From assembly GCA_000004985.1 (NCBI GenBank), contig GG738850.1: a stretch of DNA of 64,000 bases; one strand, given 5' to 3'. Positions 1-64,000 of the stretch are shown piece by piece (the first letter of the stretch is position 1; the number at the start of each line of letters is the position of its first letter). Under the pieces are notes generated by a model, which was given only the letters and a program-made list of their open reading frames with translations, was not told the DNA's origin and did not search any database. Both the position numbers and the translations under genes were made by a program. This DNA comes from Naegleria gruberi. Lineage: Eukaryota.

Positions 1-3000
1 TTACCATTGTGAATTGATAGAGATGAGAAGTCACTCTTGTACAATTTGTTTGTTGATAAGGTCAAGAATTGAGTAGTGAATGAAATATCCTTCTCTCCAA
101 CAAACTTTCCTCTCAGAACTAATTTAGAAATATGATTAACAATTATTTCCAATTCCTTAACTTTGAGATCCATTCCTTCTAATTCAGAAAATGTCATGTA
201 ATTATACAGAGAATTGACAATATTAATCAACAAATCGGATACTGTGGATGAAATGGATGCCTCTTCATTTTGTAAAGTTCCCTCAATCAAACTCTTAAAT
301 ATGGTGAAACATTTTTCAAAAATGTAATTATTAATTTCATCATAATTTTCAACAAATGAAGCAAGATCAAATGTTTGAGTAGCTATATAGGATTCAGTCA
401 TTGGCTCATCAGGATTTCTATTGTCATAATTTTCAACAAATGATTCTAGCAAATCTAATCTCATTTGTTGGAATGCAGTGAACATGTCCTCACTCATACT
501 ACAATCAACTTTATAGTAACCTGAAGGACATATACACTTTCCTGAAACATCATCAACTTTACCACCATGTTCACAAACTGTTGTTATTGTTCTTATACTT
601 CTTACAACGGTTATGGAAGAATACAATATGGTAGTAGCTCTTGAAATATAAGTAGTACTGAAAATATACTTGTTTGGATCACCAACTTTCAAAGTCTTGG
701 CATAGATGGTCCAGGAGGCTGTTTTCTTGGTCACCTCAGCTAGAGTCTTTAAAACTGGTAATACCACCTTTACACTTGATTTTTGAATTATAAAGGCACC
801 AGAATTTGTATCAATAATTTTGAAGAATACAGAAACATAAGGGTTTGTCGCAGGTGAACTAGTACTTGGAAGTTTTGTTGAATAGGATTGAATACCTGAA
901 TAGAGAGCCATTTCAACCATTGTCTTGTCATCAATGAAACCATATGTAATTTTAATAGAGTTGGCAGCATTTTGACAATTTGAACACTGAAGGGTAAATA
1001 ATGTATCAAATGCGTAACCACTACTTGGAGAAACAGAGCATGGACATGGTTTTGGAGTAGTTGCAATTGTAAAACTGGTTGAAAATTTTGCTTTTTGAAC
1101 TACTCTTAAATCACTCACTGTAAGACCAACTGTATAAGTACTTCCTTCTGTCAAGGTTGATGGATCAATAACTATAGAGTTTGAAGTGGATGGAGATTTG
1201 GACATTTTGTTGAGAACAGGACTGGTGGAACTTAATAATACACCATTAAGAGTCCATTCTCTTGAAATGTATTGGTCAATATCTGTTCTTTCATTGTTGG
1301 CAGTAATATCCAAATCAATATTAATAATATCTGATTGCTGTAAAATGTAAGCTTTTTGAGGAGATAAGGAAATCAAACTAATTGTTGGTGGTGAAATTCC
1401 CAACCCTGGTATAATGAAATCTACATTAGAATCCACACTTCTTGACCCCTTAACAATTCTAAGACTTATTCTCAAAGTTGGTTTTGGTTCAGTATAAGCA
1501 GACAAGGGAACACTAATGGTAGTACTCTTCAAAGTAGAGTAAGAATTCAAAACATCTAGAATGGATTGACTACAAGAGGATCCAGATGTCAAATCAGAAC
1601 AGGCCCATAACCAAGTTTCTGAATCGATCAGTCCTTCAGGGTCCACAAATGAAGCTGTAATGGAAGCTGAGCTAGAAGTTATCATGGTAGAGTAAACTGA
1701 GAGAGTGAGTGGTTTTGAAATGGTACTAATTGATACTGTTGTATCAGAAGTGGAAGCAGAGTTTACTTTTGAAGTGGCAGAAACTGAGAATGAATAGAAT
1801 TGATCTCCTTTGGTTAAGAACTTTCTTATCAAGAGATTATCATTCGAGTCAACAACCATGTCAACTACTGGCCCACTTGTTTGCTTCCAAACAATTGTCA
1901 TGGATTTATCTTCATAATAACATGATGGGAAACTGATAAGTTGTTTGATTAAAACTGTAGAACTTGAAAAGAAAGTTGAAGGAGAAAGATCAACAGTTGA
2001 AATCTTAGGAAGAGGTGCTGATAATTTTTCAACAGAAAAAACAATTGGATTACTCTGCTTTCCTGAAATTGAACTTTCAACAGTAAGAGAAAATTGATAG
2101 ATACCTGGTAATTTAGTACTATTGGATGATATTTCAAATATTGGAGTATTTGATACACTAATAGAAGATAAGATATTAGAAGGTGATGAAACCACAGACC
2201 AATTATAGTTCAATGGCTTCATATCACCTGAGTATGATCCAGAACCATCGAGTATAATTGAATCACACAAAGAAATTAGGGAAAATGATCTAATTGATGC
2301 AATAGGAATAACTGGAGATTCAGCATTCAAAACTTGTACTGTAGTGTATTCTGACAAACCATTATCGAATATAAGTCTATTCAGTTTCAAATAATCATTT
2401 GGTTTCAAAGTGTAGTCTGAACCTAAAAGTATTGTAAACTCTCCAATTACCTTATTGGTCCAATAACATGATGGAGCAGTTCCCATTTTGCTCAAATAAC
2501 TTGTGTGAATTAACTTTGAACAATCAACACTATTCAAAGAATATGAAGATGGAGCAACAATTATTAATTTGATACCATTTAACATGTCTAAGAATTTTAC
2601 AGGTCCTGCAATCTTTGTAGAACATTCCTTTCCATAATAACCAATTGCACACACATCACATGCAATTCCACCAAAATAACCTGTTTGCTGACTATATTGA
2701 CAATCACACGTTCCATTCACATTACATAATCCTCGTGAGGAACATTTGGATTGAGGAGTACAGAATATTGTACAATCTGGTCCATAATAATTTGCTTTAC
2801 ACTGAGAACAATATTTACCATCCCAAAATCCAGAACATTCACAAACAAAAGTTGAATTACAAGTGCCATGACCATTACAAGTTCTTACAGGATCACAATT
2901 TAGAGTTTTACAACCAGTTTGTACAGAACTATATTCTGGAGTACATGAACCACAATCAATTCCATCCCAGTAACCATCTTGCTGAGAATTCTTACAAACA

Positions 3001-6000
3001 CATGTATCTTTTGCAATGCATGATCCTTGAGAGTTGCAAACTTTTGGATCAGTTGATAAAATGCCACTACATGAAAACTTTTCACAAGTGTCTCCTGAAT
3101 ATTGATCATTACATTTGCATCCACCAATATTTGTAGTTGCATTCAAGAAGCATTGACCTCTTCCGTTACAAACTTGTGCTTCCTTAGAGCTGTGAGAGTA
3201 ACAATACAAATTTTGACAAAGAGTCCCATTGTAAAAAACTTGTCCACCTTGAGAAATAGCACATTGACAAGTGTCAAGTGCAATACATTTACCACGACCA
3301 CCACATACATTTGTATCATTAGCTAAAAGTCCATTACAAATAGGGTATTGACAATTTTCACCACCATATCCTTTTTCACAATCACACTTTCCAGGAGAAG
3401 AACATAAGCCATGACCAGAACAAACACCAGTAGCATTGAAAGCAATACCAAAACAAGAGAATATTTCACACTTGTCACCATTATAATGTAGATTACAGGA
3501 ACAAACATTGGCAGCAGTACACACACCCCTTCCTGAACAAACTGTGGAGTCATTGGAAGGAATTGAATAACAAACAGGATATTGACAAGTATTTCCAGTA
3601 TAATTTTCTTTGCATGTACATNNNNNNNNNNNNNNNNNNNNNNNNNNNNNNNNNNNNNNNNNNNNNNNNNNNNNNNNNNNNNNNNNNNNNNNNNNNNNNN
3701 NNNNNNNNNNNNNNNNNNNNNNNNNNNNNNNNNNNNNNNNNNNNNNNNNNNNNNNNNNNNNNNNNNNNNNNNNNNNNNNNNNNNNNNNNNNNNNNNNNNN
3801 NNNNNNNNNNNNNNNNNNNNNNNNNNNNNNNNNNNNNNNNNNNNNNNNNNNNNNNNNNNNNNNNNNNNNNNNNNNNNNNNNNNNNNNNNNNNNNNNNNNN
3901 NNNNNNNNNNNNNNNNNNNNNNNNNNNNNNNNNNNNNNNNNNNNNNNNNNNNNNNNNNNNNNNNNNNNNNNNNNNNNNNNNNNNNNNNNNNNNNNNNNNN
4001 NNNNNNNNNNNNNNNNNNNNNNNNNNNNNNNNNNNNNNNNNNNNNNNNNNNNNNNNNNNNNNNNNNNNNNNNNNNNNNNNNNNNNNNNNNNNNNNNNNNN
4101 NNNNNNNNNNNNNNNNNNNNNNNNNNNNNNNNNNNNNNNNNNNNNNNNNNNNNNNNNNNNNNNNNNNNNNNNNNNNNNNNNNNNNNNNNNNNNNNNNNNN
4201 NNNNNNNNNNNNNNNNNNNNNNNNNNNNNNNNNNNNNNNNNNNNNNNNNNNNNNNNNNNNNNNNNNNNNNNNNNNNNNNNNNNNNNNNNNNNNNNNNNNN
4301 NNNNNNNNNNNNNNNNNNNNNNNNNNNNNNNNNNNNNNNNNNNNNNNNNNNNNNNNNNNNNNNNNNNNNNNNNNNNNNNNNNNNNNNNNNNNNNNNNNNN
4401 NNNNNNNNNNNNNNNNNNNNNNNNNNNNNNNNNNNNNNNNNNNNNNNNNNNNNNNNNNNNNNNNNNNNNNNNNNNNNNNNNNNNNNNNNNNNNNNNNNNN
4501 NNNNNNNNNNNNNNNNNNNNNNNNNNNNNNNNNNNNNNNNNNNNNNNNNNNNNNNNNNNNNNNNNNNNNNNNNNNNNNNNNNNNNNNNNNNNNNNNNNNN
4601 NNNNNNNNNNNNNNNNNNNNNNNNNNNNNNNNNNNNNNNNNNNNNNNNNNNNNNNNNNNNNNNNNNNNNNNNNNNNNNNNNNNNNNNNNNNNNNNNNNNN
4701 NNNNNNNNNNNNNNNNNNNNNNNNNNNNNNNNNNNNNNNNNNNNNNNNNNNNNNNNNNNNNNNNNNNNNNNNNNNNNNNNNNNNNNNNNNNNNNNNNNNN
4801 NNNNNNNNNNNNNNNNNNNNNNNNNNNNNNNNNNNNNNNNNNNNNNNNNNNNNNNNNNNNNNNNNNNNNNNNNNNNNNNNNNNNNNNNNNNNNNNNNNNN
4901 NNNNNNNNNNNNNNNNNNNNNNNNNNNNNNNNNNNNNNNNNNNNNNNNNNNNNNNNNNNNNNNNNNNNNNNNNNNNNNNNNNNNNNNNNNNNNNNNNNNN
5001 NNNNNNNNNNNNNNNNNNNNNNNNNNNNNNNNNNNNNNNNNNNNNNNNNNNNNNNNNNNNNNNNNNNNNNNNNNNNNNNNNNNNNNNNNNNNNNNNNNNN
5101 NNNNNNNNNNNNNNNNNNNNNNNNNNNNNNNNNNNNNNNNNNNNNNNNNNNNNNNNNNNNNNNNNNNNNNNNNNNNNNNNNNNNNNNNNNNNNNNNNNNN
5201 NNNNNNNNNNNNNNNNNNNNNNNNNNNNNNNNNNNNNNNNNNNNNNNNNNNNNNNNNNNNNNNNNNNNNNNNNNNNNNNNNNNNNNNNNNNNNNNNNNNN
5301 NNNNNNNNNNNNNNNNNNNNNNNNNNNNNNNNNNNNNNNNNNNNNNNNNNNNNNNNNNNNNNNNNNNNNNNNNNNNNNNNNNNNNNNNNNNNNNNNNNNN
5401 NNNNNNNNNNNNNNNNNNNNNNNNNNNNNNNNNNNNNNNNNNNNNNNNNNNNNNNNNNNNNNNNNNNNNNNNNNNNNNNNNNNNNNNNNNNNNNNNNNNN
5501 NNNNNNNNNNNNNNNNNNNNNNNNNNNNNNNNNNNNNNNNNNNNNNNNNNNNNNNNNNNNNNNNNNNNNNNNNNNNNNNNNNNNNNNNNNNNNNNNNNNN
5601 NNNNNNNNNNNNNNNNNNNNNNNNNNNNNNNNNNNNNNNNNNNNNNNNNNNNNNNNNNNNNNNNNNNNNNNNNNNNNNNNNNNNNNNNNNNNNNNNNNNN
5701 NNNNNNNNNNNNNNNNNNNNNNNNNNNNNNNNNNNNNNNNNNNNNNNNNNNNNNNNNNNNNNNNNNNNNNNAAATTGGATTATCATACTCATATATATCA
5801 ACTGAACTCCCTAACATCACAGTCAGAGCTCTCGGATCATGTTCTCTGTCCCTAATATGATTCTTATCAAACGGTATATTTGGGATCTTGACAACTCTAG
5901 TAGAATCTTCAACAATTACAATATCACCATTAGGTAAAAAATCCATAAATTTACAAGGAAATAAAGATTTTGATGGAATAAAGTTGTCGTAAACATATCC

Positions 6001-7974
6001 CATGTTTCTATCTTGCCATGCATCCTCCCCATGTATATAACCAGCAACAGTGGAAACAATACCATCATTTCCTATTTTTCTAATTCTGCACTGATATCCA
6101 TTTGATGTCATTATATGCATCTCCAAAGAAGTTGGAGAAAACCCAATGTACCCATTTACTATCCTTTCTCCTGCCATTTGGAATGAGGATATATCTGAAC
6201 CATCTCCACATTTATCTTTGAAAGGACACACAGTGAAATTTCCCATCACCATTGAAATTTGATCATTTTGAATTTTTCTTATGACAACATAGGAAGTCCA
6301 GCTTTCAAAAATGTACAAGACCTTTTCAATTGGATGAATTGTCATTGACAAAACATTTCCCAAACAAGCATTCACTCTCTTGACACTATTGACACTATAG
6401 TCAGCTATTTCACATCCAACCTTTAATCTCCCTGCAAAGTGATCTATTTTGCCGGACTCTGCATACACAATTCTCAACACGTTTTTTCCATTATATATAC
6501 TGTAAAATACGATATCATTATTTGGAAGTCTGATGGTCTTGGAGCTCGAATCAAAATTTAAATATGCATTTGTAGCTAGACCTCCAATACCTCCATAGTC
6601 AATATTCATTTGAACATAATCATAGATTCCTTTTCCAGCAATTTTTGAAATGGTATTGGTTGTCAAGTCTATTGCTTTAAGCGAATAATCATCCTAACAA
6701 CCATATAAGGATTAATACTAGATAATACTTACTGAAACAAATAGTTCATTTAATTGAAGATTAAACTGCTTTGAACTAATACCAGAATAATTAAAAGGAA
6801 TACCAGTACCATAATAATCACGGGTAGAGCTCCCAATATACATCTCCACCTTTCTGAATGGATCATTAATATCAGCTTTAAGAATTCCCATGTTCATAGA
6901 TCCCAATATAATTGTATTGTTTGAAATACTGAAGGATGCAATGCTATTGCGATCGTTAGCTATAGCAGGATAACATGAAATTAGATCCTTGTCCACATAA
7001 TACATTTTCCCATCTTGTTTTTCGTATTTGAATAACCCATTCTTTGTCACAATAAAGAAACTGCCACTTTTCTCTTCTGCAAAGATAACTTTTGGCTGGT
7101 CATCAAACATATAAAAATTGTTCGCTAAAGCACTATGTCCATAATACACATAATTAGATACTTTGGTATTGGGTGAACTTATTACTGATACATATTCTGA
7201 GGTGCCATTCTTCAATCTAACAACCCCGCCATTACCAGAACTCATCGAATTCATTTGGACCGCCATACCCAAATAATAGTCACCATTACTTGTCCTATAA
7301 ATTGACTTTGGGAACTTTGTCTCACCAAAATCATCTCTATAACTACCAAATGCTCCAAACAAGGTGGAAATTAATCCAGTTCTCTTGTCAATCATTTTTA
7401 CAGAGTGATTATCATAATCACAAATGATAATGCTATCTGTTTGAGAGTCGTAAAACACTTCAGATGGATTGCTCAAACCACTATATATGGCAAGAACATA
7501 ATTTCTGGATCCTTTAGTGCCTGNNNNNNNNNNNNNNNNNNNNNNNNNNNNNNNNNNNNNNNNNNNNNNNNNNNNNNNNNNNNNNNNNNNNNNNNNNNNN
7601 NNNNNNNNNNNNNNNNNNNNNNNNNNNNNNNNNNNNNNNNNNNNNNNNNNNNNNNNNNNNNNNNNNNNNNNNNNNNNNNNNNNNNNNNNNNNNNNNNNNN
7701 NNNNNNNNNNNNNNNNNNNNNNNNNNNNNNNNNNNNNNNNNNNNNNNNNNNNNNNNNNNNNNNNNNNNNNNNNNNNNNNNNNNNNNNNNNNNNNNNNNNN
7801 NNNNNNNNNNNNNNNNNNNNNNNNNNNNNNNNNNNNNNNNNNNNNNNNNNNNNNNNNNNNNNNNNNNNNNNNNNNNNNNNNNNNNNNNNNNNNNNNNNNN
7901 NNNNNNNNNNNNNNNNNNACAAGGTATGCTAAGAAAACCTTATTGTGTTGCGTTGAATTCATTTTTTTAGCCAT
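1..7974 (-). CDS. Giant secreted or adhesion-type protein (gene A), partial at its 3' end. Exon 1 spans 7974-6733 and contains N-gap 7524-7918. A 39-bp intron at 6732-6694 runs GTAAGT...TTAG. The terminal exon spans 6693-1 and continues past the window start, with a frame break across N-gap 3622-5771. Domain order: NHL-like beta-propeller, then at least 9 tenascin-type EGF repeats (~3610-2700), then Ser/Thr-rich REJ/PKD-like modules (~2500-1).
   Basis: The minus-strand ATG is at 7974 (MAKKMNSTQHNK...). NHL-type repeats include GKGIYDYVQMNIDYGGIGG... and GNDGIVSTVAGYIHGEDA. Manual translation of the minus strand from 3610 down shows repeated C-x-C-x-G-Y/W-x-G-x-x-C EGF units, for example CSGRGVCTAANVCSCNLHYNGDKCE. 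The minus-strand frame stays open to position 1 and ends ...LSTNKLYKSDFSSLSIHNG. The donor GTAAGT lies immediately after ...NELFVS, and the reading frame re-opens after TTAG with DDYSLKAIDLTTNTISK. Confidence 0.6.
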
Positions 7975-8246
7975 CTTGCTCCAGTCATGCCTGCTTTGAG
8001 CATTAAGGTTTTCCCTCTCGAATCTACACTGAGCGAAAATGGAAGTATTTGTTTCATTTTGCTTCAGGTATCTTCAGGTATCTTCACTCGCAGAGTTAAA
8101 TTTGCTCAAATTAGGACTAATGAACCGTATATTCTTACAAATTTGGAATGGATGAACCCAACTCACCGCGTGATGTTGTTGGCTTTTGTTGATTGGGTCT
8201 ATTGACGATTAAAGAACCAACCAACACAATACCAAACTGAAAAACA
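7975..8246. promoter_or_regulatory. Short divergent intergenic region (272 bp) between two head-to-head NHL/EGF genes. It is presumably a bidirectional promoter and contains the direct repeat GTATCTTCAG/GTATCTTCAC at 8067-8086.
   Basis: Gene A starts at 7974 on the minus strand and the next gene starts at 8247 on the plus strand. The spacer is AT-rich and has no convincing ORF. Confidence 0.35.
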
Positions 8247-10858
8247 ATGAAACCATTAAGGTATGCTCGCTTAATAGCTGCACTTATTATAGCACTATTG
8301 TTTTTCACTCAATACCATGTTGATTCAGTGCAAGGAGCTACCACCACATGTTTTGGCCTAGCTAGCACCAATGCATTGGTATGTTCAGGTTACGGAAGAT
8401 GTTCAGCCACAGATGTGTGCACATGTAACGAGGGTTACTATGGTAATTCTTGCAACAAGCAATATAGAATTACATCTCGAACAACAGTATTTGGTAAGAA
8501 AGGAGAAATAGGTAGCTATTATAAAGGATTGATTTTTAGTAGTACAGGATATGGTATTTCAGATGTTGAAGGAGATGAATTTCTATACTATATTGATGAA
8601 TCTCGTGTCCGTAAATTGAACATGAACACTGGTATTTCTAGTAGTACTCGTATGGGCGTTCCAGATCCAGACCGTTCTTATGCCATCTCAAACATTAAAT
8701 GTGTGCAAAGAAAAGGGAAAAAATTCTGCTATGCCATTCAAGACATCTCCTCTGTGTCGGTTTTCATATTTGGTCCAGACAGTTCGATTATGTATAACAC
8801 ACCATTCCAATATTCAGTTACAGTTCAATACGATCCGGTTCGTGACTGTCTCTTTTTGTATAGTAGAACAACACTTTACCAACTCACAAACCTGGACAAT
8901 TTTAATGGAACTAACTGGTCAGTGTATATCAAATCAGTACCCACAGATTATAGTTGCTTTACTGTTACTACCAATGGTGATTTGCTTTTTTGTGATTCTA
9001 CTTATAAAAATCTTGTCAAACTCAAACAAGATGGTACCAAAACCACTCTGGCCACTGGAATGAACCATTATAAGGGAATGTACATTTCAAATTATAATGA
9101 AATATTCTGGTATGAAAAGGGATTTATGAAGAAATTTGATGGTACCACTTTCAAGACTGTAATGACTTTAGATTGTTCTGATTATGCAGAGTTTGGATTG
9201 GGAAGAGAAAACAACACATTTTACCAAATAGATAATAATGTGATTGAAAAACTAGTTTATGGATTGACTTGTGTTGATAATAGGTGGAAAGGTGATAATT
9301 GTGATGAAGTTGCTCTGTTTTGCAATTCTGTCCCATTCAATGACTCGAAAGTTTGCTCTGGACATGGTAGTTGTCAAACTGGAGAAGTGTGCAATTGTAA
9401 CTATGGTTATACTGGTACTGACTGCGAGTCACTCATAATTACATGTTTTGGAGCAAGGGCTAGTAATGGAGGTGTTTGTAGTGGTAGGGGAAAATGCATT
9501 GCAAATGACACTTGTGTTTGTAATGATGGGTATTATGGAAATAACTGTCATGTTGACACTTGTTTTAATATTTTAGGAAATAGTTCCAGTGTTTGCAGTG
9601 GTAATGGTTATTGCAGAGGAACAGATAATTGTATTTGTTATGATGGATTTGCAGGCCCACTATGTAATAATACAGTTAGTACAGGAATTACATCATTTAA
9701 AGTTTCAGATTTTAACTTTCCAATGCCTAGAGGAAAGTTTGTTTCAAACGAATCACATTTGATTTATCATGACGAAACAACCCTAGAAGTGCTGGCAATT
9801 TCTTTTCAAACCAAGGCTGTTAGTTTACTAGGTTACTTTACTCAATCAACAGTAGAAGAAATGCGCTATTACAATGGAATAGTCTATTTTATTGATAGTA
9901 CCAAGAGTTTGAGATTTCTTCCAGAGGGAGGATTTACCCAAAAAATTACTGGTTCTATTACTGGTGCTTCCTATTTGAAAACTGCAACAACGTATGGAAC
10001 TTTCACAGGTGAAATTCAAACCTTTCAAGTTTGTTCACAAGGAATTATATTTGTGGAGCAAAATACTGGTAAAATTTTTAAATTGGTCTTTGATTACAAA
10101 ACAGGAGAAACTCAATTTTTTCACATTGCTGGTAAAGGTTATACAGAATCTGGAAAATCATGGAGTTTTAGCAATGGTAATGGAAAGCCGTTAGATGCTA
10201 CACTTGGGTACATTAATTCTCTTCTCATCAATGACAATGGTGATTTATTTATGGTGGATACAACCAATCATGTTATACGTCAGTTTAACCTATTAGGAAC
10301 CTCAACAATTGCGACAACAGCTGGTGTAGGTACATCAAAGGGATATTCTGGAGATGGTAAGAGTGCAAAATCATCCTTATTGAGTTTAAATCTCAATTCC
10401 ACACTATTGCACTACAATGGTGCCTTAATGTTCTTTGATGGAGGAAATAACCTTATAAGAAAGGTACTGAATGGAATCTTGTACGATGTTGCAGGTAGAC
10501 AGACCCTTGGAGGAGCTGCAACAATTGGTTTGGACAATACCAAAACAAGTCTTTTACTCACCAATCTTTTCAAGACTTCTCAAGGAGATATTGTCTTTAA
10601 GGACACGACAGGAAAATACATGGCTTTGGATATTTCTTTGAAATGTGCTGAAGGATTTACTGGAAGTAAGTGTGATGAGCCATTGAAATGTGGTGGAAGA
10701 TCCTTCTTGGATCCAAATGTTTGTTCTAAAAGAGGTCCGTGTCTTTCTACAGGAGTATGTGATTGCCCTTATGGTTGGACTGGAGATAGTTGTGAATTTG
10801 CTATCTGTTTCAATGTTGCTGCTAATGATGCTTCAGTTTGTGGGGAAAGGGATCTTGT
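8247..10858 (+). CDS. Secreted EGF/NHL-repeat protein, truncated at its 3' end by the 50-N gap. It has a signal peptide, two tenascin-type EGF repeats, a beta-propeller-like region, five EGF repeats, an NHL-repeat region, and further EGF repeats.
   Basis: The ATG at 8247 opens MKPLRYARLIAALIIALLFFTQYHVDSVQG, a signal peptide. EGF units include CSGYGRCSATDVCTCNEGYYGNSC and CSGHGSCQTGEVCNCNYGYTGTDC. An NHL-like block reads IAGKGYTESGKSWSFSNGNGKPLDATLGYINSLLINDNGDLFMVDTTNHVIRQFN. The frame is open for 2.6 kb up to the gap. The TQTQ/PKPK continuation in the ORF track is just a translation of the hexamer repeat. Confidence 0.65.
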
Positions 10859-10908
10859 NNNNNNNNNNNNNNNNNNNNNNNNNNNNNNNNNNNNNNNNNN
10901 NNNNNNNN

Positions 10909-11230
10909 AAACCCAAACCCAAACCCAAACCCAAACCCAAACCCAAACCCAAACCCAAACCCAAACCCAAACCCAAACCCAAACCCAAACCCAAACCCAA
11001 ACCCAAACCCAAACCCAAACCCAAACCCAAACCCAAACCCAAACCCAAACCCAAACCCAAACCCAAACCCAAACCCAAACCCAAACCCAAACCCAAACCC
11101 AAACCCAAACCCAAACCCAAACCCAAACCCAAACCCAAACCCAAACCCAAACCCAAACCCAAACCTGACATGGGATCCAAACCCAAACTAAAAATAGAAT
11201 TCTTCTAAACCCAACGTTCAAACCCTAACC
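10909..11230. repeat. Telomere-like hexamer array (AAACCC)n, about 43 perfect copies (10909-11165). G-strand is TTTGGG. It is followed by degenerate copies (AAACCTGA..., AAACCCTAACCC).
   Basis: Perfect tandem AAACCC units are read directly in the sequence. The C-rich strand is on the plus strand. Confidence 0.9.
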
Positions 11231-11680
11231 CAAAATTATAAACTTATTCAAATATCATTAAATTTTATATCATTCGATAGCTAATGATGAGTAGAACAAC
11301 ATGGTATATTTAGTTTTTCAATTTATAAAATATTAACTTTGTAAATAATGTCAGATTAAAATTTCTAAAATGAAACTATAGGAAGAATGATAAGTACAAA
11401 ATCCTTTAATGAGATTATATAGTCTATATCATCATTAACAACATTCATAATCACTTTCATATAAAATTTCAAAAGTTCATGTCTGTAGATATAAAAGTAT
11501 CAAGTGAAAAGGGAAGATGTGAGGTAAAAGAGGTCAACTATAACTTTTGAGTTTCTCATCAAAACATATTGAATCCTGACATGATAATGTTCCATTTGAT
11601 GATTAAACATCGAATATCAAATTTATTTTGACTTTCATATCTAAAGATTTCTTCCCTCAATCACATATTGTCAACTTGTA

Positions 11681-11799
11681 TGAAAAGGTGGAAATCTTGA
11701 TAAAGGACCACCTATTGAAACTTTACCAACATGATGTAGATGATCTATAATGATATAGAATTCAATTTCATGTCCTAATAATCAGAAATGGTACCATGG
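11681..11799 (+). repeat. Copy 1 of a ~115-bp dispersed element 'R' (GAAATCTTGA[T/A]AAAGGACCACCTATTGAAACTTTACCAACAT...). It is about 90% identical to the copy at 14833-14946 and runs into N-gap 11800.
   Basis: Direct comparison of 11681-11799 with 14833-14946. The preceding unique stretch 11340-11680 also shares degenerate blocks with 14950-15400 (CTATAGGAAGA, TCCATTTGATGA, GATTTATTTTAACTTTCATAT). Confidence 0.8.
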
Positions 11800-14307
11800 N
11801 NNNNNNNNNNNNNNNNNNNNNNNNNNNNNNNNNNNNNNNNNNNNNNNNNNNNNNNNNNNNNNNNNNNNNNNNNNNNNNNNNNNNNNNNNNNNNNNNNNNN
11901 NNNNNNNNNNNNNNNNNNNNNNNNNNNNNNNNNNNNNNNNNNNNNNNNNNNNNNNNNNNNNNNNNNNNNNNNNNNNNNNNNNNNNNNNNNNNNNNNNNNN
12001 NNNNNNNNNNNNNNNNNNNNNNNNNNNNNNNNNNNNNNNNNNNNNNNNNNNNNNNNNNNNNNNNNNNNNNNNNNNNNNNNNNNNNNNNNNNNNNNNNNNN
12101 NNNNNNNNNNNNNNNNNNNNNNNNNNNNNNNNNNNNNNNNNNNNNNNNNNNNNNNNNNNNNNNNNNNNNNNNNNNNNNNNNNNNNNNNNNNNNNNNNNNN
12201 NNNNNNNNNNNNNNNNNNNNNNNNNNNNNNNNNNNNNNNNNNNNNNNNNNNNNNNNNNNNNNNNNNNNNNNNNNNNNNNNNNNNNNNNNNNNNNNNNNNN
12301 NNNNNNNNNNNNNNNNNNNNNNNNNNNNNNNNNNNNNNNNNNNNNNNNNNNNNNNNNNNNNNNNNNNNNNNNNNNNNNNNNNNNNNNNNNNNNNNNNNNN
12401 NNNNNNNNNNNNNNNNNNNNNNNNNNNNNNNNNNNNNNNNNNNNNNNNNNNNNNNNNNNNNNNNNNNNNNNNNNNNNNNNNNNNNNNNNNNNNNNNNNNN
12501 NNNNNNNNNNNNNNNNNNNNNNNNNNNNNNNNNNNNNNNNNNNNNNNNNNNNNNNNNNNNNNNNNNNNNNNNNNNNNNNNNNNNNNNNNNNNNNNNNNNN
12601 NNNNNNNNNNNNNNNNNNNNNNNNNNNNNNNNNNNNNNNNNNNNNNNNNNNNNNNNNNNNNNNNNNNNNNNNNNNNNNNNNNNNNNNNNNNNNNNNNNNN
12701 NNNNNNNNNNNNNNNNNNNNNNNNNNNNNNNNNNNNNNNNNNNNNNNNNNNNNNNNNNNNNNNNNNNNNNNNNNNNNNNNNNNNNNNNNNNNNNNNNNNN
12801 NNNNNNNNNNNNNNNNNNNNNNNNNNNNNNNNNNNNNNNNNNNNNNNNNNNNNNNNNNNNNNNNNNNNNNNNNNNNNNNNNNNNNNNNNNNNNNNNNNNN
12901 NNNNNNNNNNNNNNNNNNNNNNNNNNNNNNNNNNNNNNNNNNNNNNNNNNNNNNNNNNNNNNNNNNNNNNNNNNNNNNNNNNNNNNNNNNNNNNNNNNNN
13001 NNNNNNNNNNNNNNNNNNNNNNNNNNNNNNNNNNNNNNNNNNNNNNNNNNNNNNNNNNNNNNNNNNNNNNNNNNNNNNNNNNNNNNNNNNNNNNNNNNNN
13101 NNNNNNNNNNNNNNNNNNNNNNNNNNNNNNNNNNNNNNNNNNNNNNNNNNNNNNNNNNNNNNNNNNNNNNNNNNNNNNNNNNNNNNNNNNNNNNNNNNNN
13201 NNNNNNNNNNNNNNNNNNNNNNNNNNNNNNNNNNNNNNNNNNNNNNNNNNNNNNNNNNNNNNNNNNNNNNNNNNNNNNNNNNNNNNNNNNNNNNNNNNNN
13301 NNNNNNNNNNNNNNNNNNNNNNNNNNNNNNNNNNNNNNNNNNNNNNNNNNNNNNNNNNNNNNNNNNNNNNNNNNNNNNNNNNNNNNNNNNNNNNNNNNNN
13401 NNNNNNNNNNNNNNNNNNNNNNNNNNNNNNNNNNNNNNNNNNNNNNNNNNNNNNNNNNNNNNNNNNNNNNNNNNNNNNNNNNNNNNNNNNNNNNNNNNNN
13501 NNNNNNNNNNNNNNNNNNNNNNNNNNNNNNNNNNNNNNNNNNNNNNNNNNNNNNNNNNNNNNNNNNNNNNNNNNNNNNNNNNNNNNNNNNNNNNNNNNNN
13601 NNNNNNNNNNNNNNNNNNNNNNNNNNNNNNNNNNNNNNNNNNNNNNNNNNNNNNNNNNNNNNNNNNNNNNNNNNNNNNNNNNNNNNNNNNNNNNNNNNNN
13701 NNNNNNNNNNNNNNNNNNNNNNNNNNNNNNNNNNNNNNNNNNNNNNNNNNNNNNNNNNNNNNNNNNNNNNNNNNNNNNNNNNNNNNNNNNNNNNNNNNNN
13801 NNNNNNNNNNNNNNNNNNNNNNNNNNNNNNNNNNNNNNNNNNNNNNNNNNNNNNNNNNNNNNNNNNNNNNNNNNNNNNNNNNNNNNNNNNNNNNNNNNNN
13901 NNNNNNNNNNNNNNNNNNNNNNNNNNNNNNNNNNNNNNNNNNNNNNNNNNNNNNNNNNNNNNNNNNNNNNNNNNNNNNNNNNNNNNNNNNNNNNNNNNNN
14001 NNNNNNNNNNNNNNNNNNNNNNNNNNNNNNNNNNNNNNNNNNNNNNNNNNNNNNNNNNNNNNNNNNNNNNNNNNNNNNNNNNNNNNNNNNNNNNNNNNNN
14101 NNNNNNNNNNNNNNNNNNNNNNNNNNNNNNNNNNNNNNNNNNNNNNNNNNNNNNNNNNNNNNNNNNNNNNNNNNNNNNNNNNNNNNNNNNNNNNNNNNNN
14201 NNNNNNNNNNNNNNNNNNNNNNNNNNNNNNNNNNNNNNNNNNNNNNNNNNNNNNNNNNNNNNNNNNNNNNNNNNNNNNNNNNNNNNNNNNNNNNNNNNNN
14301 NNNNNNN

Positions 14308-14832
14308 AACCCAAACCCAAACCCAAACCCAACCCAAACCCAAACCCAAACCCAAACCCAAACCCAAACCCAAACCCAAACCCAAACCCAAACCCAAACC
14401 CAAACCCAAACCCAAACCCAAACCCAAACCCAAACCCAAACCCAAACCCAAACCCAAACCCAAACCCAAACCCAAACCCAAACCCAAACCCAAACCCAAA
14501 CCCAAACCCAAACCCAAACCCAAACCCAAACCCAAACCCAAACCCAAACCCAAACCCAAACCCAAACCCAAACCCAAACCCAAACCCAAACCCAAACCCA
14601 AACCCAAACCCAAACCCAAACCCAAACCCAAACCCAAACCCAAACCCAAACCCAAACCCAAACCCAAACCCAAACCCAAACCCAAACCCAAACCCAAACC
14701 CAAACCCAAACCCAAACCCAAACCCAAACCCAAACCCAAACCCAAACCCAAACCCAAACCCAAACCCAAACCCAAACCCAAACCCAAACCCAAACCCAAA
14801 CCCAACCCAAACCCAAACCCAAACCCAAACCT
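14308..14832. repeat. Second telomere-like array (AACCCA)n, about 87 copies, in the same orientation as the first. It contains occasional AACCC 5-mer variants and ends with the identical junction CCCAAACCTGA.
   Basis: Read directly from the sequence. Both arrays end ...AAACCCAAACCTGA. Confidence 0.9.
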
Positions 14833-14946
14833 GAAAGGATGAAATCTTGAAAAAGGACCACCTATTGAAACTTTACCAACATTATGTAGATGATCTATAA
14901 TGATGTAGAATTCAATTTCATATCATAAGAACAAGAAATGGAACTG
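14833..14946 (+). repeat. Copy 2 of element R, immediately abutting the second array.
   Basis: See copy 1. Confidence 0.8.
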
Positions 14947-15530
14947 TAGGAAGATAATGGTTGACTTTATAAGGTTGACTTTAAGGATTGACAGGTCAGA
15001 TCAAGTCTATCAAATACATCACTTCAATCAACAAAATATACATGAAAATGCTCCATTTGATGAGTAGAGATAGAATATTTGATTTATTTTAACTTTCATA
15101 TTCATGATTTCATCCCTTTCATACCATCTAGTCAACTATGGACATGGATGAATTTCTGGAAAATGACTACTCTACGAAACATCACCATCATGTTCTACAT
15201 CTCTAATAATATATATGGTTCAGTTTACAGACATTATGGTGAATATTCTATCATTCAGTAAGGTAAAGGGTGAAATTTCAAGGTTGTCTTGGAAGATCAG
15301 GAGGAAATGTTGAATATAGAGAACAACATCCTCAATCTACAAAATACATATCAATCGATTGGAAATCAATAGTAAATCTCGAAAATATAATTTATTTTAT
15401 GTTTTGAAATCTCTCCTTGACCTCTTTTAGTCAATTAAGACAATTAAGGATGACACTATAGGAAAAGTTACCAATCTCATAATAAATGATAATATCGTGT
15501 TCTACATCTCAAATAAAGTGGACTTTCTTC
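14947..15530. repeat. Degenerate satellite-like or subtelomere-like repeats. The internally repeated ~23-mer ATC[A/G]TGTTCTACATCTC[T/A]AATAA occurs at 15186 and 15495, and several blocks are shared with 11340-11680.
   Basis: Self-similarity was found by eye. There is no credible ORF. The 60-aa ORF at 15079-15261 and the EESPLYLRCRTRYYHLL tail at 15477-15530 lie inside these repeats. Confidence 0.55.
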
Positions 15531-17753
15531 ANNNNNNNNNNNNNNNNNNNNNNNNNNNNNNNNNNNNNNNNNNNNNNNNNNNNNNNNNNNNNNNNNNNNN
15601 NNNNNNNNNNNNNNNNNNNNNNNNNNNNNNNNNNNNNNNNNNNNNNNNNNNNNNNNNNNNNNNNNNNNNNNNNNNNNNNNNNNNNNNNNNNNNNNNNNNN
15701 NNNNNNNNNNNNNNNNNNNNNNNNNNNNNNNNNNNNNNNNNNNNNNNNNNNNNNNNNNNNNNNNNNNNNNNNNNNNNNNNNNNNNNNNNNNNNNNNNNNN
15801 NNNNNNNNNNNNNNNNNNNNNNNNNNNNNNNNNNNNNNNNNNNNNNNNNNNNNNNNNNNNNNNNNNNNNNNNNNNNNNNNNNNNNNNNNNNNNNNNNNNN
15901 NNNNNNNNNNNNNNNNNNNNNNNNNNNNNNNNNNNNNNNNNNNNNNNNNNNNNNNNNNNNNNNNNNNNNNNNNNNNNNNNNNNNNNNNNNNNNNNNNNNN
16001 NNNNNNNNNNNNNNNNNNNNNNNNNNNNNNNNNNNNNNNNNNNNNNNNNNNNNNNNNNNNNNNNNNNNNNNNNNNNNNNNNNNNNNNNNNNNNNNNNNNN
16101 NNNNNNNNNNNNNNNNNNNNNNNNNNNNNNNNNNNNNNNNNNNNNNNNNNNNNNNNNNNNNNNNNNNNNNNNNNNNNNNNNNNNNNNNNNNNNNNNNNNN
16201 NNNNNNNNNNNNNNNNNNNNNNNNNNNNNNNNNNNNNNNNNNNNNNNNNNNNNNNNNNNNNNNNNNNNNNNNNNNNNNNNNNNNNNNNNNNNNNNNNNNN
16301 NNNNNNNNNNNNNNNNNNNNNNNNNNNNNNNNNNNNNNNNNNNNNNNNNNNNNNNNNNNNNNNNNNNNNNNNNNNNNNNNNNNNNNNNNNNNNNNNNNNN
16401 NNNNNNNNNNNNNNNNNNNNNNNNNNNNNNNNNNNNNNNNNNNNNNNNNNNNNNNNNNNNNNNNNNNNNNNNNNNNNNNNNNNNNNNNNNNNNNNNNNNN
16501 NNNNNNNNNNNNNNNNNNNNNNNNNNNNNNNNNNNNNNNNNNNNNNNNNNNNNNNNNNNNNNNNNNNNNNNNNNNNNNNNNNNNNNNNNNNNNNNNNNNN
16601 NNNNNNNNNNNNNNNNNNNNNNNNNNNNNNNNNNNNNNNNNNNNNNNNNNNNNNNNNNNNNNNNNNNNNNNNNNNNNNNNNNNNNNNNNNNNNNNNNNNN
16701 NNNNNNNNNNNNNNNNNNNNNNNNNNNNNNNNNNNNNNNNNNNNNNNNNNNNNNNNNNNNNNNNNNNNNNNNNNNNNNNNNNNNNNNNNNNNNNNNNNNN
16801 NNNNNNNNNNNNNNNNNNNNNNNNNNNNNNNNNNNNNNNNNNNNNNNNNNNNNNNNNNNNNNNNNNNNNNNNNNNNNNNNNNNNNNNNNNNNNNNNNNNN
16901 NNNNNNNNNNNNNNNNNNNNNNNNNNNNNNNNNNNNNNNNNNNNNNNNNNNNNNNNNNNNNNNNNNNNNNNNNNNNNNNNNNNNNNNNNNNNNNNNNNNN
17001 NNNNNNNNNNNNNNNNNNNNNNNNNNNNNNNNNNNNNNNNNNNNNNNNNNNNNNNNNNNNNNNNNNNNNNNNNNNNNNNNNNNNNNNNNNNNNNNNNNNN
17101 NNNNNNNNNNNNNNNNNNNNNNNNNNNNNNNNNNNNNNNNNNNNNNNNNNNNNNNNNNNNNNNNNNNNNNNNNNNNNNNNNNNNNNNNNNNNNNNNNNNN
17201 NNNNNNNNNNNNNNNNNNNNNNNNNNNNNNNNNNNNNNNNNNNNNNNNNNNNNNNNNNNNNNNNNNNNNNNNNNNNNNNNNNNNNNNNNNNNNNNNNNNN
17301 NNNNNNNNNNNNNNNNNNNNNNNNNNNNNNNNNNNNNNNNNNNNNNNNNNNNNNNNNNNNNNNNNNNNNNNNNNNNNNNNNNNNNNNNNNNNNNNNNNNN
17401 NNNNNNNNNNNNNNNNNNNNNNNNNNNNNNNNNNNNNNNNNNNNNNNNNNNNNNNNNNNNNNNNNNNNNNNNNNNNNNNNNNNNNNNNNNNNNNNNNNNN
17501 NNNNNNNNNNNNNNNNNNNNNNNNNNNNNNNNNNNNNNNNNNNNNNNNNNNNNNNNNNNNNNNNNNNNNNNNNNNNNNNNNNNNNNNNNNNNNNNNNNNN
17601 NNNNNNNNNNNNNNNNNNNNNNNNNNNNNNNNNNNNNNNNNNNNNNNNNNNNNNNNNNNNNNNNNNNNNNNNNNNNNNNNNNNNNNNNNNNNNNNNNNNN
17701 NNNNNNNNNNNNNNNNNNNNNNNNNNNNNNNNNNNNNNNNNNNNNNNNNNNNN

Positions 17754-20543
17754 CCAAGCTTTCTTCAACAGATTTCCCTTTGGTATTTGTTGTGCTCTAT
17801 CAGTCATCCAAATTTGATAGTCCTGATGGTCTAAAGGTACTGTGGTGGTCTGGAGTGAGCATTGATGTTCTTCAAATATTCTATCATATTTCTCTCTTTC
17901 ACATAATTGTCTCAAAATGACTTCATTATTGTTCACCCGCACAGAATAATCCTTTTCATACTCCTTCTTCTTCTTGTTGCTCAACCTTTGTGGTTGACAA
18001 TACATAAAGGTATCTGGTATTACCGTTGAGAGAAATAATATTCTAAGTTTACGGAACAATACTTGAGCCAATAACTTATCTTCTTGTCCTATTTCTATTG
18101 TCGACCTAGGACCTTCAATGGGAGAGACAGCAAAGATATTCAACAATAAATTCTTATTATCTTCAATATCATCACCAAGCTCTTTCACAAATTTGAAGCC
18201 ACTAACTTTAAAGTGCTCTGTGTAGTCTCTGGTGTTGGAGAGAAGTGAATTATAGAAAGTATGTGTATGTCCACCACCCTTGCTGGAACCCTTTATAATG
18301 GTGTCTGCTTCATCAACATGACTACTTTCGAATGCTTGAGTTTCAAATACTTTAACATGACCAACTCTTTCTCGCAAGGAAACAATATGTTTCACCAATA
18401 TGTGAGCATACCATGATTTACCTGGAAACCCATGAACAGCTGCAACATAAACAGCCCAAAATTTGTTACCTGAGTCAAGAATTTGATTATTTGGTTTGTC
18501 ATAATCAATATTATGTAGGAAGTCGCGTAATGACTCCCATAAAACCTTTGTCTTCTCATTTTCGAAATGAGGAGACAATGTATTACTGTTGTCAAGAAGA
18601 ATATTACCTGTGTTGCCTAGAAGAAAGACTCTCACTTCATTCCATTCCTCATCTTCAACTTTGTTCAAATCTTCAAGACCTTTGATACCACAAACACACT
18701 CCCAAAATTCTTCCTTCTTCCTAACACCACATAAAGTTATTCTTAAAACATTTCACAAAGCCGTTCTTTTGCATGAAGGATACATATTATAATGTTGGAT
18801 GCAGGTAATCCAAGGATACAACCAAGATTTAAATTTGTTCTTGGCTTGTGGTTTTTACAACAGATTGGAAAAGAAATGTTGCAAAATGGACACCATGAAT
18901 CTTGTTTCACTCCAGGACAAACAACACCCAAGGCCTTTAAATCCATTGTCAAGAATACATCAATACTACAATGATACGAATCAATGGAAATACCATGTTT
19001 TCTGATTATTTCAATTTCATTCTTGAAATGATCAGCAATATGTGTCAATTCTGATTCGTCTCCCTTCCAGGCAGCCAAAGGAACACACACAACCCGAGAA
19101 TGACCCAACCCAAAACACTTACTGTTAATAACAGTAATGGTTAATGTTGTTAATTTAGAATTTGCAGCATAATCAAGATTTAGGGCAACTATTAAATCTT
19201 TAAAGTTCATGTCATCTTCCTTACACAATGATCGTTTCTTCTTCTTCATCCAACCAATCCACTTTTAATACATAACAACATACGGTAGGAAGAATGGAAT
19301 GGTATATGATGTTTCTATTTTCTCCAATTGATTTAAGTTTCACGTTAAATATATCTGCACACAATACATCTGTTGTCGATTGAGTTTGTTGTAAGGTTCC
19401 TGAGGGAAGTAAATCTTTCACTTTTCCTTCCAATCTGAATTCATCAACTGTGCCTTTAGAAACCAGTCTTCTATTTTTAACTAAGGTTTGTTTTAAGGCT
19501 ATTTCTGTTACCTTATTGGAGTGTGAAGGCTTTCGAACTTTCTTTTTTTTTACCTTTTTTGATTTTGGTTGAGCCAATTCTTTTTCTCTTTTTCTCTTTT
19601 GACTCGCTTCCCACTGTTTATCTTGTATTGAGCTAAGTTCATTATATTCTTTTTGAAACAATTTTTTCTCAGGTTTTTTTCTTGTCTCAGGTTGAATGGG
19701 TGCGGTTAATCCTTCTTCCTCCATACGTCTATTATCTAACAAACCCTTTCTTTTTAAAAGCCCCAAAAAGGAGTACAAATCTCGGAATCCCTCTGCCTTA
19801 CTAATTAAATCATGCCCAACAAGTTTTTGTTTCAAAATCTTCTTTCTTTTAAGGTTGGCACTTGAAGAAACATTTTCCTCATAATTGGTGAATTTGTAAG
19901 ATATTTTGTTTGTGACAATTGAATTATCAAGATTAACAAATCCAAAATGTTCTGAAATATCAATATAATATCTTTTTAATCCGTTTTCCTCAATTACTAT
20001 CCTATCTTTCTTTCCAATTCCATCATCATTGGGTATCTGAGTGGATTTGGAGTATTGTTCTGCAATTCTTTTTAGGAATTGTTGTTCTTTTGTTGGGTTT
20101 TTGGGTTCTTCTGTAGTTGTAGAAATCTCAACATCATTATTTTGGGAGGAATGATGACATGAATTTTGGGAGGAATGATGACATGAATATGTTTGTGGAT
20201 TAGGATAACTCATATTACCATTATTTTGAGAGGAGTAATGACATGAATTTTGAGAGGAGTGATAATATGAGTTAGGATAGATTGGTGAATTGTATGAATT
20301 TTGAAAGAAGGTTGGATGATATGAATTTTGAGAGGAGTGATGACATGAATATGTTTGTGAGTTGTAAAGTGGGACGGTGGAAAATGGTGGTATTATATAG
20401 TCCTGTGAAGCTTGAGGATAATTGTTGGTATGAATGAATGGAGAGTATTGTGAATGGTATTGTTGATGATTTTGGTGTTGGTAATGTGTATCTTCTATTG
20501 ATTCATCCAATGATAAACAATCATGCCAGTCACTTTCTGACAT
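17754..20543 (-). pseudogene. Large minus-strand gene of unknown function, read as three consecutive ORFs separated by two apparent single-nucleotide frameshifts at ~19221-19249 and ~18743-18760. Segments: 20543-19221, 19249-18743, and 18668-17754 running into N-gap. It is either a pseudogene or an assembly indel artefact, and the 3' end lies inside the gap. The N-terminus is Q/H/S/Y-rich and low-complexity with SCHHSSQNS repeats. This is followed by a Lys/Arg-rich block and a Cys/His cluster (H-x3-H ... C-x2-C), and then a region with an HGFPGKSWY motif and an HVDEAD motif.
   Basis: Both junctions keep two frames open across the overlap: ...DWLDEEEETIIV* versus MKKKKRSLCKEDD..., and ...HAKERLCEMF* versus ...NVLRITLCGVRKKEEFWECVCGIKGLEDLNKVEDEEW. 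A 1-nt indel at either junction would fuse them into one ORF of more than 900 aa. No family was recognised. GFPGKS is one residue short of a canonical Walker A motif. Confidence 0.4.
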
Positions 20544-20601
20544 TTCTTTTAAAAATTTGAAAACCGTTACATTTAAAAACTGTTATTTATTATTCAAATT
20601 T

Positions 20602-21285
20602 CTAGAAAAATGTAAATTCATCCTCATCTTCGTATTTAATCTTTGTGTCGTAGCTGAAATGCATTGTTATTTCATTTGATTCCGTATCCATAATAAAAGA
20701 AATACTGTTGACTTCCAATAAATATAGTGTTCTAATGTATGTATCATCTTCCATTTGTGTGGTTGAACTAATTACTTGACGTCCCCAGTTTTCAAAAATG
20801 TCTAACATTGGAAGAATAGATTGAAATCTATACCCAAAACATGGTACCTTGTATTTAATTCCATGTCTATTGATGGTTCTGTCTGAATGGAAAAATTTAG
20901 CACCTTCCATGGCTTCAAATATTACTTGGAAAACCTCAGTTTCTAAACAACCACAGCTAATGTAGTTTCTCTTATGAATGCCACCTAGTTTGAGTAATCT
21001 ATTAACCTTCACACGAGCACACTTGGAAAATAATTGGAAGGATCTAACTACAAATTGTTGTTCTTCATCACAAAGATCACCATAACCATGGGAGAGTGCT
21101 TGGATTTTAGGTAGGCCGTGTTCAATAATAATATCTTTAAAGTAAGTTTCTTCTTTACGTTGTTGTACAAGTTGGGCATTAACAGGTGTAGTGTTTGATG
21201 AAGAGTCAACGTCCATCATAGCCACATCGTCAATGGTACCTTCTTGAATGACAGTGGTGGAAGTATACTTGTATTGAGTGTTCAT
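20602..21285 (-). CDS. Hypothetical 227-aa protein, single exon, intact ORF.
   Basis: ATG at 21285 (MNTQYKYTSTTVIQEG...), TAA stop, moderate codon bias, no recognisable domain. Confidence 0.45.
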   Translation of the reverse strand: MNTQYKYTSTTVIQEGTIDDVAMMDVDSSSNTTPVNAQLVQQRKEETYFKDIIIEHGLPKIQALSHGYGDLCDEEQQFVVRSFQLFSKCARVKVNRLLKLGGIHKRNYISCGCLETEVFQVIFEAMEGAKFFHSDRTINRHGIKYKVPCFGYRFQSILPMLDIFENWGRQVISSTTQMEDDTYIRTLYLLEVNSISFIMDTESNEITMHFSYDTKIKYEDEDEFTFF

Positions 21286-21717
21286 TGTTTAGTTATTGTT
21301 TTTTGTTTTGTTTGTTGGTAGCCAGAGGGTAATGTTGCGAGACATTTTATAGGTTTTTTTTTTGTAAGAAAAATCATCATTTTCCACAGCCTCTCCTTTC
21401 GCAGGCCATTAAAAATGATGGTTGCTAAATTGTAGTGTGATGTAGGTGAGTTGTTATTGTATTTTTTTAAGATTCCTTAAATGAACCTTAATACAGTACT
21501 GACTCCAACTGACAAGAGTAAGTGCTTCCGCTCCTACAAAGAATATTCAATATTACCCACTTTATATTTAATAAATTATACAATATCTTGATAATTATAT
21601 GAACAATACATGATTTTTATTGTCGGAATCATCACTAAATCATGCTACCCATCCAGAAATATCAAAGGGTACATTTCAATATCACTCTATTGTATGAAAG
21701 TGTATAAAACTCACCCA

Positions 21718-24700
21718 AACCCCACCAACCCAAAACCTTCAAAGCGTATCCATCTATTATCCACCATGTGTACCAAACAATACTGACATTAGTTTTAAAT
21801 GGAGTATAACTCAATCAGACGCAGTAAGACCACTAAAAATTGTTACAGATATCAAAGGGACCTCTGTTGCTATACTAAAATTTCCTGATGCAGGATATTA
21901 TACCTATAAATTAACAGTTCAAGGAACAGTTGTGAAAGATCCAACTCTGACCTTTACTGAAACCTGCACTATCAAGACATTTCCAAGAGAACTATCCTTG
22001 AAAGCAAAAATTACAAGTATTTCATATAGAGATGCCATTGTTGGTATAACCAGTGAAGACCCTGATGCTGTACCAGCTGAGAAGGAGGAATGGAAATATT
22101 CATGTTTGACTGGAAATGGTGATGTTTGTGGTGATACTGTTGACACAATGTTGTCCAAAATGAATTCCCAACAATCAGAGATATCATTCCAAAGAACAAT
22201 GTTCAACCAAACTTTTGTTAACACCAACACCAAATTTTACATTTCAATCCAATACTCAAAAGGAATTAGAGTTGCCAAATCACAAGTTATAGTTCAGTTT
22301 TCTAATGCTCCAAATATAATTCCCCCAATTTTAACAAACATTTACAGACCAACTAAAAAACTAAGCCCAGGAGATCGTATCGACATTGTAAATCAGGTAT
22401 CTATTGGACAGAAAAAGGTGGCATGTGCAATTTATGATTCTTGGGGAAAAACTTTCAATATGAATTGGTATCTAGATGGTGAACAACGGGCTCGATGTGA
22501 GAGTATTAGTGCAACTGCAGAAGAAGGGAAAACATATAATTTTGAGTTTAGATTTGTTGATAATAATATAGAATATGTGGATATTACAACAGTGGTAGTG
22601 AATAGAGCTCCATCATGTACTTGTATTGTGACTCCAACGACAGGGTTTGCTATGGATACCATGATTACTATGACATGTCCTAACTGTCAAAATGAAGAAC
22701 AATCTTTAGAGATATCGTTTGGTTTTATGGATTGTAATCGTCCTGTCACATTAAAAAAGGAGGGAATTCATTCCAAACTCCTTTCCCGCTAGGTTGCGAT
22801 CCTGATTTATTCTTGAGTAATGAAGCTCAGGCTTTCATTAAGATAACGGACTTGAATACTGATATAAGCACAACTAAACAGTTTAAAATACAACTACACA
22901 ATCCAGTGGCTGAAACTCTCGCTGACATGTCAAATTTGGTTGACTTGTGGAAAAGAAAGAGAGAGTCACTTCCTGTAGGTGATAGTCGCAGAAATGTTTT
23001 CAGTAGTGCCTATATAAGCAGAGCAGTTAAGGCTATACTGAAAGTTATGGATCCAGCAGCTCAATTAACTAGATCAATAGGAAGTAGAAGACTTAGAACG
23101 TTGGAATGCAATGGACATGGTACATTGATAAACGGAACTTGTGTATGCAATAGTGGGTACTACACAAATGATTGTAAATACAATGCAGCTGACTTGGCAG
23201 CCATTAGAACAATGAAGCAAAACTTGTTCGATGATTTCATTCAAAGTCAACTTGAAAGAAACAGTACTTTTGACCCAATTTCTGAAGCTATCCTTACAAG
23301 CTCTGTCTCTGGTATTGATTCATTCTTGGCGGATTTGAACTATTTGACTAACTCTACTTTTGAGAGTTGTGTTTATTTGTTTGCATCTGTATGGGATGAG
23401 GCAATATCTGATCCAGAGTTGACAATCTCACAAGAAGTTGCACAATCAAGCGTTACCATTTTGGAACGTATTTATCAGTCCTCTTTTAAAACTGTGGCAC
23501 ACAAAACAATTATTGATTCATACTTTAAAAAGATTAGCCAAATTAGATTGAGAACTAATAACATTGGAGAAAAATTATCATTCTCCAATGTTACATTTAC
23601 TGATTCCTTTTCAATGAGAGAACTATCTTCGAGTTTAGATAATACCACCATTGTCTACTCTGATAAACAACCAAATTTACAAGTGAAATTTGCCGAATCA
23701 ATGGATACCAAATATGATCAGCAAATGTTCATATTCTACACTTTCGGTTTAATCCAAGATTTGAGTAGTATTAATCAAACGATTAGTAATATCAGTGGAC
23801 CTGAATATACTAACACGATGATTTCACAATCTGCCGTATTTTTGAAAGTCTACAATCAGAAATCAATTGCTGACTTGAATGATACCGATACCTCAATAGT
23901 GTATCAGATTCCACTTTCTGAAACGCTCCAAAAAACCAACTTCAAGCTTAGAAAATTAGTTCCTTCCACAGAGTACACTTATTCCTGTATCTCACTGGAT
24001 GAAATTGGAGAACAGCTCGACACTAATGTAACTTGCTCCATCTCATTCATTGTTGGAAATGATCAATTAGTACAATGCACATGTTCAGAACCAACCACCG
24101 TTATTGTTGTAAAGAGTTCAAGAATAATTTCAGTAGATGATGGAGTAATATATTGTGATGGAATTCAAAGCTCTGATTTGAAATCTTGTAATGGAAATGG
24201 TAATTGTACTGATAATGAAGTATGTCATTGTAGTCCAGGTTTTAATGGAACCTATTGCGAATTTGAAATTCCAATTAACAATTCAACTATGGATAATTCC
24301 ACAACTAGTGTTCAAAATTCAACCATTGATAATTCAACCACAGATTCAAATTCCACTTTTAACAATACTACAGATCCTGCTAGCAATAATACTATAATTT
24401 CTAATTCAAGTGATATCAATAATAATACCATGCAAAGTAATGCTACTGTTGGAAATAGTACTGTTGAGAATAACTCTACACTTGAGAATAATTCTACCAC
24501 TCTTGACAACTCTACTTTAAATAATTCAACTCTATATAATTCAACTACACTTGAAAATAATTCTACCTTGGATTATAATTCAACTCTAAATAATACCACT
24601 TTAAGTAATTCTACCTTGGAACAATTCTACCATAGAAAATAATTCTACACTTGACAACTCTACTCATGCTGAAAATACTACCTGGTCAAATAATACTCAA

Positions 24701-27226
24701 GTAGAAAACAACACTCTGCATTCAAATGATTCATTGAATTCCAGTAACAATACATCTGAAAATTCATCAATTCCCCAAATTCCATTAGAAATGGATCTTA
24801 TTATTAGCAAATCAGTGGCAGATTTTTGTGATCAAATCACATTCAATGCCATTGTGAAAAACAATAGGTATACTATTAATTTCATTTGGAGAAGCTCTGA
24901 ATCAAACTCATATCTGAAACAATTACTTCAATCAATTAGTACTGATTCTATTTCAATAGAAACTGGATTGTTGGGATCGGGTTCTTACAACATTAGTGTG
25001 AGTATTTCAGAAAGAACCCAACAAGTCACTCAATCCAAGACTATTTCTATAAGGAAAGTTCAACCAAAATTATTCATGGATGACATCACTTACGTTTCTA
25101 TTGGATCTGAAGTTGATGTCATGCCATCAATCACTCTTCCACATTGCTACCCTTATTCCAATTTGGTGTACAAGTATGAAATGAATACAAAGGAAGAATC
25201 TGTGGCAAATATTGACAAGATAGTTTTTGACGAAACTTTGGAAATTAAATGTTCAAAAGGAGGAGAAAGTTGCAATGATATTTCAACTCCAATAACTCCA
25301 ACCTATTCAACCATTCTTCAGGAAGGTGTTTACAACTTTACAGCCATATTCACCAAAGGATCAAGAAGCTCAATCAGTACCATTATTGTTACTGTCCAAA
25401 GTCCAAGCTTACCAAACAATGCATTTGTTTCCACATTATCATTGTCTAACACTGAAGATTTGAATAATGTTGATCCAAACAATGATCTAAAAGTTAGCTT
25501 TAGAACAAGTGAAAAGTTAACCAATCCAAAATACACTTGGACTTCTGACCTTCCTATCAGTGGAAATAGTGCAAGTTATCTCATCATTCCTAAATCATAT
25601 CTGGTAACAGGTGTTCAACATAACATTACTTTAGATATCAAAGATGGATCCAGATATTCCAAGACGACAATCTATTTCATTGTTAATTCACCACCTACTG
25701 TTGGAAGCTTTGCAATCACTCCTCAAGAAGGAAGTGCACTTGAAACTGTATTCACATTAGATGTACAAGAGGGATGGTTAGATTCAAATTTACCACTCAC
25801 TTTCAAATTCTTCTACCTGGATGAATATTCAAATACTTGGATTCCTCTCTCTGAAAGAACAGAGTCTAATGTTTTGAGTGTTTCATTACCTCCTGGTTAT
25901 GGAAATTATTCTACACTTAGAACTAAGGTTCATGTATATGATTCTATGGGTGTATATTCATATAAGGAAAGTTATGCAATTGTTAGAAAGCCAAATATCA
26001 TTTCTGACTCGATGATTTCAACTCTTAATGCTATCAACTCGTCCACTTCATCTCCTTCAGTGCTATCCACTGCCCTGAATGTTATAAGTACAGTTAGTGA
26101 CAAGACGGAAAAAGTTATTGGCATTACTAATAGTTTGGTTTCTAATTACGTAGAGAATGCCAATTTGGAAAATATCAATTCTGAAAAAGCCCTCTCCACA
26201 ATCTCTATCTATTCATATAGTGCATCTTGTTTACCATATTTGCAAGACTCGGTTACATCTGCTCTGATTTCAAAATTAGAAAGTTTTACTGAGCTTATTT
26301 CTGCAAACTCGTTTGATTCATTGGATGAGCAATACTTGGATTCAATCAAATCTACAACTGACAAGTTATATGACAAGGTTTTGTCTAAAACAAAAAGAAG
26401 CTTATCAACCAAGGAATTGATAGCTCTGGAAAATGTCTATGTAAACTTGGCAAGGGCCTATGTCAAGAGTTCCTTACCAGATATGAAAGGAAAATTAATT
26501 ACCTCAAACTCAATTTCAACCTATTCCAGAAAGATCAACACTGCCTCTGCTAAGAGTTCATTAATTACCAGTGAAATTGTAGACTCTAACAATACTATAT
26601 TATCATTAACTTCAAATATTGCTCAAAAACTTTCCCTTTCCTCTTTCACAATAATTGTCAAATCACAAAGTTCTCTTGTGAACAAGATTATTTCCAAAGT
26701 ATTGACCGTCTCCATACCAGAAGTACCAAATGGAATTATTTCCAACTCTCCAATAGGATCCCTCCTCATCAAACATTCCACAGTATCATCAAATAATATT
26801 TCGTGTGTTTGCTTCAACAGCATTTCCAATAGTTTTGAAAAGGATGTTGGTTGTTGTCGATTGACAACAGTTTCCTCTCGTTCCATTTCGTCCACCTCAT
26901 CCATTTACCTCTACAGAACTGCAATATTTGCACTGAGGGATGAAAACCATGGAACAATCATTACTGAAGAATCTATTCCAATCAAACCAAAACCAACAAT
27001 ATCCGTTGGTAGTGGAAGTGGAGATGGAGGAAATCATGTCATTAAACCACCAAAGCAAACAAGAACCAACAATAATAATCTATTTGGATTACTTTCACTT
27101 TTGGCCACTTTGTTTGTGGCAGTGGCCATAAGTGTTGCAGTGATTGTCCTCTGTGTGAGACAAAGAAAGTACAAGGCAATGCAAAATGCTGCTCCTGTTG
27201 ATCTTCCTATGCGTTCCGAGATCTGA
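21718..27226 (+). pseudogene. Gene B, a 5'-truncated paralogue of the REJ/PKD-like C-terminal part of gene A. It is read as three frames (21718-22790, 22738-24645, 24611-27226) because of two apparent 1-nt frameshifts, one at the A6 run 22752-22758 and one near 24610-24625. It consists of Ser/Thr-rich REJ-like modules, an N-glycosylation-rich NST repeat tract, then a single TM helix and a short basic tail, and ends with TGA.
   Basis: Paralogy to gene A: APSCTCIVTPTTGFAMDTMITMTCPNCQNEEQSLEISFGFMD versus PCPCSVSPSSGYAFDTLFTLQCSNCQNAANSIKITYGFID. A second match is RTLECNGHGTLINGTCVCNSGYYTNDCKYN versus TVCEHGGKVDDVSGKCICPSGYYKVDCSMS. After the first shift the alignment to gene A continues in the other frame (NSFQTPFPLG~QSYSTKLPST, AFIKITDLNTDISTTKQFKIQL~VFFKIIDTNSGAFIIQKSSVKVVL). 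The NST repeat continues in a +1 frame after ...SNSTLEQFYHRK*. The C-terminal TM reads LLSLLATLFVAVAISVAVIVLCV. Confidence 0.55.
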
Positions 27227-28378
27227 AACTGATAGTCTGTAACAACAATAAATATGTTCTTTACCTCTGATAAAATAGTTGAAGGAAATTTGATGGAAAA
27301 TTGTTGTTGGTGTGAGGCTGAGTGATTATCTTGGCCATCTTTTGAAGTGAAACTACAAGATGAACATTAGTGTTAGCCAACATCCTATCAATGTATTTAT
27401 TGTTGTATTGATGAAGAATGACCAAGTAGATGATGAATAATTAATGTTAGGAAAACATGTAAAAATTCAACTTTTCAATCTCTGGAAAAAAGTTGAAAAA
27501 CATTGCAAAAACATCCTTCCTGATGTGGTACAATAATAAATCTTTGCTCTCCTCTTGAAATTGAACAAGTTTTCCAAAAGTGTTTCTTGCGAATTTTAGC
27601 TTTTTACTACCTTGCTCTACAGCAGGTATGTACTCGAAGAAAAGTTTTGAAACTTTCCAGGGTGATACTCTTGATGGTTTAGAACAAGGCCATAATGGTC
27701 TTATTGCTCTGGTTGTTGATGATCATGATGAAAATATAAAAATTAATAACGCGATGAGGTTATTCTTGAATTTAACCATTCGCACCAATTTAGTTGTTAT
27801 ATAGTATTGATGATGAACAATTAATTATGGTTTTACTTCTCCAACTCGACAAAAGTTTCCATAAAATTAGTAATTGCCTTCCAAAATTTGTAATTAATGA
27901 TGAAATACTAAAAAACCAATCTCTATACACTCCAAACTATCCAATCTAACTGCACAGTAAGTGCCTTTAACAACGATGGAGTATTGCCTTTGAAAATCAT
28001 CACCGAGCAAGGTGCATGTATTTGATGAAAATTTTCTTTGTTATTTTTTCTTGTTTTTCAATCAACTTTCGCTCATCACTTTTCTCAGAACAATAAAAAA
28101 TTTCATCATTGTTAGCTTAATATTGAATGGTCAGAGACTGCTAATTTTCTTCATGTGAAGTGAATGTCAAAACCATTCTTCCAATAGTAAGACTTAATTG
28201 GAAATTATTGGAAAGAAACTTCTCCTTTGTCGTCTTATTGTTGATGAGCTAGTGGCGCAGTATCACCACACTGTAAACTCCTTTCGGAACTTATTGTAAA
28301 CTCCTTCCAACTTCATACCACAATCTTCCGTAATTTCTAATTTCTCAGCTCTGCCTCCTATTTCACTCCATAAAAAAA

Positions 28379-29491
28379 ATGTCACAAGATCAAACTCCTG
28401 AATCCACCACCACTGACAACACTCTTGCTGATCCAAAACTTTCAATCTCCAAGTTGATTAATAATTTAACCGAAAATTGCTCCAATGATGAGATTGACAA
28501 TATTTCTGAGAGAATTGAATCCTCTCCATTGCAAAATCATGATCAATCCGAATTATTATGTTCCTTGGGTGAGGTTTTATATTTGTTACAGAGGGATGAT
28601 GAGAAGGCAATGATGTTTATTGAAAAATCCATTCAGAAGAATGATCAGAATGCGAAGGCTTACTTTTATAAAGGCATGCTAGCTGTTTTTATTCCTGGAA
28701 GAGAGGATGATGATATAATTGCATTGGAGAAGGCAATTGAGATCAAGTCGGATATTGGGTTTTATTGGTTCGAGTTGGGGAGAGCTTTTATTAGAAAGAA
28801 GATGGATGAGAAGGCTTTGGAATGTTTGAAAAAGTATGTCGAGTTGGATAGAGAGGATGCTATCAAGAAGCAAGTAACCTCTACACTCTATAATTTGGGA
28901 ATGAGATGGTTTTTGGAGAAGAATTATGAGAAGGCTCTTGAATCTTTCGAAATTGCTGATGGATTGAGTTTGGATCCTGATTTGCAATTGAAGGGAAAGA
29001 TTGTACAGACCTATGAGAAATTGGGAAAGAAAACTGAACGAGATGAAACTATTCAAGAACTCTACAAATTGTATAGAAACAAATCACTTGAAAATCAAAT
29101 TAGATTTTGTAGAGATCAATTCACTCTCGATTCGTATGAAAACCATACCAATGTTACTGTATTTGTGTACGAATTCTTTGAATTGATTGGTGATATGGCT
29201 TTGAAATATCTATTCCAGGTCAGCACTGAAAAATCAATTCTCTGCAAAATTTCCATGGGCAGTTACACTTTCACCAATCAATTTCACATGGAGATGAATT
29301 CTGCATCTCAACCCGATGAGAGAGTTTACCATCTCGATGGTTACTACCCAGGAATGCACAAGACTTTTGGATTTTATTCTGGAACAACTGAGAAACCAAA
29401 TATTACATACGAAGAACTGAAACAAAAGGTATTGGATATTCTTGAGGGAAACTCTACTGCAATTTCATCTTCCACCACTCCTAATCAATAG
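28379..29491 (+). CDS. TPR-repeat protein (370 aa), single exon, with a C-terminal domain of unknown function.
   Basis: TPR-like helices: AKAYFYKGMLAVFIPGREDDDIIALEKAIEIKSD, FYWFELGRAFIRKKMDEKALECLKKYVELD, and NYEKALESFEIADGLSLDPD. ATG at 28379. Confidence 0.55.
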   Translation: MSQDQTPESTTTDNTLADPKLSISKLINNLTENCSNDEIDNISERIESSPLQNHDQSELLCSLGEVLYLLQRDDEKAMMFIEKSIQKNDQNAKAYFYKGMLAVFIPGREDDDIIALEKAIEIKSDIGFYWFELGRAFIRKKMDEKALECLKKYVELDREDAIKKQVTSTLYNLGMRWFLEKNYEKALESFEIADGLSLDPDLQLKGKIVQTYEKLGKKTERDETIQELYKLYRNKSLENQIRFCRDQFTLDSYENHTNVTVFVYEFFELIGDMALKYLFQVSTEKSILCKISMGSYTFTNQFHMEMNSASQPDERVYHLDGYYPGMHKTFGFYSGTTEKPNITYEELKQKVLDILEGNSTAISSSTTPNQ

Positions 29492-29665
29492 TAACTTTAT
29501 CCTAAAAGTAATTTGTTGATTATAAGTGGATTTAGCAATCTTTGAAATTAATATTTAAAGCTAACGTAAAAACCATGTAATAATACAAATGAACTTTACA
29601 ACTTTATTATCTCACAACCGCCATTAACCGTTATTGAACAAATCTGATTTTAAAAATACAAAAAA

Positions 29666-30616
29666 ATGCAAAAACATGATGACCACGATAATGTTGTTCT
29701 CTCTTTAATTGATTTCAAACCACATTGCAATACAATCAGTGATGATAATAATACTGATGAAGAATCATCATTAATTTTGAATCGGAGGCTTGGTGAAAAA
29801 TTAAAGTATGCTTGTAAGAAATTTTCATTAAATTACGAGCAAGTTGATAAACTTTCCATAGGAAGTTGTGACCATATCTACTTTTCTCAAATATGCAAAG
29901 AATATAATGTGTTGGTGGTGGGAAATGATAAATCATTGCTCTTTTTTGATTTGGAAACTAGGAAACAAGTGTTTGAGTGTCGATTTGCAACAACAATTCG
30001 ATATTTTACAATTAATAGATATGATCTATTCTTATCTTGTCAAGATTACAAACTGAGAAGATACAATTTAGAGAAGATAATGAACAAAGAACAGCTATCA
30101 GACTGTTTGATTTGGGAGAGCCCAAAGCTCAAGAATATTTGGGGATTTGCAATTCAGAATCAATTGATTTATGTTTGTGATTTTTCTATTAATGGAGAGC
30201 ATTTGAAATGTTTCGATTATAGTACAGGAGCTCTGATTGATTTGAAAAATACACCAAAATTGACCAAAATAACTCACATTACATTTTCCCAATATAATGA
30301 AATGTTCGTTTGTGGATACAACTTTCTGGCAAAGCTTGTGTTAAAGGATGACAATCAGTGGGTATTGAAGAAAAAAGTTACAAATTTCAAATCTAGTAGA
30401 GGACTGTATTCAATATACTATGAAAAATCAAGTGAGAGAATTTTTGTAACAGATCACTCGTTTGAAATAATAGTATTCGATAGAAATTTAAATCAGATCC
30501 ATACTTTCAAGGATAGACATTCAAATGATAAGGCATTTGCTTATGGAATTAATATTGATGAGGAAACAGGTTATAGTTACTTGTCTAGATATAGTGATTT
30601 GATTGTTTACAAGTAG
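29666..30616 (+). CDS. Hypothetical 316-aa protein (possibly beta-propeller-like), single exon.
   Basis: Intact ORF from the ATG at 29666. No motif recognised. Confidence 0.4.
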   Translation: MQKHDDHDNVVLSLIDFKPHCNTISDDNNTDEESSLILNRRLGEKLKYACKKFSLNYEQVDKLSIGSCDHIYFSQICKEYNVLVVGNDKSLLFFDLETRKQVFECRFATTIRYFTINRYDLFLSCQDYKLRRYNLEKIMNKEQLSDCLIWESPKLKNIWGFAIQNQLIYVCDFSINGEHLKCFDYSTGALIDLKNTPKLTKITHITFSQYNEMFVCGYNFLAKLVLKDDNQWVLKKKVTNFKSSRGLYSIYYEKSSERIFVTDHSFEIIVFDRNLNQIHTFKDRHSNDKAFAYGINIDEETGYSYLSRYSDLIVYK

Positions 30617-30785
30617 ATCATCTATTATTAAATGAACAAACTTCCAAAATTCACAGTAATTAAACTGGTTTTTTAATTTGTTCCAACATTGAAGGAAAAA
30701 ACAGTTACAACTTTACAAAAGAGGAATGGATTGAGTTTCACTTTGAATTTATGTTAGATAATATATTTTGGAGATTCTAAGAAAA

Positions 30786-32339
30786 TTATTCGAAACACAA
30801 AGTGACATCACTCAAAGTCACCGCATCATTGTGCACAGCAAATCTCAGTAAGCAATTTTCCATTTCAATTATTCCTTTTTGAATTCCTTCTCTACACAGG
30901 ATCATTCCACAATATAAATCATCCCCTTTCATTACTGCTAAATCTACTATTTCATCTGGTTTTCTTCCAAAATCTCCAATTAATTCATGAGCATTGAGTA
31001 GTGGAACGAATGTGAGATCTTCAGTCTTTCTGAGAATGCTATGATGTTTCACATTATCATTCCTTCCAAAATGCAATAGCTCATTATTTTCTAATAGTGG
31101 AATAGTTCAATGTAAACTTAATTGTTAAAAAAAACTTACGTGAAAGAGCAAAGGAGGAACGTCCAGAGCAACAAATAGATTTGAAATGGGACGCATTCTC
31201 AAACTGAATTCTTACCAAATTGACACAGTCAGGATTATTATATTGATCTTCCCACACTTTTCCAAGTTGACCACTATCATTATAACAAATCAATATCAGC
31301 ACAACTAGTCACTACTTACTCTTTCATTAAACCACAACCATACAATTCATTGTCAAAAGTCAAGTACAATGAATGAAAACTTCCACAAGCATGTTTCTTC
31401 ACACGACCTTGCAATTTAGAAATAAGTGTAAAATGAGTCAAATCAGCTCCTCTATTTCCTTCTACACCCACATTGATATAGCTATTATATCCACTTCCAT
31501 AACAATCACCATTCTTACATCTCACGACAACAAACAAGAAACCCATTTCAATATCAACAACTGGACTTGGAAGGGATGACAAAAATCCGTGCAATGTAAA
31601 TTTAGAAAGGTTCATATCATCATCTGTTCCTAATCCAAATACTCCACTACAATTCTCTCCATAAACATAGACCTTTCCCATTTCTTTTAAATTTAAAATG
31701 AATTCGAAATTTAACAAATAATTATTAAATATCCAATTCAATTTCCATAAAAGTTGAATTCAATTTCCATAAATGAGAATGAACAATCGAAAACACACAC
31801 ATACCAGTTAGCAAGAAAAAGAACTCAGCTAAAGTATTACTTCTCACACATTTCACTCGATCACCAACAATTAATTGTGGTAATTCCACTCCATTGACAT
31901 CTCCTTCACTCAAATTCTTATCACTTTGTTCAGCAATGTACATTTTCATATTGGTCAATATTATTTTCTTCTGTGATTTAATTTCCTTGTTGATTATTCT
32001 TTCATTTGGAGCAAAGAGTTTCGTATTGGTATAAGAAATTGTTTGTGAGAGAAAACCCGAATTGTTGACAGGATCAGAAAATATATCCATTGATGGATAA
32101 TAGAAAAGAATGGATGAATGTTGATTATGCCAAAAATCAGGAATTGCCATCACATAGTCTGTTTCATGCGAACGAATTTCCTTCACATTCGGCTGGTTTA
32201 TATTCGAAAGTGCACAATAAGAATATAAAGATCTAGCTTGCATCACATAATCATAATGAAGAGAGTCGGTCTTTGGTTCCTCTCTGAGTCTACTTGTTGA
32301 AATTTCATAAAGGCGGTTGCGGTTTGGGTTTGTAAACAT
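30786..32339 (-). CDS. RCC1-repeat protein with four exons: 32339-31805, 31683-31320, 31273-31140 and 31090-30786. Introns are 121, 46 and 49 bp.
   Basis: Donors are GTATGT, GTAAGT and GTAAGT, and acceptors are AAAAG, GATAG and ATTAG. All phases are consistent. RCC1 signatures: VYVYGENCSGVFGLG, YGCGLMKDGQLGK, and LLHFGRNDNVKHH. Confidence 0.65.
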
Positions 32340-32520
32340 TTTTTTTGATTTGGTTTACCAAAGATTCGAATACACACGTGTGAAAGAAACTACTAGTAGA
32401 ACTTGCAATGAACACAAAGATTCTTGAACATCCTATTCCTCCTGAGAGAAGATGAATATTTTGTTGTTTGTCATTAATTTTCAAAATTTATAAAACCTTT
32501 TGTTGTTTAGTATAACAATA

Positions 32521-32973
32521 CTAAAGTACAAAACAAGTAAAAATCAAAGCCACAACAATTACCAATTGAACCAATTCTCTACTGAGTGCACTATCTTTCA
32601 CTCCCATCCCTGTTCTTGTTCCATTTCCATTTCCATCCACAACTGCAAAACTTGTTGCTCCACCAATTGCATTCTTATCATTACACAATTGACTAGCACA
32701 ACAAACCAAATTTGGATAGGCAGCAGGTTGTGCCCTCCATGAATTACAGTTCGATTCTGGTGTAAATCCATATATTTTCTCTCCCATATTTGGATCTTTG
32801 AGGTCATATCTGTAACAAACAAATCCGGATGGACAGGATTGTGTGGCGCCATAGTAATTTCCTAATTTGTCGTATCCAACATTACAGGAAAATGCATGGC
32901 AGGAGAGTGTCAAGCCAATGAATATTAAAAAAATTAAAATTGTGAGAGTTGAGTGATGGTTGCGTTGTTGCAT
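32521..32973 (-). CDS. Ly6/uPAR (three-finger, LU domain)-like small secreted protein (150 aa) that is probably GPI-anchored.
   Basis: Signal peptide MQQRNHHSTLTILIFLIFIGLTLSCHA. Ten cysteines with the LU-domain C-terminal signature CCASQLCN. A Gly/Ser-rich omega region followed by a hydrophobic C-terminus (LVQLVIVVALIFTCFVL). Confidence 0.55.
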   Translation of the reverse strand: MQQRNHHSTLTILIFLIFIGLTLSCHAFSCNVGYDKLGNYYGATQSCPSGFVCYRYDLKDPNMGEKIYGFTPESNCNSWRAQPAAYPNLVCCASQLCNDKNAIGGATSFAVVDGNGNGTRTGMGVKDSALSRELVQLVIVVALIFTCFVL

Positions 32974-33508
32974 TTTTTTTTAATGGAATGTAAATGTCAC
33001 TATTCAAATTGATGATTGATTCAATAGATCTGCTGGTATTTCCCTTTGCGGATTCTAATTGGATAACTTCCAACATAATCAAACCATTACAACCTTTCAA
33101 ACAACTTTTCAACTATTCTATTGTTGCGCTTTTTCTCACCAAATGTTGTGAATAATTTAAGGATTTAAGAGACACCTTATTATCACAGCGTGTAGGGGAA
33201 ACAGTCGTTTTTAAGGTCCCTACCTTTCCAGTGGCGAAGACCAGCATTTGTAGTAGGGGGATCAATATATTAGCATTGTAAATTCAGTTCCGCTGAAGGA
33301 GCTCCTCTTCAAATAAGGCAACGTAATGTTCACCAAGATGCAAAATACCAAGCAACACATTTTCTAAGGAACGCACAATAGGTGTGTATGTTGGCAAGCT
33401 TAACACTGTTTGTTATTTGAAGAATCAACAATCTTAATAAGTGAAAGGTATTTACTCTTTGTGGCGAGTGGAGGTTTGTGCAAAAAAACAAAATTATTGG
33501 TGAGCTCA

Positions 33509-34624
33509 ATGCATCCACATACAATGACTCTTATTAGTAACATGGTGAGGAATCAACAATACGAAGATGAGGACAGTGTCAATCAAAGTGTTGTTATTTT
33601 GGAGAGTTGGTGCTCCGTGGGACAGAGAAGAGAAGGTGTTGAGAGAGGAGCTTTTCATTTACTTGACACACAACAATTAAATCACTTGCCGATCATTAGA
33701 ATCGATCAGGAGAATAGTAGTAGCACAACAAGTAGTCCAGACAGTGCTTTGTGCAATAGAGCAATTGTTGCGGAAGAGGAGATTTGTCATAATCAGAGGA
33801 GGGTTGCTTCTTTCAATCAACAAATTGCTCAAACAATTGATAATTTATTTAACACAACGAGTGAGAAGAAACCTTTTATTGTAAATATTGGTGGAGATCA
33901 TTCAGTTGCCATTGGTTCAATTTATGCAATGATGAAGCAATATCCAGATTTGAGAGTATTGTGGGTGGATGCACATGCAGACATTAATACACCAAAAGGT
34001 TTGTTTTCAACTCTTTTTACGATATTAATTTGAATACTTCCTGAATTCTATTGAATATGTAAAACATGATAATTTCACATAGGTTCAATGAGTAAGAACA
34101 TGCATGGAATGCCACTTGCTTTTCTCTGTGGAGAATCAATTTTAGGTCAAGAAAGAAAATCACTTGTTGGTTTTGAATGGATGAATGAAGAGATTAGTCT
34201 TGATGTTTCTTCTCGGTTAGCCTATCTTGGTCTTCGAGATGTTGATGATTTTGAACATGGAATCTTGGAAAAATTCAATATCAAACATTTCACAGCAAGC
34301 CAAATTCATCAATTTGGAATTGGTAATTGCTTGGAAGAATGTTTTACTCATTTGAATTTGAAAAACAGTCAACTTCCTTTATTTTTGAGTTTTGACGTGG
34401 ATGGCATAGATCCAGAATTCACACCTAGCACTGGAACTGCAGTGGAGAATGGAATTTCACATCAAGATGGAATAATGATTTGTAAAAAGTGTGGAGAATA
34501 TTCTAATTTTGTAGGAATGGATTTGGTTGAGGTAAATCCATCGATTGGTGATGAAGAACAAGTGGAAAAGACAATACTAAATTCCATGCATTACATTACA
34601 ACTGCAGTTGAACGAAGATTATAG
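33509..34624 (+). CDS. Arginase (ureohydrolase family) with two exons, 33509-33998 and 34083-34624, separated by an 84-bp GTTTGT...CATAG intron. About 343 aa.
   Basis: Mn-binding motifs present: GGDHSVAIGS, VWVDAHADINTP, and SFDVDGIDPEFTPSTGT. The splice junction joins DAHADINTPKG to SMSKNMHGMPLAFL, which matches the arginase GNLHGQPVSFL block. TAG stop. Confidence 0.8.
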
Positions 34625-34914
34625 GTATTTCATGACAGTTGTCATGTGTTAATCTTTATAGACTTGGAAGCATTGTTCACACTTTTTGTAAGGTTGTATA
34701 AATTGATAGCCTCCTTTGCCTCTAGTGGAGGTCAAAGAGTCCGTAACTCCTATTGTAGAATTTCCTATCACGAGTACCAAGTTCCTTACTATGATGTTCC
34801 AAGTTATTAAGAAATTTTCTTTTAAAACACAAAATTTTCAATTTTTTACAAATTTTCAAAAAAAAATCCTTAAACCATCTCAATACACAGCTCAATTCAA
34901 ACTCTTATTACAAA

Positions 34915-36406
34915 ATGATCGTCATTAGGAAACAAATGATTGATAAGGTAACCTACAGAAGGGAATATAAAGATCGATATATTCCCTTAATTGAATATTA
35001 TCGTAAGAAATATCATTTAAAGATTGAAGAGAATTGTTCCTTGCCTTCCTCCTTTGTGGCTTCAGAGAATGAGAAGAATATTGCTAAAGTTTTCATTAGA
35101 AAGAGACCTATGTTTGAGAATGAGTTTTCGAATAGACAATTTGATGTTGTAACATGCAAGAATGATGGAATTATTCTTTCATGAATGCAAGATTCATACA
35201 TTATTCAGACCTGAACTTTCTTATATTGAATCGGTCAATTTTTCCCTTCCATTGGGAAGTTTTCAATGAAGAGACAACAACTCACGACTTGTCCGAATCT
35301 TCAGTCAAATCTATTCTTTATAATCATGTTCTTTCATTGGAAAGTTTGGAACTGTTTTTTGCTTTGGACAAACTGGAAGTGGCAAAACATTTACAATGAG
35401 TGGAATGATCAACTTGTTTTCTGAGGATTTGTTTACACAATTACCTTCTTCCAAGAGAGTGACCATGACATATGTCGAGCTAATTGGTGAGTCAGTTTAT
35501 GATTTATTGAATGAACATAAGGAAGTGGAGGTGAGAGATGGTGGAGAGGGAGAATTTGTATTGTGTGAAAATGTTTGGGTTGATATTAAGGACAGTACAG
35601 AGTTGCAACGAAATTATCATTTGGCGGGAAGTTTGAGAGAAACTCATGCAACAAGAGTCAATTCAAACTCTTCACGTTCCCATTACATTTGTAGATTGTC
35701 AATTCTGGATCAAGACAATTCAGAATTTGCAAGATTGACATTTTGTGATTTGGCAGGTTCAGAAAGAAATATCGATTCTTTCTATCACAATTCAGAAAGA
35801 TTGAAGGAATCAGCAGCGATCAATTCCTCTCTGATGGCTCTCAAAGATGTCATGAGGGCACTTGTTCTCAAGAAACAAGGAACCAATGTCAGAATTCCTT
35901 ACAGAGCTAGTAAACTCACCAGAATTCTAAAAGATGGATTTGAAACATTGGAAAAACCAACTCAAACAATTCTAATTTCAACAATTTCTCCACAAGCTTG
36001 TGATGCAGAGCATACAATGAATACTTTGAAACATGTTTGTGCTATTGGAAATCATTCGTATCATGCTGAAAATGGGAAATTAATTTTCAGAGAAGTGATT
36101 TCAGAACCAAAGTTAGCACATTACAAAATTGAAGATCAATTAAAACCACTTACAAAAATGGATAGATCAGAAACCTTGGAATGGCTCAGTAAGGTTAGAG
36201 GTGGAATTTTAAAATCTGATTTGAAAAAGTTTCCAAGCAATATGGATGGGAAAATGTTAACTAAACAAGCAGAAAAAAGATTACAACAATTATTAGAAAG
36301 TGAAATATTGGGAAGTCAATTGAGACAAGAAATTATTGATTATACAAATAAGTGTAATCAGCAAAAGGTGGAACACATTGAAACTATTAAAAGAATAAAC
36401 AAATAA
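34915..36406 (+). CDS. Kinesin motor-domain protein. The 5' part (34915-35400) is broken by three apparent 1-nt frameshifts at T-runs (~35180, ~35248, ~35350). The 3' part (35396-36406) is intact. It is either a pseudogene or an indel artefact.
   Basis: Kinesin motifs appear across three frames: KVFIRKRPMFENEF, then HECKIHTLFRPELSYIESVNF, then FPFHWEVFNEETTTHDL, then GKFGTVFCFGQTGSGKTFTM (P-loop), NSNSSRSH (switch I) and FCDLAGSERN (switch II). Shift sites are ATTATTCTTTCATGA, AATTTTTCCC and GTTCTTTCATTGG. There is no room for GT-AG introns. Confidence 0.6.
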
Positions 36407-36582
36407 AAGTGCTCACAAGGAAAAGTTCTCTAAATTTCCATGTAAATATGAAGAAAATGAATTAGTTTGATGTTAAAATGAAATTAATTATTGAACTAGA
36501 TTTATTTTACACATATATTGATATTGCTGAACTCGAATTAAAGTGGAAATATACCACCATTTTTGTAATATTTCACTGTCTA

Positions 36583-37404
36583 TTAACAATTACAAATACT
36601 CCATTGATTTCCTGGTGTAACAGGAGGTTTTGTAATATCAATTGGTCTAGGTTGTGGTGGAACAATATCAGGAGGATTGACAATATTTTTTGGAGGAGTC
36701 TTTGAGTGAATTTCGTTCATAATCGTATTAAATGCCAGTTCAACATTATGTGCATTGAGTGCTGAAGTTTCCATATAAGCACTTCCAATAGATTTGGCAT
36801 ATTCTGTTGCTTCTTCAATTGAAACTTGTCTCAAATGATTCAAATCACACTTATTTCCTACGAGTACCTTTTTACACTCTTGATCTCCATATTTGATTAA
36901 TTGATTTGCCCATTTACCAGCATTGTCGAAACTTTCCTTATTTGTAATATCAAAGACAACCATACAACCTTGAGCTCCACGATACATTGCAGGCATTACA
37001 GCTTGATACTTTTCCTGTCCAGCACTTTAAGTATTTTACAATTTTTGTAAATATATTAAATATTAAATAATTGAAACTCTTACTTACGTATCCCAAATTT
37101 GAGCATGTACAGTATTTCCCTTAATTTGAATTTCCTTTGAAGCAAAATCAACTCCAATTGTTGGTTTAGTATTCAAATTAAACTTGTTATGAGCAGCTCG
37201 AACAATCAATGATGATTTTCCAACTCCTGAATCTCCAATCACAATAACTATTTTATATTACATTAACGAAATATCATCACGTGGTCGTGATTATTAAACA
37301 ATTCCGATCAAAATTATTAAATATTATATAAATATTAAATAGTATTATAACTTACGCTTGTAGGAATATCTAATTTCCTCTTCAACATTTCCCGATGACG
37401 ACAT
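36583..37404 (-). CDS. Rab-family small GTPase with three exons, 37404-37356, 37247-37088 and 37024-36583, and introns of 108 and 63 bp. About 216 aa.
   Basis: Spliced product reads [79 protein letters not shown].... It has GNKCDL and ETSA motifs and a C-terminal CNC prenylation motif. Donors are GTAAGT x2, and acceptors are AAATAG and TTAAAG. Confidence 0.8.
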
Positions 37405-38692
37405 TCTTAATTATTATTAGTATTTATAAATTAGTATGAATTGTTAGCAGTGTAGCAATTCGCTTTGTTTTTTTTAACTTTGTTATCTGGTTGAACTCTG
37501 AATTTCCCGCCTTTTTAAAAAATCATAAATTTACGCTACAACGTCTATTTCAAAGATATTTATAGATTTGCCACGTTGTTTTCAACGGCAACAGAAAATA
37601 ATGGAAATTGCACAACATGAAGAGAGAACACAATAAATAATTATGTTGTTGAGCTTTTTCAAATAGGAAGTTTTAGGTTGTTGTGTTACAATACAAATCA
37701 GAGTTAACTCTTTATCGAGATTACAAAGTTGAAACTCTGTTTCTCAATTAAACTTTTGGTAAAGAAGTAAACAACTGTAAATTCCTTGACAATCTATCAT
37801 TCTAAATAAATTGAAAAGTTGTGGACTATATCGAAACCATATTGACAAATGACTTGTTGTTAATTACATCTTGGTGAAGAGTGATTCCAATCCAACATTC
37901 AAGAATCAAAAGGTAAAATAGAATTCTTATTGATTGAATTGACTCGTTGATTATTTTTGGTTCTTTCTTTGTGTTACAACTTATATACTGAGATAGTTAG
38001 GAAAGAAAGGATTCGTTCAGGGTCGTATTTAGTGACAAATAAAATCTCTCATGGTTACAACAGAATTATTAAAAATTCCCATTTAGTTAGTTATTTATTA
38101 TTCTGTCTTCACATTCTAATCCTTTCCAATAACTTCAATATTCACAATTATACAACAAACAACAATACAACCAAACTGAAACTTACTTTGAAACCCACAA
38201 TTGAGTAAATAACATCAGAACTCAATTACGAATCGTATTTCTTTAAAAGTACTGACTTACTTGCGACGTCAGCCCTTAAATTCTTAACCACCAAATCAAA
38301 TTAATTGTGGCCTCTCGGAAATAATCACACGGAAAGAAAAAGAATTTCTCTTTGGAATGTTTGTGCTGGAAGGAGTTTGTGATAGACGAAATAAATACGA
38401 AACCAGACGAATGGCAAAATCATCAGTGATGAAGAGGCAGAGACGCATAAATTGACACAATTAACCACAAAAAATTGCAGTAACAAGAAACCTTGCACGT
38501 TTGTTAAAAGCAAATATCAAAACTAAACTCTTAAAACGTCTGTTAGATATTTTGCTATTCTCGCTCTAAATTTTAAATCACCATTCTAGAAGGCAATCAA
38601 TTCAAGAAAAAAAAAACACAATCAACACTATCATCGTTACTTTACTTTCTTGCAAATATTTCCATTTTAGCTCCTTTCGAATAAATAACACA

Positions 38693-40537
38693 ATGGGTTA
38701 CGAAGAATTAATTCAACAGAAACGAATTGAATCCTGTCTAAAGAAACTAAAGGCAGGTTTCACATGTCTCAAACACGGAAGATATGGTAGTCCTCATCAA
38801 AGAACAGTCTACGTCAATTCCACAGTTGACAAAGTCATGTGGAAAGACGAAAAAGATAAAAAATCAAGCGAACCACTTTCGTCTTTTGTTAAAATGCAGA
38901 AAGGAACCGATACTCCTGTATTTAAACGAAAGAAAGACGTGAAAGAAGAGTTGTGTTTTTCATTGGTTGGTGATGATCGAACTCTTGATTTGGAATTTAC
39001 AAAAAGTGAAGATCGTGATTTTTGGTATGATGTTTTTCAATCCATTTTGAGATATTTCAGACAAAAGACACATGGATTGACAAGTATGGAAAAGGAAGCA
39101 GAGAAGGATTTGCAAGTTTTGGCAAAAAGATGGAATTTTGATATTGAATCGAATAATTGGAAGTTTAGTAAATTTTTGACAAAGGGTACAGTTTTTGAAG
39201 AGAGTGATTACATTACTTTGGGAAGAGCATTGAGTGGGAATAATAGTTTGGAAACACTAGAGTTGACTGAACTCAAGATGGTTGATTCATTGTTTATGAA
39301 GGCATTTGGTTCATTGAAGAGTTCACTAAGAGGATTGACATCACTCATTCTGTCAAATAATGATCTGTCAGATGAAGCTGCTTCAGCTATTGCTTTAATG
39401 GTGAAAGATTGTAAAAAGCTGACACTATTGGACTTGTCTCGTAATGTTATTACAGATCAAGGATTTGAAGATATTGCTCATGCCATTGAATCAAATCCAA
39501 GTTTGAAAACAATCATTTTTGATGATAATCAAGTTTCAGATGCTGGTGCTTTGGTCGTGTGTGAATGTATTCCTCATTCCAAATTGGAAAAATTAACACT
39601 CAATGATAATAACATTTCCAATGAAGGAGCAAAACAGTTAGCTATCCTATTGAAGAAGAAACAACCTTTGAAACATTTGGAATTGGCAAGAAATTCAATT
39701 CAATTCCCAGAACCAGGAGATGATGATGAAAGTTTAGAATTGGCTGCAAGCTTATTGGAAGCAGTCGATACTGATAATTATGCATCTCTACTATTGACAA
39801 GTTTGGAAGGTGCTGACCCTAATTGTCAAAGTGAAGAAGATGGAAAGTCACCACTCCACGTTGCATCAATCAGAGGAGATCGATTAATGTTGGATTATCT
39901 TATCGAACATCCGTACATTGACATTAATACTCAAGATGACCACAAGAAGACTCCACTCTACTATGCTATGTTTTTAAAGCAATTTGAAATTGCCAAATTA
40001 TTGTTGGATAAGGGAGCTGATTTTAAGATTCCAGACGAGAATAATAGAACAATTCTTCACATTGCTGCAGAGTTGGGTTGTAAGGCAATTTGTAAAGATT
40101 TGTTGGACAAGTTTGGAGATGATTGGAAAGCACTCACCAATGACAAGATGACTCCACTCCACTTTGCCTGTAAATATTCGCAGAAAGATGTGGCTTCACT
40201 CTTATTGGAAAGGGATTTGAAAGAAATGGAAAAATCGAGAAAGGACATTGCTCAAGATGATAATTCATCACCTCCGTCCACTTCCAGTACTCAAACTATT
40301 AGTAGTGAATTACTCTATACCAATTGTCAAGATACTTTGGGAAGAACTGCTCTTCACTATGTTCTGATGGCTCAGGAACCAGATGTTGAACTTGCCAAAA
40401 TGTTAGTGAGATTTGGTTCAGATATTTCTATAATTGACAATGTTGGAAGAACTCCTCTCCACAATATTCCAGAAAACTTGAAGCAAATATTATTAAGTGA
40501 AACTCGTCACTTTATGGCTAGAAAGTTTTCCATTTAA
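38693..40537 (+). CDS. Protein with a PH-like N-terminus, RNI-type leucine-rich repeats, and an ankyrin-repeat C-terminus (614 aa), single exon.
   Basis: RNI-like LRRs: LTSLILSNNDLSDEAASAIALMV, LTLLDLSRNVITDQGFEDIAHAI, and KLTLNDNNISNEGAKQLAILL. Ankyrin repeats: GKSPLHVASIRGDRLMLDYLIEH, KKTPLYYAMFLKQFEIAKLLLDKGAD, RTILHIAAELG, and MTPLHFACKYSQKDVASLLLE. Confidence 0.65.
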   Translation: MGYEELIQQKRIESCLKKLKAGFTCLKHGRYGSPHQRTVYVNSTVDKVMWKDEKDKKSSEPLSSFVKMQKGTDTPVFKRKKDVKEELCFSLVGDDRTLDLEFTKSEDRDFWYDVFQSILRYFRQKTHGLTSMEKEAEKDLQVLAKRWNFDIESNNWKFSKFLTKGTVFEESDYITLGRALSGNNSLETLELTELKMVDSLFMKAFGSLKSSLRGLTSLILSNNDLSDEAASAIALMVKDCKKLTLLDLSRNVITDQGFEDIAHAIESNPSLKTIIFDDNQVSDAGALVVCECIPHSKLEKLTLNDNNISNEGAKQLAILLKKKQPLKHLELARNSIQFPEPGDDDESLELAASLLEAVDTDNYASLLLTSLEGADPNCQSEEDGKSPLHVASIRGDRLMLDYLIEHPYIDINTQDDHKKTPLYYAMFLKQFEIAKLLLDKGADFKIPDENNRTILHIAAELGCKAICKDLLDKFGDDWKALTNDKMTPLHFACKYSQKDVASLLLERDLKEMEKSRKDIAQDDNSSPPSTSSTQTISSELLYTNCQDTLGRTALHYVLMAQEPDVELAKMLVRFGSDISIIDNVGRTPLHNIPENLKQILLSETRHFMARKFSI

Positions 40538-40563
40538 TTTTGTTGTACCATAAACAATTCGAA

Positions 40564-42591
40564 TTATAAATAATTAAAGGCGAAAATAGCTTCTTCTGTA
40601 ATGCTTGCTGTGCTAGCATTTCTTGACACTACTCTGACTAGATAACTATCTTGATTTGAAATTGGTTTTGGAGGTACTCTGAATCCGATTGCGTTTGTTG
40701 AGATTACTCCTCCACTTGAAGCAAGCTCAATTCCATTAAACAAAACACTGAATGACATTGAGCTGGTAAGATTATTGTTTGGTGTTTGAATACAAACAAA
40801 TGTTCCTTCAACTCCTTGGTTTGGAACTAGACCACTGAAATGAACAGGAATAGATTGAGACGGGGATTCAGCTCCACTTCTCTCCAACAAGTCGATCAAT
40901 GTTTGAGATTTGATTTCGAATTCCTTCTGAAGGTATATTTGCTGTTCCATATATTTGGAAAATTCATTTCTCATTTCCACCAAAGATTGAATCAAATTAC
41001 TCTTTTCATTGTTGGTCTTCTTTGCCTCTGTTGGATGAATAAATGAAGAGTATGTTGTCGAAGTTGGTGTAATTGTAGTATTGAAACAAGTCCACCCTAT
41101 TTTTGATTGAGGAGTGGGAGGTGGAGATTCATCCACGATAGAGCTTGTTACAACACTCGCACAATCAGAACCTTCCAGTTCGTTTCTTCCTCTCTTTGAA
41201 CCTTTAAGGCAAATCTCTTGTCTCGTTGCACAGGAGAATTGTGTAGTTTCTGACCATGCCACAATAGATTTACCATTGTTTGATGTTTTGAATTTGATAA
41301 TCTTTTTAGAAAAGTCCTTATTCTTCACCATAAATTTGGTTGTCAATGCTATACCCAATCTGAATTTTGATTTTTGAGGTTTCTTCTCTCCCTTCTCCAA
41401 CTTTCCCAGTTCTTCATCAATGGAGTATGTGTAAATATCTGGTCTGAGTTTGAAAATACTATGTTTTAACAAACAGTACTGATCAGAATGGTTATGTTCC
41501 ATGAAAGAATCACATGAGATTCCATCTTCTCCTCTAACATACACATTCAAATACAATTCCTTCATGCCTGAATTGAAACATTGGTCCATCAATTTTTTAG
41601 AGAGTTTGACTGAAATTGGAGAGGGTAGTTTCTTAGTGCCTTTTTTAATTAGGGAATCTGAACGGCCAGCAAGTGAGCCTATAATATATTTGGAGGAGGA
41701 AGAGAAATCTTCCTTCATTGAAATGCTAACATTGGGAATCTTGAAGGGAGCAAGTGATATTTGGTCAATTAGTGAATTGCAATTGCAAATCAGTTGAAAG
41801 TTAATAGTAAAATGTGAGTACATAGATAACTCCATATCAGAGGGGAGTATGGAACCTCTTGGATGAAATTCAATGTTGATAACACCTCCTTCTCGAACAG
41901 GTGATGTTACATGTTTCTGTAATAACTCTTCAAAGCTCATGTCTTGGTTGAGTGGCCCCTCATTGAAAGTAATGACATCAAATTTACCATCCACCTTAAA
42001 AGCAGCAATATGACAACTCAGAGAAATTTGGTTGTTTTCCTCTAAGAGTTTGAGAAGGACATTGCAATTTTGAATGGTAATTATGAATAAAGGCAATCTA
42101 GGATAAATAATCTTGAACTTGTCCGAGGAAAGAGCAAACATGCCATTGGCAGGCAGATCTTTAGCAATACTAAAGAATGGATGTTGTTGGTCATAACATG
42201 TTGGTTGGAAGGCTGTAGATGTGGTTTGCATACATGTGTTAGATGCACTTCCAGATGTCACATCAAAATTTGAAATAAATGACGAAAGGATATCAGAAGT
42301 ATTTTGAATATTCGAATGTAGGATATGTGTTGAGATTCCATCGAGTGTATCTGATCCAAGTAAAGCACATGTACCATCCGAAACATTCAATTCAAACTGC
42401 TGGTTACATGTATCCATGTTATTACGATGATGGCTATCAGATGCAGAAAGATACTTGTGTGATGATGACGAATCATCTGTGGACACGATATTGTTCCTAT
42501 TATTTCTCTGCAGACCTGACATTTCTAATGGGGTCTTTTTTTGTGACGTAATTTTGAAGACAGAAGAAATATCCACGGAAGGGTCAAACAA
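40564..42591 (-). CDS. Hypothetical 675-aa protein with a coiled-coil segment and a C-terminal IPT/TIG-like Ig-fold domain (tentative).
   Basis: Intact ORF. The C-terminal FSGLVPNQGVEGTFVCIQTPNN...VLFNGIELASSGGVISTNAIGFRVPPKP resembles TIG domains. The segment LVEMRNEFSKYMEQQIYLQKEFEIKSQTLIDLLERS looks like a coiled coil. Confidence 0.4.
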   Translation of the reverse strand: MFDPSVDISSVFKITSQKKTPLEMSGLQRNNRNNIVSTDDSSSSHKYLSASDSHHRNNMDTCNQQFELNVSDGTCALLGSDTLDGISTHILHSNIQNTSDILSSFISNFDVTSGSASNTCMQTTSTAFQPTCYDQQHPFFSIAKDLPANGMFALSSDKFKIIYPRLPLFIITIQNCNVLLKLLEENNQISLSCHIAAFKVDGKFDVITFNEGPLNQDMSFEELLQKHVTSPVREGGVINIEFHPRGSILPSDMELSMYSHFTINFQLICNCNSLIDQISLAPFKIPNVSISMKEDFSSSSKYIIGSLAGRSDSLIKKGTKKLPSPISVKLSKKLMDQCFNSGMKELYLNVYVRGEDGISCDSFMEHNHSDQYCLLKHSIFKLRPDIYTYSIDEELGKLEKGEKKPQKSKFRLGIALTTKFMVKNKDFSKKIIKFKTSNNGKSIVAWSETTQFSCATRQEICLKGSKRGRNELEGSDCASVVTSSIVDESPPPTPQSKIGWTCFNTTITPTSTTYSSFIHPTEAKKTNNEKSNLIQSLVEMRNEFSKYMEQQIYLQKEFEIKSQTLIDLLERSGAESPSQSIPVHFSGLVPNQGVEGTFVCIQTPNNNLTSSMSFSVLFNGIELASSGGVISTNAIGFRVPPKPISNQDSYLVRVVSRNASTASITEEAIFAFNYL

Positions 42592-43036
42592 GGCTTGATG
42601 GTTCCAGTTGTGTTGTTGAAGTTATTGTTATTTGGACAACAACATGTTGTGTGAACCTCAGAGATGAGCCTTTCTTTTTCGATTCCGTATCATTTGAATC
42701 CTATTGACAGTAAGGGTATGATCGGAAGATTTGATAGTACTGGAGTAACTAACTCACTGAGCACTGACTCACTGAATTGCATGGTTTTGTTCTCTACATA
42801 TTTGTTTTTGCAAATCACTGATGCACCAGAACACAGATTCAAACAGGTGAAAGGCTTTGATGTAAGTTTTTTGTTCTTAGTGTAGACCCTACCTTAATAA
42901 TTTAGGATTTTTACAACGTTAAGTTTACTCAAAAATCTCGATTTCTTACTTTCCTATTTAAATGTCATGATAATAATTGTTGTAAAGACTGTGATCAAGA
43001 TTGGAATTGAAAATTACTTTATTTTCGAAAATAAAA

Positions 43037-46000
43037 ATGCATAAATCATCATCTACGCAATCCCTCTCATCTTCTTCATCAACACCATCTCCTCAAATGG
43101 TGGCCACCACTTCCTCTTCATCAAGATCGGAATCACCAAGAGGATCTGCAAGTAAATTACTGAGTCAAACATTGTACGATTTTAGTAGTGGAGTGGGTCT
43201 TCAATTGAAAAATCTTGTCATTACTTTGGATAAGAATAATTATCGTGGAAATGTTTCGGAAATTGAAAAGGTTTGTTTATAAATATTTGGAATAATTTTG
43301 GATTGATCATCTTTAATATAATTCGATAATTATTAATACCTAATTCAATAATAATTATTATTTTATTCTAATCATCAACAACATCAATCACAAATAATTT
43401 ATTTAATTGCGGAATTGAAATCACTGACCAGATTCTTAAACAATATGGATTTGAAGCTTATAGAACCTTTCTTACCATTCTGTTGACATCACTCAATTTC
43501 TACAACATTACCCAAAAAGACAAACCAAAACTTCAATTACTTAGTCAGGAGTTTGCTAAATTAACAACCCAGACAAACTTTTCTTCCATCATCTTGAAAG
43601 CCTTCTCCGAAGGTGTAACAGAGAATGGATTAAAAGTGGAATTTATTTCACAATTTTCCAGAACACTCAACCTTCCTCTTTCACAACAGGTCTTGTTGGG
43701 TATTGCCCTGGCTGAATCACATTCACCAAATGTTCAAAAAGAAGGTAAGTTTGTTCATCTAAACTGGCATTGTTAATATTATATTATATTTATAATATTA
43801 TAATTATTACTTCAATTTCATAATTTTCATCGAATGAACAACAGGTTTCATCTTCCTCAAGACAAAATTACAGGAAATGTTGGATGAAGGTCTTGTCAAC
43901 TTGCTTCCCGAAAATCTTGCCCACAAATTCCTCTTCCTTGTCAATACTAATGTCAACAATTTCAGCTCGGATGAGTTGGATCGTTTGAAGGATTACTTTT
44001 TGAGAGCAACCATTCCTTCACCAAATACTTCCTCCATCATTACTACTACCACCAACAATAATGGTAGCAGCAGAGGTTCCTCCGCCAACATTGTCTCCTC
44101 TCCTTCAATGGCCCATACCTCTGGTCAACATTCTATTAGTATTCTTCCACAAATTATTAAATCCTCCACAGCTATCAATTCTCTCAGGTAAGTAGTTGAT
44201 TTAGCTTCATGTTGTTAACATATGGTGTTATACTTCTTGACTACTTGTTCAATTTTATAATGTTGTTGTGATTTTGATGCTGATCAACAACAATATTGAT
44301 GACTATGATTCTTTTCTTCACTGTGCTGGCATTTTATTACCTTTACTTCCTTTGTGCTACCTCTAAAATTTTTTATTTTTAAAAATTACAAAAAAATTTT
44401 CCAAACAACACGCTCTATACAACCTTCCCTTCATCATCATAACAACAATACATCATTGTTATTTTGATTAAACATCCAAACAATTCTCTACAACAACAAC
44501 AATACTTTAAAAACTACCTAAATAATAACAATAATAATATGGCTCCTAAAAGAAACGAGACTCACATAAATACAACAAATCTGGCGGATAGCATTAGTCT
44601 GGGTAACTTCATCAAAGAGTTGGGCTATCCAACCATGTCTACAACGGATATATTCAACAAACTTACATTACAATTTCCTCACTTGACTGAGCAAGATGTG
44701 GGTGAATTAATTGGTATGATGGTAATGAATCATACAGGATTACAAGCAAGAACAGAAATTCCATCATTTATGCAATCTATTGGTATTGCAAAGTATGACT
44801 TTAAAGAAAATGTATCATCATGGAATTTAGATAATTTTGTTTCCGTGATGAAGAACAAGGACTTGAACTGGAAACAAGTAGTAGCCTGTTTAGATTACCC
44901 AAACTTTAAATTCAGAGATCAAAAAGGATTATCAATGGTTGTAACCTTATACAAAAAGTTAACAGGAGAAAAGCTCCCACTCGATGTTTTTGTTTGTAGA
45001 AAGTGGAACAATACTGAAGCACAATTATCTTTTATCCTTCTTGCCCTTGATGCACCTCCTGATATTATCGACTTTACATCAGACAAGCTTCGACATGTAG
45101 ATATTTCCTTCCTTCCTTCACACAAAAACCAAAACACAACCTGGGGTACAATTGATTTGATAGAAACTCTTATCAATTTGGCTGATAATGAAAATATTGT
45201 TGCCATTAGAAAAGTTTTTGAAGCACCAATCAAACAATGTCCTGAACAATTTTTACTTGCTTTGGCACAGTCAAAACCTACCAATGCTTTCTTACAACAA
45301 GAATTCATCTCTCAAATTGTACCAATCTTTGTCAAACCACACAAAAATTCTTTCCCTGTTCTTCACAAGTTGTGTGAAGTAAATCAATCTCTTCTCATTG
45401 CTTCACTCTCTGATTCTTACAGAAAGGATGCAACACAATTGAGAAGAATTTTAGATATTGCTCAAGAGTTGAAAATTCTTGATGCAATCCTTGAATCCAG
45501 ACCATTCCGTTTTGCTATTGAAATTGCTGTATTAGCATCAAAGAGAGATCACCTCAACTTGGAATTATGGTTATTAAATAACTTGGAGAGGTACACTAGT
45601 GAATTTGCTCAAGAGGTAATTTCATATTTAACAGACGGTATTACATCATGGAAAGAAAAGAATTCACAATCTTCTTTCACTGTTGATTCTGCTAAAATCA
45701 TTTTCAAATGTTTGGATAAGGCTAGATCTATCATTGTTAATGAAGTACTTGAACAAGCTTACCAAGTTTATCAAACACTTGATGATAGTATTAAGAAGGA
45801 AATTTCATCATCAGAATTCCAACTCTCACCAGAAGTTGAACAAAAAACCAATCAATTCTTCCTCTCCATGTTCCGTGCAGAGATTACAGTTGAAGCTGGT
45901 ATTGAAAAATTGAAAGATTTGAAACTTTCAAAGAGTAAGGCTGACCAAGAAATGTTTGCCTGTGTTATTCACAACTTATTTGATGAATATCGTTTCTTTA

Positions 46001-49000
46001 ACTTGTATCCTGATGATGTTTTGGGAGTAATGGCCAAATTATATGGTTACATTATTCAACATAATATTATTGTTGCTAAAACTTTAAAGTATGGCTTGAT
46101 TTGTGTCTTGACTGCCTTGTCAAGTACAGAAGTTAAAATGTTCCAATTTGGTCTTATTGCTCTCTCACTCTTCAAGACTAGAGTTTCCGAGTGGCCACAA
46201 TTCTGTGCTCACTTGAGAACAAAGGTACCACAAGTTTTTACTCACATTCCAGACTTGGCTCAACATGCTGCAAAGGGCTTTAGTATGGTTGATTCAATGC
46301 TACCAACAGATCAAATGACCATTCAATCTCCAACACTTCCTCCTACCTCTCTTTCTCCACAACCAATGATACAACCAAATACTGGTATGTCTTCTCCACT
46401 CAATGCTGGTTATTCTCAAATGCCAATTTCTCCACCAGTTTCTGCATCACAAGCTGGTATTTCAATGACAAGTTCTCCACCTCCACCAGTACAACAACCA
46501 ACCAAGGAAGATCCTCAAACTCCAACAAAGATTAAAAAGGAAGAAGAAAAAGATAGAGCCTCACCAGGCATTGGATTCCAATTGGATATTAGTACTCTTA
46601 CTAATCATGCTAACACTCAAGAAATTGAAAAACCTGACAATGACACTGCAGATAAGATTTTCTTTGTCATTAACAATCTCTCTCTTACCAATATGGACAA
46701 GTGTGCAGAATTGAAACAACTCTTGGCACCTAACCTCTATCCATACTTTTCTAGATATATTGTTGTTAATAGAGCAAGTTTGGAACCTAACTTCCATGCT
46801 GTTTACAGCAAAATGTTGGCTACTCTCCAAATAGAATCATTGGATAAATGTATCTTGAAACAGACTTATGAAGCCATTTCTGCCTTGTTAGATTCTGAAA
46901 GAATTACAACTAGCTTGTCAGAAAGATCACTCCTCAAAAATTTGGGAAGTTGGCTCGGTTTACACACTGTAGCAAAGAACAAACCAGTTTTACAAAAGGA
47001 TTTAGACATTAAGACTCTCTTGTTCAATGCTTATGAAAAGGGAAGGCTCATTGCTGTTATTCCATTTGTTTGCAAGATTTTGAACAATTGTTCCAAGTCT
47101 AAAGTTTTTGTACCACCAAATCCTTGGGTCATGGGTATTGTTTCATTGCTAGTTGAGATTCACTCCATTCCTGAATTGAAGCTTAACTTGAAGTTTGAAG
47201 TTGAAATGTTGTGCAAGACTCTCAAGCTCACACTCTCACAAGTTGAACAACAAAACAAGGAGAAGGGTGTACAACTTCTTGCAGGAAAGGTTCAAGTCAA
47301 GAAGAATAATCCAGATATTAACGCTCAAACAGGAGCTGAACAACCAACTACAAATGCTCCAACTACAGTACCTACTACTACTGGCACAACTTCAACCAAC
47401 AAGGCTGAAAAATTATTCAACATTCTCAAGATTTCAGATGCCAGTGTGGTAATTGCTGATTTACAAGACCAAGTCAAGATTTCAGACAGTCTTACCATCT
47501 TTAAGGATCAACCAGAGTTGAGAAAACTTGTTGTTATTGCCCTTGATCAAACAATTCGTGAGATTATTGCTCCAGTTGTCAAGAGAGCAGTTACAATTTC
47601 TTGTAGAACAACTGGTGAATTGATCATTAAGGACTTTATTGCCGAACCAGATTATCAAAAACTTGCTCGTTCTGCCAACTTGATGGTTTCCAATCTCGCT
47701 GCCAAGCTTGCTAAGGTATCATGCAAGGATTTACTCAAGTCTAGTTTGCAAGGTCATTTGAAGAGACTTTTGGAAACAGCCTGTATTAATCCAACTGAAA
47801 AGGTCAAGACATTGATCGAACAAGTTGTTAATGTTGTCAGTAATGATAATATTAATGTTGGTACTGCCTATGTTGAACAGGCAGCCAGAGACAAGAGTAT
47901 GATTGATGTAGCTGAAACACTTCAATCCGAAATTGAACTCAGAAAGGGACACCAAAATGGAGCTATTGGACCTTGGACCAACTATACCATGCCACCAGCA
48001 ATTCAAAGACTTCCTGACTTGTTGGCTCCAAAGAATGGACTCCACAGAAATCATCTCCAAGTTTATGAAGATTTTGAAAGAAAGATTCACTCTGAAAAAC
48101 CAAGAGAAGATATGTTACCAATCAATGTAGCTATTGATCAAGGAAAGGTAACACTTGCCAAGATTTTCGATTTTATCAACCAAGCTAAGAAGCAAGTTCC
48201 TTCTCTCTTGTTTATTCCTCCTCAAAGCGAACTCTACACAAACATTGCCAAGCTCAGATCCGTCTTGACCCAATCTGTCCAAGGTGGCGAAACTGCTGAA
48301 GAGCTTGTATCTGATTTGTTCAACAAGCTTTATGAAAATGATTTACCTATTGTCAAGGAGACTTGTGTTCTCTTGATGATGATTATCAGAGATATGGAAT
48401 CAGAATCCTCCATCCAACAAGTCACCAATCTTTGGAAGGGAATGAAGAATCAACAAAAGCTTGAAAAGGATATTACAACAGCATTGATTAGAGCAGACTT
48501 GTTAGATTTACCAAGTGTAGATAACGAATTGGTTTCCCTCTTGGCCGACCAATCTTGTGCTAACTTGACCCTTTCTTTATTATTGCACCTTATTCAAAAG
48601 CTCGTCTCTCATAAGAGTACTATCATGTTGAATGACTTACCAAAGTGTAGCAGCTTTATCCAAAATCATTTGAAGAACCTTCCTGAAAGCAATCATATTG
48701 CTTTAATGTTAGATCAAGCTTTGAAGACTGCAACTGCTTTACCTGAAAATACTTTGACTATCATGTTCAATGCTTCCTCAGATTTTGAATCCCAAGATAG
48801 ATTCATGATGAGAGATCAACTCACCAAGAAGCTTTTGGCTTGGGTTCACTTGTTTGATGCTCCAGTTAATCCAGGATTCCTTGGTATTGATTTGAGAAGC
48901 ACATCAGCATCTCTCTACCAATTGATCAATGAAAATAAGGAAATTTTATTGGCTGAATTGAAGGAAATTTCAAAGAATGATAAGTTCTTTGAAGAATTAA

Positions 49001-50376
49001 TTTTGAACATGCTCCAAATCACTTTGGAATACTATTACAAGTGTATTACTCCAGTTCCAGGTCAACAACAATTCAAGTTTGCTGATGCCTTTTCTGAATT
49101 GATTGGTAATTTGATCTTTGGTGAAAGTTATCGTGCCAAGATTGTTACTAGATTCCACATTACTCTCACAACTATCAAGCAATTCATCATTAGAGATCAT
49201 GACCTCCAACAAACCAACTTTAATCAAAGAATCTACTTGAGATTATTGTCCAACCTTCTCACTCAAATCAATACATTCTTGCCACAACCTGTTATCCAAA
49301 GTGCTGACTATCAAATTGATGAAAGAATTATTGAATTGAATGTTGAATTATTGAGTGCCTTTGCTGATGCCTTGAGTGAATTGGAACCATCTGCCTATCC
49401 TGGATTTGTATTTGGTTGGTTAGATTTGATTGCTCACAGACACTTTATGCCAAAACTTCTGTCACCTGTAGGCAAGAAGGGTATGCCAAAATTCCACGCT
49501 CTTGTTATGCACTTGTTCAAGTTCTTGGAACCATACTTGAGAAACATTTCCTTGAGCAATCCAGTCAAGCTCGTCTATAGAGCATCACTCAAGATTTTAT
49601 TGGTTCTCTTGCACGACTTCCCAGAATTCTTGTGTGACTATCACTTCTCTCTCTGCAATGTTATTCCAAGTACTTGCATCCAAATGAGAAACTTGATCCT
49701 CTCTGCCTTCCCTCGTCACATGAAGCTTCCAGACCCATTCACTCAAAATCTCAAGGTTGATTTGCTTCCAGAAATTAATGAACCTCCAAATATCCTCAGT
49801 GACTATATGTCCTACTTCACCAAGGATTTGAATGCTGATATTTTGGATAGCTTTGTTCTTACCAGAGATGTTAATATTTTGAATCAACTTTCAGCCAAGT
49901 TGAAGCTTTCTCCTCAAGAAGCTGAAGAAGTAGGAACAGCCTACAATGTCCCACTTATTAATGCTATTGTCATTTACACTGGTATCATTGCTACAAGACA
50001 ACAAAGTAATCCAGTCATTAATACTCCAGCCACTGATATTCTTCGTAAATTAATTTTCGAATTGGACTCTGAGGGACGTTATTTGGTTTTGAACTCACTT
50101 GCCAATCAATTGAGATATCCTAACATTCATACTCACTTCTTTAGTTGTGTAATTTTGAACTTGTTCCTTGAAACTGTTGATAAGGAATTCATCCAAGAAC
50201 AAATTACCAGAGTTCTCATTGAACGTTTGATTGCCAGTAGACCACATCCATGGGGCTTGTTGATTACCTTCATTGAATTAGTCAAAAATAGCAGATACAA
50301 GTTCTGGGAAAAGCCATTCATTCACTGCTCTGGTGATATTGATACCATGTTTCAAAATGTTAGATTTTCACTTTAA
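43037..50376 (+). CDS. CNOT1: CCR4-NOT complex scaffold subunit NOT1/CNOT1, about 2237 aa. Exons are 43037-43270, 43432-43744, 43845-44187 and 44553-50376, with introns of 161, 100 and 365 bp.
   Basis: Strong C-terminal NOT1 homology: LLVLLHDFPEFLCDYHFSLCNVIPSTCIQMRNLILSAFPRHMKLPDPFTQNLKVDLLPEINEPP. Also LANQLRYPNIHTHFFSCVILNLF and RPHPWGLLITFIELVKN. N-terminal exons match the CNOT1 N-terminus (LVITLDKNNYRGNVSEIEK resembles LVDNLTKKNYRASQQEIQH). Donors are GTTTGT, GTAAGT x2, and splice phases were checked as consistent. Confidence 0.85.
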
Positions 50377-50442
50377 ATAAATAATTGATATCAATTGATT
50401 GAAAATTCTCACTATTATTCAGTACAACTTCAATAAGTTATG

Positions 50443-51957
50443 TTAATTTATTGAAGTTTCATTCTTCATCTTCTCGTGTTGCATTCTCTTATAGTTTGGC
50501 TTGACTAAAAGTAAGCAAATAACTGAGAGAGCATAACAAGATAACAAAAACCACATTGAGTTTTGCATGGAAACAACTCTTGTTTTGTGATTAATAGGAT
50601 TGGTATGAGTTGTTTTGAGTGCTTCTGCTATGAAGATGAAAATTGCACTTGTCATTGACATGATTCCCAACATTAATCCACTGCTATATGACTCAGCAAC
50701 TGGGAATGTCAATTCAGTAGCTGTTTCCAAAATCAATGGAAGAGTTGGAACAGAGCAGAACCCAACAATATTCACAGCACACATGGCCATAATGAATGTT
50801 ACTTCTGATCGATCAGATAACAAATTGATTGAGAACCACACGTAACATCCCATTGTAATAAGGGAACAAAATGTTAAAATTGTCTTGAACCATTTCGTAC
50901 ATTCAGCAATAGTTCCAAATCTAATAATTGAATAAGTAAATGAGTTAAAACACTTAAAAGTACTTACATAAAACAACCCAAAACACCAGAGGCGATTACA
51001 GAAACACCCATATAGGCTACATCTGTCACCAAATAATTTTTTGGCATGACAAGTGAATTCAATTCAGTCAAGAAACAATTTAATGATCCAATTCCAGTAC
51101 TAAAAGAAATTAATAGTAGCCAAAAAGGAATATTCTTTGCCAAAGATTTCAATTGTTCAACAGTTGACATTGGCTTTTGAATTAACAGAGTTGATTCCTC
51201 AATTTCACCTTTTTCATTCGAAACTGAATTACTTGTTTCAATATTTGTAGTTTTCTTATCTTTAAAGAAGGCAATAACTAAAATCAACAAGATACTCGAT
51301 AATAATGCTTGTAATAATAGCAATCCAATCATTCCAAGATCATTATTGTAAGTGGCGTCACCTGCCAAAGCTGCCGAAATTCCAAAACTTGCTCCAGTGC
51401 CAAGAACGTTCAATAAAGATGAAAGAGTGGTGGCTATTGTTCTCTGTTGGGCTGGAAACCAAGTATTAGAAAGTTGAGTAATTGTATTGACCTATTTCGA
51501 ATAAAACAAGATTAAATTATCCTTCCATTCCAATATACTTACAATAAAAGGAGGTGCAACAGCTCCCACAACATATCCACTAAATCCAATCCAGAAATAC
51601 ATTTCATTTCCAGATCTAAATCCAGCAAATCTCATCCAAGCTCCAATAAAACTATTCTTCTCAATTAGTTCACTTTCTAATTTCAACTACTTACGACAAG
51701 ATTGACCCAAAAACAATAGTTTTCCTCAATCCCCACCGATTGACCAAATAAGCAGACAGTAAACTAGCTGGAAAATTCAACAATAAGAAAATTGTTGCTG
51801 TCATTGAAACTTTCCAACCTTCAACCTGTCTCATGTCATAATATTTCAACACTGAACTTGTAATGGAGGTAAAGTAGGTTTGATAGAATGCAGCCATGAA
51901 TGCTTGACTGGATTGCAACAATAAAATTATCCATTTTTGGTAGGATTTTTCTGACAT
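50443..51957 (-). CDS. Major-facilitator-superfamily transporter, FLVCR/MFSD7-like, with four exons: 51957-51695, 51651-51543, 51491-50968 and 50920-50443. Introns are 43, 51 and 47 bp. About 457 aa.
   Basis: FLVCR-like N-terminus: YQKWIILLLQSSQAFMAAFYQTYFTSITSSVLKYY...WGLRKTIVFGSIL. About 12 predicted TM segments. All donors are GTAAGT, acceptors are AATAG, AATAG and ATTAG, and phases are consistent. Confidence 0.65.
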
Positions 51958-52445
51958 GTTCCGTTAAATTATATTAAAAATTTAAAAATTGAAAAGAAAT
52001 AAATAATGATAGGAATGAATTATGGTACAAGATGGGCACGGGAAGGTATGGTACAAGTGGCGCTTATTTTTTTCTAATGAAAATGGTTCAAAAATTGATG
52101 ATGAACAATCGTCTTGGATAAATTAGGTTGGGTCCGCAATTCCGAAAGCCGAGCTCTCCAGGATTCCAGAGATCAAAAGAAGGCCATGGGACAACGTTGG
52201 ACAGACTTCATTATTGAGGTTGTGGATGCATTTCCTTGATTCAAATGGTTCTTATAAGTGGAAGGAGATGATTCCTGAATGAGCAGTTGAATGACTAAGA
52301 ACCCCAATAAAAATCCTTAAACAAATCATACAGCACCTCTGTTCCCAAGAAGAGAGAAACATTCATTGACTGGTTTCCTTAAAACTCCACATTTGAAATT
52401 CCAAATGAACTTGAGAATCCTCAACTCAGTTCTCAACAAAAAAAA

Positions 52446-53771
52446 ATGTCCACGCACCAATCGCTTCCTTCTTCTTCTTCCTCTCTTCAGCATATTGAAC
52501 CTCATCAGCATCATCAACCTCATGAGAAGAAAGCCAATGATGATAATCATCAAAAAATACATAAATCAGAATGTTGTTGTGGAAAATCTAACAAAAAGGA
52601 AAATGTGATTTCGGAAAAGACATCTAGTTGTGGTTGTGGTTGTAAATGTGATCGTGTAAATAATAATATTAATAATATTAATAATATTAATAATAAGAAT
52701 GGAGTGGTGAATAGTAGGAATGAAGAGGAGAAGGAGCAACAACAACCAATTGTGAATAGTAATCATCAGCAATTGATAATTGTTCAAGATCAAGAGAATA
52801 GACCAAAACCAATACCAGCACCTCCGATGAATGATCAGTGTAGGGAATATTGTAAGAAGGTTTTAGATGGTTTATTGGAGGAATATGAATTGTTGAATGA
52901 TTCGAATAGTGAAGAGTCTTGTTGTGATAAAATTCAAACTAATCTCAATTCTAAATGGCCTAAACATATAACAATATGTGGAATTGGAAGTTTACTTTCT
53001 GAAAAATCAGCCAGAAGAACTTTTCCTAATTTAATCAACTTTAGAAAGGCAATTGTAAAAAATTATGTCAGATGTTTCAATTTGGTGGCAATTTCTAGTT
53101 TAAATTTTGGTGATTTGGAAAAGAGGAAAATTGCATCAGTTGCTGCAGTTCATCAATCAGATTTAGAAGAAGAAACTATTAGAAAAATTATTCGATTACA
53201 AAGTCAAGACGAAACAAGACAAGAAATTGAAATGCACTGCTCAGTTTTTGAAATTCCTTTGACAGAGGAAATTTGGTGTGCATACATGACACGTGAACAT
53301 CGATACGAATTCAAATTTATCACAATTGACCAAGATTTTCAAAATGGAGTCATGCAAGCATCATGTTCCTGTTGTGAAAATAACTGTCAATGTTCTGAGT
53401 TTTCCTCCTGTGGATGCAAAGCACTCATGTGTTGTCAATTCAACGATGATTCGTATAGAATTGAACGATGTTCCAGTTACGAAAATGAATATCATGAAAG
53501 AGTAGCTCAACACTTTCAAGGTCGATTATGGTACCACACCAAACATGTACAAAACGAGAAACACATTCACAATAATGAAATTCCCATCAAACCAATTCCA
53601 AAATATTTGGAATTATGTTTCAATGCTGCTCTAGAAATGGGAAGATCAGCATTTGAGAATTTTCTCCAAACAAGTGTGATGGCAGATGGTGTAACCTTAC
53701 TGGAAGATTATCTGAAAGTAGAAGAACCTGAATTGTATCAGAAATTTATTGGAAATCAACAAGATTTGTGA
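52446..53771 (+). CDS. Cys-rich, low-complexity N-terminal protein (441 aa) with a possible gamma-glutamyl cyclotransferase (ChaC/AIG2)-like core. The core assignment is tentative.
   Basis: CCCGKSNKK...CGCGCKCDR, a (NIN)n tract, HITICGIGSLLSEKSARRTFPNL (GGCT-like YGSL-type motif), and later Cys-rich CSCCENNCQCSEFSSCGCKALMCC. Confidence 0.35.
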   Translation: MSTHQSLPSSSSSLQHIEPHQHHQPHEKKANDDNHQKIHKSECCCGKSNKKENVISEKTSSCGCGCKCDRVNNNINNINNINNKNGVVNSRNEEEKEQQQPIVNSNHQQLIIVQDQENRPKPIPAPPMNDQCREYCKKVLDGLLEEYELLNDSNSEESCCDKIQTNLNSKWPKHITICGIGSLLSEKSARRTFPNLINFRKAIVKNYVRCFNLVAISSLNFGDLEKRKIASVAAVHQSDLEEETIRKIIRLQSQDETRQEIEMHCSVFEIPLTEEIWCAYMTREHRYEFKFITIDQDFQNGVMQASCSCCENNCQCSEFSSCGCKALMCCQFNDDSYRIERCSSYENEYHERVAQHFQGRLWYHTKHVQNEKHIHNNEIPIKPIPKYLELCFNAALEMGRSAFENFLQTSVMADGVTLLEDYLKVEEPELYQKFIGNQQDL

Positions 53772-54031
53772 AATTCGAATGAGGACTGCCTTTTCAATTT
53801 CGAAATCAACTTTGAAGCTCATCAAATTCCTCCTTGGAAGCTCAAATTTTCAGACGCACAATTATAAATTTAAACACGCACTCCACACAAACAATAATTT
53901 TTCCTTATTTGAAATGTGTGCGACTGTAAAATAAATTACAACGAGGAAATTGATAGAAATTACGCACGCTGGAGGATATTTAAATGAATCCGCTAACATG
54001 TTTCATCCACAAACAATAAACTCAAAAAAAA

Positions 54032-54697
54032 ATGTTTCAATCCTCCTTGTTCAATTTCAATAGAGAATATTACACTTCCAATAAACGAAAGAAGAATAAT
54101 CACAATACGAAAGTGAAAGAAAGTAATGATGTGATGGGAATGCCAATCGATTTTTCGATACCTGTGACTTTGACAGATCATAACGAGAAGGATTTTAATA
54201 CCAATTCCTCCTTTTGGAGTTCGAATGGAATGTTTGGACTTTCGAATAATGCTTTTGCACATTTAAATAATACTCTACAAACCACTCAATATACATCCAG
54301 CAATATGAATCAAGATTCTCCAAATACATCCCCTGCATCATCATCCACCACCATTCCAATGCAAATGATTCAAGAACGAGTAGAAACTAGTTTACCTAAA
54401 CATTATTCGATACATATCGAATTGGATCATGAACAACAACATTATCCACAATCAAATATTGATCATCAACAGCAGCATCACCAACATTTGAATCAGAAAT
54501 TCGTTTCACAAGAAGAATTTTTCCAACAAGTTTATGCTAGATATCAATCCACAGATTCAGATGCACTTTCGAATAATTCATACCATTCAAATACATGTAG
54601 CAATAGTACACTCAGTAGTAGTACAAGTGGTAACAACAATCTTGATGGACAGGAGGTTGCCACAAGTATCTTTACTTCATTCTCATTTTGGGGTTAA
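54032..54697 (+). CDS. Possible low-complexity Q/H/S-rich protein (221 aa). Weak call.
   Basis: ORF only. The composition is biased (HQQQHHQHLNQ), and no domain was recognised. Confidence 0.25.
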   Translation: MFQSSLFNFNREYYTSNKRKKNNHNTKVKESNDVMGMPIDFSIPVTLTDHNEKDFNTNSSFWSSNGMFGLSNNAFAHLNNTLQTTQYTSSNMNQDSPNTSPASSSTTIPMQMIQERVETSLPKHYSIHIELDHEQQHYPQSNIDHQQQHHQHLNQKFVSQEEFFQQVYARYQSTDSDALSNNSYHSNTCSNSTLSSSTSGNNNLDGQEVATSIFTSFSFWG

Positions 54698-54993
54698 CCA
54701 TTTTATTCGAAACACCACAAAACTAATGTTGTACACTAAATGTAAATAAAATTTCATTTTGATAAAAGATTCACTTCGATCAAAAAGTTCATTTAATTGA
54801 AACTTTAGTAACATTTAATGATAATTCTTTTTTAGTGTCTTGAGCTGTCCACAACTTATTGTAAAGTCTTTGTCAACTGCTCTTTTGACAAAAGTTCGCC
54901 CAAATTATTCGCTCTTTCCATTTCAACCTTCAATTTTAAGCGAAATAAAAACCTGCCCATGGTTGCAAAGAGTGAAATTTTCAAACAAAAAAA

Positions 54994-55872
54994 ATGAAAC
55001 TCTTCATTGTGTGCGTTGTAATGATCATCTTTATGGTCGTCTCGTGTGAAATTGTTCAGTGTCAACTTTATTCCTATTCAACAAATGCGTTTTATTCTAC
55101 TGTTACTGTTACTGACGATTGTTTCGTCAATATTGCCGAATCTTTCACTATTCGAAACTTTGGTTCCAATCCAATTACACAATTTTCCAGATTTATTAAA
55201 AGAGATGATGATAGGAATGTCGAAGTTGTTCAACGTTCCATCCAAGTTCAATCATTCAATAATAATAATGTTGTGAACACTTCACTTGTTTACAATGATG
55301 AATTTATTGAATTGCAATTTTCTTTGAAAGATCCAATTGGGAGATATGGTGGCACTGCAAGCATTCAATTGAGTTATCAAATGTCTGGTCCCTTAATTGT
55401 TGGTAATATTGTAAGTTGTAAATACTTTACAAAATATTTAAAAATATTATTATAGAATGATATGGTAAAATTGAATTATACTGGTCCAGTGGAGATATCC
55501 CCAAGTAGTATTGCCATTAAATTTACAGATCAAGTTAACAATTTACATGGTTATAGACAATTTCAAATTCTACCATATATAGAAGGTATTACAACAATTA
55601 CTGAAAATTCAGTTACTTGGGCTTTTAATGAAAAGGGTTACAAAAATCCAAGTGTACAAGTTGAATTTCCATCCTTGAAAACATTTGATATTTGTAGAAC
55701 AATTCCAATCGGTTCCTTGCTATCGATTAGTATTGTAAACTTGATGGCAATTATATTGTTAAATATTATGCAATTTATTATAATTATTGGCATGTGTATT
55801 TCCAAGTTTAGAAGTGGTAAGGCCTATGGTTTTGTTGGAAATGAAAATATTGGTTATGGCTCTTCACATTAA
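54994..55872 (+). CDS. Type I membrane protein (~277 aa) with two exons, 54994-55410 and 55456-55872, separated by a 45-bp GTAAGT...TATAG intron. It has a signal peptide and a C-terminal TM helix.
   Basis: MKLFIVCVVMIIFMVVSCE (signal peptide). The junction reads ...PLIVGNI|NDMVKLNYTGP. The TM helix is IGSLLSISIVNLMAIILLNIMQFIIIIGMCI. Confidence 0.55.
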
Positions 55873-56106
55873 ATTATTCAATTGTTCAACTATTCTTGTA
55901 AAATTAATCTTTTTCCATAAATCTTGAATAAATATAAATAAAAATAAAATACCACCACAGCTGTATGTTTAACAATTCCCTCCCTTATATCCTGGTAAAC
56001 AACTACAAAAATCAGAATTACAAGATCAATGTCCAAACACTTTCTAGAACAAATGGATTTCAATTTTGAGTGTCACTAAAATAGTTTTGCAATAAAAGAG
56101 ATAAAT

Positions 56107-57546
56107 TTATCTTCTACGAGCAGATACAGGAGCTGCAGCTCTATGAACAACAGCAGCACGATGAACCACTGGAGGTGGTCTGGCAGCTCTTGGTGCTGGA
56201 TTACTGACTCTAGGTCTGCTTGCATGAGTGACTGGTCTAACATGATTGACAGCACCTGCTCCAGTTGTTTTTCTGGTATTTCTTGGTGAAGGAGAGGGTC
56301 TATTATTGCTCAATCTTAATGGTTTATGTGCTCTAGCATTATTTCTTGGTTTTGGACCATTAATGATTGATGGTTGACTTGGTCGATTTCTATTGCCTCT
56401 ATTACCAGCAGGAACACGCATTGGTTTAGTATTATTGACAGATCCATTTGGAGCATTTCGTATCTTCTTACTCAATTGGGAGATTACATTCTTCAAACTT
56501 CCTTTCATTTCTTGATATTTTGGCGGTAATGAAACTTTCTTAAATGCACTCGATTTACTAATACTTCCAGTGAGCAAACCAATTGATTCAGTAATAGGTG
56601 TTGCACTCTTAACAACTCTTGGCATGACACTGCTTTTCACAGTAGCTTCCAATGGTGCCAATTTACTTTGGGAGAATTTAGTAATGGATTTTCCTAATAA
56701 GGAAGCAATTTGACTGGATTGAGGAAAACCCAAACGTTCCAATGTTTCAGCAATATTACCTCCCAATTGAACTCCCATTAAATTCACACCACCTGCATAA
56801 CTTCCAAATTTATCCATAATTTCTTTAATTTTTTCTGGAGTGAAAGTTGAAGCTCCACCAGTTTGTCCTCCGTCAAGCATTTGTCCCAATTGACCACCGA
56901 TTTGACCACTTACTTGTCCAATAATTTGATTTGTGATTCTTCCAATTTGAGAAGAAATAATAGATCCAAGACCCTTGAACATGGTTTCAGCGCCTCCACT
57001 AGTTTCCTCAATTGAAACAGGACCATTTGGTCCCAATTGACCAGAAGCAGAATTTGAATTTTCTGAATTCATTGCAATATCTTTCAAGGAACCTTTCAAA
57101 ATATCAGAAGCTGGATGAGCTGATCTTTTAGAAAATAATTGAATGTACTGAGCTAACAATTTCTTCAAATTACTTGTCTTGTCATTGTCAGGAAGTTGAT
57201 TGTAAATTTCTTGAAGTTTTGAAGCAAATAGAAGATACTTTTCTGCAATGACAGTTTCGTCTGATTTGGAAATTATGTTCTTGGCTGTTTTGATTACATC
57301 TCTACTTTCGTTTGCGATTTCTCTGCTGACTGTTTGTTGTGGTTTCGAATAGTTTGGAGTTTCGTCCAATTGCATGTCCACATGCTTTCTTGTCTCAGGT
57401 CTGTGAGTAATGGAAACATGCTTCTTTCCCCCTGAAATATTCACATTCACATCCATGCGAATATCTAACGCGCGACTTGCCTCAAGATGACACAAAACTG
57501 TCAACGCAACAACTGTCAAAACTGTCAGAACTGTTGTAGCTTTCAT
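56107..57546 (-). CDS. Secreted repetitive protein (479 aa). It has a signal peptide, a Gly/Gln-rich (GQ)n-like middle region, and an Arg/Pro-rich basic C-terminal tail with a repeated VVHRAA motif.
   Basis: MKATTVLTVLTVVALTVLCHLEA (signal peptide). Middle region ISSQIGRITNQIIGQVSGQIGGQLGQMLDGGQTGG. C-terminus ...RAARPPPVVHRAAVVHRAAAPVSARRR. Confidence 0.55.
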   Translation of the reverse strand: MKATTVLTVLTVVALTVLCHLEASRALDIRMDVNVNISGGKKHVSITHRPETRKHVDMQLDETPNYSKPQQTVSREIANESRDVIKTAKNIISKSDETVIAEKYLLFASKLQEIYNQLPDNDKTSNLKKLLAQYIQLFSKRSAHPASDILKGSLKDIAMNSENSNSASGQLGPNGPVSIEETSGGAETMFKGLGSIISSQIGRITNQIIGQVSGQIGGQLGQMLDGGQTGGASTFTPEKIKEIMDKFGSYAGGVNLMGVQLGGNIAETLERLGFPQSSQIASLLGKSITKFSQSKLAPLEATVKSSVMPRVVKSATPITESIGLLTGSISKSSAFKKVSLPPKYQEMKGSLKNVISQLSKKIRNAPNGSVNNTKPMRVPAGNRGNRNRPSQPSIINGPKPRNNARAHKPLRLSNNRPSPSPRNTRKTTGAGAVNHVRPVTHASRPRVSNPAPRAARPPPVVHRAAVVHRAAAPVSARRR

Positions 57547-57699
57547 GTTGTGGAATTTTTTTGTTGATATCTAACCAAAGCTCAATCTGATTTGTTGGTT
57601 GACCTTTGCTTTTCACTTTCTTTTTGGTTCGATTATAATCATGTTACTTATCCGAATAGGTTTTGGACAATTTATCCAAGGCAAGAAGATTATATTTGG

Positions 57700-57775
57700 A
57701 CATTTATTGGATTAAGCCATTTAGATGTCAACAAAACCATTAAAAATATATTATTTACAATAGAAATTTAAAGTA
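57700..57775 (+). repeat. ~75-bp direct repeat, copy 1 (TTATTGGATTAAGCCATTTAGATGTCAACAAAACCATTAAAAATATATT...AAATTTAAAG). Copy 2 lies at 59677-59745, so the pair brackets the LRR gene.
   Basis: Direct comparison of the two regions gives about 85% identity with small indels. Confidence 0.75.
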
Positions 57776-58138
57776 CTCGTGGACAAACTATTCGAAAGAT
57801 ACTTCAAAGTTAAAGTAATAGATCTATACAACGTGTCTACAATTAATCTTTAATATGAACTTAAAAAGTAGGTCATACCCTTTGAATGTTTTTAAAAACT
57901 CACCTTTCTAACATATCAGTAGAATTAGGATGTTGAACTGAGCTAGAATTCTTTCCTTACTTTTAAAAGTCGACAGGTCCTTATTCGTCTTATTGGTCAC
58001 ACAACACTAAATCCTGACATATGACTCTTAATAGATCGTTGAGTCATTTAATTTCTATGCCTTATCTGTTAATTGGTTTTCTCGTGTCCTTTCTTTCAGT
58101 CTTTATCAAATCTAAATAAAAGAACAACTTTAAAAAAA

Positions 58139-59689
58139 ATGAGCAAACGCAACAGACAAGATTTTGAAAAGCAAACAATTTCGGAGGAGGAGGACTACCT
58201 ATTCATGATCAATAATAATAATAATACTGACAACAACACGGAGAAAGCAAAAAAGAAAAAACCTTTTCAAGAAATATTTTCAGATGATGTTTGTTTTGAA
58301 ATAATTTCCATGATGATCAATGATTCGTGGTTTATTTTGAATAATTGTTCCTTGATTTCAAAACAATTCTTTAATGTGATCAAGGAACGTTCAAAACTTG
58401 TTATTCAATTTAAAAAAAAATTTACAGAGAAAAGAATTGAATTATTCATGAAAAGTCAATTTATGAATAGTATTGTTCATGTTAAATTTTCTAGAAGGTT
58501 GCTTGACTCAATAGAACAAGCCAAATTCATAACTGAAATGAAACAATTAAAATCACTTGATATTAGTGGAAATCGAATTGGAGATGAAGGAGCCAAATCA
58601 ATAAGCGAGATGAAACAATTAACATCACTTGATATTGATAACAATCAAGTTGGCGATGAAGGAGCCAAATCTATAATTGAAATGAAACAATTAACATCAC
58701 TTGATATTGCTGGCAATCAAATTGGAGATGAAGGAGTCAAATCAATAAGTGAAATGAAACAATTAACATCACTTAGTATATGTTACAATCAAATTGGAGA
58801 TGAAGGAGTCAAGTCAATAAGTGAAATTAAACAATTAAAATCACTTGATATTGATAACAATCAAATTGGAGATGAAGGAGCCAAATCTATAATTGAAATG
58901 AAACAATTAACATCACTTGATATTAGTGGAAATCAAATTGGAGATGAAGGAGCCAAATCAATAAGCGAGATGAAACAATTAACATCACTTAGTATATGTT
59001 ACAATCAAATTGGTGATGAAGGAGCCAAGTCAATAAGTGAAATTAAACAATTAACATCACTTATTATTAATAACAATCAACTTGGTGTAGCAGGAGCCAA
59101 ATCAATAAGTGAATCGAAACAATTAACATCACTTGATATTGGTAGAAATCGAATTGGTGATGAAGGAGTCAAGTCAATAAGTGAAATGAAACAATTAACA
59201 TCACTTAATATACGTTACAATCAAATTGGTGATGAAGGAACCAAATCTATAAGTGAAATGAAACAATTAACATCACTTGATATTGATAACAATCAAATTG
59301 GTGATGAAGGAGCCAAATCAATAAGTGAAATGAAACAATTAACATCACTTGATATTTATAACAATCAAGTTGGCGATGAAGGAGCCAAATCTATAATTGA
59401 AATGAAACAATTAACATCACTTAATATTGCTGGCAATCAAATTGGAGATGAAGGAGCCAAATCAATAAGTGAAATGAAACAATTAACATCACTTGATATT
59501 TATAACAATCAAGTTGGCGATGAAGGAGCCAAATCAATAAGTGAAATGAAACAATTAACATCACTTAATATATGCTACAATCAAATTGGAGATGAAGGAG
59601 TCAAGTCAATAAGTGAAATGAAACAATTAAAATCACTTATTATTATTAACCAACGGACGAAATCTAATATATCCAAGTTATTGGATTAG
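58139..59689 (+). CDS. F-box-like N-terminus followed by ~19 near-identical 24-residue RNI-type LRRs (72-bp DNA units), single exon.
   Basis: First ATG at 58139 (MSKRNRQDFEKQ...). F-box-like IFSDDVCFEIISMMINDSWFILNNCSLISKQFFNVI. The repeated unit is MKQLTSLDI[D/S/A]xNQIGDEGAKSISE. DNA units are more than 90% identical. Confidence 0.7.
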   Translation: MSKRNRQDFEKQTISEEEDYLFMINNNNNTDNNTEKAKKKKPFQEIFSDDVCFEIISMMINDSWFILNNCSLISKQFFNVIKERSKLVIQFKKKFTEKRIELFMKSQFMNSIVHVKFSRRLLDSIEQAKFITEMKQLKSLDISGNRIGDEGAKSISEMKQLTSLDIDNNQVGDEGAKSIIEMKQLTSLDIAGNQIGDEGVKSISEMKQLTSLSICYNQIGDEGVKSISEIKQLKSLDIDNNQIGDEGAKSIIEMKQLTSLDISGNQIGDEGAKSISEMKQLTSLSICYNQIGDEGAKSISEIKQLTSLIINNNQLGVAGAKSISESKQLTSLDIGRNRIGDEGVKSISEMKQLTSLNIRYNQIGDEGTKSISEMKQLTSLDIDNNQIGDEGAKSISEMKQLTSLDIYNNQVGDEGAKSIIEMKQLTSLNIAGNQIGDEGAKSISEMKQLTSLDIYNNQVGDEGAKSISEMKQLTSLNICYNQIGDEGVKSISEMKQLKSLIIINQRTKSNISKLLD

Positions 59690-59745
59690 ACCATTTAGAT
59701 GTAAACAAACCATTAAAATATATTTACAAAGAAATTTAAATGGAT
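59677..59745 (+). repeat. ~75-bp direct repeat, copy 2. It overlaps the last codons and stop codon of the LRR gene.
   Basis: See copy 1 at 57700-57775. Confidence 0.75.
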
Positions 59746-59926
59746 AAAATAGCTCCCAAAATAGAATCTCGTTGTTTAGAAACACCTCCTACATAATTTT
59801 CCAAGACAATTTTGCACAGTTGAAAGCAAGGAACATAACCATTTGATTGTGCAGTTTTGAAAGTGCACATGCAACGTGGCGACAATGAAATTTCTTTTGT
59901 AATCTTTTTAAGGAAATTAAAAAAAA

Positions 59927-61555
59927 ATGTCAAAACAAAGTGTCACCATTCAATTAATTGATATTTCGGAATTTGATTCGAATAATCATTATTTTTCACT
60001 CTTGAAAAGAAAATTCACAAATCAACAAAAAGGGAAAATATTATGGTTGAAAAGAAGAGATGACATACCTCCAGAAATGAAAGGTTTCCTTCCGATTGAA
60101 TTTGCAAAGGAAGTTTCGATTGCCACTCGATTTTTACATGACAATCTCCCAACTTACAAGTGTAGTAAAACCTTGCTTGATTTACATGCACAATTGGCAA
60201 AAGAAGTTGGATTTGAAACTAATATATTCGAATATATTATTGCAAATGAACAAGTTATTAGAAATATGATCATTTTGAGAGGAAGAGAATTTTTGAAAAA
60301 CATACCAATGAAATGTGCGGACATTGATAGAATTGCAGATTCAGGAAAATTAGAATTCACAAGAAATGATGTCCATTTATTTAATTTATTGCTCGACTCG
60401 CAAGGAAGTCAGTCGTTTCTTTATTTGGATGATGATTTGAAGAAAGATGTGAAAATACTACGGAAAATATTCGAACGCTACAAGTTTTGTTGTTTGGATC
60501 ATTTCAATGAAGAATTTCGAACAAATAGAGACATTGTTAAGGAGGCAATGGTTTACCAACCACTTCTCTATCGATATATAGATGAAAAATTGAAATTTGA
60601 CAGAGAAATTGTTAAATTGGCACTTGAAAGGGATGGATCTATATTGAAATTTGTTCCTCCAAAGACTAAATTTCATTCAGATATTGAACTTGCCTCCATA
60701 GCAATTCGAAACAATCATTTAGCATTTGAATTCGTCTCACCAAAGGTGAAGGATCGATTGGAATCGAATTATCAAATTAGTTTGGATTTATATCAATTGA
60801 AATATTGGAATACAAAAGAGAAAGTTTTAGAAATTTGGGAAAATTCACAATTTAAACTAGAAAAGGAAATTGCCTTGGCGGGAATTAAGCAAAACTGTGA
60901 AATTTATTTCCAACTCCCTCAAGATTTGCAACAAGATTCAAACATAATTCTCAAATACATTGTTTCAAGTGGAAAGATACTCAACGATAGTTTGAATGAT
61001 TGGATAGTTTTAGAACTTGCTAAGAATCATGATACTAGTTTATTTATGTTACTACCAGACAAGTATAGAAATGATTTTCATTACAATGAAATATTAATCA
61101 AAAGAAATGCACGTTTTTTAAGATTTCTAACTACTGAAATGAAAAACAATTATTTACTTGTCATGCAAGCTGTCAAAAATGATGGAAGTACCTTAGAATA
61201 TGCTTCTGAGGAATTGAGAAATGATTTGGAAATATGCAAACAAGCAATTTACAATAATGGAGCTGCATTTAAACATGTTGGGCCATTACAGGAACATAAT
61301 TATGATTTACTCTTGCTTTCGTTTATTTCTAATAACCAAAACTCTGTACAAAATTTGAAACAGGCAGAATATGATCCAGAAATAATTAAACTGGTTTATC
61401 AATTTGATCCAACAGTTACTGGAAAAAAGAATTCCAAATTTACAAAGGAGGAATGGATTGAATTTACTATTCGAAAGGGATATTGTATTACATTTAGTGA
61501 GGAATTATTCAATGCTCGATTGGATTTTGAATATTTTGGCGCCAAAATTTATTAA
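59927..61555 (+). CDS. DUF4116-like repeat protein (542 aa), single exon.
   Basis: Repeated ~30-aa units of the DUF4116 type: REIVKLALERDGSILKFVPP, IELASIAIRNNHLAFEFVSP, NYLLVMQAVKNDGSTLEYASEELRNDLEICKQAIYNNGAAFKHVGP. Confidence 0.55.
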   Translation: MSKQSVTIQLIDISEFDSNNHYFSLLKRKFTNQQKGKILWLKRRDDIPPEMKGFLPIEFAKEVSIATRFLHDNLPTYKCSKTLLDLHAQLAKEVGFETNIFEYIIANEQVIRNMIILRGREFLKNIPMKCADIDRIADSGKLEFTRNDVHLFNLLLDSQGSQSFLYLDDDLKKDVKILRKIFERYKFCCLDHFNEEFRTNRDIVKEAMVYQPLLYRYIDEKLKFDREIVKLALERDGSILKFVPPKTKFHSDIELASIAIRNNHLAFEFVSPKVKDRLESNYQISLDLYQLKYWNTKEKVLEIWENSQFKLEKEIALAGIKQNCEIYFQLPQDLQQDSNIILKYIVSSGKILNDSLNDWIVLELAKNHDTSLFMLLPDKYRNDFHYNEILIKRNARFLRFLTTEMKNNYLLVMQAVKNDGSTLEYASEELRNDLEICKQAIYNNGAAFKHVGPLQEHNYDLLLLSFISNNQNSVQNLKQAEYDPEIIKLVYQFDPTVTGKKNSKFTKEEWIEFTIRKGYCITFSEELFNARLDFEYFGAKIY

Positions 61556-61806
61556 ATTATCAAAAGAACCTCAAGAAAATAGACTTTCGAATAAACATTT
61601 GATATCAATTCTATTGTATAAACTAACCCACCAATCATTCCTCAATAACATCCCAAAACGCCAATCTTTTCACATAAACAGAAACAATCAAACACTTTCG
61701 TCTACTGTCATTTACTGACATTTAACACACAAACAACCGAAAGAGCCGTTGTGTGGTTAACAAAAAATTGCAAACTGTCAACCAACAATTCGTATTTAAA
61801 AAAAAA

Positions 61807-63560
61807 ATGGGCAACAAACAAGCAAAGAAACACGCAACCTCCCATCTACAAACTTTCCACGGAATTTTCTCACATTACGGAATGATAAATTTCGATGAGC
61901 AAAATTTGCAACAAAATTCAAATACTTCCTCAGCAACTCCACAACAAGAGAGTACTAGTATTGTAAGGAATTTGAAGGAAATTCTGGAGGGAAAACATCA
62001 AATCAAGTTGAATCCCGAGATGGAAGATAAAATTTGTGGATGGATTATTAAGAATTTTACCGATTTGGAAAAGTGGAAAAAAGTTGAAGTTTCCCGACAA
62101 GTTGTTTCGAGCTTTGAAAAGTTGTTTGATGGAAAAGTTGGACAGAAGGGTGAGAAGGAGTGGAAGAGTGTTGTTTTGGATATGATAAATTACATCATTC
62201 CGAAATATTTGAAAGGTTTTGGAGTTGGAAATAGACAATTGTGTGAAGTTACAATATTTAATAGTGATTTGAGAGGTGAAATGCCGAATATTGACTTGTT
62301 AACAACACTTGACAAGGCACATAAATTGCAGGATTTAGATTTTTCGATTAATAATTTGACAAGTTTGAATGAAGATTGGTTTATTGGAAAATTATCACAA
62401 AATGGAGAATCAGATTTGAAGAAATTAGCACTCTCTGGAAATATGTTTGAACATTTGAATTTACCAAAGGGAGAATGTGCCATCTTTCCAAATTTGAAGA
62501 ATATATACTTGCATAATAACATCATGCTGAAAACATTCCCTAAATGGGTTTGTTATCAACCAAAGATTGAGATTTTGAAATTATACGAATGCCAAATTGA
62601 AGGACTAATTCCAAAAGAATTATTTATTCATGCCAAGACAATGCTTACTTTGGAAATGTACAATAATAATTTGGATGGGTTTGAAACATTCAATGATGAA
62701 GACTTGAATAGATTGGAATTGTTAAAATTGTCAACTCTAGTGTTGCATTCCAATAATATTTCACAACTCCCTTCCACTCTGTTCAATGGTAATATTTTTG
62801 GCAATTTGAAGGAATTGTTCGTTTCATTCAATAACTTGACAGCTTTCCCAGAAAGCATGGGAGATTTGAATCATTTACACACTATTATTGCAGAATCAAA
62901 CCAAATTGCTGACATCCCATCTTCCTTTGCCAAATTGAGCGTACTCAGAGAACTCAACTTGGCCTTCAACAAACTCACACGATTCCCAACCGAACTCTTG
63001 GAATTGGAAAGTTTGGAAACACTCGAAATTAACAATAATGCCATTGAACAAGTTCCTCTGGAAGCATCTGAGTGGAGTAAATTACGTCGGTTAGCAAAAT
63101 TGACCCTCTCTAGAAATTTGATTAAAAAACTACCAGAGAATTGGATCTCAGAGTCATGCCTATTCTCAATGCAAAGATTAAATGTGGGATATAACCAAAT
63201 TGAGGAATTGAACATTTTTGGAACATTTGACTCCAACCTAATGTATGACGAGAAACCAATCATTCCAAGACTCTCACAATTCATATCTTGTGGTAATCGA
63301 GTGAAGCAATTCCCAACAGCCCTAGTGGAGATTTTCAAGGAAACACTACAAGTGATTTACTTGGGTCACAATGAAATGCAATCCATTCCTGATATGAGTT
63401 CAGTTTCGAGATTAGTTCACTTGAATTTGTGTTACAATAATATTGAAGGCGAGTTGAGAGATGTCTTACAAAAGATCATGACATCCAAGTTGAAATATCT
63501 CAACTTGGAAGGAAATTGCATTACTGGAACCACCAATATTGAAAATTACATCAATTCGCA
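61807..63560 (+). CDS. Leucine-rich-repeat protein, probably N-myristoylated, truncated at its 3' end by the N-gap.
   Basis: ATG at 61807 gives MGNKQAKK (G2 myristoylation context). Typical 22-24-aa LRRs follow: LKELFVSFNNLTAFPESMGDLNHLHTIIAESNQIADIPSSFAKLSVLRELNLAFNKLTRFPTELLELESLETLEINNNAIEQVP. Confidence 0.6.
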
Positions 63561-63610
63561 NNNNNNNNNNNNNNNNNNNNNNNNNNNNNNNNNNNNNNNN
63601 NNNNNNNNNN

Positions 63611-64000
63611 CTGGAATGGGCTCTGTTGATGAAAGCCGTAAATATTTCGTCTCCATTGACTACACATTGAGATTGACGTTTAGTTATTTCTTCAAAGAAC
63701 AATGTTTTATCCAAATTTGTTGCACCATTTCCAATGAATGAAGGATAACATTCAAATTGTATATAATTGCTTCTGATCTTCTCTTGTTCCATCTCACTAT
63801 CATCCCGTAAATAATTGATAGCCTCAGGTAAATAGGTTTTTAAAATTCTAATTTTCAACTTCTCACTACGAGTAATCTCTTTGCTAAGATTACATTTATA
63901 CACTGATAATTCTTTGTTTAGGATAGAAATGTCGATGCTTTGGAGGTTTTCTGGAAGATTTATACCTCTTGCCAGGTTAGTAATTGTGTGCAACACTGTT
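63611..64000 (-). CDS. 3' part of a convergent minus-strand gene whose start lies beyond the window end. The protein fragment is LRR-like.
   Basis: Open minus-strand frame (...NLPENLQSIDISILNKELSVYKCNLSKEITRSEKLKIRIL...) running from the window end into the gap. Confidence 0.35.

Follow-up and report, generated by a model that had tools for sequence, protein, structure and literature searches.

Genes A, B and H, which lie in the first 27,226 positions of the window (64,000 nucleotides of Naegleria gruberi contig GG738850.1), are uncharacterised but previously annotated polycystin/egg-jelly-receptor-like surface proteins. Their family is one of EGF-PKD-REJ-GAIN single-pass receptors, nearest to sea urchin suREJ1 and polycystin-1. 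We consider it fairly probable that they are three members of a type I glycoprotein family expanded in the Naegleria/Heterolobosea lineage, with gene B as a truncated, frame-broken, telomere-proximal mosaic relic. Genes A and H would be ordinary members of this family, with sequence missing from the draft assembly (Table 1).

Results

Table 1. Positions of the features discussed in the text
Feature	Position	Strand	Evidence or remark
Gene A start	7919..7974	-	ATG at 7974, MAKKMNSTQHNKVFLAYL, then N gap 7524-7918; ORF coordinates, gap positions
Gene A exon, divergent NHL-type blades	6733..7523	-	e.g. IIICDYDNHSVKMIDKRTGLISTLFG
Gene A intron, phase-0, 39-nt	6694..6732	-	GTAAGT...GTTGTTAG; inferred from sequence alone
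Gene A second NHL-like segment	5772..6693	-	blade YQCRIRKIGNDGIVST; up to N gap 3622-5771
Gene A EGF array	2616..3620	-	EGF_2 1.8e-15, EGF_Teneurin 1e-9, Cys map
Gene A PKD/REJ ectodomain	576..2615	-	Pfam profiles
Gene A K319L-type PKD	2067-2270	-	31 bits, cut-off 27
Gene A Pfam REJ, best stretch	714-1616	-	90.7 bits, cut-off 25
Gene A CPCSVSP...CSNCQN motif	969-1046	-	
Gene A distal EGF	501-575	-	
Gene A GAIN-like stalk	3-500	-	helical first half, cut by window start
Divergent intergenic region, A/H	7975..8246	.	272 bp; ORF coordinates
Gene H	8247..10858	+	EGF_Teneurin 1.4e-20; blade HMM
Perfect (AAACCC)43 array	10909..11165	+	abuts 50-N gap on its left; C-rich strand on +
Subtelomere-like units D4 and D3	11579..11794	+	
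Perfect (AAACCC)88 array, same orientation	14308..14831	+	immediately after 2508-N gap
ORF cluster between telomere-type array and gene B	15477..21285	-	broken by N gap 15532-17753
24-nt tandem repeat	20139-20350		
Gene B proximal partial REJ module	21698..22781	+	REJ 48.5 bits; BLASTP vs gene A E 7e-17
Gene B CTCIVTP...CPNCQN motif	22616-22693	+	
Gene B frame break 1	22734..22790	+	best reading: 1-nt deletion near 22781 (AAACTCC^TTT)
Gene B EGF	23107-23175	+	
Gene B GAIN-like stalk	23176-24120	+	
Gene B GPS-like end	23980-24111	+	CTCSEP|TTVIVV where CxCxH(L/T)|T expected
Gene B second EGF	24154-24258	+	
Gene B N-x-S/T-rich linker	24259-24784	+	holds frame break 2
Gene B frame break 2	~24620-24635	+	GGAA^CAA within tandem NST repeat
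Gene B distal PKD/REJ module and membrane-proximal stalk	24785..27079	+	P0041/P0045 subfamily type
Gene B distal Pfam REJ	25157-26050	+	109.8 bits
Gene B TM helix	27080-27157	+	
Gene B cytoplasmic tail, basic, 22-aa	27158-27223	+	stop codon closes gene at 27226

The minus-strand frame of gene A is free of stops from 3620 to 1 (1206 codons) and runs on 5' across an N gap and the inferred intron, removal of which restores the blade motif LFVSDDYSLKAIDLTTNTISKIAGKG, to reach the ATG. The N gaps total 2.5 kb; the larger one, of 2150 N, hides about 716 codons. The 3' end is missing, and the frame is still open at position 1, which places the C-terminus outside the window, as the sequence-only reading had said. 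The annotated partial model P0001 likewise stops at the window start. That reading also described an NHL propeller, at least nine tenascin-type EGF repeats and Ser/Thr-rich REJ/PKD-like modules. With regard to the propeller, an HMM of the blade, derived from members of the family, scored 29.7 bits against at most 4.5 in 50 shuffled sequences (11.7 bits for the domain in the first blade exon), but the Pfam matches fell below cut-off (NHL, E 0.016 in this exon; TEN_NHL, E 1.4e-3 in the second segment) and the AlphaFold model, all-beta, had a pLDDT of 36, too low for use. The EGF count agrees with the Cys map and Pfam, which display about nine modules when the distal EGF outside the array is counted; the array itself (51 Cys in 333 aa) contains one partial, five six-Cys tenascin/teneurin-type and two eight-Cys laminin-like modules. 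REJ and PKD both exceed the Pfam cut-offs in gene A, and REJ exceeds the gathering score once in A and twice in B, confirming that the Ser/Thr-rich modules are REJ-type and that these are giant, polycystin-REJ-like genes of the modular surface-receptor type.

Gene H is composed of a signal-peptide-like N-terminus, an EGF, a propeller-like region, three EGFs, NHL-type blades (58.3 bits against at most 2.9 in shuffles) and more EGFs. Its EGFs are 41% identical to those of gene A; its propeller parts showed no significant similarity to gene A, and no REJ was seen in the visible part up to the N gap at 10859. The "intact head-to-head pair" proposed earlier is indeed head-to-head, but does not qualify as intact, with A gapped and cut at the window start and H ending at an N gap.

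Gene B spans three frames without in-frame stop (21698-22790, 22789-24640 and 24620-27226; 364, 617 and 868 codons) and contains no nonsense mutation. It begins mid-domain, its alignment opening at A aa 562; no signal peptide and no NHL/EGF head were found at its start, and the sequence upstream of about 21750 has no similarity to the family. The 5' truncation, the missing NHL/EGF part, the two frame breaks and the terminal TM helix with a short tail had all been noticed before and were all recovered here. A weak hydrophobic N-terminus, MIFIVGII, with its ATG near 21611, lies just 5' in another frame, and a short form of gene B may start there. The GPS site is degenerate in the A/B subfamily and the autoproteolysis triad is not conserved: the His-Leu|Thr position is Ser-Glu-Pro|Thr in B and Ser-Glu-Asn, Thr-Lys-Leu or Asn-Phe-Glu in the nearest relatives. 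The distal stalk of gene B gave no GAIN signal by hhalign (probability 1%).

Gene B is already annotated as NAEGRDRAFT_63161/D2V2Y6 (model P0247), which starts at ATG 21481, splices out 21518-21848 and has no signal peptide; family homology reaches into this "intron 1", upstream of exon 2. This annotation patches both frame breaks with implausible introns. At break 1 it excises 29 nt (22734-22762) with poor donor and acceptor, which scores 97.6 bits against the family HMM, 9.3 bits less than the 1-nt fix near 22781 (106.9 bits) that brings back the family KLP motif and its spacing. At break 2 it excises 196 nt (24410-24605), an open frame coding the same NST repeats (chance openness P ~0.009). 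No credible intron was found at either break, and gene B is likely inactive.

By BLASTP, segment B1 of gene B matches A aa 562-897 (24% identity, E 7e-17, CxCxVxP...CxNCQN motif included) and segment B2 matches A aa 931-1185 (27%, E 4e-27, EGF included). The S/T/N richness of these proteins is high enough to swamp word-based searches, and mere Ser/Thr-rich composition without a REJ/PKD fold might be held responsible for the likeness. Both alignments were scored with composition-adjusted statistics and therefore do not reflect low complexity; together with the conserved Cys motifs, the REJ scores above Pfam gathering and the 329 representatives that match the distal module of B at E<1e-3, they exclude pure low complexity and leave the compositional explanation a negligible chance. 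The shared Cys and EGF motifs reported earlier do lie inside the alignments. On the other hand, at 24-27% identity gene B is an old diverged paralog and not the degraded copy of A that had been supposed, and the module-by-module match holds for its first ~800 aa but not for its last ~870 aa, which have no counterpart in visible A. These belong to another subfamily (39% to P0041/P0045 over the REJ core, tblastn), so gene B is apparently a mosaic of two subfamilies with two REJ modules; the relatives examined have one REJ stretch each, and none has two. Since an exhaustive HMMER search revealed no parent above 36% identity, the mosaic origin is read from subfamily affinities.

Gene B sits a few kilobases from telomere-type repeats. 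The (CCCAAA)n arrays are complementary to TTTGGG, which has been proposed as the N. gruberi telomere repeat (PMC3622300), and second copies of D4/D3 occur in changed order at 15040-15137 (73%) and 14834-14944 (90%), in line with the earlier description of the repeats as subtelomere-like. The ORF cluster on the minus strand gave no match to Pfam.

Discussion

The family plan would consist of a variable head (here NHL-type blades), an EGF array, PKD and REJ, sometimes another EGF, a GAIN-type stalk, a TM helix and a short tail. Gene B most likely arose when an A/P0002-type gene contributed its distal half, from mid-REJ to the GAIN end without TM, and this was joined in frame to the EGF-linker-REJ-stalk-TM portion of a P0041-type gene. 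Its frame would then have been broken by two small indels. Because nonsense mutations have not accumulated, this inactivation would be very recent. The family proteins are probably adhesion or mechanosensory ectodomains, in which the head and EGFs may attach to a ligand or a surface, and an extensible stalk may be provided by the REJ/PKD array. With the His-Leu|Thr site replaced, the GAIN domain in the A/B subfamily would be structural and not self-cleaving, and the short tail suggests signalling via partners, or adhesion only. The proposed role in cell-cell recognition is pure conjecture.

Gene B might instead be a functional two-REJ receptor, as its annotation as protein-coding implies, with breaks that are sequence errors or real short or NST-rich introns and a 5' signal-peptide exon that is unmodelled. 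Its 5.5 kb of AT-rich sequence are stop-free, which limits decay to less than ~1% divergence (the probability of zero nonsense drops to 0.04 at 1% neutral divergence), and with three stop-free frames gene B may still be under selection, the breaks being draft-assembly errors or real tiny introns. Both breaks fall in short homopolymer or tandem-repeat contexts prone to miscalls, the 39-nt intron of gene A seems real, and the hydrophobic MIFIVGII ORF lies just upstream. However, the ORF opens mid-REJ, the model lacks a signal peptide and loses homologous sequence to its first "intron", the two annotated introns at the breaks fare poorly as described above, and no relative examined has two REJ stretches. 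We regard a functional gene B as rather unlikely, and a telomere-proximal relic as most likely.

The physical linkage of A/H to B across the gaps and telomere-type arrays is uncertain. That this neighbourhood is a scaffolding artefact, in which true chromosome ends were joined by mate pairs through shared subtelomeric repeats, has almost an even chance; A/H and B would then belong to separate chromosome ends or be widely spaced. Both arrays are perfect, abut N gaps and share a "left end" orientation, with related 100-nt units after each; to the right of 14.3 kb follow telomere, subtelomere, gene B and core genes including CNOT1; and the gene A model ends where the window begins, and gene H ends at a gap. 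Against this, interstitial telomere arrays are present in many genomes and the scaffold was assembled from paired reads.

The value of this analysis is a clarification of annotated genes, not a new kind of system. The proposal of an undescribed family was overstated, because A (as partial model P0001) and B are predicted proteins in GenBank/UniProt and REJ+GAIN receptors are a known class. GAIN domains in protists were also reported earlier (PMC3321182). Our literature search found no paper describing the Naegleria family.

Like these genes, teneurins have EGF repeats of the tenascin/teneurin type together with a beta-propeller-like region of NHL type, and Pfam EGF_TEN, EGF_Teneurin, EGF_Tenascin and TEN_NHL match. 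But EGF_TEN and TEN_NHL stay under curated cut-offs in A and B, and the pieces scanned with Pfam gave no match to a YD-shell, RHS, TTR or toxin domain. Teneurins are type II proteins in which EGF comes ahead of NHL; they possess a YD shell, end in a toxin-like C-terminus and, like tenascins, lack REJ and GAIN. Here NHL precedes EGF and the topology is the opposite, type I (signal peptide in H and relatives, C-terminal TM in B). A teneurin- or tenascin-type identity is therefore very improbable: the likeness suggested earlier dissolves into generic EGF/NHL profile matches, and the accompanying remark that the domain order differs was correct.

The family stalk profile matches the solved GAIN domains of adhesion GPCRs (latrophilin, BAI3, ADGRG6; PMC3321182), in that a beta subdomain comes after a helical one and the four GPS cysteines are conserved; unlike in these receptors, a 7TM domain is missing from A and B. 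Some unnamed relatives (P0047) have added multi-pass membrane regions. Polycystin-1 (PKD1) shares the order PKD repeat, REJ, GAIN/GPS ectodomain beside the membrane, but it possesses 11 TM segments as well as PLAT and a TRP-like channel part, and is cleaved at an HL|T GPS site, whereas proteins of the A/B type cross the membrane once, end in a short tail and have no catalytic His. Likewise close is suREJ1/SpREJ1 of the PKD1 family, with a large type I ectodomain, EGF, REJ and a juxtamembrane GPS region (PMC1934368); some SpREJs cross the membrane with no more than a single TM segment (PMC1934368). SpREJ1 carries C-type lectin domains and one EGF where the Naegleria genes combine a long EGF array with NHL-type blades; moreover, the GPS is degenerate in A/B, PLAT is absent (the tail of gene B, only 22 aa, leaves no place for it) and the organism belongs to the heterolobosean amoebae and not to the animals.

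The same EGF-PKD-REJ-stalk-TM plan is found in the Naegleria paralogs NAEGRDRAFT_74099 (P0002; the best full-length template for reading gene A, with 32% identity), XP_002683347 (P0041; labelled "basal body protein") and NAEGRDRAFT_52311 (P0102), and in N. lovaniensis and N. fowleri homologs. The heads of the Naegleria paralogs differ (subtilase, FZ or EGF only), and each has one REJ module, whereas the headless gene B has one partial and one complete.

Gene B appears to combine modules of two REJ subfamilies

The coding sequence of gene B (21698-27226, plus strand) is spread over three frames and contains zero internal stops (Table). The sequence-only reading regarded this gene as a degraded copy of gene A (1-7974, minus strand), but the identity is only 24-27% and the third part of gene B finds no counterpart in the visible part of A. 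Nevertheless, the resemblance between the first two frames and A does not come from composition only, because the alignment statistics were composition-adjusted; a low-complexity reading is ruled out by the E values in the table. Against a Pfam cut-off of 25 bits, REJ scored 48.5 bits in the proximal and 109.8 bits in the distal module of gene B (119.7 bits in its annotated model, P0247) and 90.7 bits in gene A. Gene A and both modules of gene B are thus above the gathering threshold of REJ (Pfam PF02010), the domain of the PKD1/suREJ class.

Table. Positions of the features in the window
Feature	Position	Strand	Remarks
Gene B, first frame	21698-22790	plus	Aligns with A aa 562-897, including the CxCxVxP...CxNCQN motif; 24%, E 7e-17
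Gene B, second frame	22789-24639	plus	Aligns with A aa 931-1185, including EGF; 27%, E 4e-27
Gene B, third frame	24620-27223	plus	No match in visible A; REJ core 39% to N. gruberi paralogs P0041/P0045 (tblastn)
Gene A, upstream parts	5772-6693; intron 6694-6732; 6733-7523; 395-N gap; ATG 7974	minus	Predicted by reading the sequence
AAACCC array	10909-11165	C-rich strand on plus	43 near-perfect copies
AAACCC array	14308-14831	C-rich strand on plus	88 near-perfect copies
Long ORF cluster	15477-21285	minus	227, 440, 168 and >305 aa; N gap within; between telomere-type array and gene B
CNOT1	44464-50376		Pfam Not1, 2e-130

When 1.84 billion representatives were searched exhaustively by HMMER, the third part of gene B retrieved 329 relatives at E<1e-3. 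None of them exceeded 36% identity except one 143-aa fragment, whose cluster includes the annotated gene B (NAEGRDRAFT_63161 / XP_002681276.1 / UniProt D2V2Y6, 1729 aa, same scaffold). The close relatives have one REJ stretch each under varied heads (subtilase, FZ, EGF arrays), and NHL, C-type lectin and leishmanolysin heads occur elsewhere. Gene B lacks a head and contains two REJ modules, one partial and one complete; its single hydrophobic segment is followed by a 22-aa tail. In these comparisons gene B, rather than being a copy of A, appears as a mosaic in which two subfamilies are joined in frame. P0041 (XP_002683347), the closest named relative of the distal module, is labelled 'basal body protein' in N. 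gruberi; its architecture is secreted EGF-REJ-TM.

The proximal stalk resembles a GAIN domain

Several relatives have the canonical GPS motif (C..W..C..CxCxH[L/T]T.F) 20-50 residues ahead of their TM segments. A 14-sequence alignment of the stalk, headed by gene B 23176-24144, has four invariant Cys, and its profile matched ADGRG6 in the PDB (E 5e-12, nearly full length) as well as ADGRF1, CELSR1, ADGRD1, ADGRL3, latrophilin-1 and BAI. A profile of the A/B subfamily only gave no GAIN match in the PDB, and the GAIN support for the A/B-type stalk comes only via intermediate relatives. The A/B subfamily aligned with the canonical-GPS relatives over 247 columns (93% probability, E 2.7e-7), with CTCSEP·TTVIV of gene B sitting on CxCxH(L/T)·T.F. 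AlphaFold predicted five confident helices in the stalk, then a partly resolved beta subdomain (pLDDT 60, pTM 0.45). The GAIN domain is defined by ~320 residues with a helical subdomain A and a beta-sandwich subdomain B ending in GPS strands with conserved Cys (Arac et al., PMC3321182). As aligned and modelled, the proximal stalk fits this definition, with the catalytic His-Leu missing.

The GPS site reads C-T-C-S-E-P·T-T-V in gene B, SEN in P0002 (NAEGRDRAFT_74099, the paralog serving as best full-length guide to gene A), and TKL and NFE in P0004 and P0016, two other close relatives. The autoproteolytic His-Leu·Thr/Ser/Cys site is absent from the A/B subfamily, while more distant relatives retain HLT, HTT, HAT or HLS. 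Because the catalytic His-Leu is missing, the GAIN domain of the A/B subfamily is probably non-cleaving. In the proximal module of gene B, the GPS-like Cys pattern is followed by EGF and the second REJ module instead of TM. Comparison of the distal membrane-proximal stalk with GAIN by hhalign gave no GAIN/GPS signal (probability 1%), and therefore we do not claim a second GAIN domain in gene B.

Genes A and H

An open frame of 1206 codons runs from 3620 to 1 on the minus strand, and a search with it found a 99% identical 'predicted protein, partial [Naegleria gruberi]' (P0001, the annotated partial model of gene A) on a 707,703-bp scaffold. The same query matched environmental contigs and dozens of related proteins (paralogs and homologs) in N. 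gruberi, N. lovaniensis, Acrasis kona and Willaertia. P0001 terminates with '...SLSIHN' at window position ~6; therefore gene A is putatively truncated by the end of a scaffold or contig, or very close to it, and not just by the window edge. A 2150-N gap (3622-5771) splits the gene between its NHL-like part and its EGF array. Upstream of this gap, removal of a predicted 39-nt phase-0 intron (GTAAGT...GTTGTTAG) rebuilds a typical NHL blade motif, LFVSDDYSLKAIDLTTNTISKIAGKG. The GenBank model of gene A is a patchwork that joins 6732 directly to 3387, spanning the assembly gap and omitting real coding sequence.

In Pfam, the distal part of gene A matched EGF_2 (1.8e-15), EGF_Teneurin and K319L-type PKD (31 bits, cut-off 27), and its proximal part matched NHL (E 0.016) and TEN_NHL (1.4e-3), both sub-threshold. 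With a blade HMM derived from the canonical NHL repeats that family members carry, the spliced N-terminal region scored 29.7 bits, compared with at most 4.5 bits for 50 shuffles, with 2-3 clear blades only. The NHL-type blades of gene A appear real but divergent, as judged from this profile. The propeller fold proposed in the sequence-only reading is putative; the AlphaFold2 model of 5773-6693 (6-row alignment) grouped the strands by four, but was unreliable (pLDDT 35.7). Within the 333 residues of the visible EGF region, 51 Cys make up one partial module, five modules with six Cys and two with eight, and one extra EGF follows the REJ region. These eight array modules and the post-REJ EGF roughly match the 'at least 9' repeats counted before.

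Gene H (8247-10858, plus strand) lies head-to-head with gene A, with 272 bp between them. Its start resembles a signal peptide, and it contains EGFs (EGF_Teneurin 1.4e-20) as well as NHL-type blades, which scored 58.3 bits with the blade HMM, compared with at most 2.9 for shuffles, again with 2-3 clear blades only. The EGFs of A and H are similar at 41%, and their propeller regions show no significant similarity. The visible part of gene H, which ends at a 50-N gap (10859-10908), has no REJ. The head-to-head pair thus does not qualify as intact, as H breaks off at this gap without a visible REJ part and A is gapped. The long '(TQ)n' tail of the gene H ORF is a telomere-type hexamer read in frame.

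Telomere-type arrays and surroundings

The window is AT-rich (GC ~33%), and its genetic code is the standard one. Its six N runs (3622-5771, 7524-7918, 10859-10908, 11800-14307, 15532-17753 and 63561-63610) indicate a gapped draft assembly. For N. gruberi, TTTGGG has been reported as a candidate telomere repeat (PMC3622300), and the two AAACCC arrays are its complement in tandem (TTTGGG/CCCAAA), with 121 pattern matches observed vs 0 expected. Each array lies directly 3' of an N gap, inside the 708-kb scaffold, in the orientation of a left chromosome end. Related ~100-nt units follow both arrays in differing order. If the array is terminal, gene B is telomere-proximal. The link from A/H to the B region may be an artefact of scaffolding, in which separate chromosome ends were joined, or the arrays may be interstitial telomere tracts. 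Many long ORFs at 10690-11221 and 11768-14861, such as (TQ)n, (PK)n, (NP)n and (GL)n, were rejected as genes, because they are six-frame readings of N runs and the telomere hexamer.

Rightward from 14.3 kb, the window has ~7 kb of ORFs that lack a Pfam match, then gene B and then ordinary core genes (28379-63741) for a TPR protein, a kinesin motor, Ank/LRR proteins, CNOT1 and DUF4116, among which we found no further REJ-family members. The minus-strand ORF cluster upstream of gene B, without any Pfam match, may be a subtelomeric gene or mobile element. A 24-nt tandem repeat inside it (20139-20350) encodes SCHHSSQNS-like units. The LRR gene at 58073-59689 (LRR_6 3e-91) shows a very regular 72-nt DNA periodicity at 58440-59747 (15 copies, 82-90% identity). 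An Rfam scan of the window gave zero matches, and an NCBIfam search gave nothing useful.

Frame breaks and the state of gene B

On the sequence as given, gene B is 5'-truncated with two frameshifts and a TM plus short tail, as the sequence-only reading described. Direct reading of the DNA revealed no credible intron at either frame junction; the hint 'R*V' (AGG TAA GTT) was not borne out by a usable GT..AG pair with a plausible length. The annotated model covers the first break (~22781) with a 29-nt 'intron' (22734-22762, GTAATC...GGAG) and the second (~24620-24635) with a 196-nt 'intron' (24410-24605). It begins at an ATG at 21481 (MNLNTVLTPTDK, not a signal peptide) and removes 21518-21848, which contains sequence homologous to the family. 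Restoring one C near 22781 regained the KLP motif and the 44-residue spacing of the family and scored 106.9 bits on the family HMM vs 97.6 bits for the intron version, so that the annotated patch introns were rejected as inferior. The 196-nt 'intron' is open in frame and encodes N-x-S/T repeats like its flanks, and the chance of 65 open codons is ~0.009. The GenBank model of gene B is a patchwork, in which introns were invented to span the frame breaks.

We consider it fairly likely that gene B is a relic. The truncation and the two frame breaks count against a functional gene; no family similarity was found upstream of ~21750, and minus-strand ORFs occupy 15477-21285. A functional gene B, a reading we regard as rather doubtful, has in its favor the zero nonsense codons in 5.5 kb of AT-rich coding sequence, for which the probability is 0.04 at K=0.01. 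This limits neutral decay to less than ~1%, which implies that the inactivation was very recent or that the breaks are sequence errors. A scan of JGI metagenomes for an independent copy of the first break gave no match, and the ENA contig L001 overlaps gene B at its 3' end only. L001 1-1071 (ERZ929261) shares ~900 nt with window ~26840-27740 at ~99.9%, covering the final 131 codons of gene B together with the 3' flank, and both contig ends diverge. This block represents either a second genomic context or strain, or a chimeric contig.

It is quite improbable that gene B is a live or just-silenced product of subtelomeric recombination between two REJ-GAIN subfamilies, with chromosome ends as a nursery of receptor modules. 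If this were true, the two REJ modules joined in frame would represent a new receptor architecture instead of debris. Parasites shuffle var and VSG genes at chromosome ends, and Naegleria, a free-living bacterivorous amoeba, would resemble them in such shuffling of receptor modules. Under the favored relic reading, the locus offers a concrete case of a proposed TTTGGG telomere repeat adjoining a decaying surface-receptor gene.

Comparison with known receptor families

In summary, the observations of the earlier reading largely stood and its interpretation stood in part. Genes A, H and B belong to the REJ-GAIN receptor class and, though uncharacterised, had already been catalogued; on the sequence as given one of them is truncated and frame-broken and looks like a telomere-proximal mosaic. 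We found no paper describing the Naegleria REJ/GAIN family or its Acrasis relatives in the searched literature. REJ plus GAIN ectodomains typify polycystin-1, the egg-jelly receptors of sperm and adhesion GPCRs, and by the present data Heterolobosea (Discoba) also have them, in a gene family that is sizeable and modular. GAIN domains were noted earlier in Dictyostelium and Tetrahymena (PMC3321182), and the Heterolobosea family extends this early eukaryotic distribution. If the predicted non-cleavage is true, natural non-cleaving GAIN variants are available for comparison. Moreover, two GenBank models were exposed as patchworks. These results make no major change to current understanding.

Teneurins are type II proteins with EGF repeats N-terminal to the NHL propeller, a YD-repeat shell and a toxin-like C-terminus. 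In contrast, the Naegleria order is NHL before EGF and the topology is type I. No YD/RHS/Tox Pfam match was found in the visible parts, outside the 2.5 kb of N gaps in A, and EGF_TEN and TEN_NHL were below cut-off. The teneurin/tenascin reading was rejected for the reversed order, the type I topology and the lack of YD shell or toxin domain. Adhesion GPCRs have 7TM after GAIN, whereas gene B, P0002 and P0004 have one TM each, and therefore the family is not adhesion GPCR. Among the relatives P0047, P0035 and P0005 (JGI contigs outside the window), some join Lectin_C/EGF/REJ and canonical GPS (H-T-T) to several TM, and such layouts in protists are adhesion-GPCR-like or polycystin-like; P0047 has Lectin_C-EGF-REJ-GPS(HTT) joined to multi-pass regions, plus a sub-threshold RGS domain. 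In the PKD1 family proper, GPS stands immediately before the first TM, PLAT/LH2 follows TM1, and there are up to 11 TM (PMC1934368). Neither PLAT nor multiple TM was found in gene B by Pfam and hydrophobicity (one segment, 22-aa tail); the TM region of gene A falls outside the window. The closest known plan is that of suREJ1/polycystin-1, with EGF or lectin modules, PKD, REJ and GPS by the membrane (PMC1934368), from which the Naegleria genes differ in having only one TM, lacking PLAT, showing a degenerate GPS site and carrying an NHL/EGF head.

What the first reader, a model, noticed from the sequence alone, without database searches (positions are those of the whole stretch)
10859..15530. 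Two same-orientation telomere-like (TTTGGG)n arrays with identical junctions and a shared flanking element, internal to the scaffold
Arrays at 10909-11165 (~43 units) and 14308-14832 (~87 units) both present the C-rich strand (AAACCC) on the plus strand. Both end with the identical junction CCCAAACCTGA. Each is followed by a ~115-bp element R (11681-11799 and 14833-14946), which lies 465 bp after the first array and immediately after the second. The surrounding 11340-11680 and 14950-15530 stretches share degenerate blocks. This is the architecture expected of chromosome ends (telomere plus subtelomeric repeat). Here, however, the two units lie in tandem inside a scaffold and are separated by N-gaps. 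There are three candidate explanations:
- Two telomere-bearing contigs were misjoined by the scaffolder.
- These are genuine interstitial telomeric sequences from an ancestral fusion or duplication.
- This is the terminal-repeat structure of a telomere-associated mobile element.
TTTGGG is one of the Paramecium-type repeat variants. It is notable in a genome that otherwise uses the standard genetic code.
Basis: seen in the sequence. Interest (0 to 1): 0.7.

Follow-up and report, generated by a model that had tools for sequence, protein, structure and literature searches.

The report
Naegleria telomere contigs misplaced inside scaffold
The two (AAACCC)n arrays are ordinary chromosome-end sequences (TTTGGG telomere plus subtelomeric repeat) of the amoeba Naegleria gruberi, carried on two read-sized contigs that the draft assembly dropped into a gap inside a scaffold, so the internal tandem arrangement is most likely an assembly artefact.

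Summary
There are perfect (AAACCC)n arrays at 10909-11165 and 14308-14831. Element R is shared (108 bp, 91% identity), as is a second block (about 80% identity).

The window comes from the Sanger draft of Naegleria gruberi: the flanking gene is 100% identical to XP_002681275.1. TTTGGG was already proposed as this species' telomere repeat (Fulneckova 2013), so it is not a Paramecium-type oddity.

Each array is the first base of a tiny contig (891 and 1224 bp) that begins right after a run of N. No read joins either array to sequence on its distal side. With the C-rich strand on + and the array at the left end, each array can cap only what lies to its right, not the gene on its left. That gene is cut off by the gap and lacks about 300 aa, including its membrane anchor. 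Its annotated last exon lies in the subtelomeric contig, across an "intron" that holds the gap and the whole array.

Contig B shows a degenerate subtelomeric repeat of about 308 bp.

Best reading (about 0.7): these are genuine chromosome-end contigs that were interleaved or misjoined by scaffolding. Real interstitial arrays, a haplotype-specific chromosome end and a telomere-targeted element cannot be excluded without reads. Interest is low.

The parts
8247..10858 (+). Left flank: teneurin-like NHL/EGF surface-protein gene (NAEGRDRAFT_63158, XP_002681275.1). Its open reading frame runs straight into the N gap.
   Evidence: 100% identity to P0001, 'predicted protein [Naegleria gruberi]'. Pfam EGF_Teneurin, EGF_2 and EGF_TEN. 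The N. fowleri homologue P0019 aligns only up to about residue 766-780 of 1091, so roughly 300 aa including the membrane anchor are missing.
10859..10908 (.). 50-N scaffold gap between the truncated gene and contig A.
   Evidence: A second 50-N gap at 63561-63610 suggests that 50 is a placeholder or minimum value (inference).
10909..11165 (+). Telomere array A: (AAACCC)42 plus AAACC, with the C-rich strand on +. It forms the first bases of contig A (10909-11799, 891 bp).
11166..11240 (+). Transition zone of degenerate telomere-like motifs proximal to array A (AAACCC x3, TAACCC).
   Evidence: Three of the 11 non-array AAACCC hexamers in the whole window lie at 11179-11225, where about 0.02 are expected.
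11476..11550 (+). Spurious terminal exon of the NAEGRDRAFT_63158 gene model, inside subtelomeric contig A.
   Evidence: It translates to FMSVDIKVSSEKGRCEVKEVNYNF*, which is the C-terminus of P0001. The implied intron 10838-11475 contains the 50-N gap and the whole of array A.
11579..11676 (+). Block 2 of the subtelomeric unit, copy in contig A.
   Evidence: 79-82% identical to 15040-15137.
11681..11799 (+). Element R, copy A2. It runs to the end of contig A.
   Evidence: 90-91% identical to 14834-14944.
11800..14307 (.). 2508-N scaffold gap between contig A and contig B.
14308..14831 (+). Telomere array B: 87.7 units with the C-rich strand on +, including AACCC variants at 14308, 14331 and 14804. 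It forms the first bases of contig B (14308-15531, 1224 bp).
14832..14946 (+). Element R, copy B1, directly abutting array B.
15040..15137 (+). Block 2 of the subtelomeric unit, copy in contig B.
15138..15531 (+). Further degenerate units of the ~308-bp subtelomeric repeat: an R-like copy B2 at about 15138-15257 and a partial copy B3 at 15447-15531.
   Evidence: B1 vs B2 shows 70% identity over 84 bp (z = 5.2). A2 vs B2 gives z = 7.2 and B2 vs B3 gives z = 5.0. A 23-bp match at 91% identity is spaced 307 bp apart. The autocorrelation peak is at lag 308-309, z = 5.3.
15532..17753 (.). 2222-N scaffold gap between contig B and the large right-hand contig.
17754..21285 (-). Right flank: a conserved three-gene block with no known domain. 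The gene nearest the gap lacks only about 26 codons at the gap edge.
   Evidence: 45% identity to N. fowleri FDP41_009403 residues 82-341 of 367. Collinear with N. fowleri L001 7735-11104. No Pfam hit.

Best explanation
The two arrays are genuine telomerase-type telomeric repeats of Naegleria gruberi: (TTTGGG)n on the G strand, shown here as (AAACCC)n. Each is joined to a piece of subtelomeric DNA built from a degenerate unit of about 308 bp that contains element R.

They sit on two read-sized contigs from the 2010 Sanger draft assembly. Each contig begins within the telomere tract because nothing lies beyond it.

The scaffolder placed these two chromosome-end contigs one after the other inside a hole of about 6.9 kb (10859-17753) between a truncated surface-protein gene and the next large contig. 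There are two ways this could have happened, and I cannot separate them. Either mate pairs tie the contigs to the right-hand contig, which would then be the true start of a chromosome, making the join to the left part a misjoin. Or mate pairs in repeated subtelomeric DNA led to misplacement.

Shown: the repeat, its polarity, its position at contig starts, the organism, the truncated gene and the artefactual gene model. Inferred: that the internal position is not physical.
For: 1. Organism. The flanking ORF is 100% identical to a N. gruberi predicted protein on a 707,703-bp scaffold.
2. Motif. TTTGGG was identified in silico as the candidate N. gruberi telomere from its position and orientation in the assembly (PMC3622300).
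3. Array quality. The arrays are 100% and 99% perfect, unlike decayed interstitial tracts.
4. Position. Both arrays are the very first bases of 891-bp and 1224-bp contigs that follow N runs. Array A is only 257 bp, shorter than a Sanger read, yet no read extended it into non-telomeric DNA on the distal side.
5. Polarity. With the C-rich strand on + and the array to the left of its unique flank, each array caps sequence to its right. A telomere capping the left-hand gene would read (TTTGGG)n on +.
6. Truncated gene. The left gene is open up to the gap and lacks about 300 aa, including the membrane anchor present in homologues. This cannot fit in 50 N, and neither small contig has an ORF longer than 40 aa.
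7. Gene model. The published model reaches a 24-codon exon in contig A through an 'intron' that holds the gap and the whole array.
8. Boundary zone. Degenerate telomere-like motifs follow array A, as at natural telomere/subtelomere boundaries.
9. Subtelomeric repeat. R and block 2 form a repeat of about 308 bp found nowhere else in the 64 kb.
Against: - No reads, mate pairs or second N. gruberi assembly could be consulted, so the physical arrangement was not tested.
- A scaffolder normally needs several consistent mate pairs. Two telomeric contigs placed in the same orientation at one locus is therefore not random. It could reflect a real structure, or a real chromosome end next to the 17754+ contig.
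- I could not check whether R or the junction occurs at scaffold termini elsewhere.
- The shared junction phase plus TGA (chance about 0.004) hints at a non-random relationship between the two ends that this explanation leaves open.
Confidence: 0.7

Rival explanations
1. The arrays are genuinely interstitial. The chromosome really contains gene - (AAACCC)n - subtelomere A - about 2.5 kb - (AAACCC)n - subtelomere B - about 2.2 kb - right-hand genes. This could arise by fusion of a chromosome end to an internal break, followed by duplication of the telomere/subtelomere module.
For: The scaffolder put both contigs here in one orientation. The left gene is broken at exactly this point. Fulneckova et al. 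note that most genomes with terminal candidate repeats also show internal blocks longer than 100 bp in their assemblies.
Against: Neither array has sequenced unique DNA on its distal side. The arrays are perfect rather than decayed. End-to-end fusions give head-to-head arrays, not head-to-tail. About 113 kb of internal loci from N. fowleri and N. lovaniensis long-read assemblies hold no such array, though this is weak evidence because those loci are not orthologous.
Confidence: 0.12
2. The site is a haplotype-specific or otherwise real chromosome end. The right-hand contig (17754+) truly starts a chromosome, or one homologue of it. Contigs A and B are two variants of that end, and only the link to the left-hand contigs is wrong or belongs to the other homologue.
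For: The polarity of both arrays fits a left chromosome end whose body lies to the right. Contig B abuts R without a transition zone, as expected after terminal loss and new telomere addition within the subtelomeric repeat, whereas contig A has a degenerate transition zone. The gene next to the gap on the right is almost complete.
Against: The R copies are only 91% identical, which is too divergent for simple alleles. Core genes (kinesin, CNOT1) follow within 18-30 kb, and the block is not near a contig end in N. fowleri (about 67 kb from the end of VFQX01000068.1). Neither point is decisive. There is no read evidence. This rival overlaps with the best explanation, since it is one of its two sub-cases.
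Confidence: 0.1
3. The pattern reflects a telomere-targeted mobile element, in the manner of MoTeR in Magnaporthe, SART/TRAS in Bombyx or Athena in rotifers. Repeated insertion into, or addition onto, telomere tracts would give head-to-tail telomere-element modules, with the element body hidden in the gaps.
For: The arrays have the same orientation, share a flanking element R, and have the same junction phase plus TGA. The 2.5-kb and 2.2-kb gaps could hide coding sequence.
Against: There is no ORF longer than 40 aa in the sequenced parts, and no Rfam hit. Beyond the three shared bases the two junctions diverge completely: contig A has 515 bp of other sequence before R, and that stretch is only weakly R-like (z = 1.3-3.7, out of register by 23 nt). 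So there is no common element terminus. R belongs to a degenerate repeat of about 308 bp, which is typical of subtelomeric satellites. The R core is absent from the viral, metagenome and prokaryote collections.
Confidence: 0.05

Closest known systems
Candidate TTTGGG telomere of Naegleria gruberi (Fulneckova et al. 2013, Genome Biol Evol, PMC3622300)
   Same: Same species, same hexamer and the same draft assembly. That repeat was judged telomeric from its position and orientation relative to adjacent sequence.
   Different: That survey gives only the motif and states that experiments are still needed. The junction sequences, the degenerate transition zone, element R and the ~308-bp subtelomeric unit described here are not reported in it (main text only; its supplement was not available).
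Subtelomeric satellite repeats next to telomeres (general class, e.g. potato subtelomeric repeats, PMC3276127)
   Same: A tandem, degenerate unit of a few hundred bp lies directly proximal to the telomere tract, and the telomere joins it at different points at different ends.
   Different: Only about 2.3 units (contig B) and about 1.4 units (contig A) are sequenced here. Copy number, distribution over chromosome ends and any function are unknown.
Paramecium-type telomeres (mixed TTGGGG/TTTGGG)
   Same: The TTTGGG hexamer.
   Different: The arrays here are pure TTTGGG: 126 of 130 units, with only shortened AACCC and AAACC variants and no CCCCAA. The organism is a heterolobosean, not a ciliate.
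Interstitial telomeric sequences and telomere-targeted retroelement arrays (MoTeR, 10.1101/845669; SART/TRAS; Athena)
   Same: Head-to-tail telomere tracts separated by non-telomeric DNA.
   Different: There is no continuous sequence across either tract, no element ORF and no shared element terminus. The arrangement exists only across N gaps.

Membership tests
Telomerase-type terminal telomere repeat | Long, homogeneous tandem array of a short T/G-rich unit | tested here: met
   42.8 and 87.7 units at 100% and 99% matches.
Telomerase-type terminal telomere repeat | G-rich strand runs 5'->3' towards the end, and the array is the outermost sequence | tested here: met
   At contig level, each array is the first base of its contig, with the C-rich strand on + and the unique flank to the right. 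True chromosomal terminality was not tested.
Telomerase-type terminal telomere repeat | Physically terminal on chromosomes (Bal31 sensitivity, reads ending in the array) and made by telomerase | not testable with these tools
   This needs reads or experiments. The literature calls it a candidate only.
Telomerase-type terminal telomere repeat | Same motif at other chromosome or scaffold ends of the species | not testable with these tools
   The N. gruberi assembly could not be queried (look-ups failed). The feature is supported only by PMC3622300.
Interstitial telomeric sequence (ITS) | Array flanked on both sides by non-telomeric DNA in continuous sequence | tested here: not met
   The distal side of both arrays is an N gap.
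Interstitial telomeric sequence (ITS) | Head-to-head orientation (fusion type) or sequence decay (ancient type) | tested here: not met
   Both arrays have the same orientation and are 99-100% perfect.
Telomere-targeted retroelement (MoTeR / SART-TRAS / Athena type) | Reverse transcriptase or endonuclease coding sequence in the element | tested here: inconclusive
   There is no ORF longer than 40 aa in the sequenced 634 and 700 bp, but 4.7 kb lies in gaps.
Telomere-targeted retroelement (MoTeR / SART-TRAS / Athena type) | Same element terminus joined to the telomere tract in every copy | tested here: not met
   Only TGA is shared. After it the sequences differ, and R lies 0 bp from array B but 515 bp from array A.
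Subtelomeric satellite | Tandem repetition of a unit adjacent to the telomere | tested here: met
   Lag 308-309 autocorrelation gives z = 5.3. In-register R-like copies B1, B2 and B3 give z = 3-5 among themselves. The block order is R -> block 2 in contig B and block 2 -> R in contig A. The support is moderate because the copies are 70-90% alike and few.
Subtelomeric satellite | Present at several chromosome ends | tested here: inconclusive
   Two different telomere-adjacent contexts (contigs A and B) carry R at 91% identity.

The most novel reading that the evidence does not exclude
The head-to-tail arrangement telomere-subtelomere-telomere-subtelomere is physically real in N. gruberi. That would mean either that chromosome ends are built of stacked telomere/R modules (telomere capture, repeated healing, or a non-autonomous telomere-targeted element), or that one homologue is broken inside a surface-protein gene and joined to a chromosome end. 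The shared ...TCAGG-(TTTGGG)n junction would then mark a preferred site of telomere addition.
Probability: 0.1. Interest if true: 0.5.

Novelty: already known. Interest (0 to 1): 0.15.

Why it matters
The practical value is small.

- It flags a probable scaffolding error in a 707-kb N. gruberi scaffold.
- It flags a wrong C-terminus in the gene model NAEGRDRAFT_63158.
- It gives two concrete telomere/subtelomere junctions and a subtelomeric repeat (R, unit of about 308 bp). These could serve as probes or as anchors for finishing chromosome ends in this model amoeba, whose telomere motif still rests on an in-silico call from 2013.

It does not reveal a new kind of element or an unexpected telomere type.

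Tried and rejected
- N. gruberi assembly access. Exact-protein look-ups for the 440-aa ORF, P0001 and the 227-aa ORF found no record. As a result, scaffold coordinates, other scaffold ends and alternative assemblies could not be examined.
- Collection scans. The 28-bp R core gave 0 hits in metagenome, prokaryote-genome and viral collections. The junction pattern (AAACCC)3AAACCTGA in metagenomes gave 16 hits. All are short tracts of 22-82 bp in unrelated, mostly GC-rich contigs, with no similarity to the flanks of contigs A or B.
- Looking for Naegleria chromosome ends. Fetching N. fowleri and N. lovaniensis loci through homologues gave only internal loci, at least 67 kb from any contig end and without TTTGGG arrays.
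- Synteny. It is limited to the three-gene block and says nothing about the break.
- Other annotation. Rfam over 7919-22000 gave no hit. Pfam on the right-flank ORFs gave no hit.
- Literature. Liechti 2019 and Dereeper 2023 do not mention telomeres. The 2010 genome paper is not held, and the supplement of PMC3622300 is not held.
- Hypothesis that array A is also followed directly by an R copy, so that the junctions are homologous. Support is weak (z = 3.7, 2.6 and 1.3, with the register shifted by 23 nt), so this is left open.
- Ciliate/Paramecium origin. Rejected on the protein identity to Naegleria.
Full report
**What is in the sequence**

The region 10859-17753 is not continuous sequence. 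It consists of five parts:
- a 50-N gap;
- an 891-bp contig (A, 10909-11799);
- a 2508-N gap;
- a 1224-bp contig (B, 14308-15531);
- a 2222-N gap.

Contig A opens with 42 perfect AAACCC units plus AAACC (10909-11165). Contig B opens with 87.7 units (14308-14831). B has three AACCC variants, at 14308 (the first, cut unit at the contig start), 14331 and 14804. There is no G-strand array and no other telomere-like array in the 64 kb.

**The shared flank**

Element R is real. 11684-11791 matches 14834-14941 over 108 bp at 90.7% identity (E = 9e-39), and R has no other copy in the window. A second block, 11579-11676, matches 15040-15137 at 79-82% identity.

In contig A the order is block 2 then R. 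In contig B it is R then block 2. This is what a tandem repeat sampled in two phases looks like. Contig B indeed has an autocorrelation peak at lag 308-309 (0.407 against a mean of 0.289 over lags 20-419, z = 5.3). It also carries weaker in-register R-like copies at about 15138 and 15447 (z = 3-7 in pairwise tests).

The flank is thus a degenerate subtelomeric repeat of about 308 bp. R begins 515-518 bp after array A, not 465 bp as the finding states.

Right after array A lies a zone of degenerate telomere-like motifs. Three of the window's 11 non-array AAACCC hexamers fall within 50 bp. Array B abuts R without any such zone.

**The 'identical junction'**

CCCAAACCTGA occurs only at the two array ends. 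Eight of its bases belong to the array. What is truly shared is the phase of the last unit and the next three bases. The conditional chance of that is about 0.004.

In contig B the TGA is the start of R. In contig A the following 120 bp are only weakly R-like and out of register by 23 nt (z = 3.7, 2.6 and 1.3 against three R copies). I leave this unexplained. It could be chance, common descent of the two ends, or a preferred priming site. On the G strand both junctions read ...TCAGG-(TTTGGG)n, so the terminal GG could pair with a telomerase template (inference).

**Whose DNA it is**

The ORF to the left (8247-10858) is 100% identical to XP_002681275.1 (NAEGRDRAFT_63158) of Naegleria gruberi, which lies on a 707,703-bp scaffold.

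Fulneckova et al. 2013 searched this same assembly and named TTTGGG as the candidate telomere repeat of N. gruberi. They judged this from position and orientation, and they state that experiments are still required (PMC3622300). They also note that most assemblies with terminal candidate repeats show internal blocks as well.

Later Naegleria long-read genome papers that I could read say nothing on telomeres. The motif is therefore neither a Paramecium signature nor a surprise. The arrays contain no TTGGGG units.

**Why the internal position is probably not physical**

1. Each array is the first base of its contig. Array A is only 257 bp, well within one Sanger read, yet no read carried it into non-telomeric DNA on the distal side.

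2. With the C-rich strand on + and the array to the left of its flank, each array can cap only what lies to its right. A telomere closing the left-hand gene's chromosome would read (TTTGGG)n on +.

3. The left-hand gene is open right up to the gap.
   - It has a signal-peptide-like N-terminus but no membrane anchor.
   - The N. fowleri homologue P0019 aligns up to about residue 766-780 of 1091, and then continues through more EGF repeats, a GPS motif and a transmembrane helix.
   - About 300 codons are therefore missing. They cannot fit in 50 N and are not in contig A or B, where no ORF exceeds 40 aa.

4. The published gene model reaches its stop codon through a 24-codon exon at 11476-11550 in contig A. 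The implied intron holds the N gap and the entire telomere array. This is an annotation artefact that follows from the scaffold.

5. The gene at the right edge (17754-19249, minus strand) lacks only about 26 codons. It belongs to a three-gene block that is collinear with N. fowleri. Ordinary genes follow it, including a kinesin and CNOT1.

**What I could not settle**

The evidence fits two kinds of assembly error. In the first, contigs A and B belong to the end of the chromosome that starts with the 17754+ contig, and the join to the left contigs is a misjoin or a difference between homologues. In the second, they belong to other chromosome ends and were drawn in by mate pairs in repeated subtelomeric DNA.

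The evidence also does not exclude a real head-to-tail interstitial structure or a telomere-targeted element hidden in the gaps. Against the mobile-element reading, there is no coding capacity in the sequenced parts, no common element terminus at the two junctions, and R has a satellite-like organisation.

All attempts to reach other N. gruberi sequence failed. Scans of the metagenome, prokaryote and viral collections gave nothing related.

**Verdict**

This is the known candidate telomere of N. gruberi plus an undescribed but ordinary subtelomeric repeat, sitting on two small contigs inside scaffold gaps. My confidence that the internal tandem arrangement is an assembly artefact is about 0.7.

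A public Nanopore data set and reassembly of N. gruberi exist (PMC12695648) and would decide the matter in minutes.

Noticed in passing
window 10838-11550: The gene model NAEGRDRAFT_63158 (XP_002681275.1) ends in a 24-codon exon (11476-11550) inside the subtelomeric contig. Its implied intron contains a 50-N gap and a 257-bp telomere array. The real C-terminus (about 300 aa with more EGF repeats and the membrane anchor, judged from homologues) is missing from the assembly.
   Followed up: yes
window 17754-21285 (minus strand); L001 7735-11104: This is a three-gene block (227 aa, 440 aa, and 168+305 aa split by an intron). It has no Pfam domain and no N. gruberi protein in the database. It is collinear with N. 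fowleri at 38-73% aa identity (81% over one 42-residue stretch). The middle gene carries a 24-bp coding tandem repeat (20139-20350).
   Followed up: partly
L001 5722-9071 and 15062-17909 (N. fowleri VFQX01000068.1): Two tandem duplications of 1670 bp and 1419 bp are 100% identical, which makes the 212-aa gene appear several times. This is either a Nanopore assembly artefact or a very recent duplication.
   Followed up: no
window 1986-3620 (-), 8247-10858 (+), 21932-27226 (+): The window holds a cluster of teneurin-like surface-protein genes with EGF modules (an NHL-like part in the gene at 8247-10858, REJ domains in the ORFs at 21932-27226). Two of them run into N gaps (at 3622 and 10859), which suggests that repeated EGF modules hampered assembly.
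   Followed up: partly
window 58519-59638: A 72-bp tandem repeat of 15.6 copies at 86% identity lies inside an ORF. It encodes 24-residue leucine-rich repeats (…MKQLTSLDIDNNQIGDEG…).
   Followed up: no
L003 1-86 (metagenome contig MDTB01074870.1): This environmental contig starts at its very first base with 13 AAACCC units followed by unrelated sequence. It is probably the chromosome end of another organism with a TTTGGG telomere.
   Followed up: no
window 10859-10908 and 63561-63610: Two of the six N gaps are exactly 50 N, while the others are 395-2508 N. This suggests that 50 is a placeholder or minimum value rather than a measured distance.
   Followed up: partly

Follow-up and report, generated by a model that had tools for sequence, protein, structure and literature searches.

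Clustered frame breaks and a CACTA-terminus transposon copy in a Naegleria gruberi scaffold

The subtelomeres of yeast, Plasmodium, and trypanosomes accumulate pseudogenes and transposons, and miscounted run lengths are a typical error of low-quality Sanger sequence. The TIR of maize En/Spm is CACTACAAGAAAA, and the Transib/RSS heptamer is CACAATG/CACAGTG. The CACTA/Mirage/Chapaev/Transib (CMCT) clade of DNA transposons is defined by a C(2)C/H(3-4)H signature and CA..TG termini (PMC12730594); its CACTA/En-Spm elements end in 5'-CACTA...TAGTG-3' (Yuan and Wessler, 2011; Kojima, 2025, PMC12730594). We found no published CMCT element in a heterolobosean host. TTTGGG is a candidate telomere repeat of N. 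gruberi (PMC3622300).

The window considered here, a 64,000-nucleotide stretch of the N. gruberi draft genome, contains seven frame breaks at three loci: a transposon open reading frame (locus 1), a surface-protein gene (gene B, locus 2), and a kinesin gene (locus 3). As in the subtelomeres mentioned above, a transposon copy and a truncated surface-protein gene lie within ~13 kb of telomere-type repeats; unlike those subtelomeres, the chromosome end is here only a candidate, and the arrays are internal to the scaffold and perhaps misplaced. The breaks also appear, from their sequence, to resemble the homopolymer errors of low-coverage Sanger drafts patched with artificial micro-introns, all seven being run-length sites and the public kinesin model P0013 being mis-framed at the breaks. 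The initial annotation framed the choice correctly, as pseudogenisation beside repeats versus poor sequence, but missed the identities of the genes. Genuine pseudogenisation and locally poor sequence probably both contribute.

The frame breaks and their setting

All seven frame changes reported in the initial annotation are present in three-frame views, at coordinates near those first given, and both their non-random placement and the location of most of them in base runs are borne out. Clustering exceeds chance (P ~0.01 for seven events in three or fewer of 26 genes; P ~0.001 for three of the seven within 160 bp), and every break is a length change of a short base run. Their description as single-nucleotide changes is uncertain for gene B break 2 because both +1 (an extra G) and -2 (loss of AA) fit. 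Correction of the seven indels leaves three fully open genes of 930, 1843, and 496 codons, with no nonsense codon in these 3,269 corrected codons; elsewhere in the window, changes of frame are accounted for by ordinary GTAAGT introns or by separate genes. Among the genes put forward as uninterrupted, gene A stays open for 1206 codons, as far as the edge of the window; the 8247 gene (2.6 kb) serves poorly as a control because the listed frame crosses both a telomere array and a gap of 50 N.

The repeat domain said to adjoin the breaks exists, and consists of two (CCCAAA)n arrays of telomere type, accompanied by assembly gaps. The first, (AAACCC)x42.8 at 10909-11165 (plus strand), directly follows a 50-N gap; the second, (AACCCA)x87.7 at 14308-14831 (plus strand), directly follows the gap at 11800-14307 and has the C-rich strand orientation of a left chromosome end. 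The N run at 15532-17753 takes in the 3' end of the transposon. Five gaps fall within 3.6-17.8 kb, and loci 1 and 2 sit 3-13 kb to the right of the arrays and several of the gaps. The arrays are gap-flanked and may be misplaced contigs rather than a true chromosome end; their position inside the scaffold flags a probable mis-join in the reference.

A CMCT-clade transposon at locus 1

The feature at 17754-20543, described at first as an unknown large gene, does contain two real breaks, but it is no host gene: it is the ORF2 of a CMCT-clade DNA transposon of the cut-and-paste type. Position 17754 is only the edge of the assembly gap and not a gene boundary; ORF2 meets the gap there, so its 3' end lies inside it, and the window copy lacks the last ~60 ORF2 codons and the right terminus. 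ORF2 lies on the minus strand in three pieces. The N-terminal piece (frame a, 19224-20543 in the list of open reading frames), which aligns to the homologous copies L001 and L002 and to P0133, begins with ATG at 20543 and has Q/H/S-rich repeats followed by a conserved region. Break 1 (19263-19266) is an A4 run in the coding-strand context GTATTAAAAGTGG with one A too many (+1); homologues read CYVLQHQKWI or CYVLQHKKWIG straight over it. The middle piece (frame b, 18746-19264) carries two catalytic aspartates (LNLDYA and TMDLKA), the zinc motif CPFC, and ILHAKER. At break 2 (18751-18753) the window has GAAATG versus the GAAAATG implied by homologues (-1), and KERLCEN/SVLR is read through it both in N. 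fowleri and in L001, a metagenome contig. The C-terminal piece (frame c, 17754-18752) contains YAHILVKH (H-x4-H) and FES (the catalytic E) before entering the gap. Copies L001, L002, and L003 are in frame at both sites, and after indel correction the window ORF2 keeps every catalytic motif. Both breaks are 1.0-1.5 kb from the contig end.

ORF1 (20602-21285, minus strand), an intact frame of 227 aa whose annotation is hypothetical protein NAEGRDRAFT_63160, is conserved upstream of ORF2 in all loci covering the 5' part of the element: the window, L001, L002, L003, and L005. A probable left TIR, CACTACAATTT (21427-21437, minus strand), precedes ORF1 by 142 bp in the element's orientation; it has one mismatch to the N. 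fowleri TIR CACTACAACTT, stands at the predicted place and strand (P ~0.006 by our own estimate), and is one of only two matches with at most one mismatch in 64 kb. The element comprises a 5'-CACTACAA... terminus, ORF1, and a DDE transposase of ~930-980 aa.

The transposase has a predicted RAG1/Transib-like fold. In the AlphaFold2 (AF2) model the DDE triad lies on an RNase H-like fold with core topology b1-b2-b3-a1-b4, and the three-dimensional structure is RAG1-core-like; the best Foldseek match of the model is Hermes transposase (E=1e-4). The C-x2-C and H-x4-H zinc motifs fall between the second Asp and the Glu (CPFC 17 residues past D2; HILVKH, then E at +20), and CPFC, HILVKH, and E are kept in 6-8 relatives. 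In hhalign, D/D/CxxC/HxxxxH/E line up with RAG1 D600/D708/C727-C730/H937-H942/E962 (P=0.007). The family cannot be assigned to Transib on its fold because RAG1 and Transib are the only solved CMCT structures. No Pfam family, Transposase_21/24, DUF4218, and RAG1 included, matches any member of the family at E cut-offs from 0.01 to 10, and PDB sequence searches (phmmer, hmmsearch) gave no match for the transposase.

With CACTA/En-Spm the Naegleria element shares its termini: N. fowleri copies have 11-bp TIRs, CACTACAACTT...AAGTTGTAGTG, of the form 5'-CA(CTA)...(TAG)TG-3', and the window shows the left end only. Both CACTACAACTT and the window's CACTACAATTT are close to the maize TIR. Further likenesses are a AAAATGATGG motif in subterminal position, the presence of more than one ORF, and dispersal in copies that are mostly defective. 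Unlike CACTA/En-Spm, the element is compact, its two collinear ORFs fitting into about 4 kb, and its transposase is invisible to Pfam transposase families even at E=10. Its termini, CACTACAA, have only CAC in common with the Transib/RSS heptamer; the transposase has no sequence-level match to Transib, RAG1, or ProtoRAG RAG1L in the PDB and Pfam searches above, and its partner, rather than a RAG2-like kelch protein, is the 227-aa ORF that precedes ORF2 on its own strand.

Only seven relatives were found among 1.84 billion representatives; they include fragments from N. gruberi and N. fowleri that sit on other contigs, and NAEGRDRAFT_66509 is a second such piece in N. gruberi. In N. fowleri, three copies from different contigs share 96-99% DNA identity. 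Flanks are unrelated between the metagenome loci L001 and L003, and between the window and both L001 and L002. The family is dispersed in Naegleria, and its copies are mostly broken (five of the six examined, window copy included): L001 has one nonsense codon, L002 has a frameshift and deletions removing CxxC and E, L004 is truncated by telomere repeat, and L005 has a deletion and frame changes, leaving L003 as the sole intact copy. An N. fowleri copy is capped directly by telomere repeat. Termini of the CACTACAACTT/AAGTTGTAGTG type were not found in L001 and L003; L005, the sole two-ended copy, has differing flanks (GGT versus TCG) where a target-site duplication would be expected (2-5 bp in the CMCT clade, 5 bp in Transib); this copy is internally deleted and perhaps rearranged. 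We consider it reasonably probable that Naegleria hosts an undescribed CMCT lineage with CACTA-type termini, a fold closest to RAG1/Transib, a conserved ORF1, invisibility to profiles, a tendency towards telomeres, and recent activity, the last because the N. fowleri copies are 96-99% identical.

Gene B and the kinesin gene

Gene B (21698-27226, plus strand) is a copy of a gene for a REJ/EGF/NNST-repeat type I membrane protein (from Pfam and sequence comparison), read in three frames (21698-22792, 22738-24642, and 24605-27226). Gene A (1-3620, minus strand), its intact paralogue, is the reference for break 1 and for the 5' truncation. Break 1 is real and lies in an A6 run with one base too few (-1), at 22753-22758 rather than at 22752 as first placed; gene A (window 66-1937, minus strand) aligns in one frame over it. 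Break 2 (24616-24627, plus strand) falls in the NNST repeats at TTGGAACAATTC and is the +1 or -2 change noted above. From the sequence comparison, gene B reads as a 5'-truncated copy relative to gene A: its frame opens at 21698 straight after a stop, it has neither start codon nor signal peptide, and gene A extends more than 560 residues further N-terminally; no remnant of the missing part was found upstream. No annotated protein corresponds to gene B (no self-match). Upstream of gene B is a zone with a gap and a possible mis-scaffold, and the 5' loss could be an assembly artefact of this zone.

The Kinesin-13 (KIF2/24-like) gene (34915-36406, plus strand) has orthologues in N. lovaniensis, Acrasis, and others; it is a conserved gene throughout Heterolobosea, and its annotation treats it as functional. 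Its three breaks, at 35174-35182 (+1), in a T5 run at 35239-35243 (+1; initially placed at 35248), and at 35329-35337 (-1), all on the plus strand, lie in a 164-bp patch (35174-35337, plus strand) that also shows excess amino-acid divergence. The probability of three breaks within 160 bp of this 1.49-kb gene is 0.03. The two identical TTCTTTCAT contexts remarked on earlier are real, and make up two of the four plus-strand occurrences in 64 kb. The frame-corrected protein aligns with orthologues over the whole broken stretch, with 31-46% identity between the breaks versus 54-62% in the flanks; orthologues among themselves are equally conserved in patch and flanks. Model P0013 spans the breaks with 22 wrong-frame residues, skipping or mis-framing exactly at the breaks.

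Cause and meaning of the breaks

The reading we favour, at a probability of about 0.4, is that the cause is contextual rather than a single mechanism, with genuine lesions at loci 1 and 2 and sequence errors in the kinesin gene. Loci 1 and 2 would be dispensable DNA of subtelomere type; their reading frames are disrupted relative to intact homologues, and gene B has lost its start codon, signal peptide, and 5' region. Slippage mutations, real and young, in copies already dead are the likeliest origin of the four breaks at these loci. For the three kinesin breaks the likeliest origin is error in base calling or consensus over one thinly covered stretch of ~160 bp of an 8x Sanger draft; these breaks crowd together, along with excess substitutions, in an otherwise conserved gene. 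The clustering would then be largely ordinary behaviour of draft genomes and junk DNA.

A somewhat unlikely alternative extends sequence error to all seven breaks, with run lengths miscounted in thin coverage, both beside the zone of gaps and telomere repeats and in the one kinesin patch, and the genes intact in the organism. Every break is a run-length change, the transposase motifs are all intact, the kinesin patch has excess substitutions, and annotators had already patched the kinesin model. Neutral decay yielding 4-7 frameshifts would bring ~1-8 stop codons (a rough estimate that depends on the indel:substitution ratio), and the absence of stops from the corrected codons favours an indel-only error process for all seven. 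The five gaps, the apparently misplaced telomere-bearing contigs, and the distance of only 1.0-1.5 kb between locus 1 and a contig end point the same way. Coverage is reportedly 8.6x, at which a Poisson model leaves ~0.16% of bases in a single read, or about one ~100-bp patch per 64 kb. However, the breaks at loci 1 and 2 are 1.0, 1.5, 5.0, and 6.9 kb from the nearest gap, farther than a normal low-quality contig end, which argues against error there, as do the defects in five of six transposon copies and a gene B without start codon, signal peptide, or annotated protein.

That all seven breaks are genuine mutations in a belt of young pseudogenes, kinesin included, is improbable. The non-random clustering and the subtelomere-like setting suit such a belt, and kinesin residues kept in orthologues are altered (VY to LS, KPL to KSI); but ~20 kb containing intact annotated genes separate the kinesin gene from the arrays, its orthologue is conserved across Heterolobosea, its lesions and divergence are confined to 160 bp while the other 1.3 kb is clean, and there are no nonsense codons anywhere. 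The extension of a pseudogene belt to the kinesin, one of the two options in the initial annotation, is not supported; the gene's conservation, its functional annotation, and the excess substitutions in the patch point to sequence error instead.

Recoding at some of the breaks, by programmed ribosomal frameshifting or transcriptional slippage at A runs, is very unlikely. It could, for example, throttle transposase expression; gene B break 1 coincides with A_AAA_AAG, which is phased like a classical -1 slippery heptamer, and this break needs a -1 shift, as does ORF2 break 2 at GAA_A. An A7 run followed by G creates this heptamer automatically on losing one base, so the motif is not independent evidence; against recoding, L001, L002, and L003 are in frame at both transposon sites, and the shifts needed are of mixed sign inside single genes. 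We know of no precedent for such recoding in eukaryotic DNA transposons or surface proteins. Short spliced-out introns can be dismissed: N. gruberi introns are real in the window (e.g., a GTAAGT donor at ~50967, minus strand), but homologous residues run gap-free on both sides of and across every break, no GT...AG solution fits any of the seven, the frame-overlap zones (18-55 nt) hold no in-phase GT...AG pair, and removal of any segment would cost conserved residues.

Frameshift clusters are expected in a Sanger draft of 2010, and their consequence is for annotation quality: the kinesin model is mis-framed, a model for gene B is missing, and ORF1 of the transposon passes for an ordinary hypothetical protein. 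A by-product of the analysis is a previously unrecognised copy of a RAG1/Transib-like transposon with CACTA termini, from a two-ORF family outside Pfam. The family has near-identical copies in the pathogen N. fowleri and is associated with chromosome ends; it may include an active cut-and-paste element, which makes it a candidate tool for a genus whose genetics are poor. It also bears on how the RAG1/Transib/CACTA catalytic core evolved; if deep-branching in Discoba, it would extend the range of hosts known for the RAG1/Transib-CACTA clade and provide an outgroup for the origin of the RAG1-type catalytic core.

Frame breaks in three loci

Each of the seven frame breaks claimed in the initial annotation was seen in three-frame views and assigned exact coordinates. 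Two lie in the minus-strand ORF of locus 1 (17754-20543): one extra A in an A4 run at 19263-19266 (plus-strand coordinates), over which homologues continue CYVLQHQKWI without interruption, and one A short in GAAATG at 18751-18753, where the N. fowleri sequence is KERLCENVLRITL. Gene B (plus strand, 21698-27226) has a -1 change in A6 at 22753-22758, over which its intact paralogue, gene A (minus strand, 66-1937), aligns in one frame, and a second break within NNST repeats at 24616-24627; the latter is either an extra G, in keeping with the claim that the breaks are single-nucleotide events, or a loss of AA, to which that claim does not extend. The kinesin gene (plus strand, 34915-36406) has +1 changes at 35174-35182 and in T5 at 35239-35243, and a -1 change at 35329-35337. 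Introns were ruled out as the source of the breaks, conserved residues running gap-free on both sides; elsewhere in the window, a change of frame marks either an ordinary GTAAGT intron or the passage to a separate gene. The placement of the breaks is indeed non-random: in a simulation over 26 genes with 44.7 kb of coding sequence, the probability that seven events fall in three or fewer genes was 0.0097, and that three of the seven fall within 160 bp was 0.0012.

The transposon of locus 1

The locus 1 protein retains two aspartates (in LNLD and TMDLKA), C-P-x-C, C[IV]LHxxER, and SWYxHILxxH, followed 20 residues on by a glutamate (FES). Pfam scans of all its pieces and relatives found nothing, and PDB sequence searches with a single sequence or a profile gave no meaningful match. 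In hhalign comparisons with mouse RAG1 (residues 533-1007, 100% identical to chain 4wwx_B), a first, three-sequence profile picked out the H-x4-H..E segment at a non-significant E=0.33; an eight-sequence family profile placed five motifs collinear with D600, D708, C727/C730, H937/H942, and E962 at P 0.007, a value that makes the likeness to RAG1 suggestive only. A first AF2 model, built from P0002 and pieces from the window, had a pLDDT of 31, too low to use. Locus 1 is concluded to be the transposase ORF (ORF2) of a CACTA-terminated transposon with a RAG1/Transib-like fold. To our knowledge, RAG1 and Transib are the only members of the CMCT clade (CACTA-Mirage-Chapaev-Transib DNA transposons) with solved structures; the fold match therefore points to membership of the clade, not to Transib itself. 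The N-terminal ~170 residues of the transposase are low-complexity and little conserved between copies; in the window this part contains 24-bp tandem repeats (20139-20350, minus strand) that code for SCHHSSQN-type repeats.

Only two relatives came out of a word-seeded search, N. fowleri FDP41_009403 and a protein encoded by an ENA metagenome contig. When 1.84 billion representatives were scanned exhaustively with HMMER, the number was seven, among them P0133 (980 aa and intact), NAEGRDRAFT_66509, which is a second N. gruberi fragment and comes from a different scaffold, and two more N. fowleri fragments located on other contigs. In all loci that contain the 5' part of the element, an ORF of ~212-241 aa (ORF1) lies directly upstream on the same strand; that of the window (227 aa; 20602-21285, minus strand) is annotated as a hypothetical protein. 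The flanking genes, where compared, differ between loci and are unrelated. The N. fowleri copies, which share 96-99% DNA identity, are bounded by 11-bp terminal inverted repeats (TIRs), CACTACAACTT...AAGTTGTAGTG, and contain the subterminal motif AAAATGATGG. The probable corresponding terminus in the window is CACTACAATTT (21427-21437, element strand), which precedes ORF1 by 142 bp and is one of only two matches with at most one mismatch in 64 kb. No target-site duplication of the transposon was demonstrable, and a TIR search of one metagenome locus (L003) found nothing.

Other repeats and duplications accompany individual copies. The TIR search of a second metagenome locus (L001) yielded a 22-nt inverted repeat (159-180 / 7666-7687, 95% complementary) with no counterpart in the window or the other loci; the 7.5 kb between its arms take in two other genes as well as the two-gene unit. 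On N. fowleri contig VFQX01000068.1 (L002), the left part of the element, with the TIR, ORF1, and the start of ORF2, is present as a tandem duplicate (5831-7391 and 7511-9094, with an N run between), and further 212-aa ORF1-like genes occur at 15494-16132 and 16923-17561. ORF1 (227 aa) and its relatives have no Pfam match; their conserved FFHSD...(76 aa)...MHF pattern resembles, at the level of sequence, the H-x-D...H iron site of 2OG dioxygenases. TET/JBP dioxygenases are carried by related fungal transposons (PMC12730594).

Six loci contain ORF2 sequence. ORF2 is intact in L003, has an in-frame stop in L001, and has a frameshift and deletions in L002, with loss of the CxxC and the E; a further copy (L005) has an internal deletion and frame changes, and in N. 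fowleri contig VFQX01000077.1 (L004) ORF2 ends at ~residue 633, joined directly to (CCCAAA)n at the contig end. The window copy has two frameshifts, and its 3' end is lost in a gap. With five of the six copies broken, the window's included, the broken state is the norm, which raises the prior that the two breaks in the window are real. At this end of L004 (L004 positions 1-60), where the telomere repeat is fused to the transposase interior, a chromosome appears to have broken within a transposon copy and to have been healed by the addition of telomere.

Gene B, the kinesin gene, and the state of the assembly

Six window ORFs match annotated proteins of N. gruberi strain NEG-M exactly, and the scaffold is 707,703 bp long. 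The window contains six N runs, which are draft assembly gaps: 3622-5771, 7524-7918, 10859-10908 (50 N), 11800-14307, 15532-17753, and 63561-63610. At 17754, where the cluster was said to begin, one of these gaps has its right edge. Telomere-type arrays directly follow two gaps, (AAACCC)x43 at 10909-11165 and (AACCCA)x88 at 14308-14831; for N. gruberi, TTTGGG has been put forward as the candidate telomere repeat (PMC3622300). Both arrays lie inside the scaffold, oriented as at the beginning of a left chromosome end, and bases 11684-11794 and 14834-14944 are 90% identical. Either telomeric contigs were misplaced in a scaffold mis-join, or the telomere repeats are interstitial. Given their positions, loci 1 and 2 (the transposase and gene B) are 3-13 kb from telomere-type sequence, in a zone that is full of gaps and possibly mis-scaffolded; the kinesin gene is ~20 kb from the arrays, with intact annotated genes between. 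The plus-strand 8247 gene, cited in the initial annotation as uninterrupted, proved otherwise: the listed 973-aa ORF (8247-11168) passes through the 50-N gap and the AAACCC array, and readable coding sequence (signal peptide, EGF and propeller-like repeats) ends at 10858, 3'-truncated by the gap. This gene and gene A are head-to-head, with 273 bp between them.

The product of gene B combines REJ and EGF domains with a tract of NNST repeats, a transmembrane segment, and a tail. Its frame begins at 21698, directly after a stop, with neither Met nor signal peptide. The open frame of gene A (minus strand, at least 1-3620) has 1206 codons, and more than 560 residues of its product, EGF repeats plus one further module, precede the position at which gene B starts to align; upstream of gene B, no remnant of such an N-terminal part was found. 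A search with the reconstructed gene B protein returned no annotated self-match, the NNST low-complexity words probably having swamped it. In the assembly as it stands, gene B is a copy that lacks its 5' part and has no annotation. No remnant supports the view that the transposon divided a single gene into the 8247 gene and gene B, and gaps intervene.

The kinesin is of the kinesin-13 (KIF2/24) type with Heterolobosea-wide orthologues, and the frame-corrected protein aligns over the whole stretch with those of N. lovaniensis, Acrasis, and others. The public model (P0013, 481 aa; 34915-36406) bridges the three breaks with ~22 out-of-frame residues, SFMNARFIHYSDLNFLILNRSI, and skips VLSIGK; at this region the corrected frame agrees with the orthologues. 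From break 1 to break 3 identity to orthologues is 31-46%, compared with 54-62% in flanking motor segments; among themselves the orthologues are equally conserved in this stretch and elsewhere. The three indels and the excess substitutions, limited to 160 bp of an otherwise clean and conserved gene, look like one low-quality stretch and not a decaying gene. Breaks 1 and 3 (35174-35182 and 35329-35337) share the 9-mer TTCTTTCAT, two of its four plus-strand occurrences in the window, one with an extra T and the other probably one T short; coincidence, an artefact of base calling, and a hotspot of slippage are all possible reasons.

Possible lesions and sequence errors

The most probable single combination is that of real lesions in loci 1 and 2 with an erroneous patch in the kinesin gene: the breaks in the first two loci would be genuine lesions in relic copies, and those in the kinesin would be sequence error. 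The probability that the transposon breaks are real is about 0.55; for gene B the odds are even, and real breaks in the kinesin are unlikely. Genuine lesions are favored by the distance of the breaks in loci 1 and 2 from the nearest gap (1-7 kb), by the preponderance of broken copies among the transposons examined, and by the truncation of gene B and its lack of annotation. The reading of all seven breaks as errors follows closely behind; it accords with a run-length change at every site, with corrected genes that are open over 930, 1843, and 496 codons with zero nonsense codons, with retention of every catalytic motif of the transposase, and with the poor assembly of the zone. Programmed frameshifting is very unlikely, since the A_AAA_AAG heptamer at gene B break 1 arises anyway from A7-G losing one base, and at both locus 1 sites the frame is kept in homologous copies of the transposon.

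Pseudogenes and poor sequence had been offered as alternatives, and both are invoked here: the cluster has essentially an ordinary cause, draft-quality sequence together with dispensable DNA of subtelomere type. The observation is valuable for what it brought to light: a mis-framed public kinesin model, telomere arrays within a reference scaffold, and an unannotated family of CACTA-terminated transposons with a RAG1/Transib-like fold in Naegleria.

What the first reader, a model, noticed from the sequence alone, without database searches (positions are those of the whole stretch)
17754..20543. Large unknown gene with a Cys/His cluster and deviant P-loop-like motif immediately beside the telomere-like repeats
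Once its two frame breaks are bridged, this ORF exceeds 900 aa and continues into the gap. Its features are:
- A Q/H/S/Y-rich N-terminus with SCHHSSQNS repeats.
- A strongly basic K/R block (KRKREKELAQPKSKKVKKKKVRK) that is plausibly an NLS or nucleic-acid-binding region.
- An H-x3-H ... C-x2-C arrangement (THIADHF ... CPFC) that superficially resembles integrase-type HHCC zinc binding.
- Later, HGFPGKSWY plus HVDEAD motifs.
I could not place it in any family. Its position between degenerate repeats and a pseudogenised paralogue makes a mobile-element or virus-derived origin worth testing.
Basis: partly seen in the sequence, partly recalled or inferred. Interest (0 to 1): 0.55.

Follow-up and report, generated by a model that had tools for sequence, protein, structure and literature searches.

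The report
Broken CACTA-type, RAG1-like transposase gene
The "unknown gene" is the damaged transposase gene of a previously unannotated two-gene jumping element of Naegleria amoebae; its enzyme has the same fold and active-site layout as RAG1, the enzyme that assembles vertebrate antibody genes, and its DNA ends match those of plant CACTA transposons.

Summary
The window is Naegleria gruberi. The ORF is real: minus strand, 20543 to 17754, two frame breaks, running into a gap. It is not a P-loop/DEAD protein and not an integrase-type HHCC protein. A family profile hits the Transib transposase (E 3.8e-8) and RAG1. An AlphaFold model of the intact N. lovaniensis homologue (pTM 0.87) matches only RAG1 and Transib. 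D, D, CxxC, CxLH, HxxxxH and E are near-invariant.

The pair forms a discrete element of about 4 kb. It has inverted termini starting 5'-CACTACAA, as in plant CACTA elements, plus a subterminal AAAATGATG motif. It lies at different loci in the syntenic sister species N. fowleri and N. lovaniensis, with an empty site in N. fowleri. Those two copies have dS 0.01-0.04, against 0.71 for a neighbouring host gene, which indicates recent mobility or horizontal transfer.

The window copy is disabled by an 8-nt and a 1-nt deletion. Proximity to (AAACCC)n is not a family trait.

Verdict: a new variant within the CACTA/Mirage/Chapaev/Transib clade. Moderately interesting.

The parts
19267..20543 (-). orfB (transposase) piece 1. 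It contains a Q/H/S/Y-rich low-complexity N-terminus, a conserved N-terminal domain of about 150 aa, a basic K/R linker, and the start of the RAG1-like core.
   Evidence: Translation. Collinear with N. lovaniensis P0001 and the ENA homologues.
19262..19270 (-). Frame break 1: an 8-nt deletion relative to the N. lovaniensis copy. It removes the 'QHK' codons of ..CCYVLQHKKWIG.. and shifts the frame.
   Evidence: Pairwise DNA alignment. The residues are conserved in L002 and L003.
18753..19266 (-). orfB piece 2 (shifted frame). It holds catalytic D1 in LNLDYA (19183-19160), D2 in TMDLK (18949-18929), zinc ligands CPFC (18892-18881) and CILHAKERLCE (18784-18752).
   Evidence: In the family alignment D1 is 32/33, D2 38/38, the two Cys 40/40 and 39/41, and the C and H of CxLH 44/45 and 43/45.
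18750..18756 (-). Frame break 2: loss of one A in an A-run (GAAAATG to GAAATG). It returns the reading to the original frame, so the net change is -9 nt.
17754..18752 (-). orfB piece 3. It holds the H-x4-H zinc ligands HILVKH (18404-18387), the catalytic E in FETQAFESSH (18347-18318) and the C-terminal helical domain. It runs into the gap a few codons before the expected stop.
   Evidence: The two His are 41/43 and 41/42, and E is 40/40.
20602..21285 (-). orfA, a 227-aa accessory ORF (= NAEGRDRAFT_63160). It ends 58 nt upstream of the orfB ATG and is found in the same position in every retrievable locus that carries orfB.
   Evidence: The AF2 model has a helix plus a curved antiparallel sheet. 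No PDB, viral or Pfam match.
21424..21437 (-). 5' terminus of the element: CACTACAATTTAGC, a CACTA-type terminal repeat arm.
   Evidence: It is homologous to the N. lovaniensis and N. fowleri termini, and inter-species DNA homology starts within one base of this terminus.
21375..21420 (-). Two exact copies of the subterminal motif AAAATGATG in opposite orientations (21412-21420 and 21375-21383).
   Evidence: In N. lovaniensis there is one exact copy at each end, in inverted orientation.
21345..21351 (-). TATAAAA box within a non-coding block conserved across species (…ACAAAAAAAAA..TATAAAATGTCTC), the presumed orfA promoter inside the element.
   Evidence: Alignment of left ends.
15532..17753 (.). 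Assembly gap. It hides the last codons of orfB and the expected 3' terminal repeat, which lies about 260-275 nt after the stop codon in N. lovaniensis.
14308..14831 (+). (AAACCC)n telomere-like array. This is context only and is not part of the element.

Best explanation
The ORF (orfB) is the transposase gene of a roughly 4-kb cut-and-paste DNA transposon of Naegleria.

Shown:
- The element carries a second, conserved upstream ORF (orfA).
- It is bounded by inverted termini that begin 5'-CACTACAA, followed by a subterminal AAAATGATG motif.
- It occupies different loci in syntenic sister species.
- The N. gruberi copy in this window is inactivated by an 8-nt and a 1-nt deletion, and its 3' end lies in an assembly gap.

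Inferred:
- The transposase binds the CACTA-type ends, probably helped by orfA and/or its own N-terminal domain recognising the subterminal motif.
- It cuts at the CAC termini using the DDE site and reinserts the element, probably with a 3-bp target duplication.

The element belongs to the CACTA/EnSpm-Mirage-Chapaev-Transib ('CMCT') clade. Its termini are of CACTA type, but its transposase is too divergent for the Pfam Tnp2 or RAG1 models.
For: Identity of the window:
- orfA is 100% identical to N. gruberi NAEGRDRAFT_63160.

Sequence homology:
- A profile of the close family finds 61 relatives among 1.84 billion representatives. Every relative that carries a source organism name (14 of the 20 looked up) is Naegleria or Willaertia; the others are unnamed contigs.
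- A profile of those relatives hits HzTransib 6pqn at E 3.8e-8 over 312 positions, RAG1 at about 7e-5, and BbRAG1L at 1.2e-4.
- D2, CxxC, HxxxxH and E align residue for residue.
- The signature residues are 93-100% conserved in the family and all are present in the window copy.

Structure:
- The AF2 model has pLDDT 84 and pTM 0.87.
- The top 20 Foldseek PDB hits are exclusively RAG1 or HzTransib, at E 2e-8 to 1e-4 over about 570 columns. The next hit is Hermes at E 0.02.

Element structure:
- orfA plus orfB are adjacent in all five loci that carry orfB (window, L001-L004).
- N. lovaniensis has a perfect 16-nt inverted repeat flanking the pair, plus a second shared block.
- N. lovaniensis/N. 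fowleri DNA identity of 96% starts one base outside the CACTAC terminus, and the flanks are unrelated.
- L003/L008 homology starts exactly at CACTAGAG.
- CACTACAA is also the start of the En1, Tam1 and Cac1 TIRs (PMC3193017).
- C(2)C and H(3-4)H between the second D and E, together with CA..TG termini, define the CMCT clade (PMC12730594).

Mobility:
- N. fowleri has an empty site at the N. lovaniensis locus, inside conserved synteny (high synteny between the two species is reported in PMC9928731).
- Element dS is 0.007-0.041, against 0.71 for the adjacent RecQ gene.

Decay:
- The two deletions in the window copy.
- A frameshift, a deletion and a 3' truncation in N. fowleri.
- A split ORF in L003.
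Against: - No target-site duplication could be demonstrated. The one complete copy has TGA...TCA (2 of 3 matching), and the empty-site junction is too diverged to align.
- Both termini are visible only in N. lovaniensis. L003 shows no convincing right arm, and the window's 3' end is in a gap.
- Copy number is very low: one full cassette was seen in each sequenced species, plus a second orfA paralogue in N. gruberi. No proliferation was observed.
- The Pfam Tnp2 model (PF02992) does not match this subfamily. It gives only one weak hit, in a distant paralogue.
- Solved structures exist only for the RAG1/Transib branch, so the fold search cannot discriminate among CMCT lineages.
- No transposition has been observed experimentally.
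Confidence: 0.85

Rival explanations
1. The orfA/orfB pair is a domesticated, transposon-derived host gene pair with a cellular role, for example at chromosome ends, and is no longer a mobile element.
For: [quoted passage not shown]
- The pair is retained in N. gruberi, N. lovaniensis and N. fowleri, with catalytic and zinc residues intact.
- dN/dS is 0.16 between the N. lovaniensis and N. fowleri orfB copies.
- The window copy and the N. lovaniensis copy lie toward scaffold or contig ends.
Against: - The pair sits at different loci in syntenic sister species, with an empty site in N. fowleri.
- Homology ends at the inverted termini.
- Three of the five orfB copies are disrupted.
- Element dS is 17- to 100-fold below host dS.
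- No telomere repeat lies within 10 kb of the other copies.
Confidence: 0.07
2. The element is a bona fide member of the Transib superfamily, the direct source group of RAG1, rather than a CACTA-like or separate CMCT lineage.
For: The best sequence and structure matches are HzTransib and RAG1. Four family members hit Pfam RAG1 weakly, with a best E of 8e-4.
Against: - The termini are CACTACAA / CACTAGAG, not the CACAATG-type heptamer of Transib (the Transib consensus is recalled from my own knowledge).
- There is no 5-bp duplication in the complete copy: CATGA versus TCAAT, 0 of 5 matching.
- The element has two ORFs.
- Other family members weakly hit Tnp2, TNP1 and DUF1280 instead.
- The PDB holds no EnSpm, Mirage or Chapaev structure to compete with.
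Confidence: 0.1
3. The gene is a virus-derived or cellular P-loop NTPase/DEAD-type helicase, or a retroviral-type HHCC integrase.
For: Only the literal motifs in the window copy support it: HGFPGKS, HVDEAD and THIADHF...CPFC.
Against: - The motifs are not conserved in homologues.
- The region aligns to RAG1 'YFHKTLAH...NESGNK'.
- The fold search returns no P-loop protein. The only integrase-like RNase-H hits are marginal (HIV RT, E above 1).
- There are no Pfam P-loop, helicase or integrase hits.
Confidence: 0.01

Closest known systems
CACTA / En-Spm (EnSpm) DNA transposons, e.g. maize En1 and Antirrhinum Tam1
   Same: - The termini begin with the same 8 nt, CACTACAA.
- A short motif recurs subterminally in both orientations.
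- There are two proteins: a large DDE transposase plus a smaller second one.
- C(2)C and H(4)H lie between the second D and E.
- A 3-bp duplication is possible (TGA/TCA).
   Different: - The transposase is not recognised by Pfam Tnp2 (PF02992).
- orfA has no detectable similarity to TnpA/TNP1.
- The element is small (about 4 kb), intron-poor and has very low copy number.
- The host is a heterolobosean amoeba.
- The TSD is unproven.
Transib transposase (HzTransib) and RAG1 / RAG1-like (ProtoRAG)
   Same: - They share the overall core fold over about 570 residues.
- They share the order D, D, CxxC, HxxxxH, E.
- The spacing from the second His to the catalytic E is identical (20 residues).
- The termini begin with CAC.
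   Different: - Sequence identity is only about 12-14%.
- The CACTA-type termini differ from the Transib/RSS heptamer.
- There is no 5-bp duplication.
- The partner ORF (227 aa, alpha+beta) is not a RAG2-like beta-propeller.
- No RING or NZD N-terminal region was detected.
[quoted passage not shown]
   Same: All the clade-level signatures are present: DDE, C(2)C, H(3-4)H and CA...TG termini.
   Different: Its position inside the clade is unknown. It may be a separate heterolobosean lineage. Some distant relatives carry a C-terminal Ulp1/C48 protease domain.

Membership tests
CMCT clade (CACTA/EnSpm-Mirage-Chapaev-Transib) | DDE catalytic triad on an RNase-H-like fold | tested here: met
   D1 is conserved in 32/33, D2 in 38/38 and E in 40/40 family members, and all are present in the window. 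The fold matches RAG1/Transib, followed by Hermes.
CMCT clade (CACTA/EnSpm-Mirage-Chapaev-Transib) | [quoted passage not shown] | tested here: met
   CPFC and HILVKH. They are conserved in 40/40, 39/41, 41/43 and 41/42 members and align to the RAG1 CTLC and HKTLAH motifs. The definition is from PMC12730594.
CMCT clade (CACTA/EnSpm-Mirage-Chapaev-Transib) | Termini 5'-CA...TG-3' | tested here: met
   CACTACAAC...GTTGTAGTG in N. lovaniensis. The left termini are CACTACAA in N. gruberi and N. fowleri, and CACTAGAG in L003 and L008.
CACTA / EnSpm superfamily | Terminal inverted repeats starting 5'-CACTA | tested here: met
   Same calls as the previous row. The first 8 nt are identical to En1, Tam1 and Cac1 (PMC3193017 Table 2).
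CACTA / EnSpm superfamily | 3-bp target-site duplication | tested here: inconclusive
   The only complete copy has TGA|element|TCA, 2 of 3 matching. The empty-site junction in N. fowleri cannot be aligned.
CACTA / EnSpm superfamily | Transposase of the Tnp2/TnpD family (Pfam PF02992) | tested here: not met
   No hit for the window pieces, P0001 or P0002. One sub-threshold hit (E 0.0079, 15.9 bits against a cutoff of 28.6) in a distant paralogue, P0024.
CACTA / EnSpm superfamily | Second protein (TnpA-like) and subterminal repeats | tested here: inconclusive
   A conserved second ORF is present, but it has no similarity to anything known. Only one or two copies of AAAATGATG occur per end.
Transib superfamily | RAG1-core-like transposase | tested here: met
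   HzTransib at E 3.8e-8. Foldseek probability 1.0 with TM about 0.5.
Transib superfamily | 5-bp target-site duplication | tested here: not met
   The N. lovaniensis flanks are CATGA and TCAAT, 0 of 5 matching. This rests on a single copy.
Transib superfamily | RSS-like TIR (CACAATG-type heptamer, spacer, A-rich nonamer) | tested here: inconclusive
   The termini start with CAC and are followed by an A-rich block, at 43 nt from the left terminus and 20 nt from the right. However, the heptamer is CACTACA. The Transib consensus is recalled from my own knowledge and was not checked here.
P-loop NTPase / DEAD-box helicase | Conserved Walker A GxxxxGK[ST] and Walker B/DEAD | tested here: not met
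   GFPGKS becomes GFQGKC in two homologues, and HVDEAD becomes HLEEKE or HGEDDY. There are no Pfam or fold hits.
Retroviral/retrotransposon integrase | N-terminal HHCC zinc domain preceding the DDE core | tested here: not met
   THIADHF is not conserved. The CxxC lies after the second D and pairs with a downstream HxxxxH, as in RAG1.

The most novel reading that the evidence does not exclude
The most novel reading not excluded is that this is a heterolobosean-specific lineage of RAG1-fold transposons that is still active.
- It would use an obligatory, structurally novel accessory subunit (orfA), functionally analogous to RAG2 or TnpA.
- It would have asymmetric ends: the subterminal motif sits 43 nt from one terminus and 20 nt from the other, a 23-nt difference reminiscent of the 12/23 rule.
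- It would have moved horizontally, very recently, between the lineage of the human pathogen N. fowleri and N. lovaniensis.

If so, the element would be an independent, deep-branching model for how RAG-like recombinases pair unlike ends.
Probability: 0.15. Interest if true: 0.75.

Novelty: new variant of a known kind. Interest (0 to 1): 0.55.

Why it matters
- It gives an identity to a set of Naegleria and Willaertia "predicted proteins" that current domain libraries leave blank.
- It shows that RAG1-fold (CMCT) transposases occur in Discoba, in a form combining CACTA-type ends, a RAG1/Transib-like core and an orphan partner ORF.
- The extremely low synonymous divergence between the N. fowleri and N. 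lovaniensis copies, at non-orthologous sites, is a candidate case of recent transposon transfer involving the brain-eating amoeba lineage.
- A small two-gene element with intact copies (N. lovaniensis, L002) could be tested as a genetic tool in Naegleria, which lacks one.
- For the N. gruberi window itself the result is mundane: a dead transposon copy next to an assembly gap.

Tried and rejected
- Pfam on the three window pieces, on P0001/P0002 and on orfA found nothing significant.
- A profile of the close family alone against PDB sequences found nothing. Only the broadened profile worked.
- A search for a paralogue of orfB or orfA inside the window found none.
- A search for a second terminal-repeat arm in the window found none; it would lie in the gap.
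- Inverted-repeat searches in L002 and L003 found no convincing arms.
- I tested a conserved programmed frameshift. The N. fowleri break (a 1-nt insertion at VIN|SKCFG) is about 35 codons away from the window's break, so the two are independent lesions.
- The apparent tandem duplication in N. fowleri is an artefact around a 10-N gap, because the duplicated stretch includes the flank.
- N. gruberi paralogues (P0007, P0063, P0068) could not be retrieved as DNA.
- The afdb50 fold library was unavailable.
- The empty-site alignment could not resolve the TSD.
- My CBS codon comparison was in the wrong frame and is discarded. Only the RecQ control is used.
- Literature searches for the Naegleria telomere repeat were unproductive.
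Full report
**1. What is in the sequence**

The window is an AT-rich (about 33% GC) eukaryotic scaffold with six N-gaps. On the minus strand a reading frame starts at ATG 20543 and runs to the gap edge at 17754. It is in three pieces: 20543-19221, about 19261-18743, and 18752-17754. Two (AAACCC)n arrays lie at 10909-11165 and 14308-14831. The nearer array is separated from the gene by 700 bp of unique sequence and a 2,222-N gap. The neighbouring ORF at 20602-21285 is 100% identical to N. gruberi NAEGRDRAFT_63160, so the window is Naegleria gruberi.

**2. The frame repair is right, and the breaks are deletions**

The repaired protein finds an intact 907-aa homologue in N. lovaniensis (C9374_014194; 56% identity, 97% coverage) and two metagenomic homologues. 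Alignment with the N. lovaniensis DNA gives the following:
- Break 1 is an 8-nt deletion that removes the QHK codons of CCYVLQHKKWIG.
- Break 2 is the loss of one A in GAAAATG.

The net change is -9 nt, which is why the third piece returns to the first frame. However, translation from the ATG stops at 19221. An 8-nt deletion is unlikely to be a base-calling error, so the window copy is best read as a pseudogene. The homologue ends about 10 residues beyond the point where the window ORF meets the gap, so almost the whole gene is visible.

**3. The motif readings of the first stage**

- In two homologues GFPGKS is GFQGKC (it stays GFSGKS in L003), and HVDEAD is HLEEKE or HGEDDY. There is therefore no Walker A or DEAD box.
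- THIADHF is TLIAEEL in one homologue, so it is not a zinc site.
- What is conserved is LNLDxA, xMDLKAL, WCPYC, C(V/I)LHAKERxxE, WYxHILxKH, FETQxxESxH and AQxLxRKLRIL.

**4. Identity of the protein**

Pfam sees nothing in the window pieces or the close homologues. A profile of the close family searched against 1.84 billion representatives finds 61 proteins at E <= 1e-3. Of the 20 that were looked up, the 14 carrying a source organism name are from Naegleria gruberi, N. lovaniensis, N. fowleri or Willaertia magna. They include at least five further, very divergent N. gruberi "predicted proteins". Two relatives carry a C-terminal Ulp1/C48 protease domain.

A profile of the 62 sequences then hits the following among solved structures:
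- the Helicoverpa Transib transposase (6pqn) at E 3.8e-8 over 312 profile positions;
- many RAG1 entries at about 7e-5 to 1e-3;
- amphioxus RAG1L (6b40) at 1.2e-4.

The alignment pairs these motifs:

| Window / family motif | RAG1 / Transib counterpart |
|---|---|
| MDLK | RAG1 GYDEK |
| WCPYC | CTLC |
| YxHILxKH | YFHKTLAH |
| FES | NESGN |

From my own knowledge of RAG1, these correspond to D708, C727/C730, H937/H942 and E962. The spacing from the second His to the Glu is 20 residues in both proteins.

Across the family these residues are 93-100% conserved. An AlphaFold2 model of the N. lovaniensis core (residues 328-907, 50-row alignment) is confident, with pLDDT 84.4 and pTM 0.87. Its 20 best Foldseek matches in the PDB are exclusively RAG1 or HzTransib, at E 2e-8 to 1e-4 with about 570 aligned columns and TM about 0.5. 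The next match is the hAT transposase Hermes at E 0.02.

CPFC is indeed a zinc-ligand pair, but of RAG1 type rather than integrase type.

**5. It is part of a two-gene, TIR-bounded unit**

In every retrievable locus that carries orfB (window, N. lovaniensis L001, N. fowleri L004, metagenomic L002 and L003), a 212-244-aa ORF (orfA; 46-61% identity) sits 15-114 nt upstream on the same strand. Translated similarity between loci stops at the edges of this pair.

In N. lovaniensis the pair is flanked by a perfect 16-nt inverted repeat (8962-8977 and 12986-13001), followed on both sides by CCAA(A)GAAAATGATG. The window has the homologous left end (CACTACAATTTAGC at 21437-21424), two copies of AAAATGATG, and a conserved TATAAAATGTCTC promoter block.

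Where the homology starts:
- DNA identity of 96% between the N. lovaniensis and N. fowleri copies starts one base outside the CACTAC terminus, and the flanks are unrelated.
- The homology between two metagenomic copies (L003 and L008) starts exactly at CACTAGAG.

The terminus is therefore 5'-CACTA(C/G)A. Its first 8 nt are identical to the TIRs of maize En1, Antirrhinum Tam1 and Arabidopsis Cac1 (PMC3193017, Table 2).

[quoted passage not shown] The Naegleria element meets all the clade-level criteria.

Within the clade the evidence is mixed:
- The termini and the two-ORF layout point to CACTA.
- The only detectable sequence and structure matches are RAG1/Transib, which are also the only members with solved structures.
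- Pfam Tnp2 does not match.

In the one complete copy the flanks are TGA and TCA. This is a possible degraded 3-bp duplication, and a 5-bp duplication is excluded for that copy.

**6. Mobility**

N. fowleri and N. lovaniensis have highly conserved gene order (PMC9928731), yet the cassette has different neighbours in the two species. I fetched the N. fowleri region orthologous to the N. lovaniensis insertion site. Synteny holds on both sides (RecQ and cystathionine beta-synthase on one side; the next genes on the other; 70-94% nucleotide identity). The 4-kb element is absent: the anchors are 480 bp apart instead of 4,844 bp.

| Compared sequence (N. lovaniensis vs N. fowleri) | Nucleotide identity | dS |
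|---|---|---|
| orfA | 99.6% | 0.007 |
| First 461 codons of orfB | 98.7% | 0.041 (dN/dS 0.16) |
| Adjacent RecQ host gene | 82.5% | 0.71 |

The two species' copies therefore share an ancestor far younger than the species split. This indicates recent horizontal transfer or introgression followed by insertion. The background rests on only one host gene.

The N. fowleri copy is itself decaying. It has a 1-nt insertion, a 100-bp deletion and 3' truncation. Its apparent tandem duplication is an assembly artefact around a 10-N gap.

**7. orfA**

Two very distant transposase paralogues (N. lovaniensis L005 and metagenomic L006) also have a 212-220-aa ORF upstream. Its profile aligns collinearly with orfA, but weakly (hhalign E 1.3e-3, probability 18%). 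I infer, but have not shown, that orfA is an accessory transposition protein. One metagenomic contig (L008) carries the left end plus orfA without orfB.

**8. Telomere context**

None of the other loci has (AAACCC)n within the 6-10 kb of flanking sequence retrieved (or to the contig end), so the association is specific to this copy. The two arrays in the window are each adjacent to gaps and are followed by a shared 111-nt segment. The local scaffold structure is therefore uncertain. I could not verify from the literature that AAACCC is the Naegleria telomere repeat.

**9. Verdict**

The "mobile element" idea is right, and the P-loop, DEAD and HHCC ideas are wrong. The gene is the disabled transposase of an unannotated, low-copy, two-ORF DNA transposon. 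The element has a RAG1/Transib-like catalytic core and CACTA-type ends, and it belongs to a family so far seen in Heterolobosea. I rate it a new variant of a known kind, of moderate interest. The window copy itself is an ordinary dead transposon. The family, its orphan partner ORF and the evidence for recent inter-species movement are what deserve follow-up.

Noticed in passing
L001 8962-13001 (N. lovaniensis) vs L004 7432-10952 (N. fowleri); control L001 2729-7036 vs L007 11836-16050: The element copies of the two species differ at dS 0.007-0.041, while the neighbouring RecQ gene differs at dS 0.71. The copies also sit at non-orthologous loci. This is a candidate recent horizontal transfer between the N. 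fowleri and N. lovaniensis lineages.
   Followed up: partly
window 11684-11794 and 14834-14944: A 111-nt segment (90% identical) recurs next to the two (AAACCC)n arrays, both of which border N-gaps. A weaker match links 11579-11757 to 15040-15213. This suggests a repeated telomere-associated unit or a scaffolding problem. The first array (10909-11165) abuts a truncated EGF/NHL-type gene (8247-10858) across a 50-N gap.
   Followed up: partly
L001 8964-9016 and 12970-12999: In N. lovaniensis the subterminal AAAATGATG block starts 43 nt from the left terminus but 20 nt from the right terminus, a 23-nt asymmetry between the two ends. In the window's left end the motif occurs twice, in opposite orientations.
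   Followed up: partly
P0017, P0023 (distant family members, Logan contigs): Two distant transposase relatives carry a C-terminal Ulp1/Peptidase_C48 domain. From my own knowledge, this domain is also fused to or carried by some other DNA transposon groups.
   Followed up: no
L005 4402-5064 / 6001-8829 and L006 4871-5509 / 5641-8784: Very divergent paralogous transposase genes in N. lovaniensis and in a metagenome also have a 212-220-aa ORF upstream on the same strand. This hints that the two-ORF layout is ancestral to the whole heterolobosean family.
   Followed up: partly
L008 320-1160: A metagenomic contig carries the element's left end plus orfA but has no orfB homologue downstream. It could be a deletion derivative or a solo orfA. 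N. gruberi also has a second orfA paralogue (NAEGRDRAFT_80703, 64% identity) whose context could not be retrieved.
   Followed up: partly
L001 2729-7036 and record position (about 13 kb from the end of a 775.6-kb contig): The N. lovaniensis copy lies next to a RecQ-family helicase gene near a contig end. From my own knowledge, subtelomeric RecQ helicase genes occur in several fungi. Whether this contig end is a telomere was not checked.
   Followed up: no
window 21932-27226 and 58519-59638: Downstream of the element lie REJ-domain and EGF-domain surface-protein-like genes (21932-22792, 22813-24642, 24734-27226). There is also a 72-nt tandem array of 15.6 copies that resembles leucine-rich repeats (my inference from its repeat periodicity and translated match to L002), at 58519-59638.
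   Followed up: no
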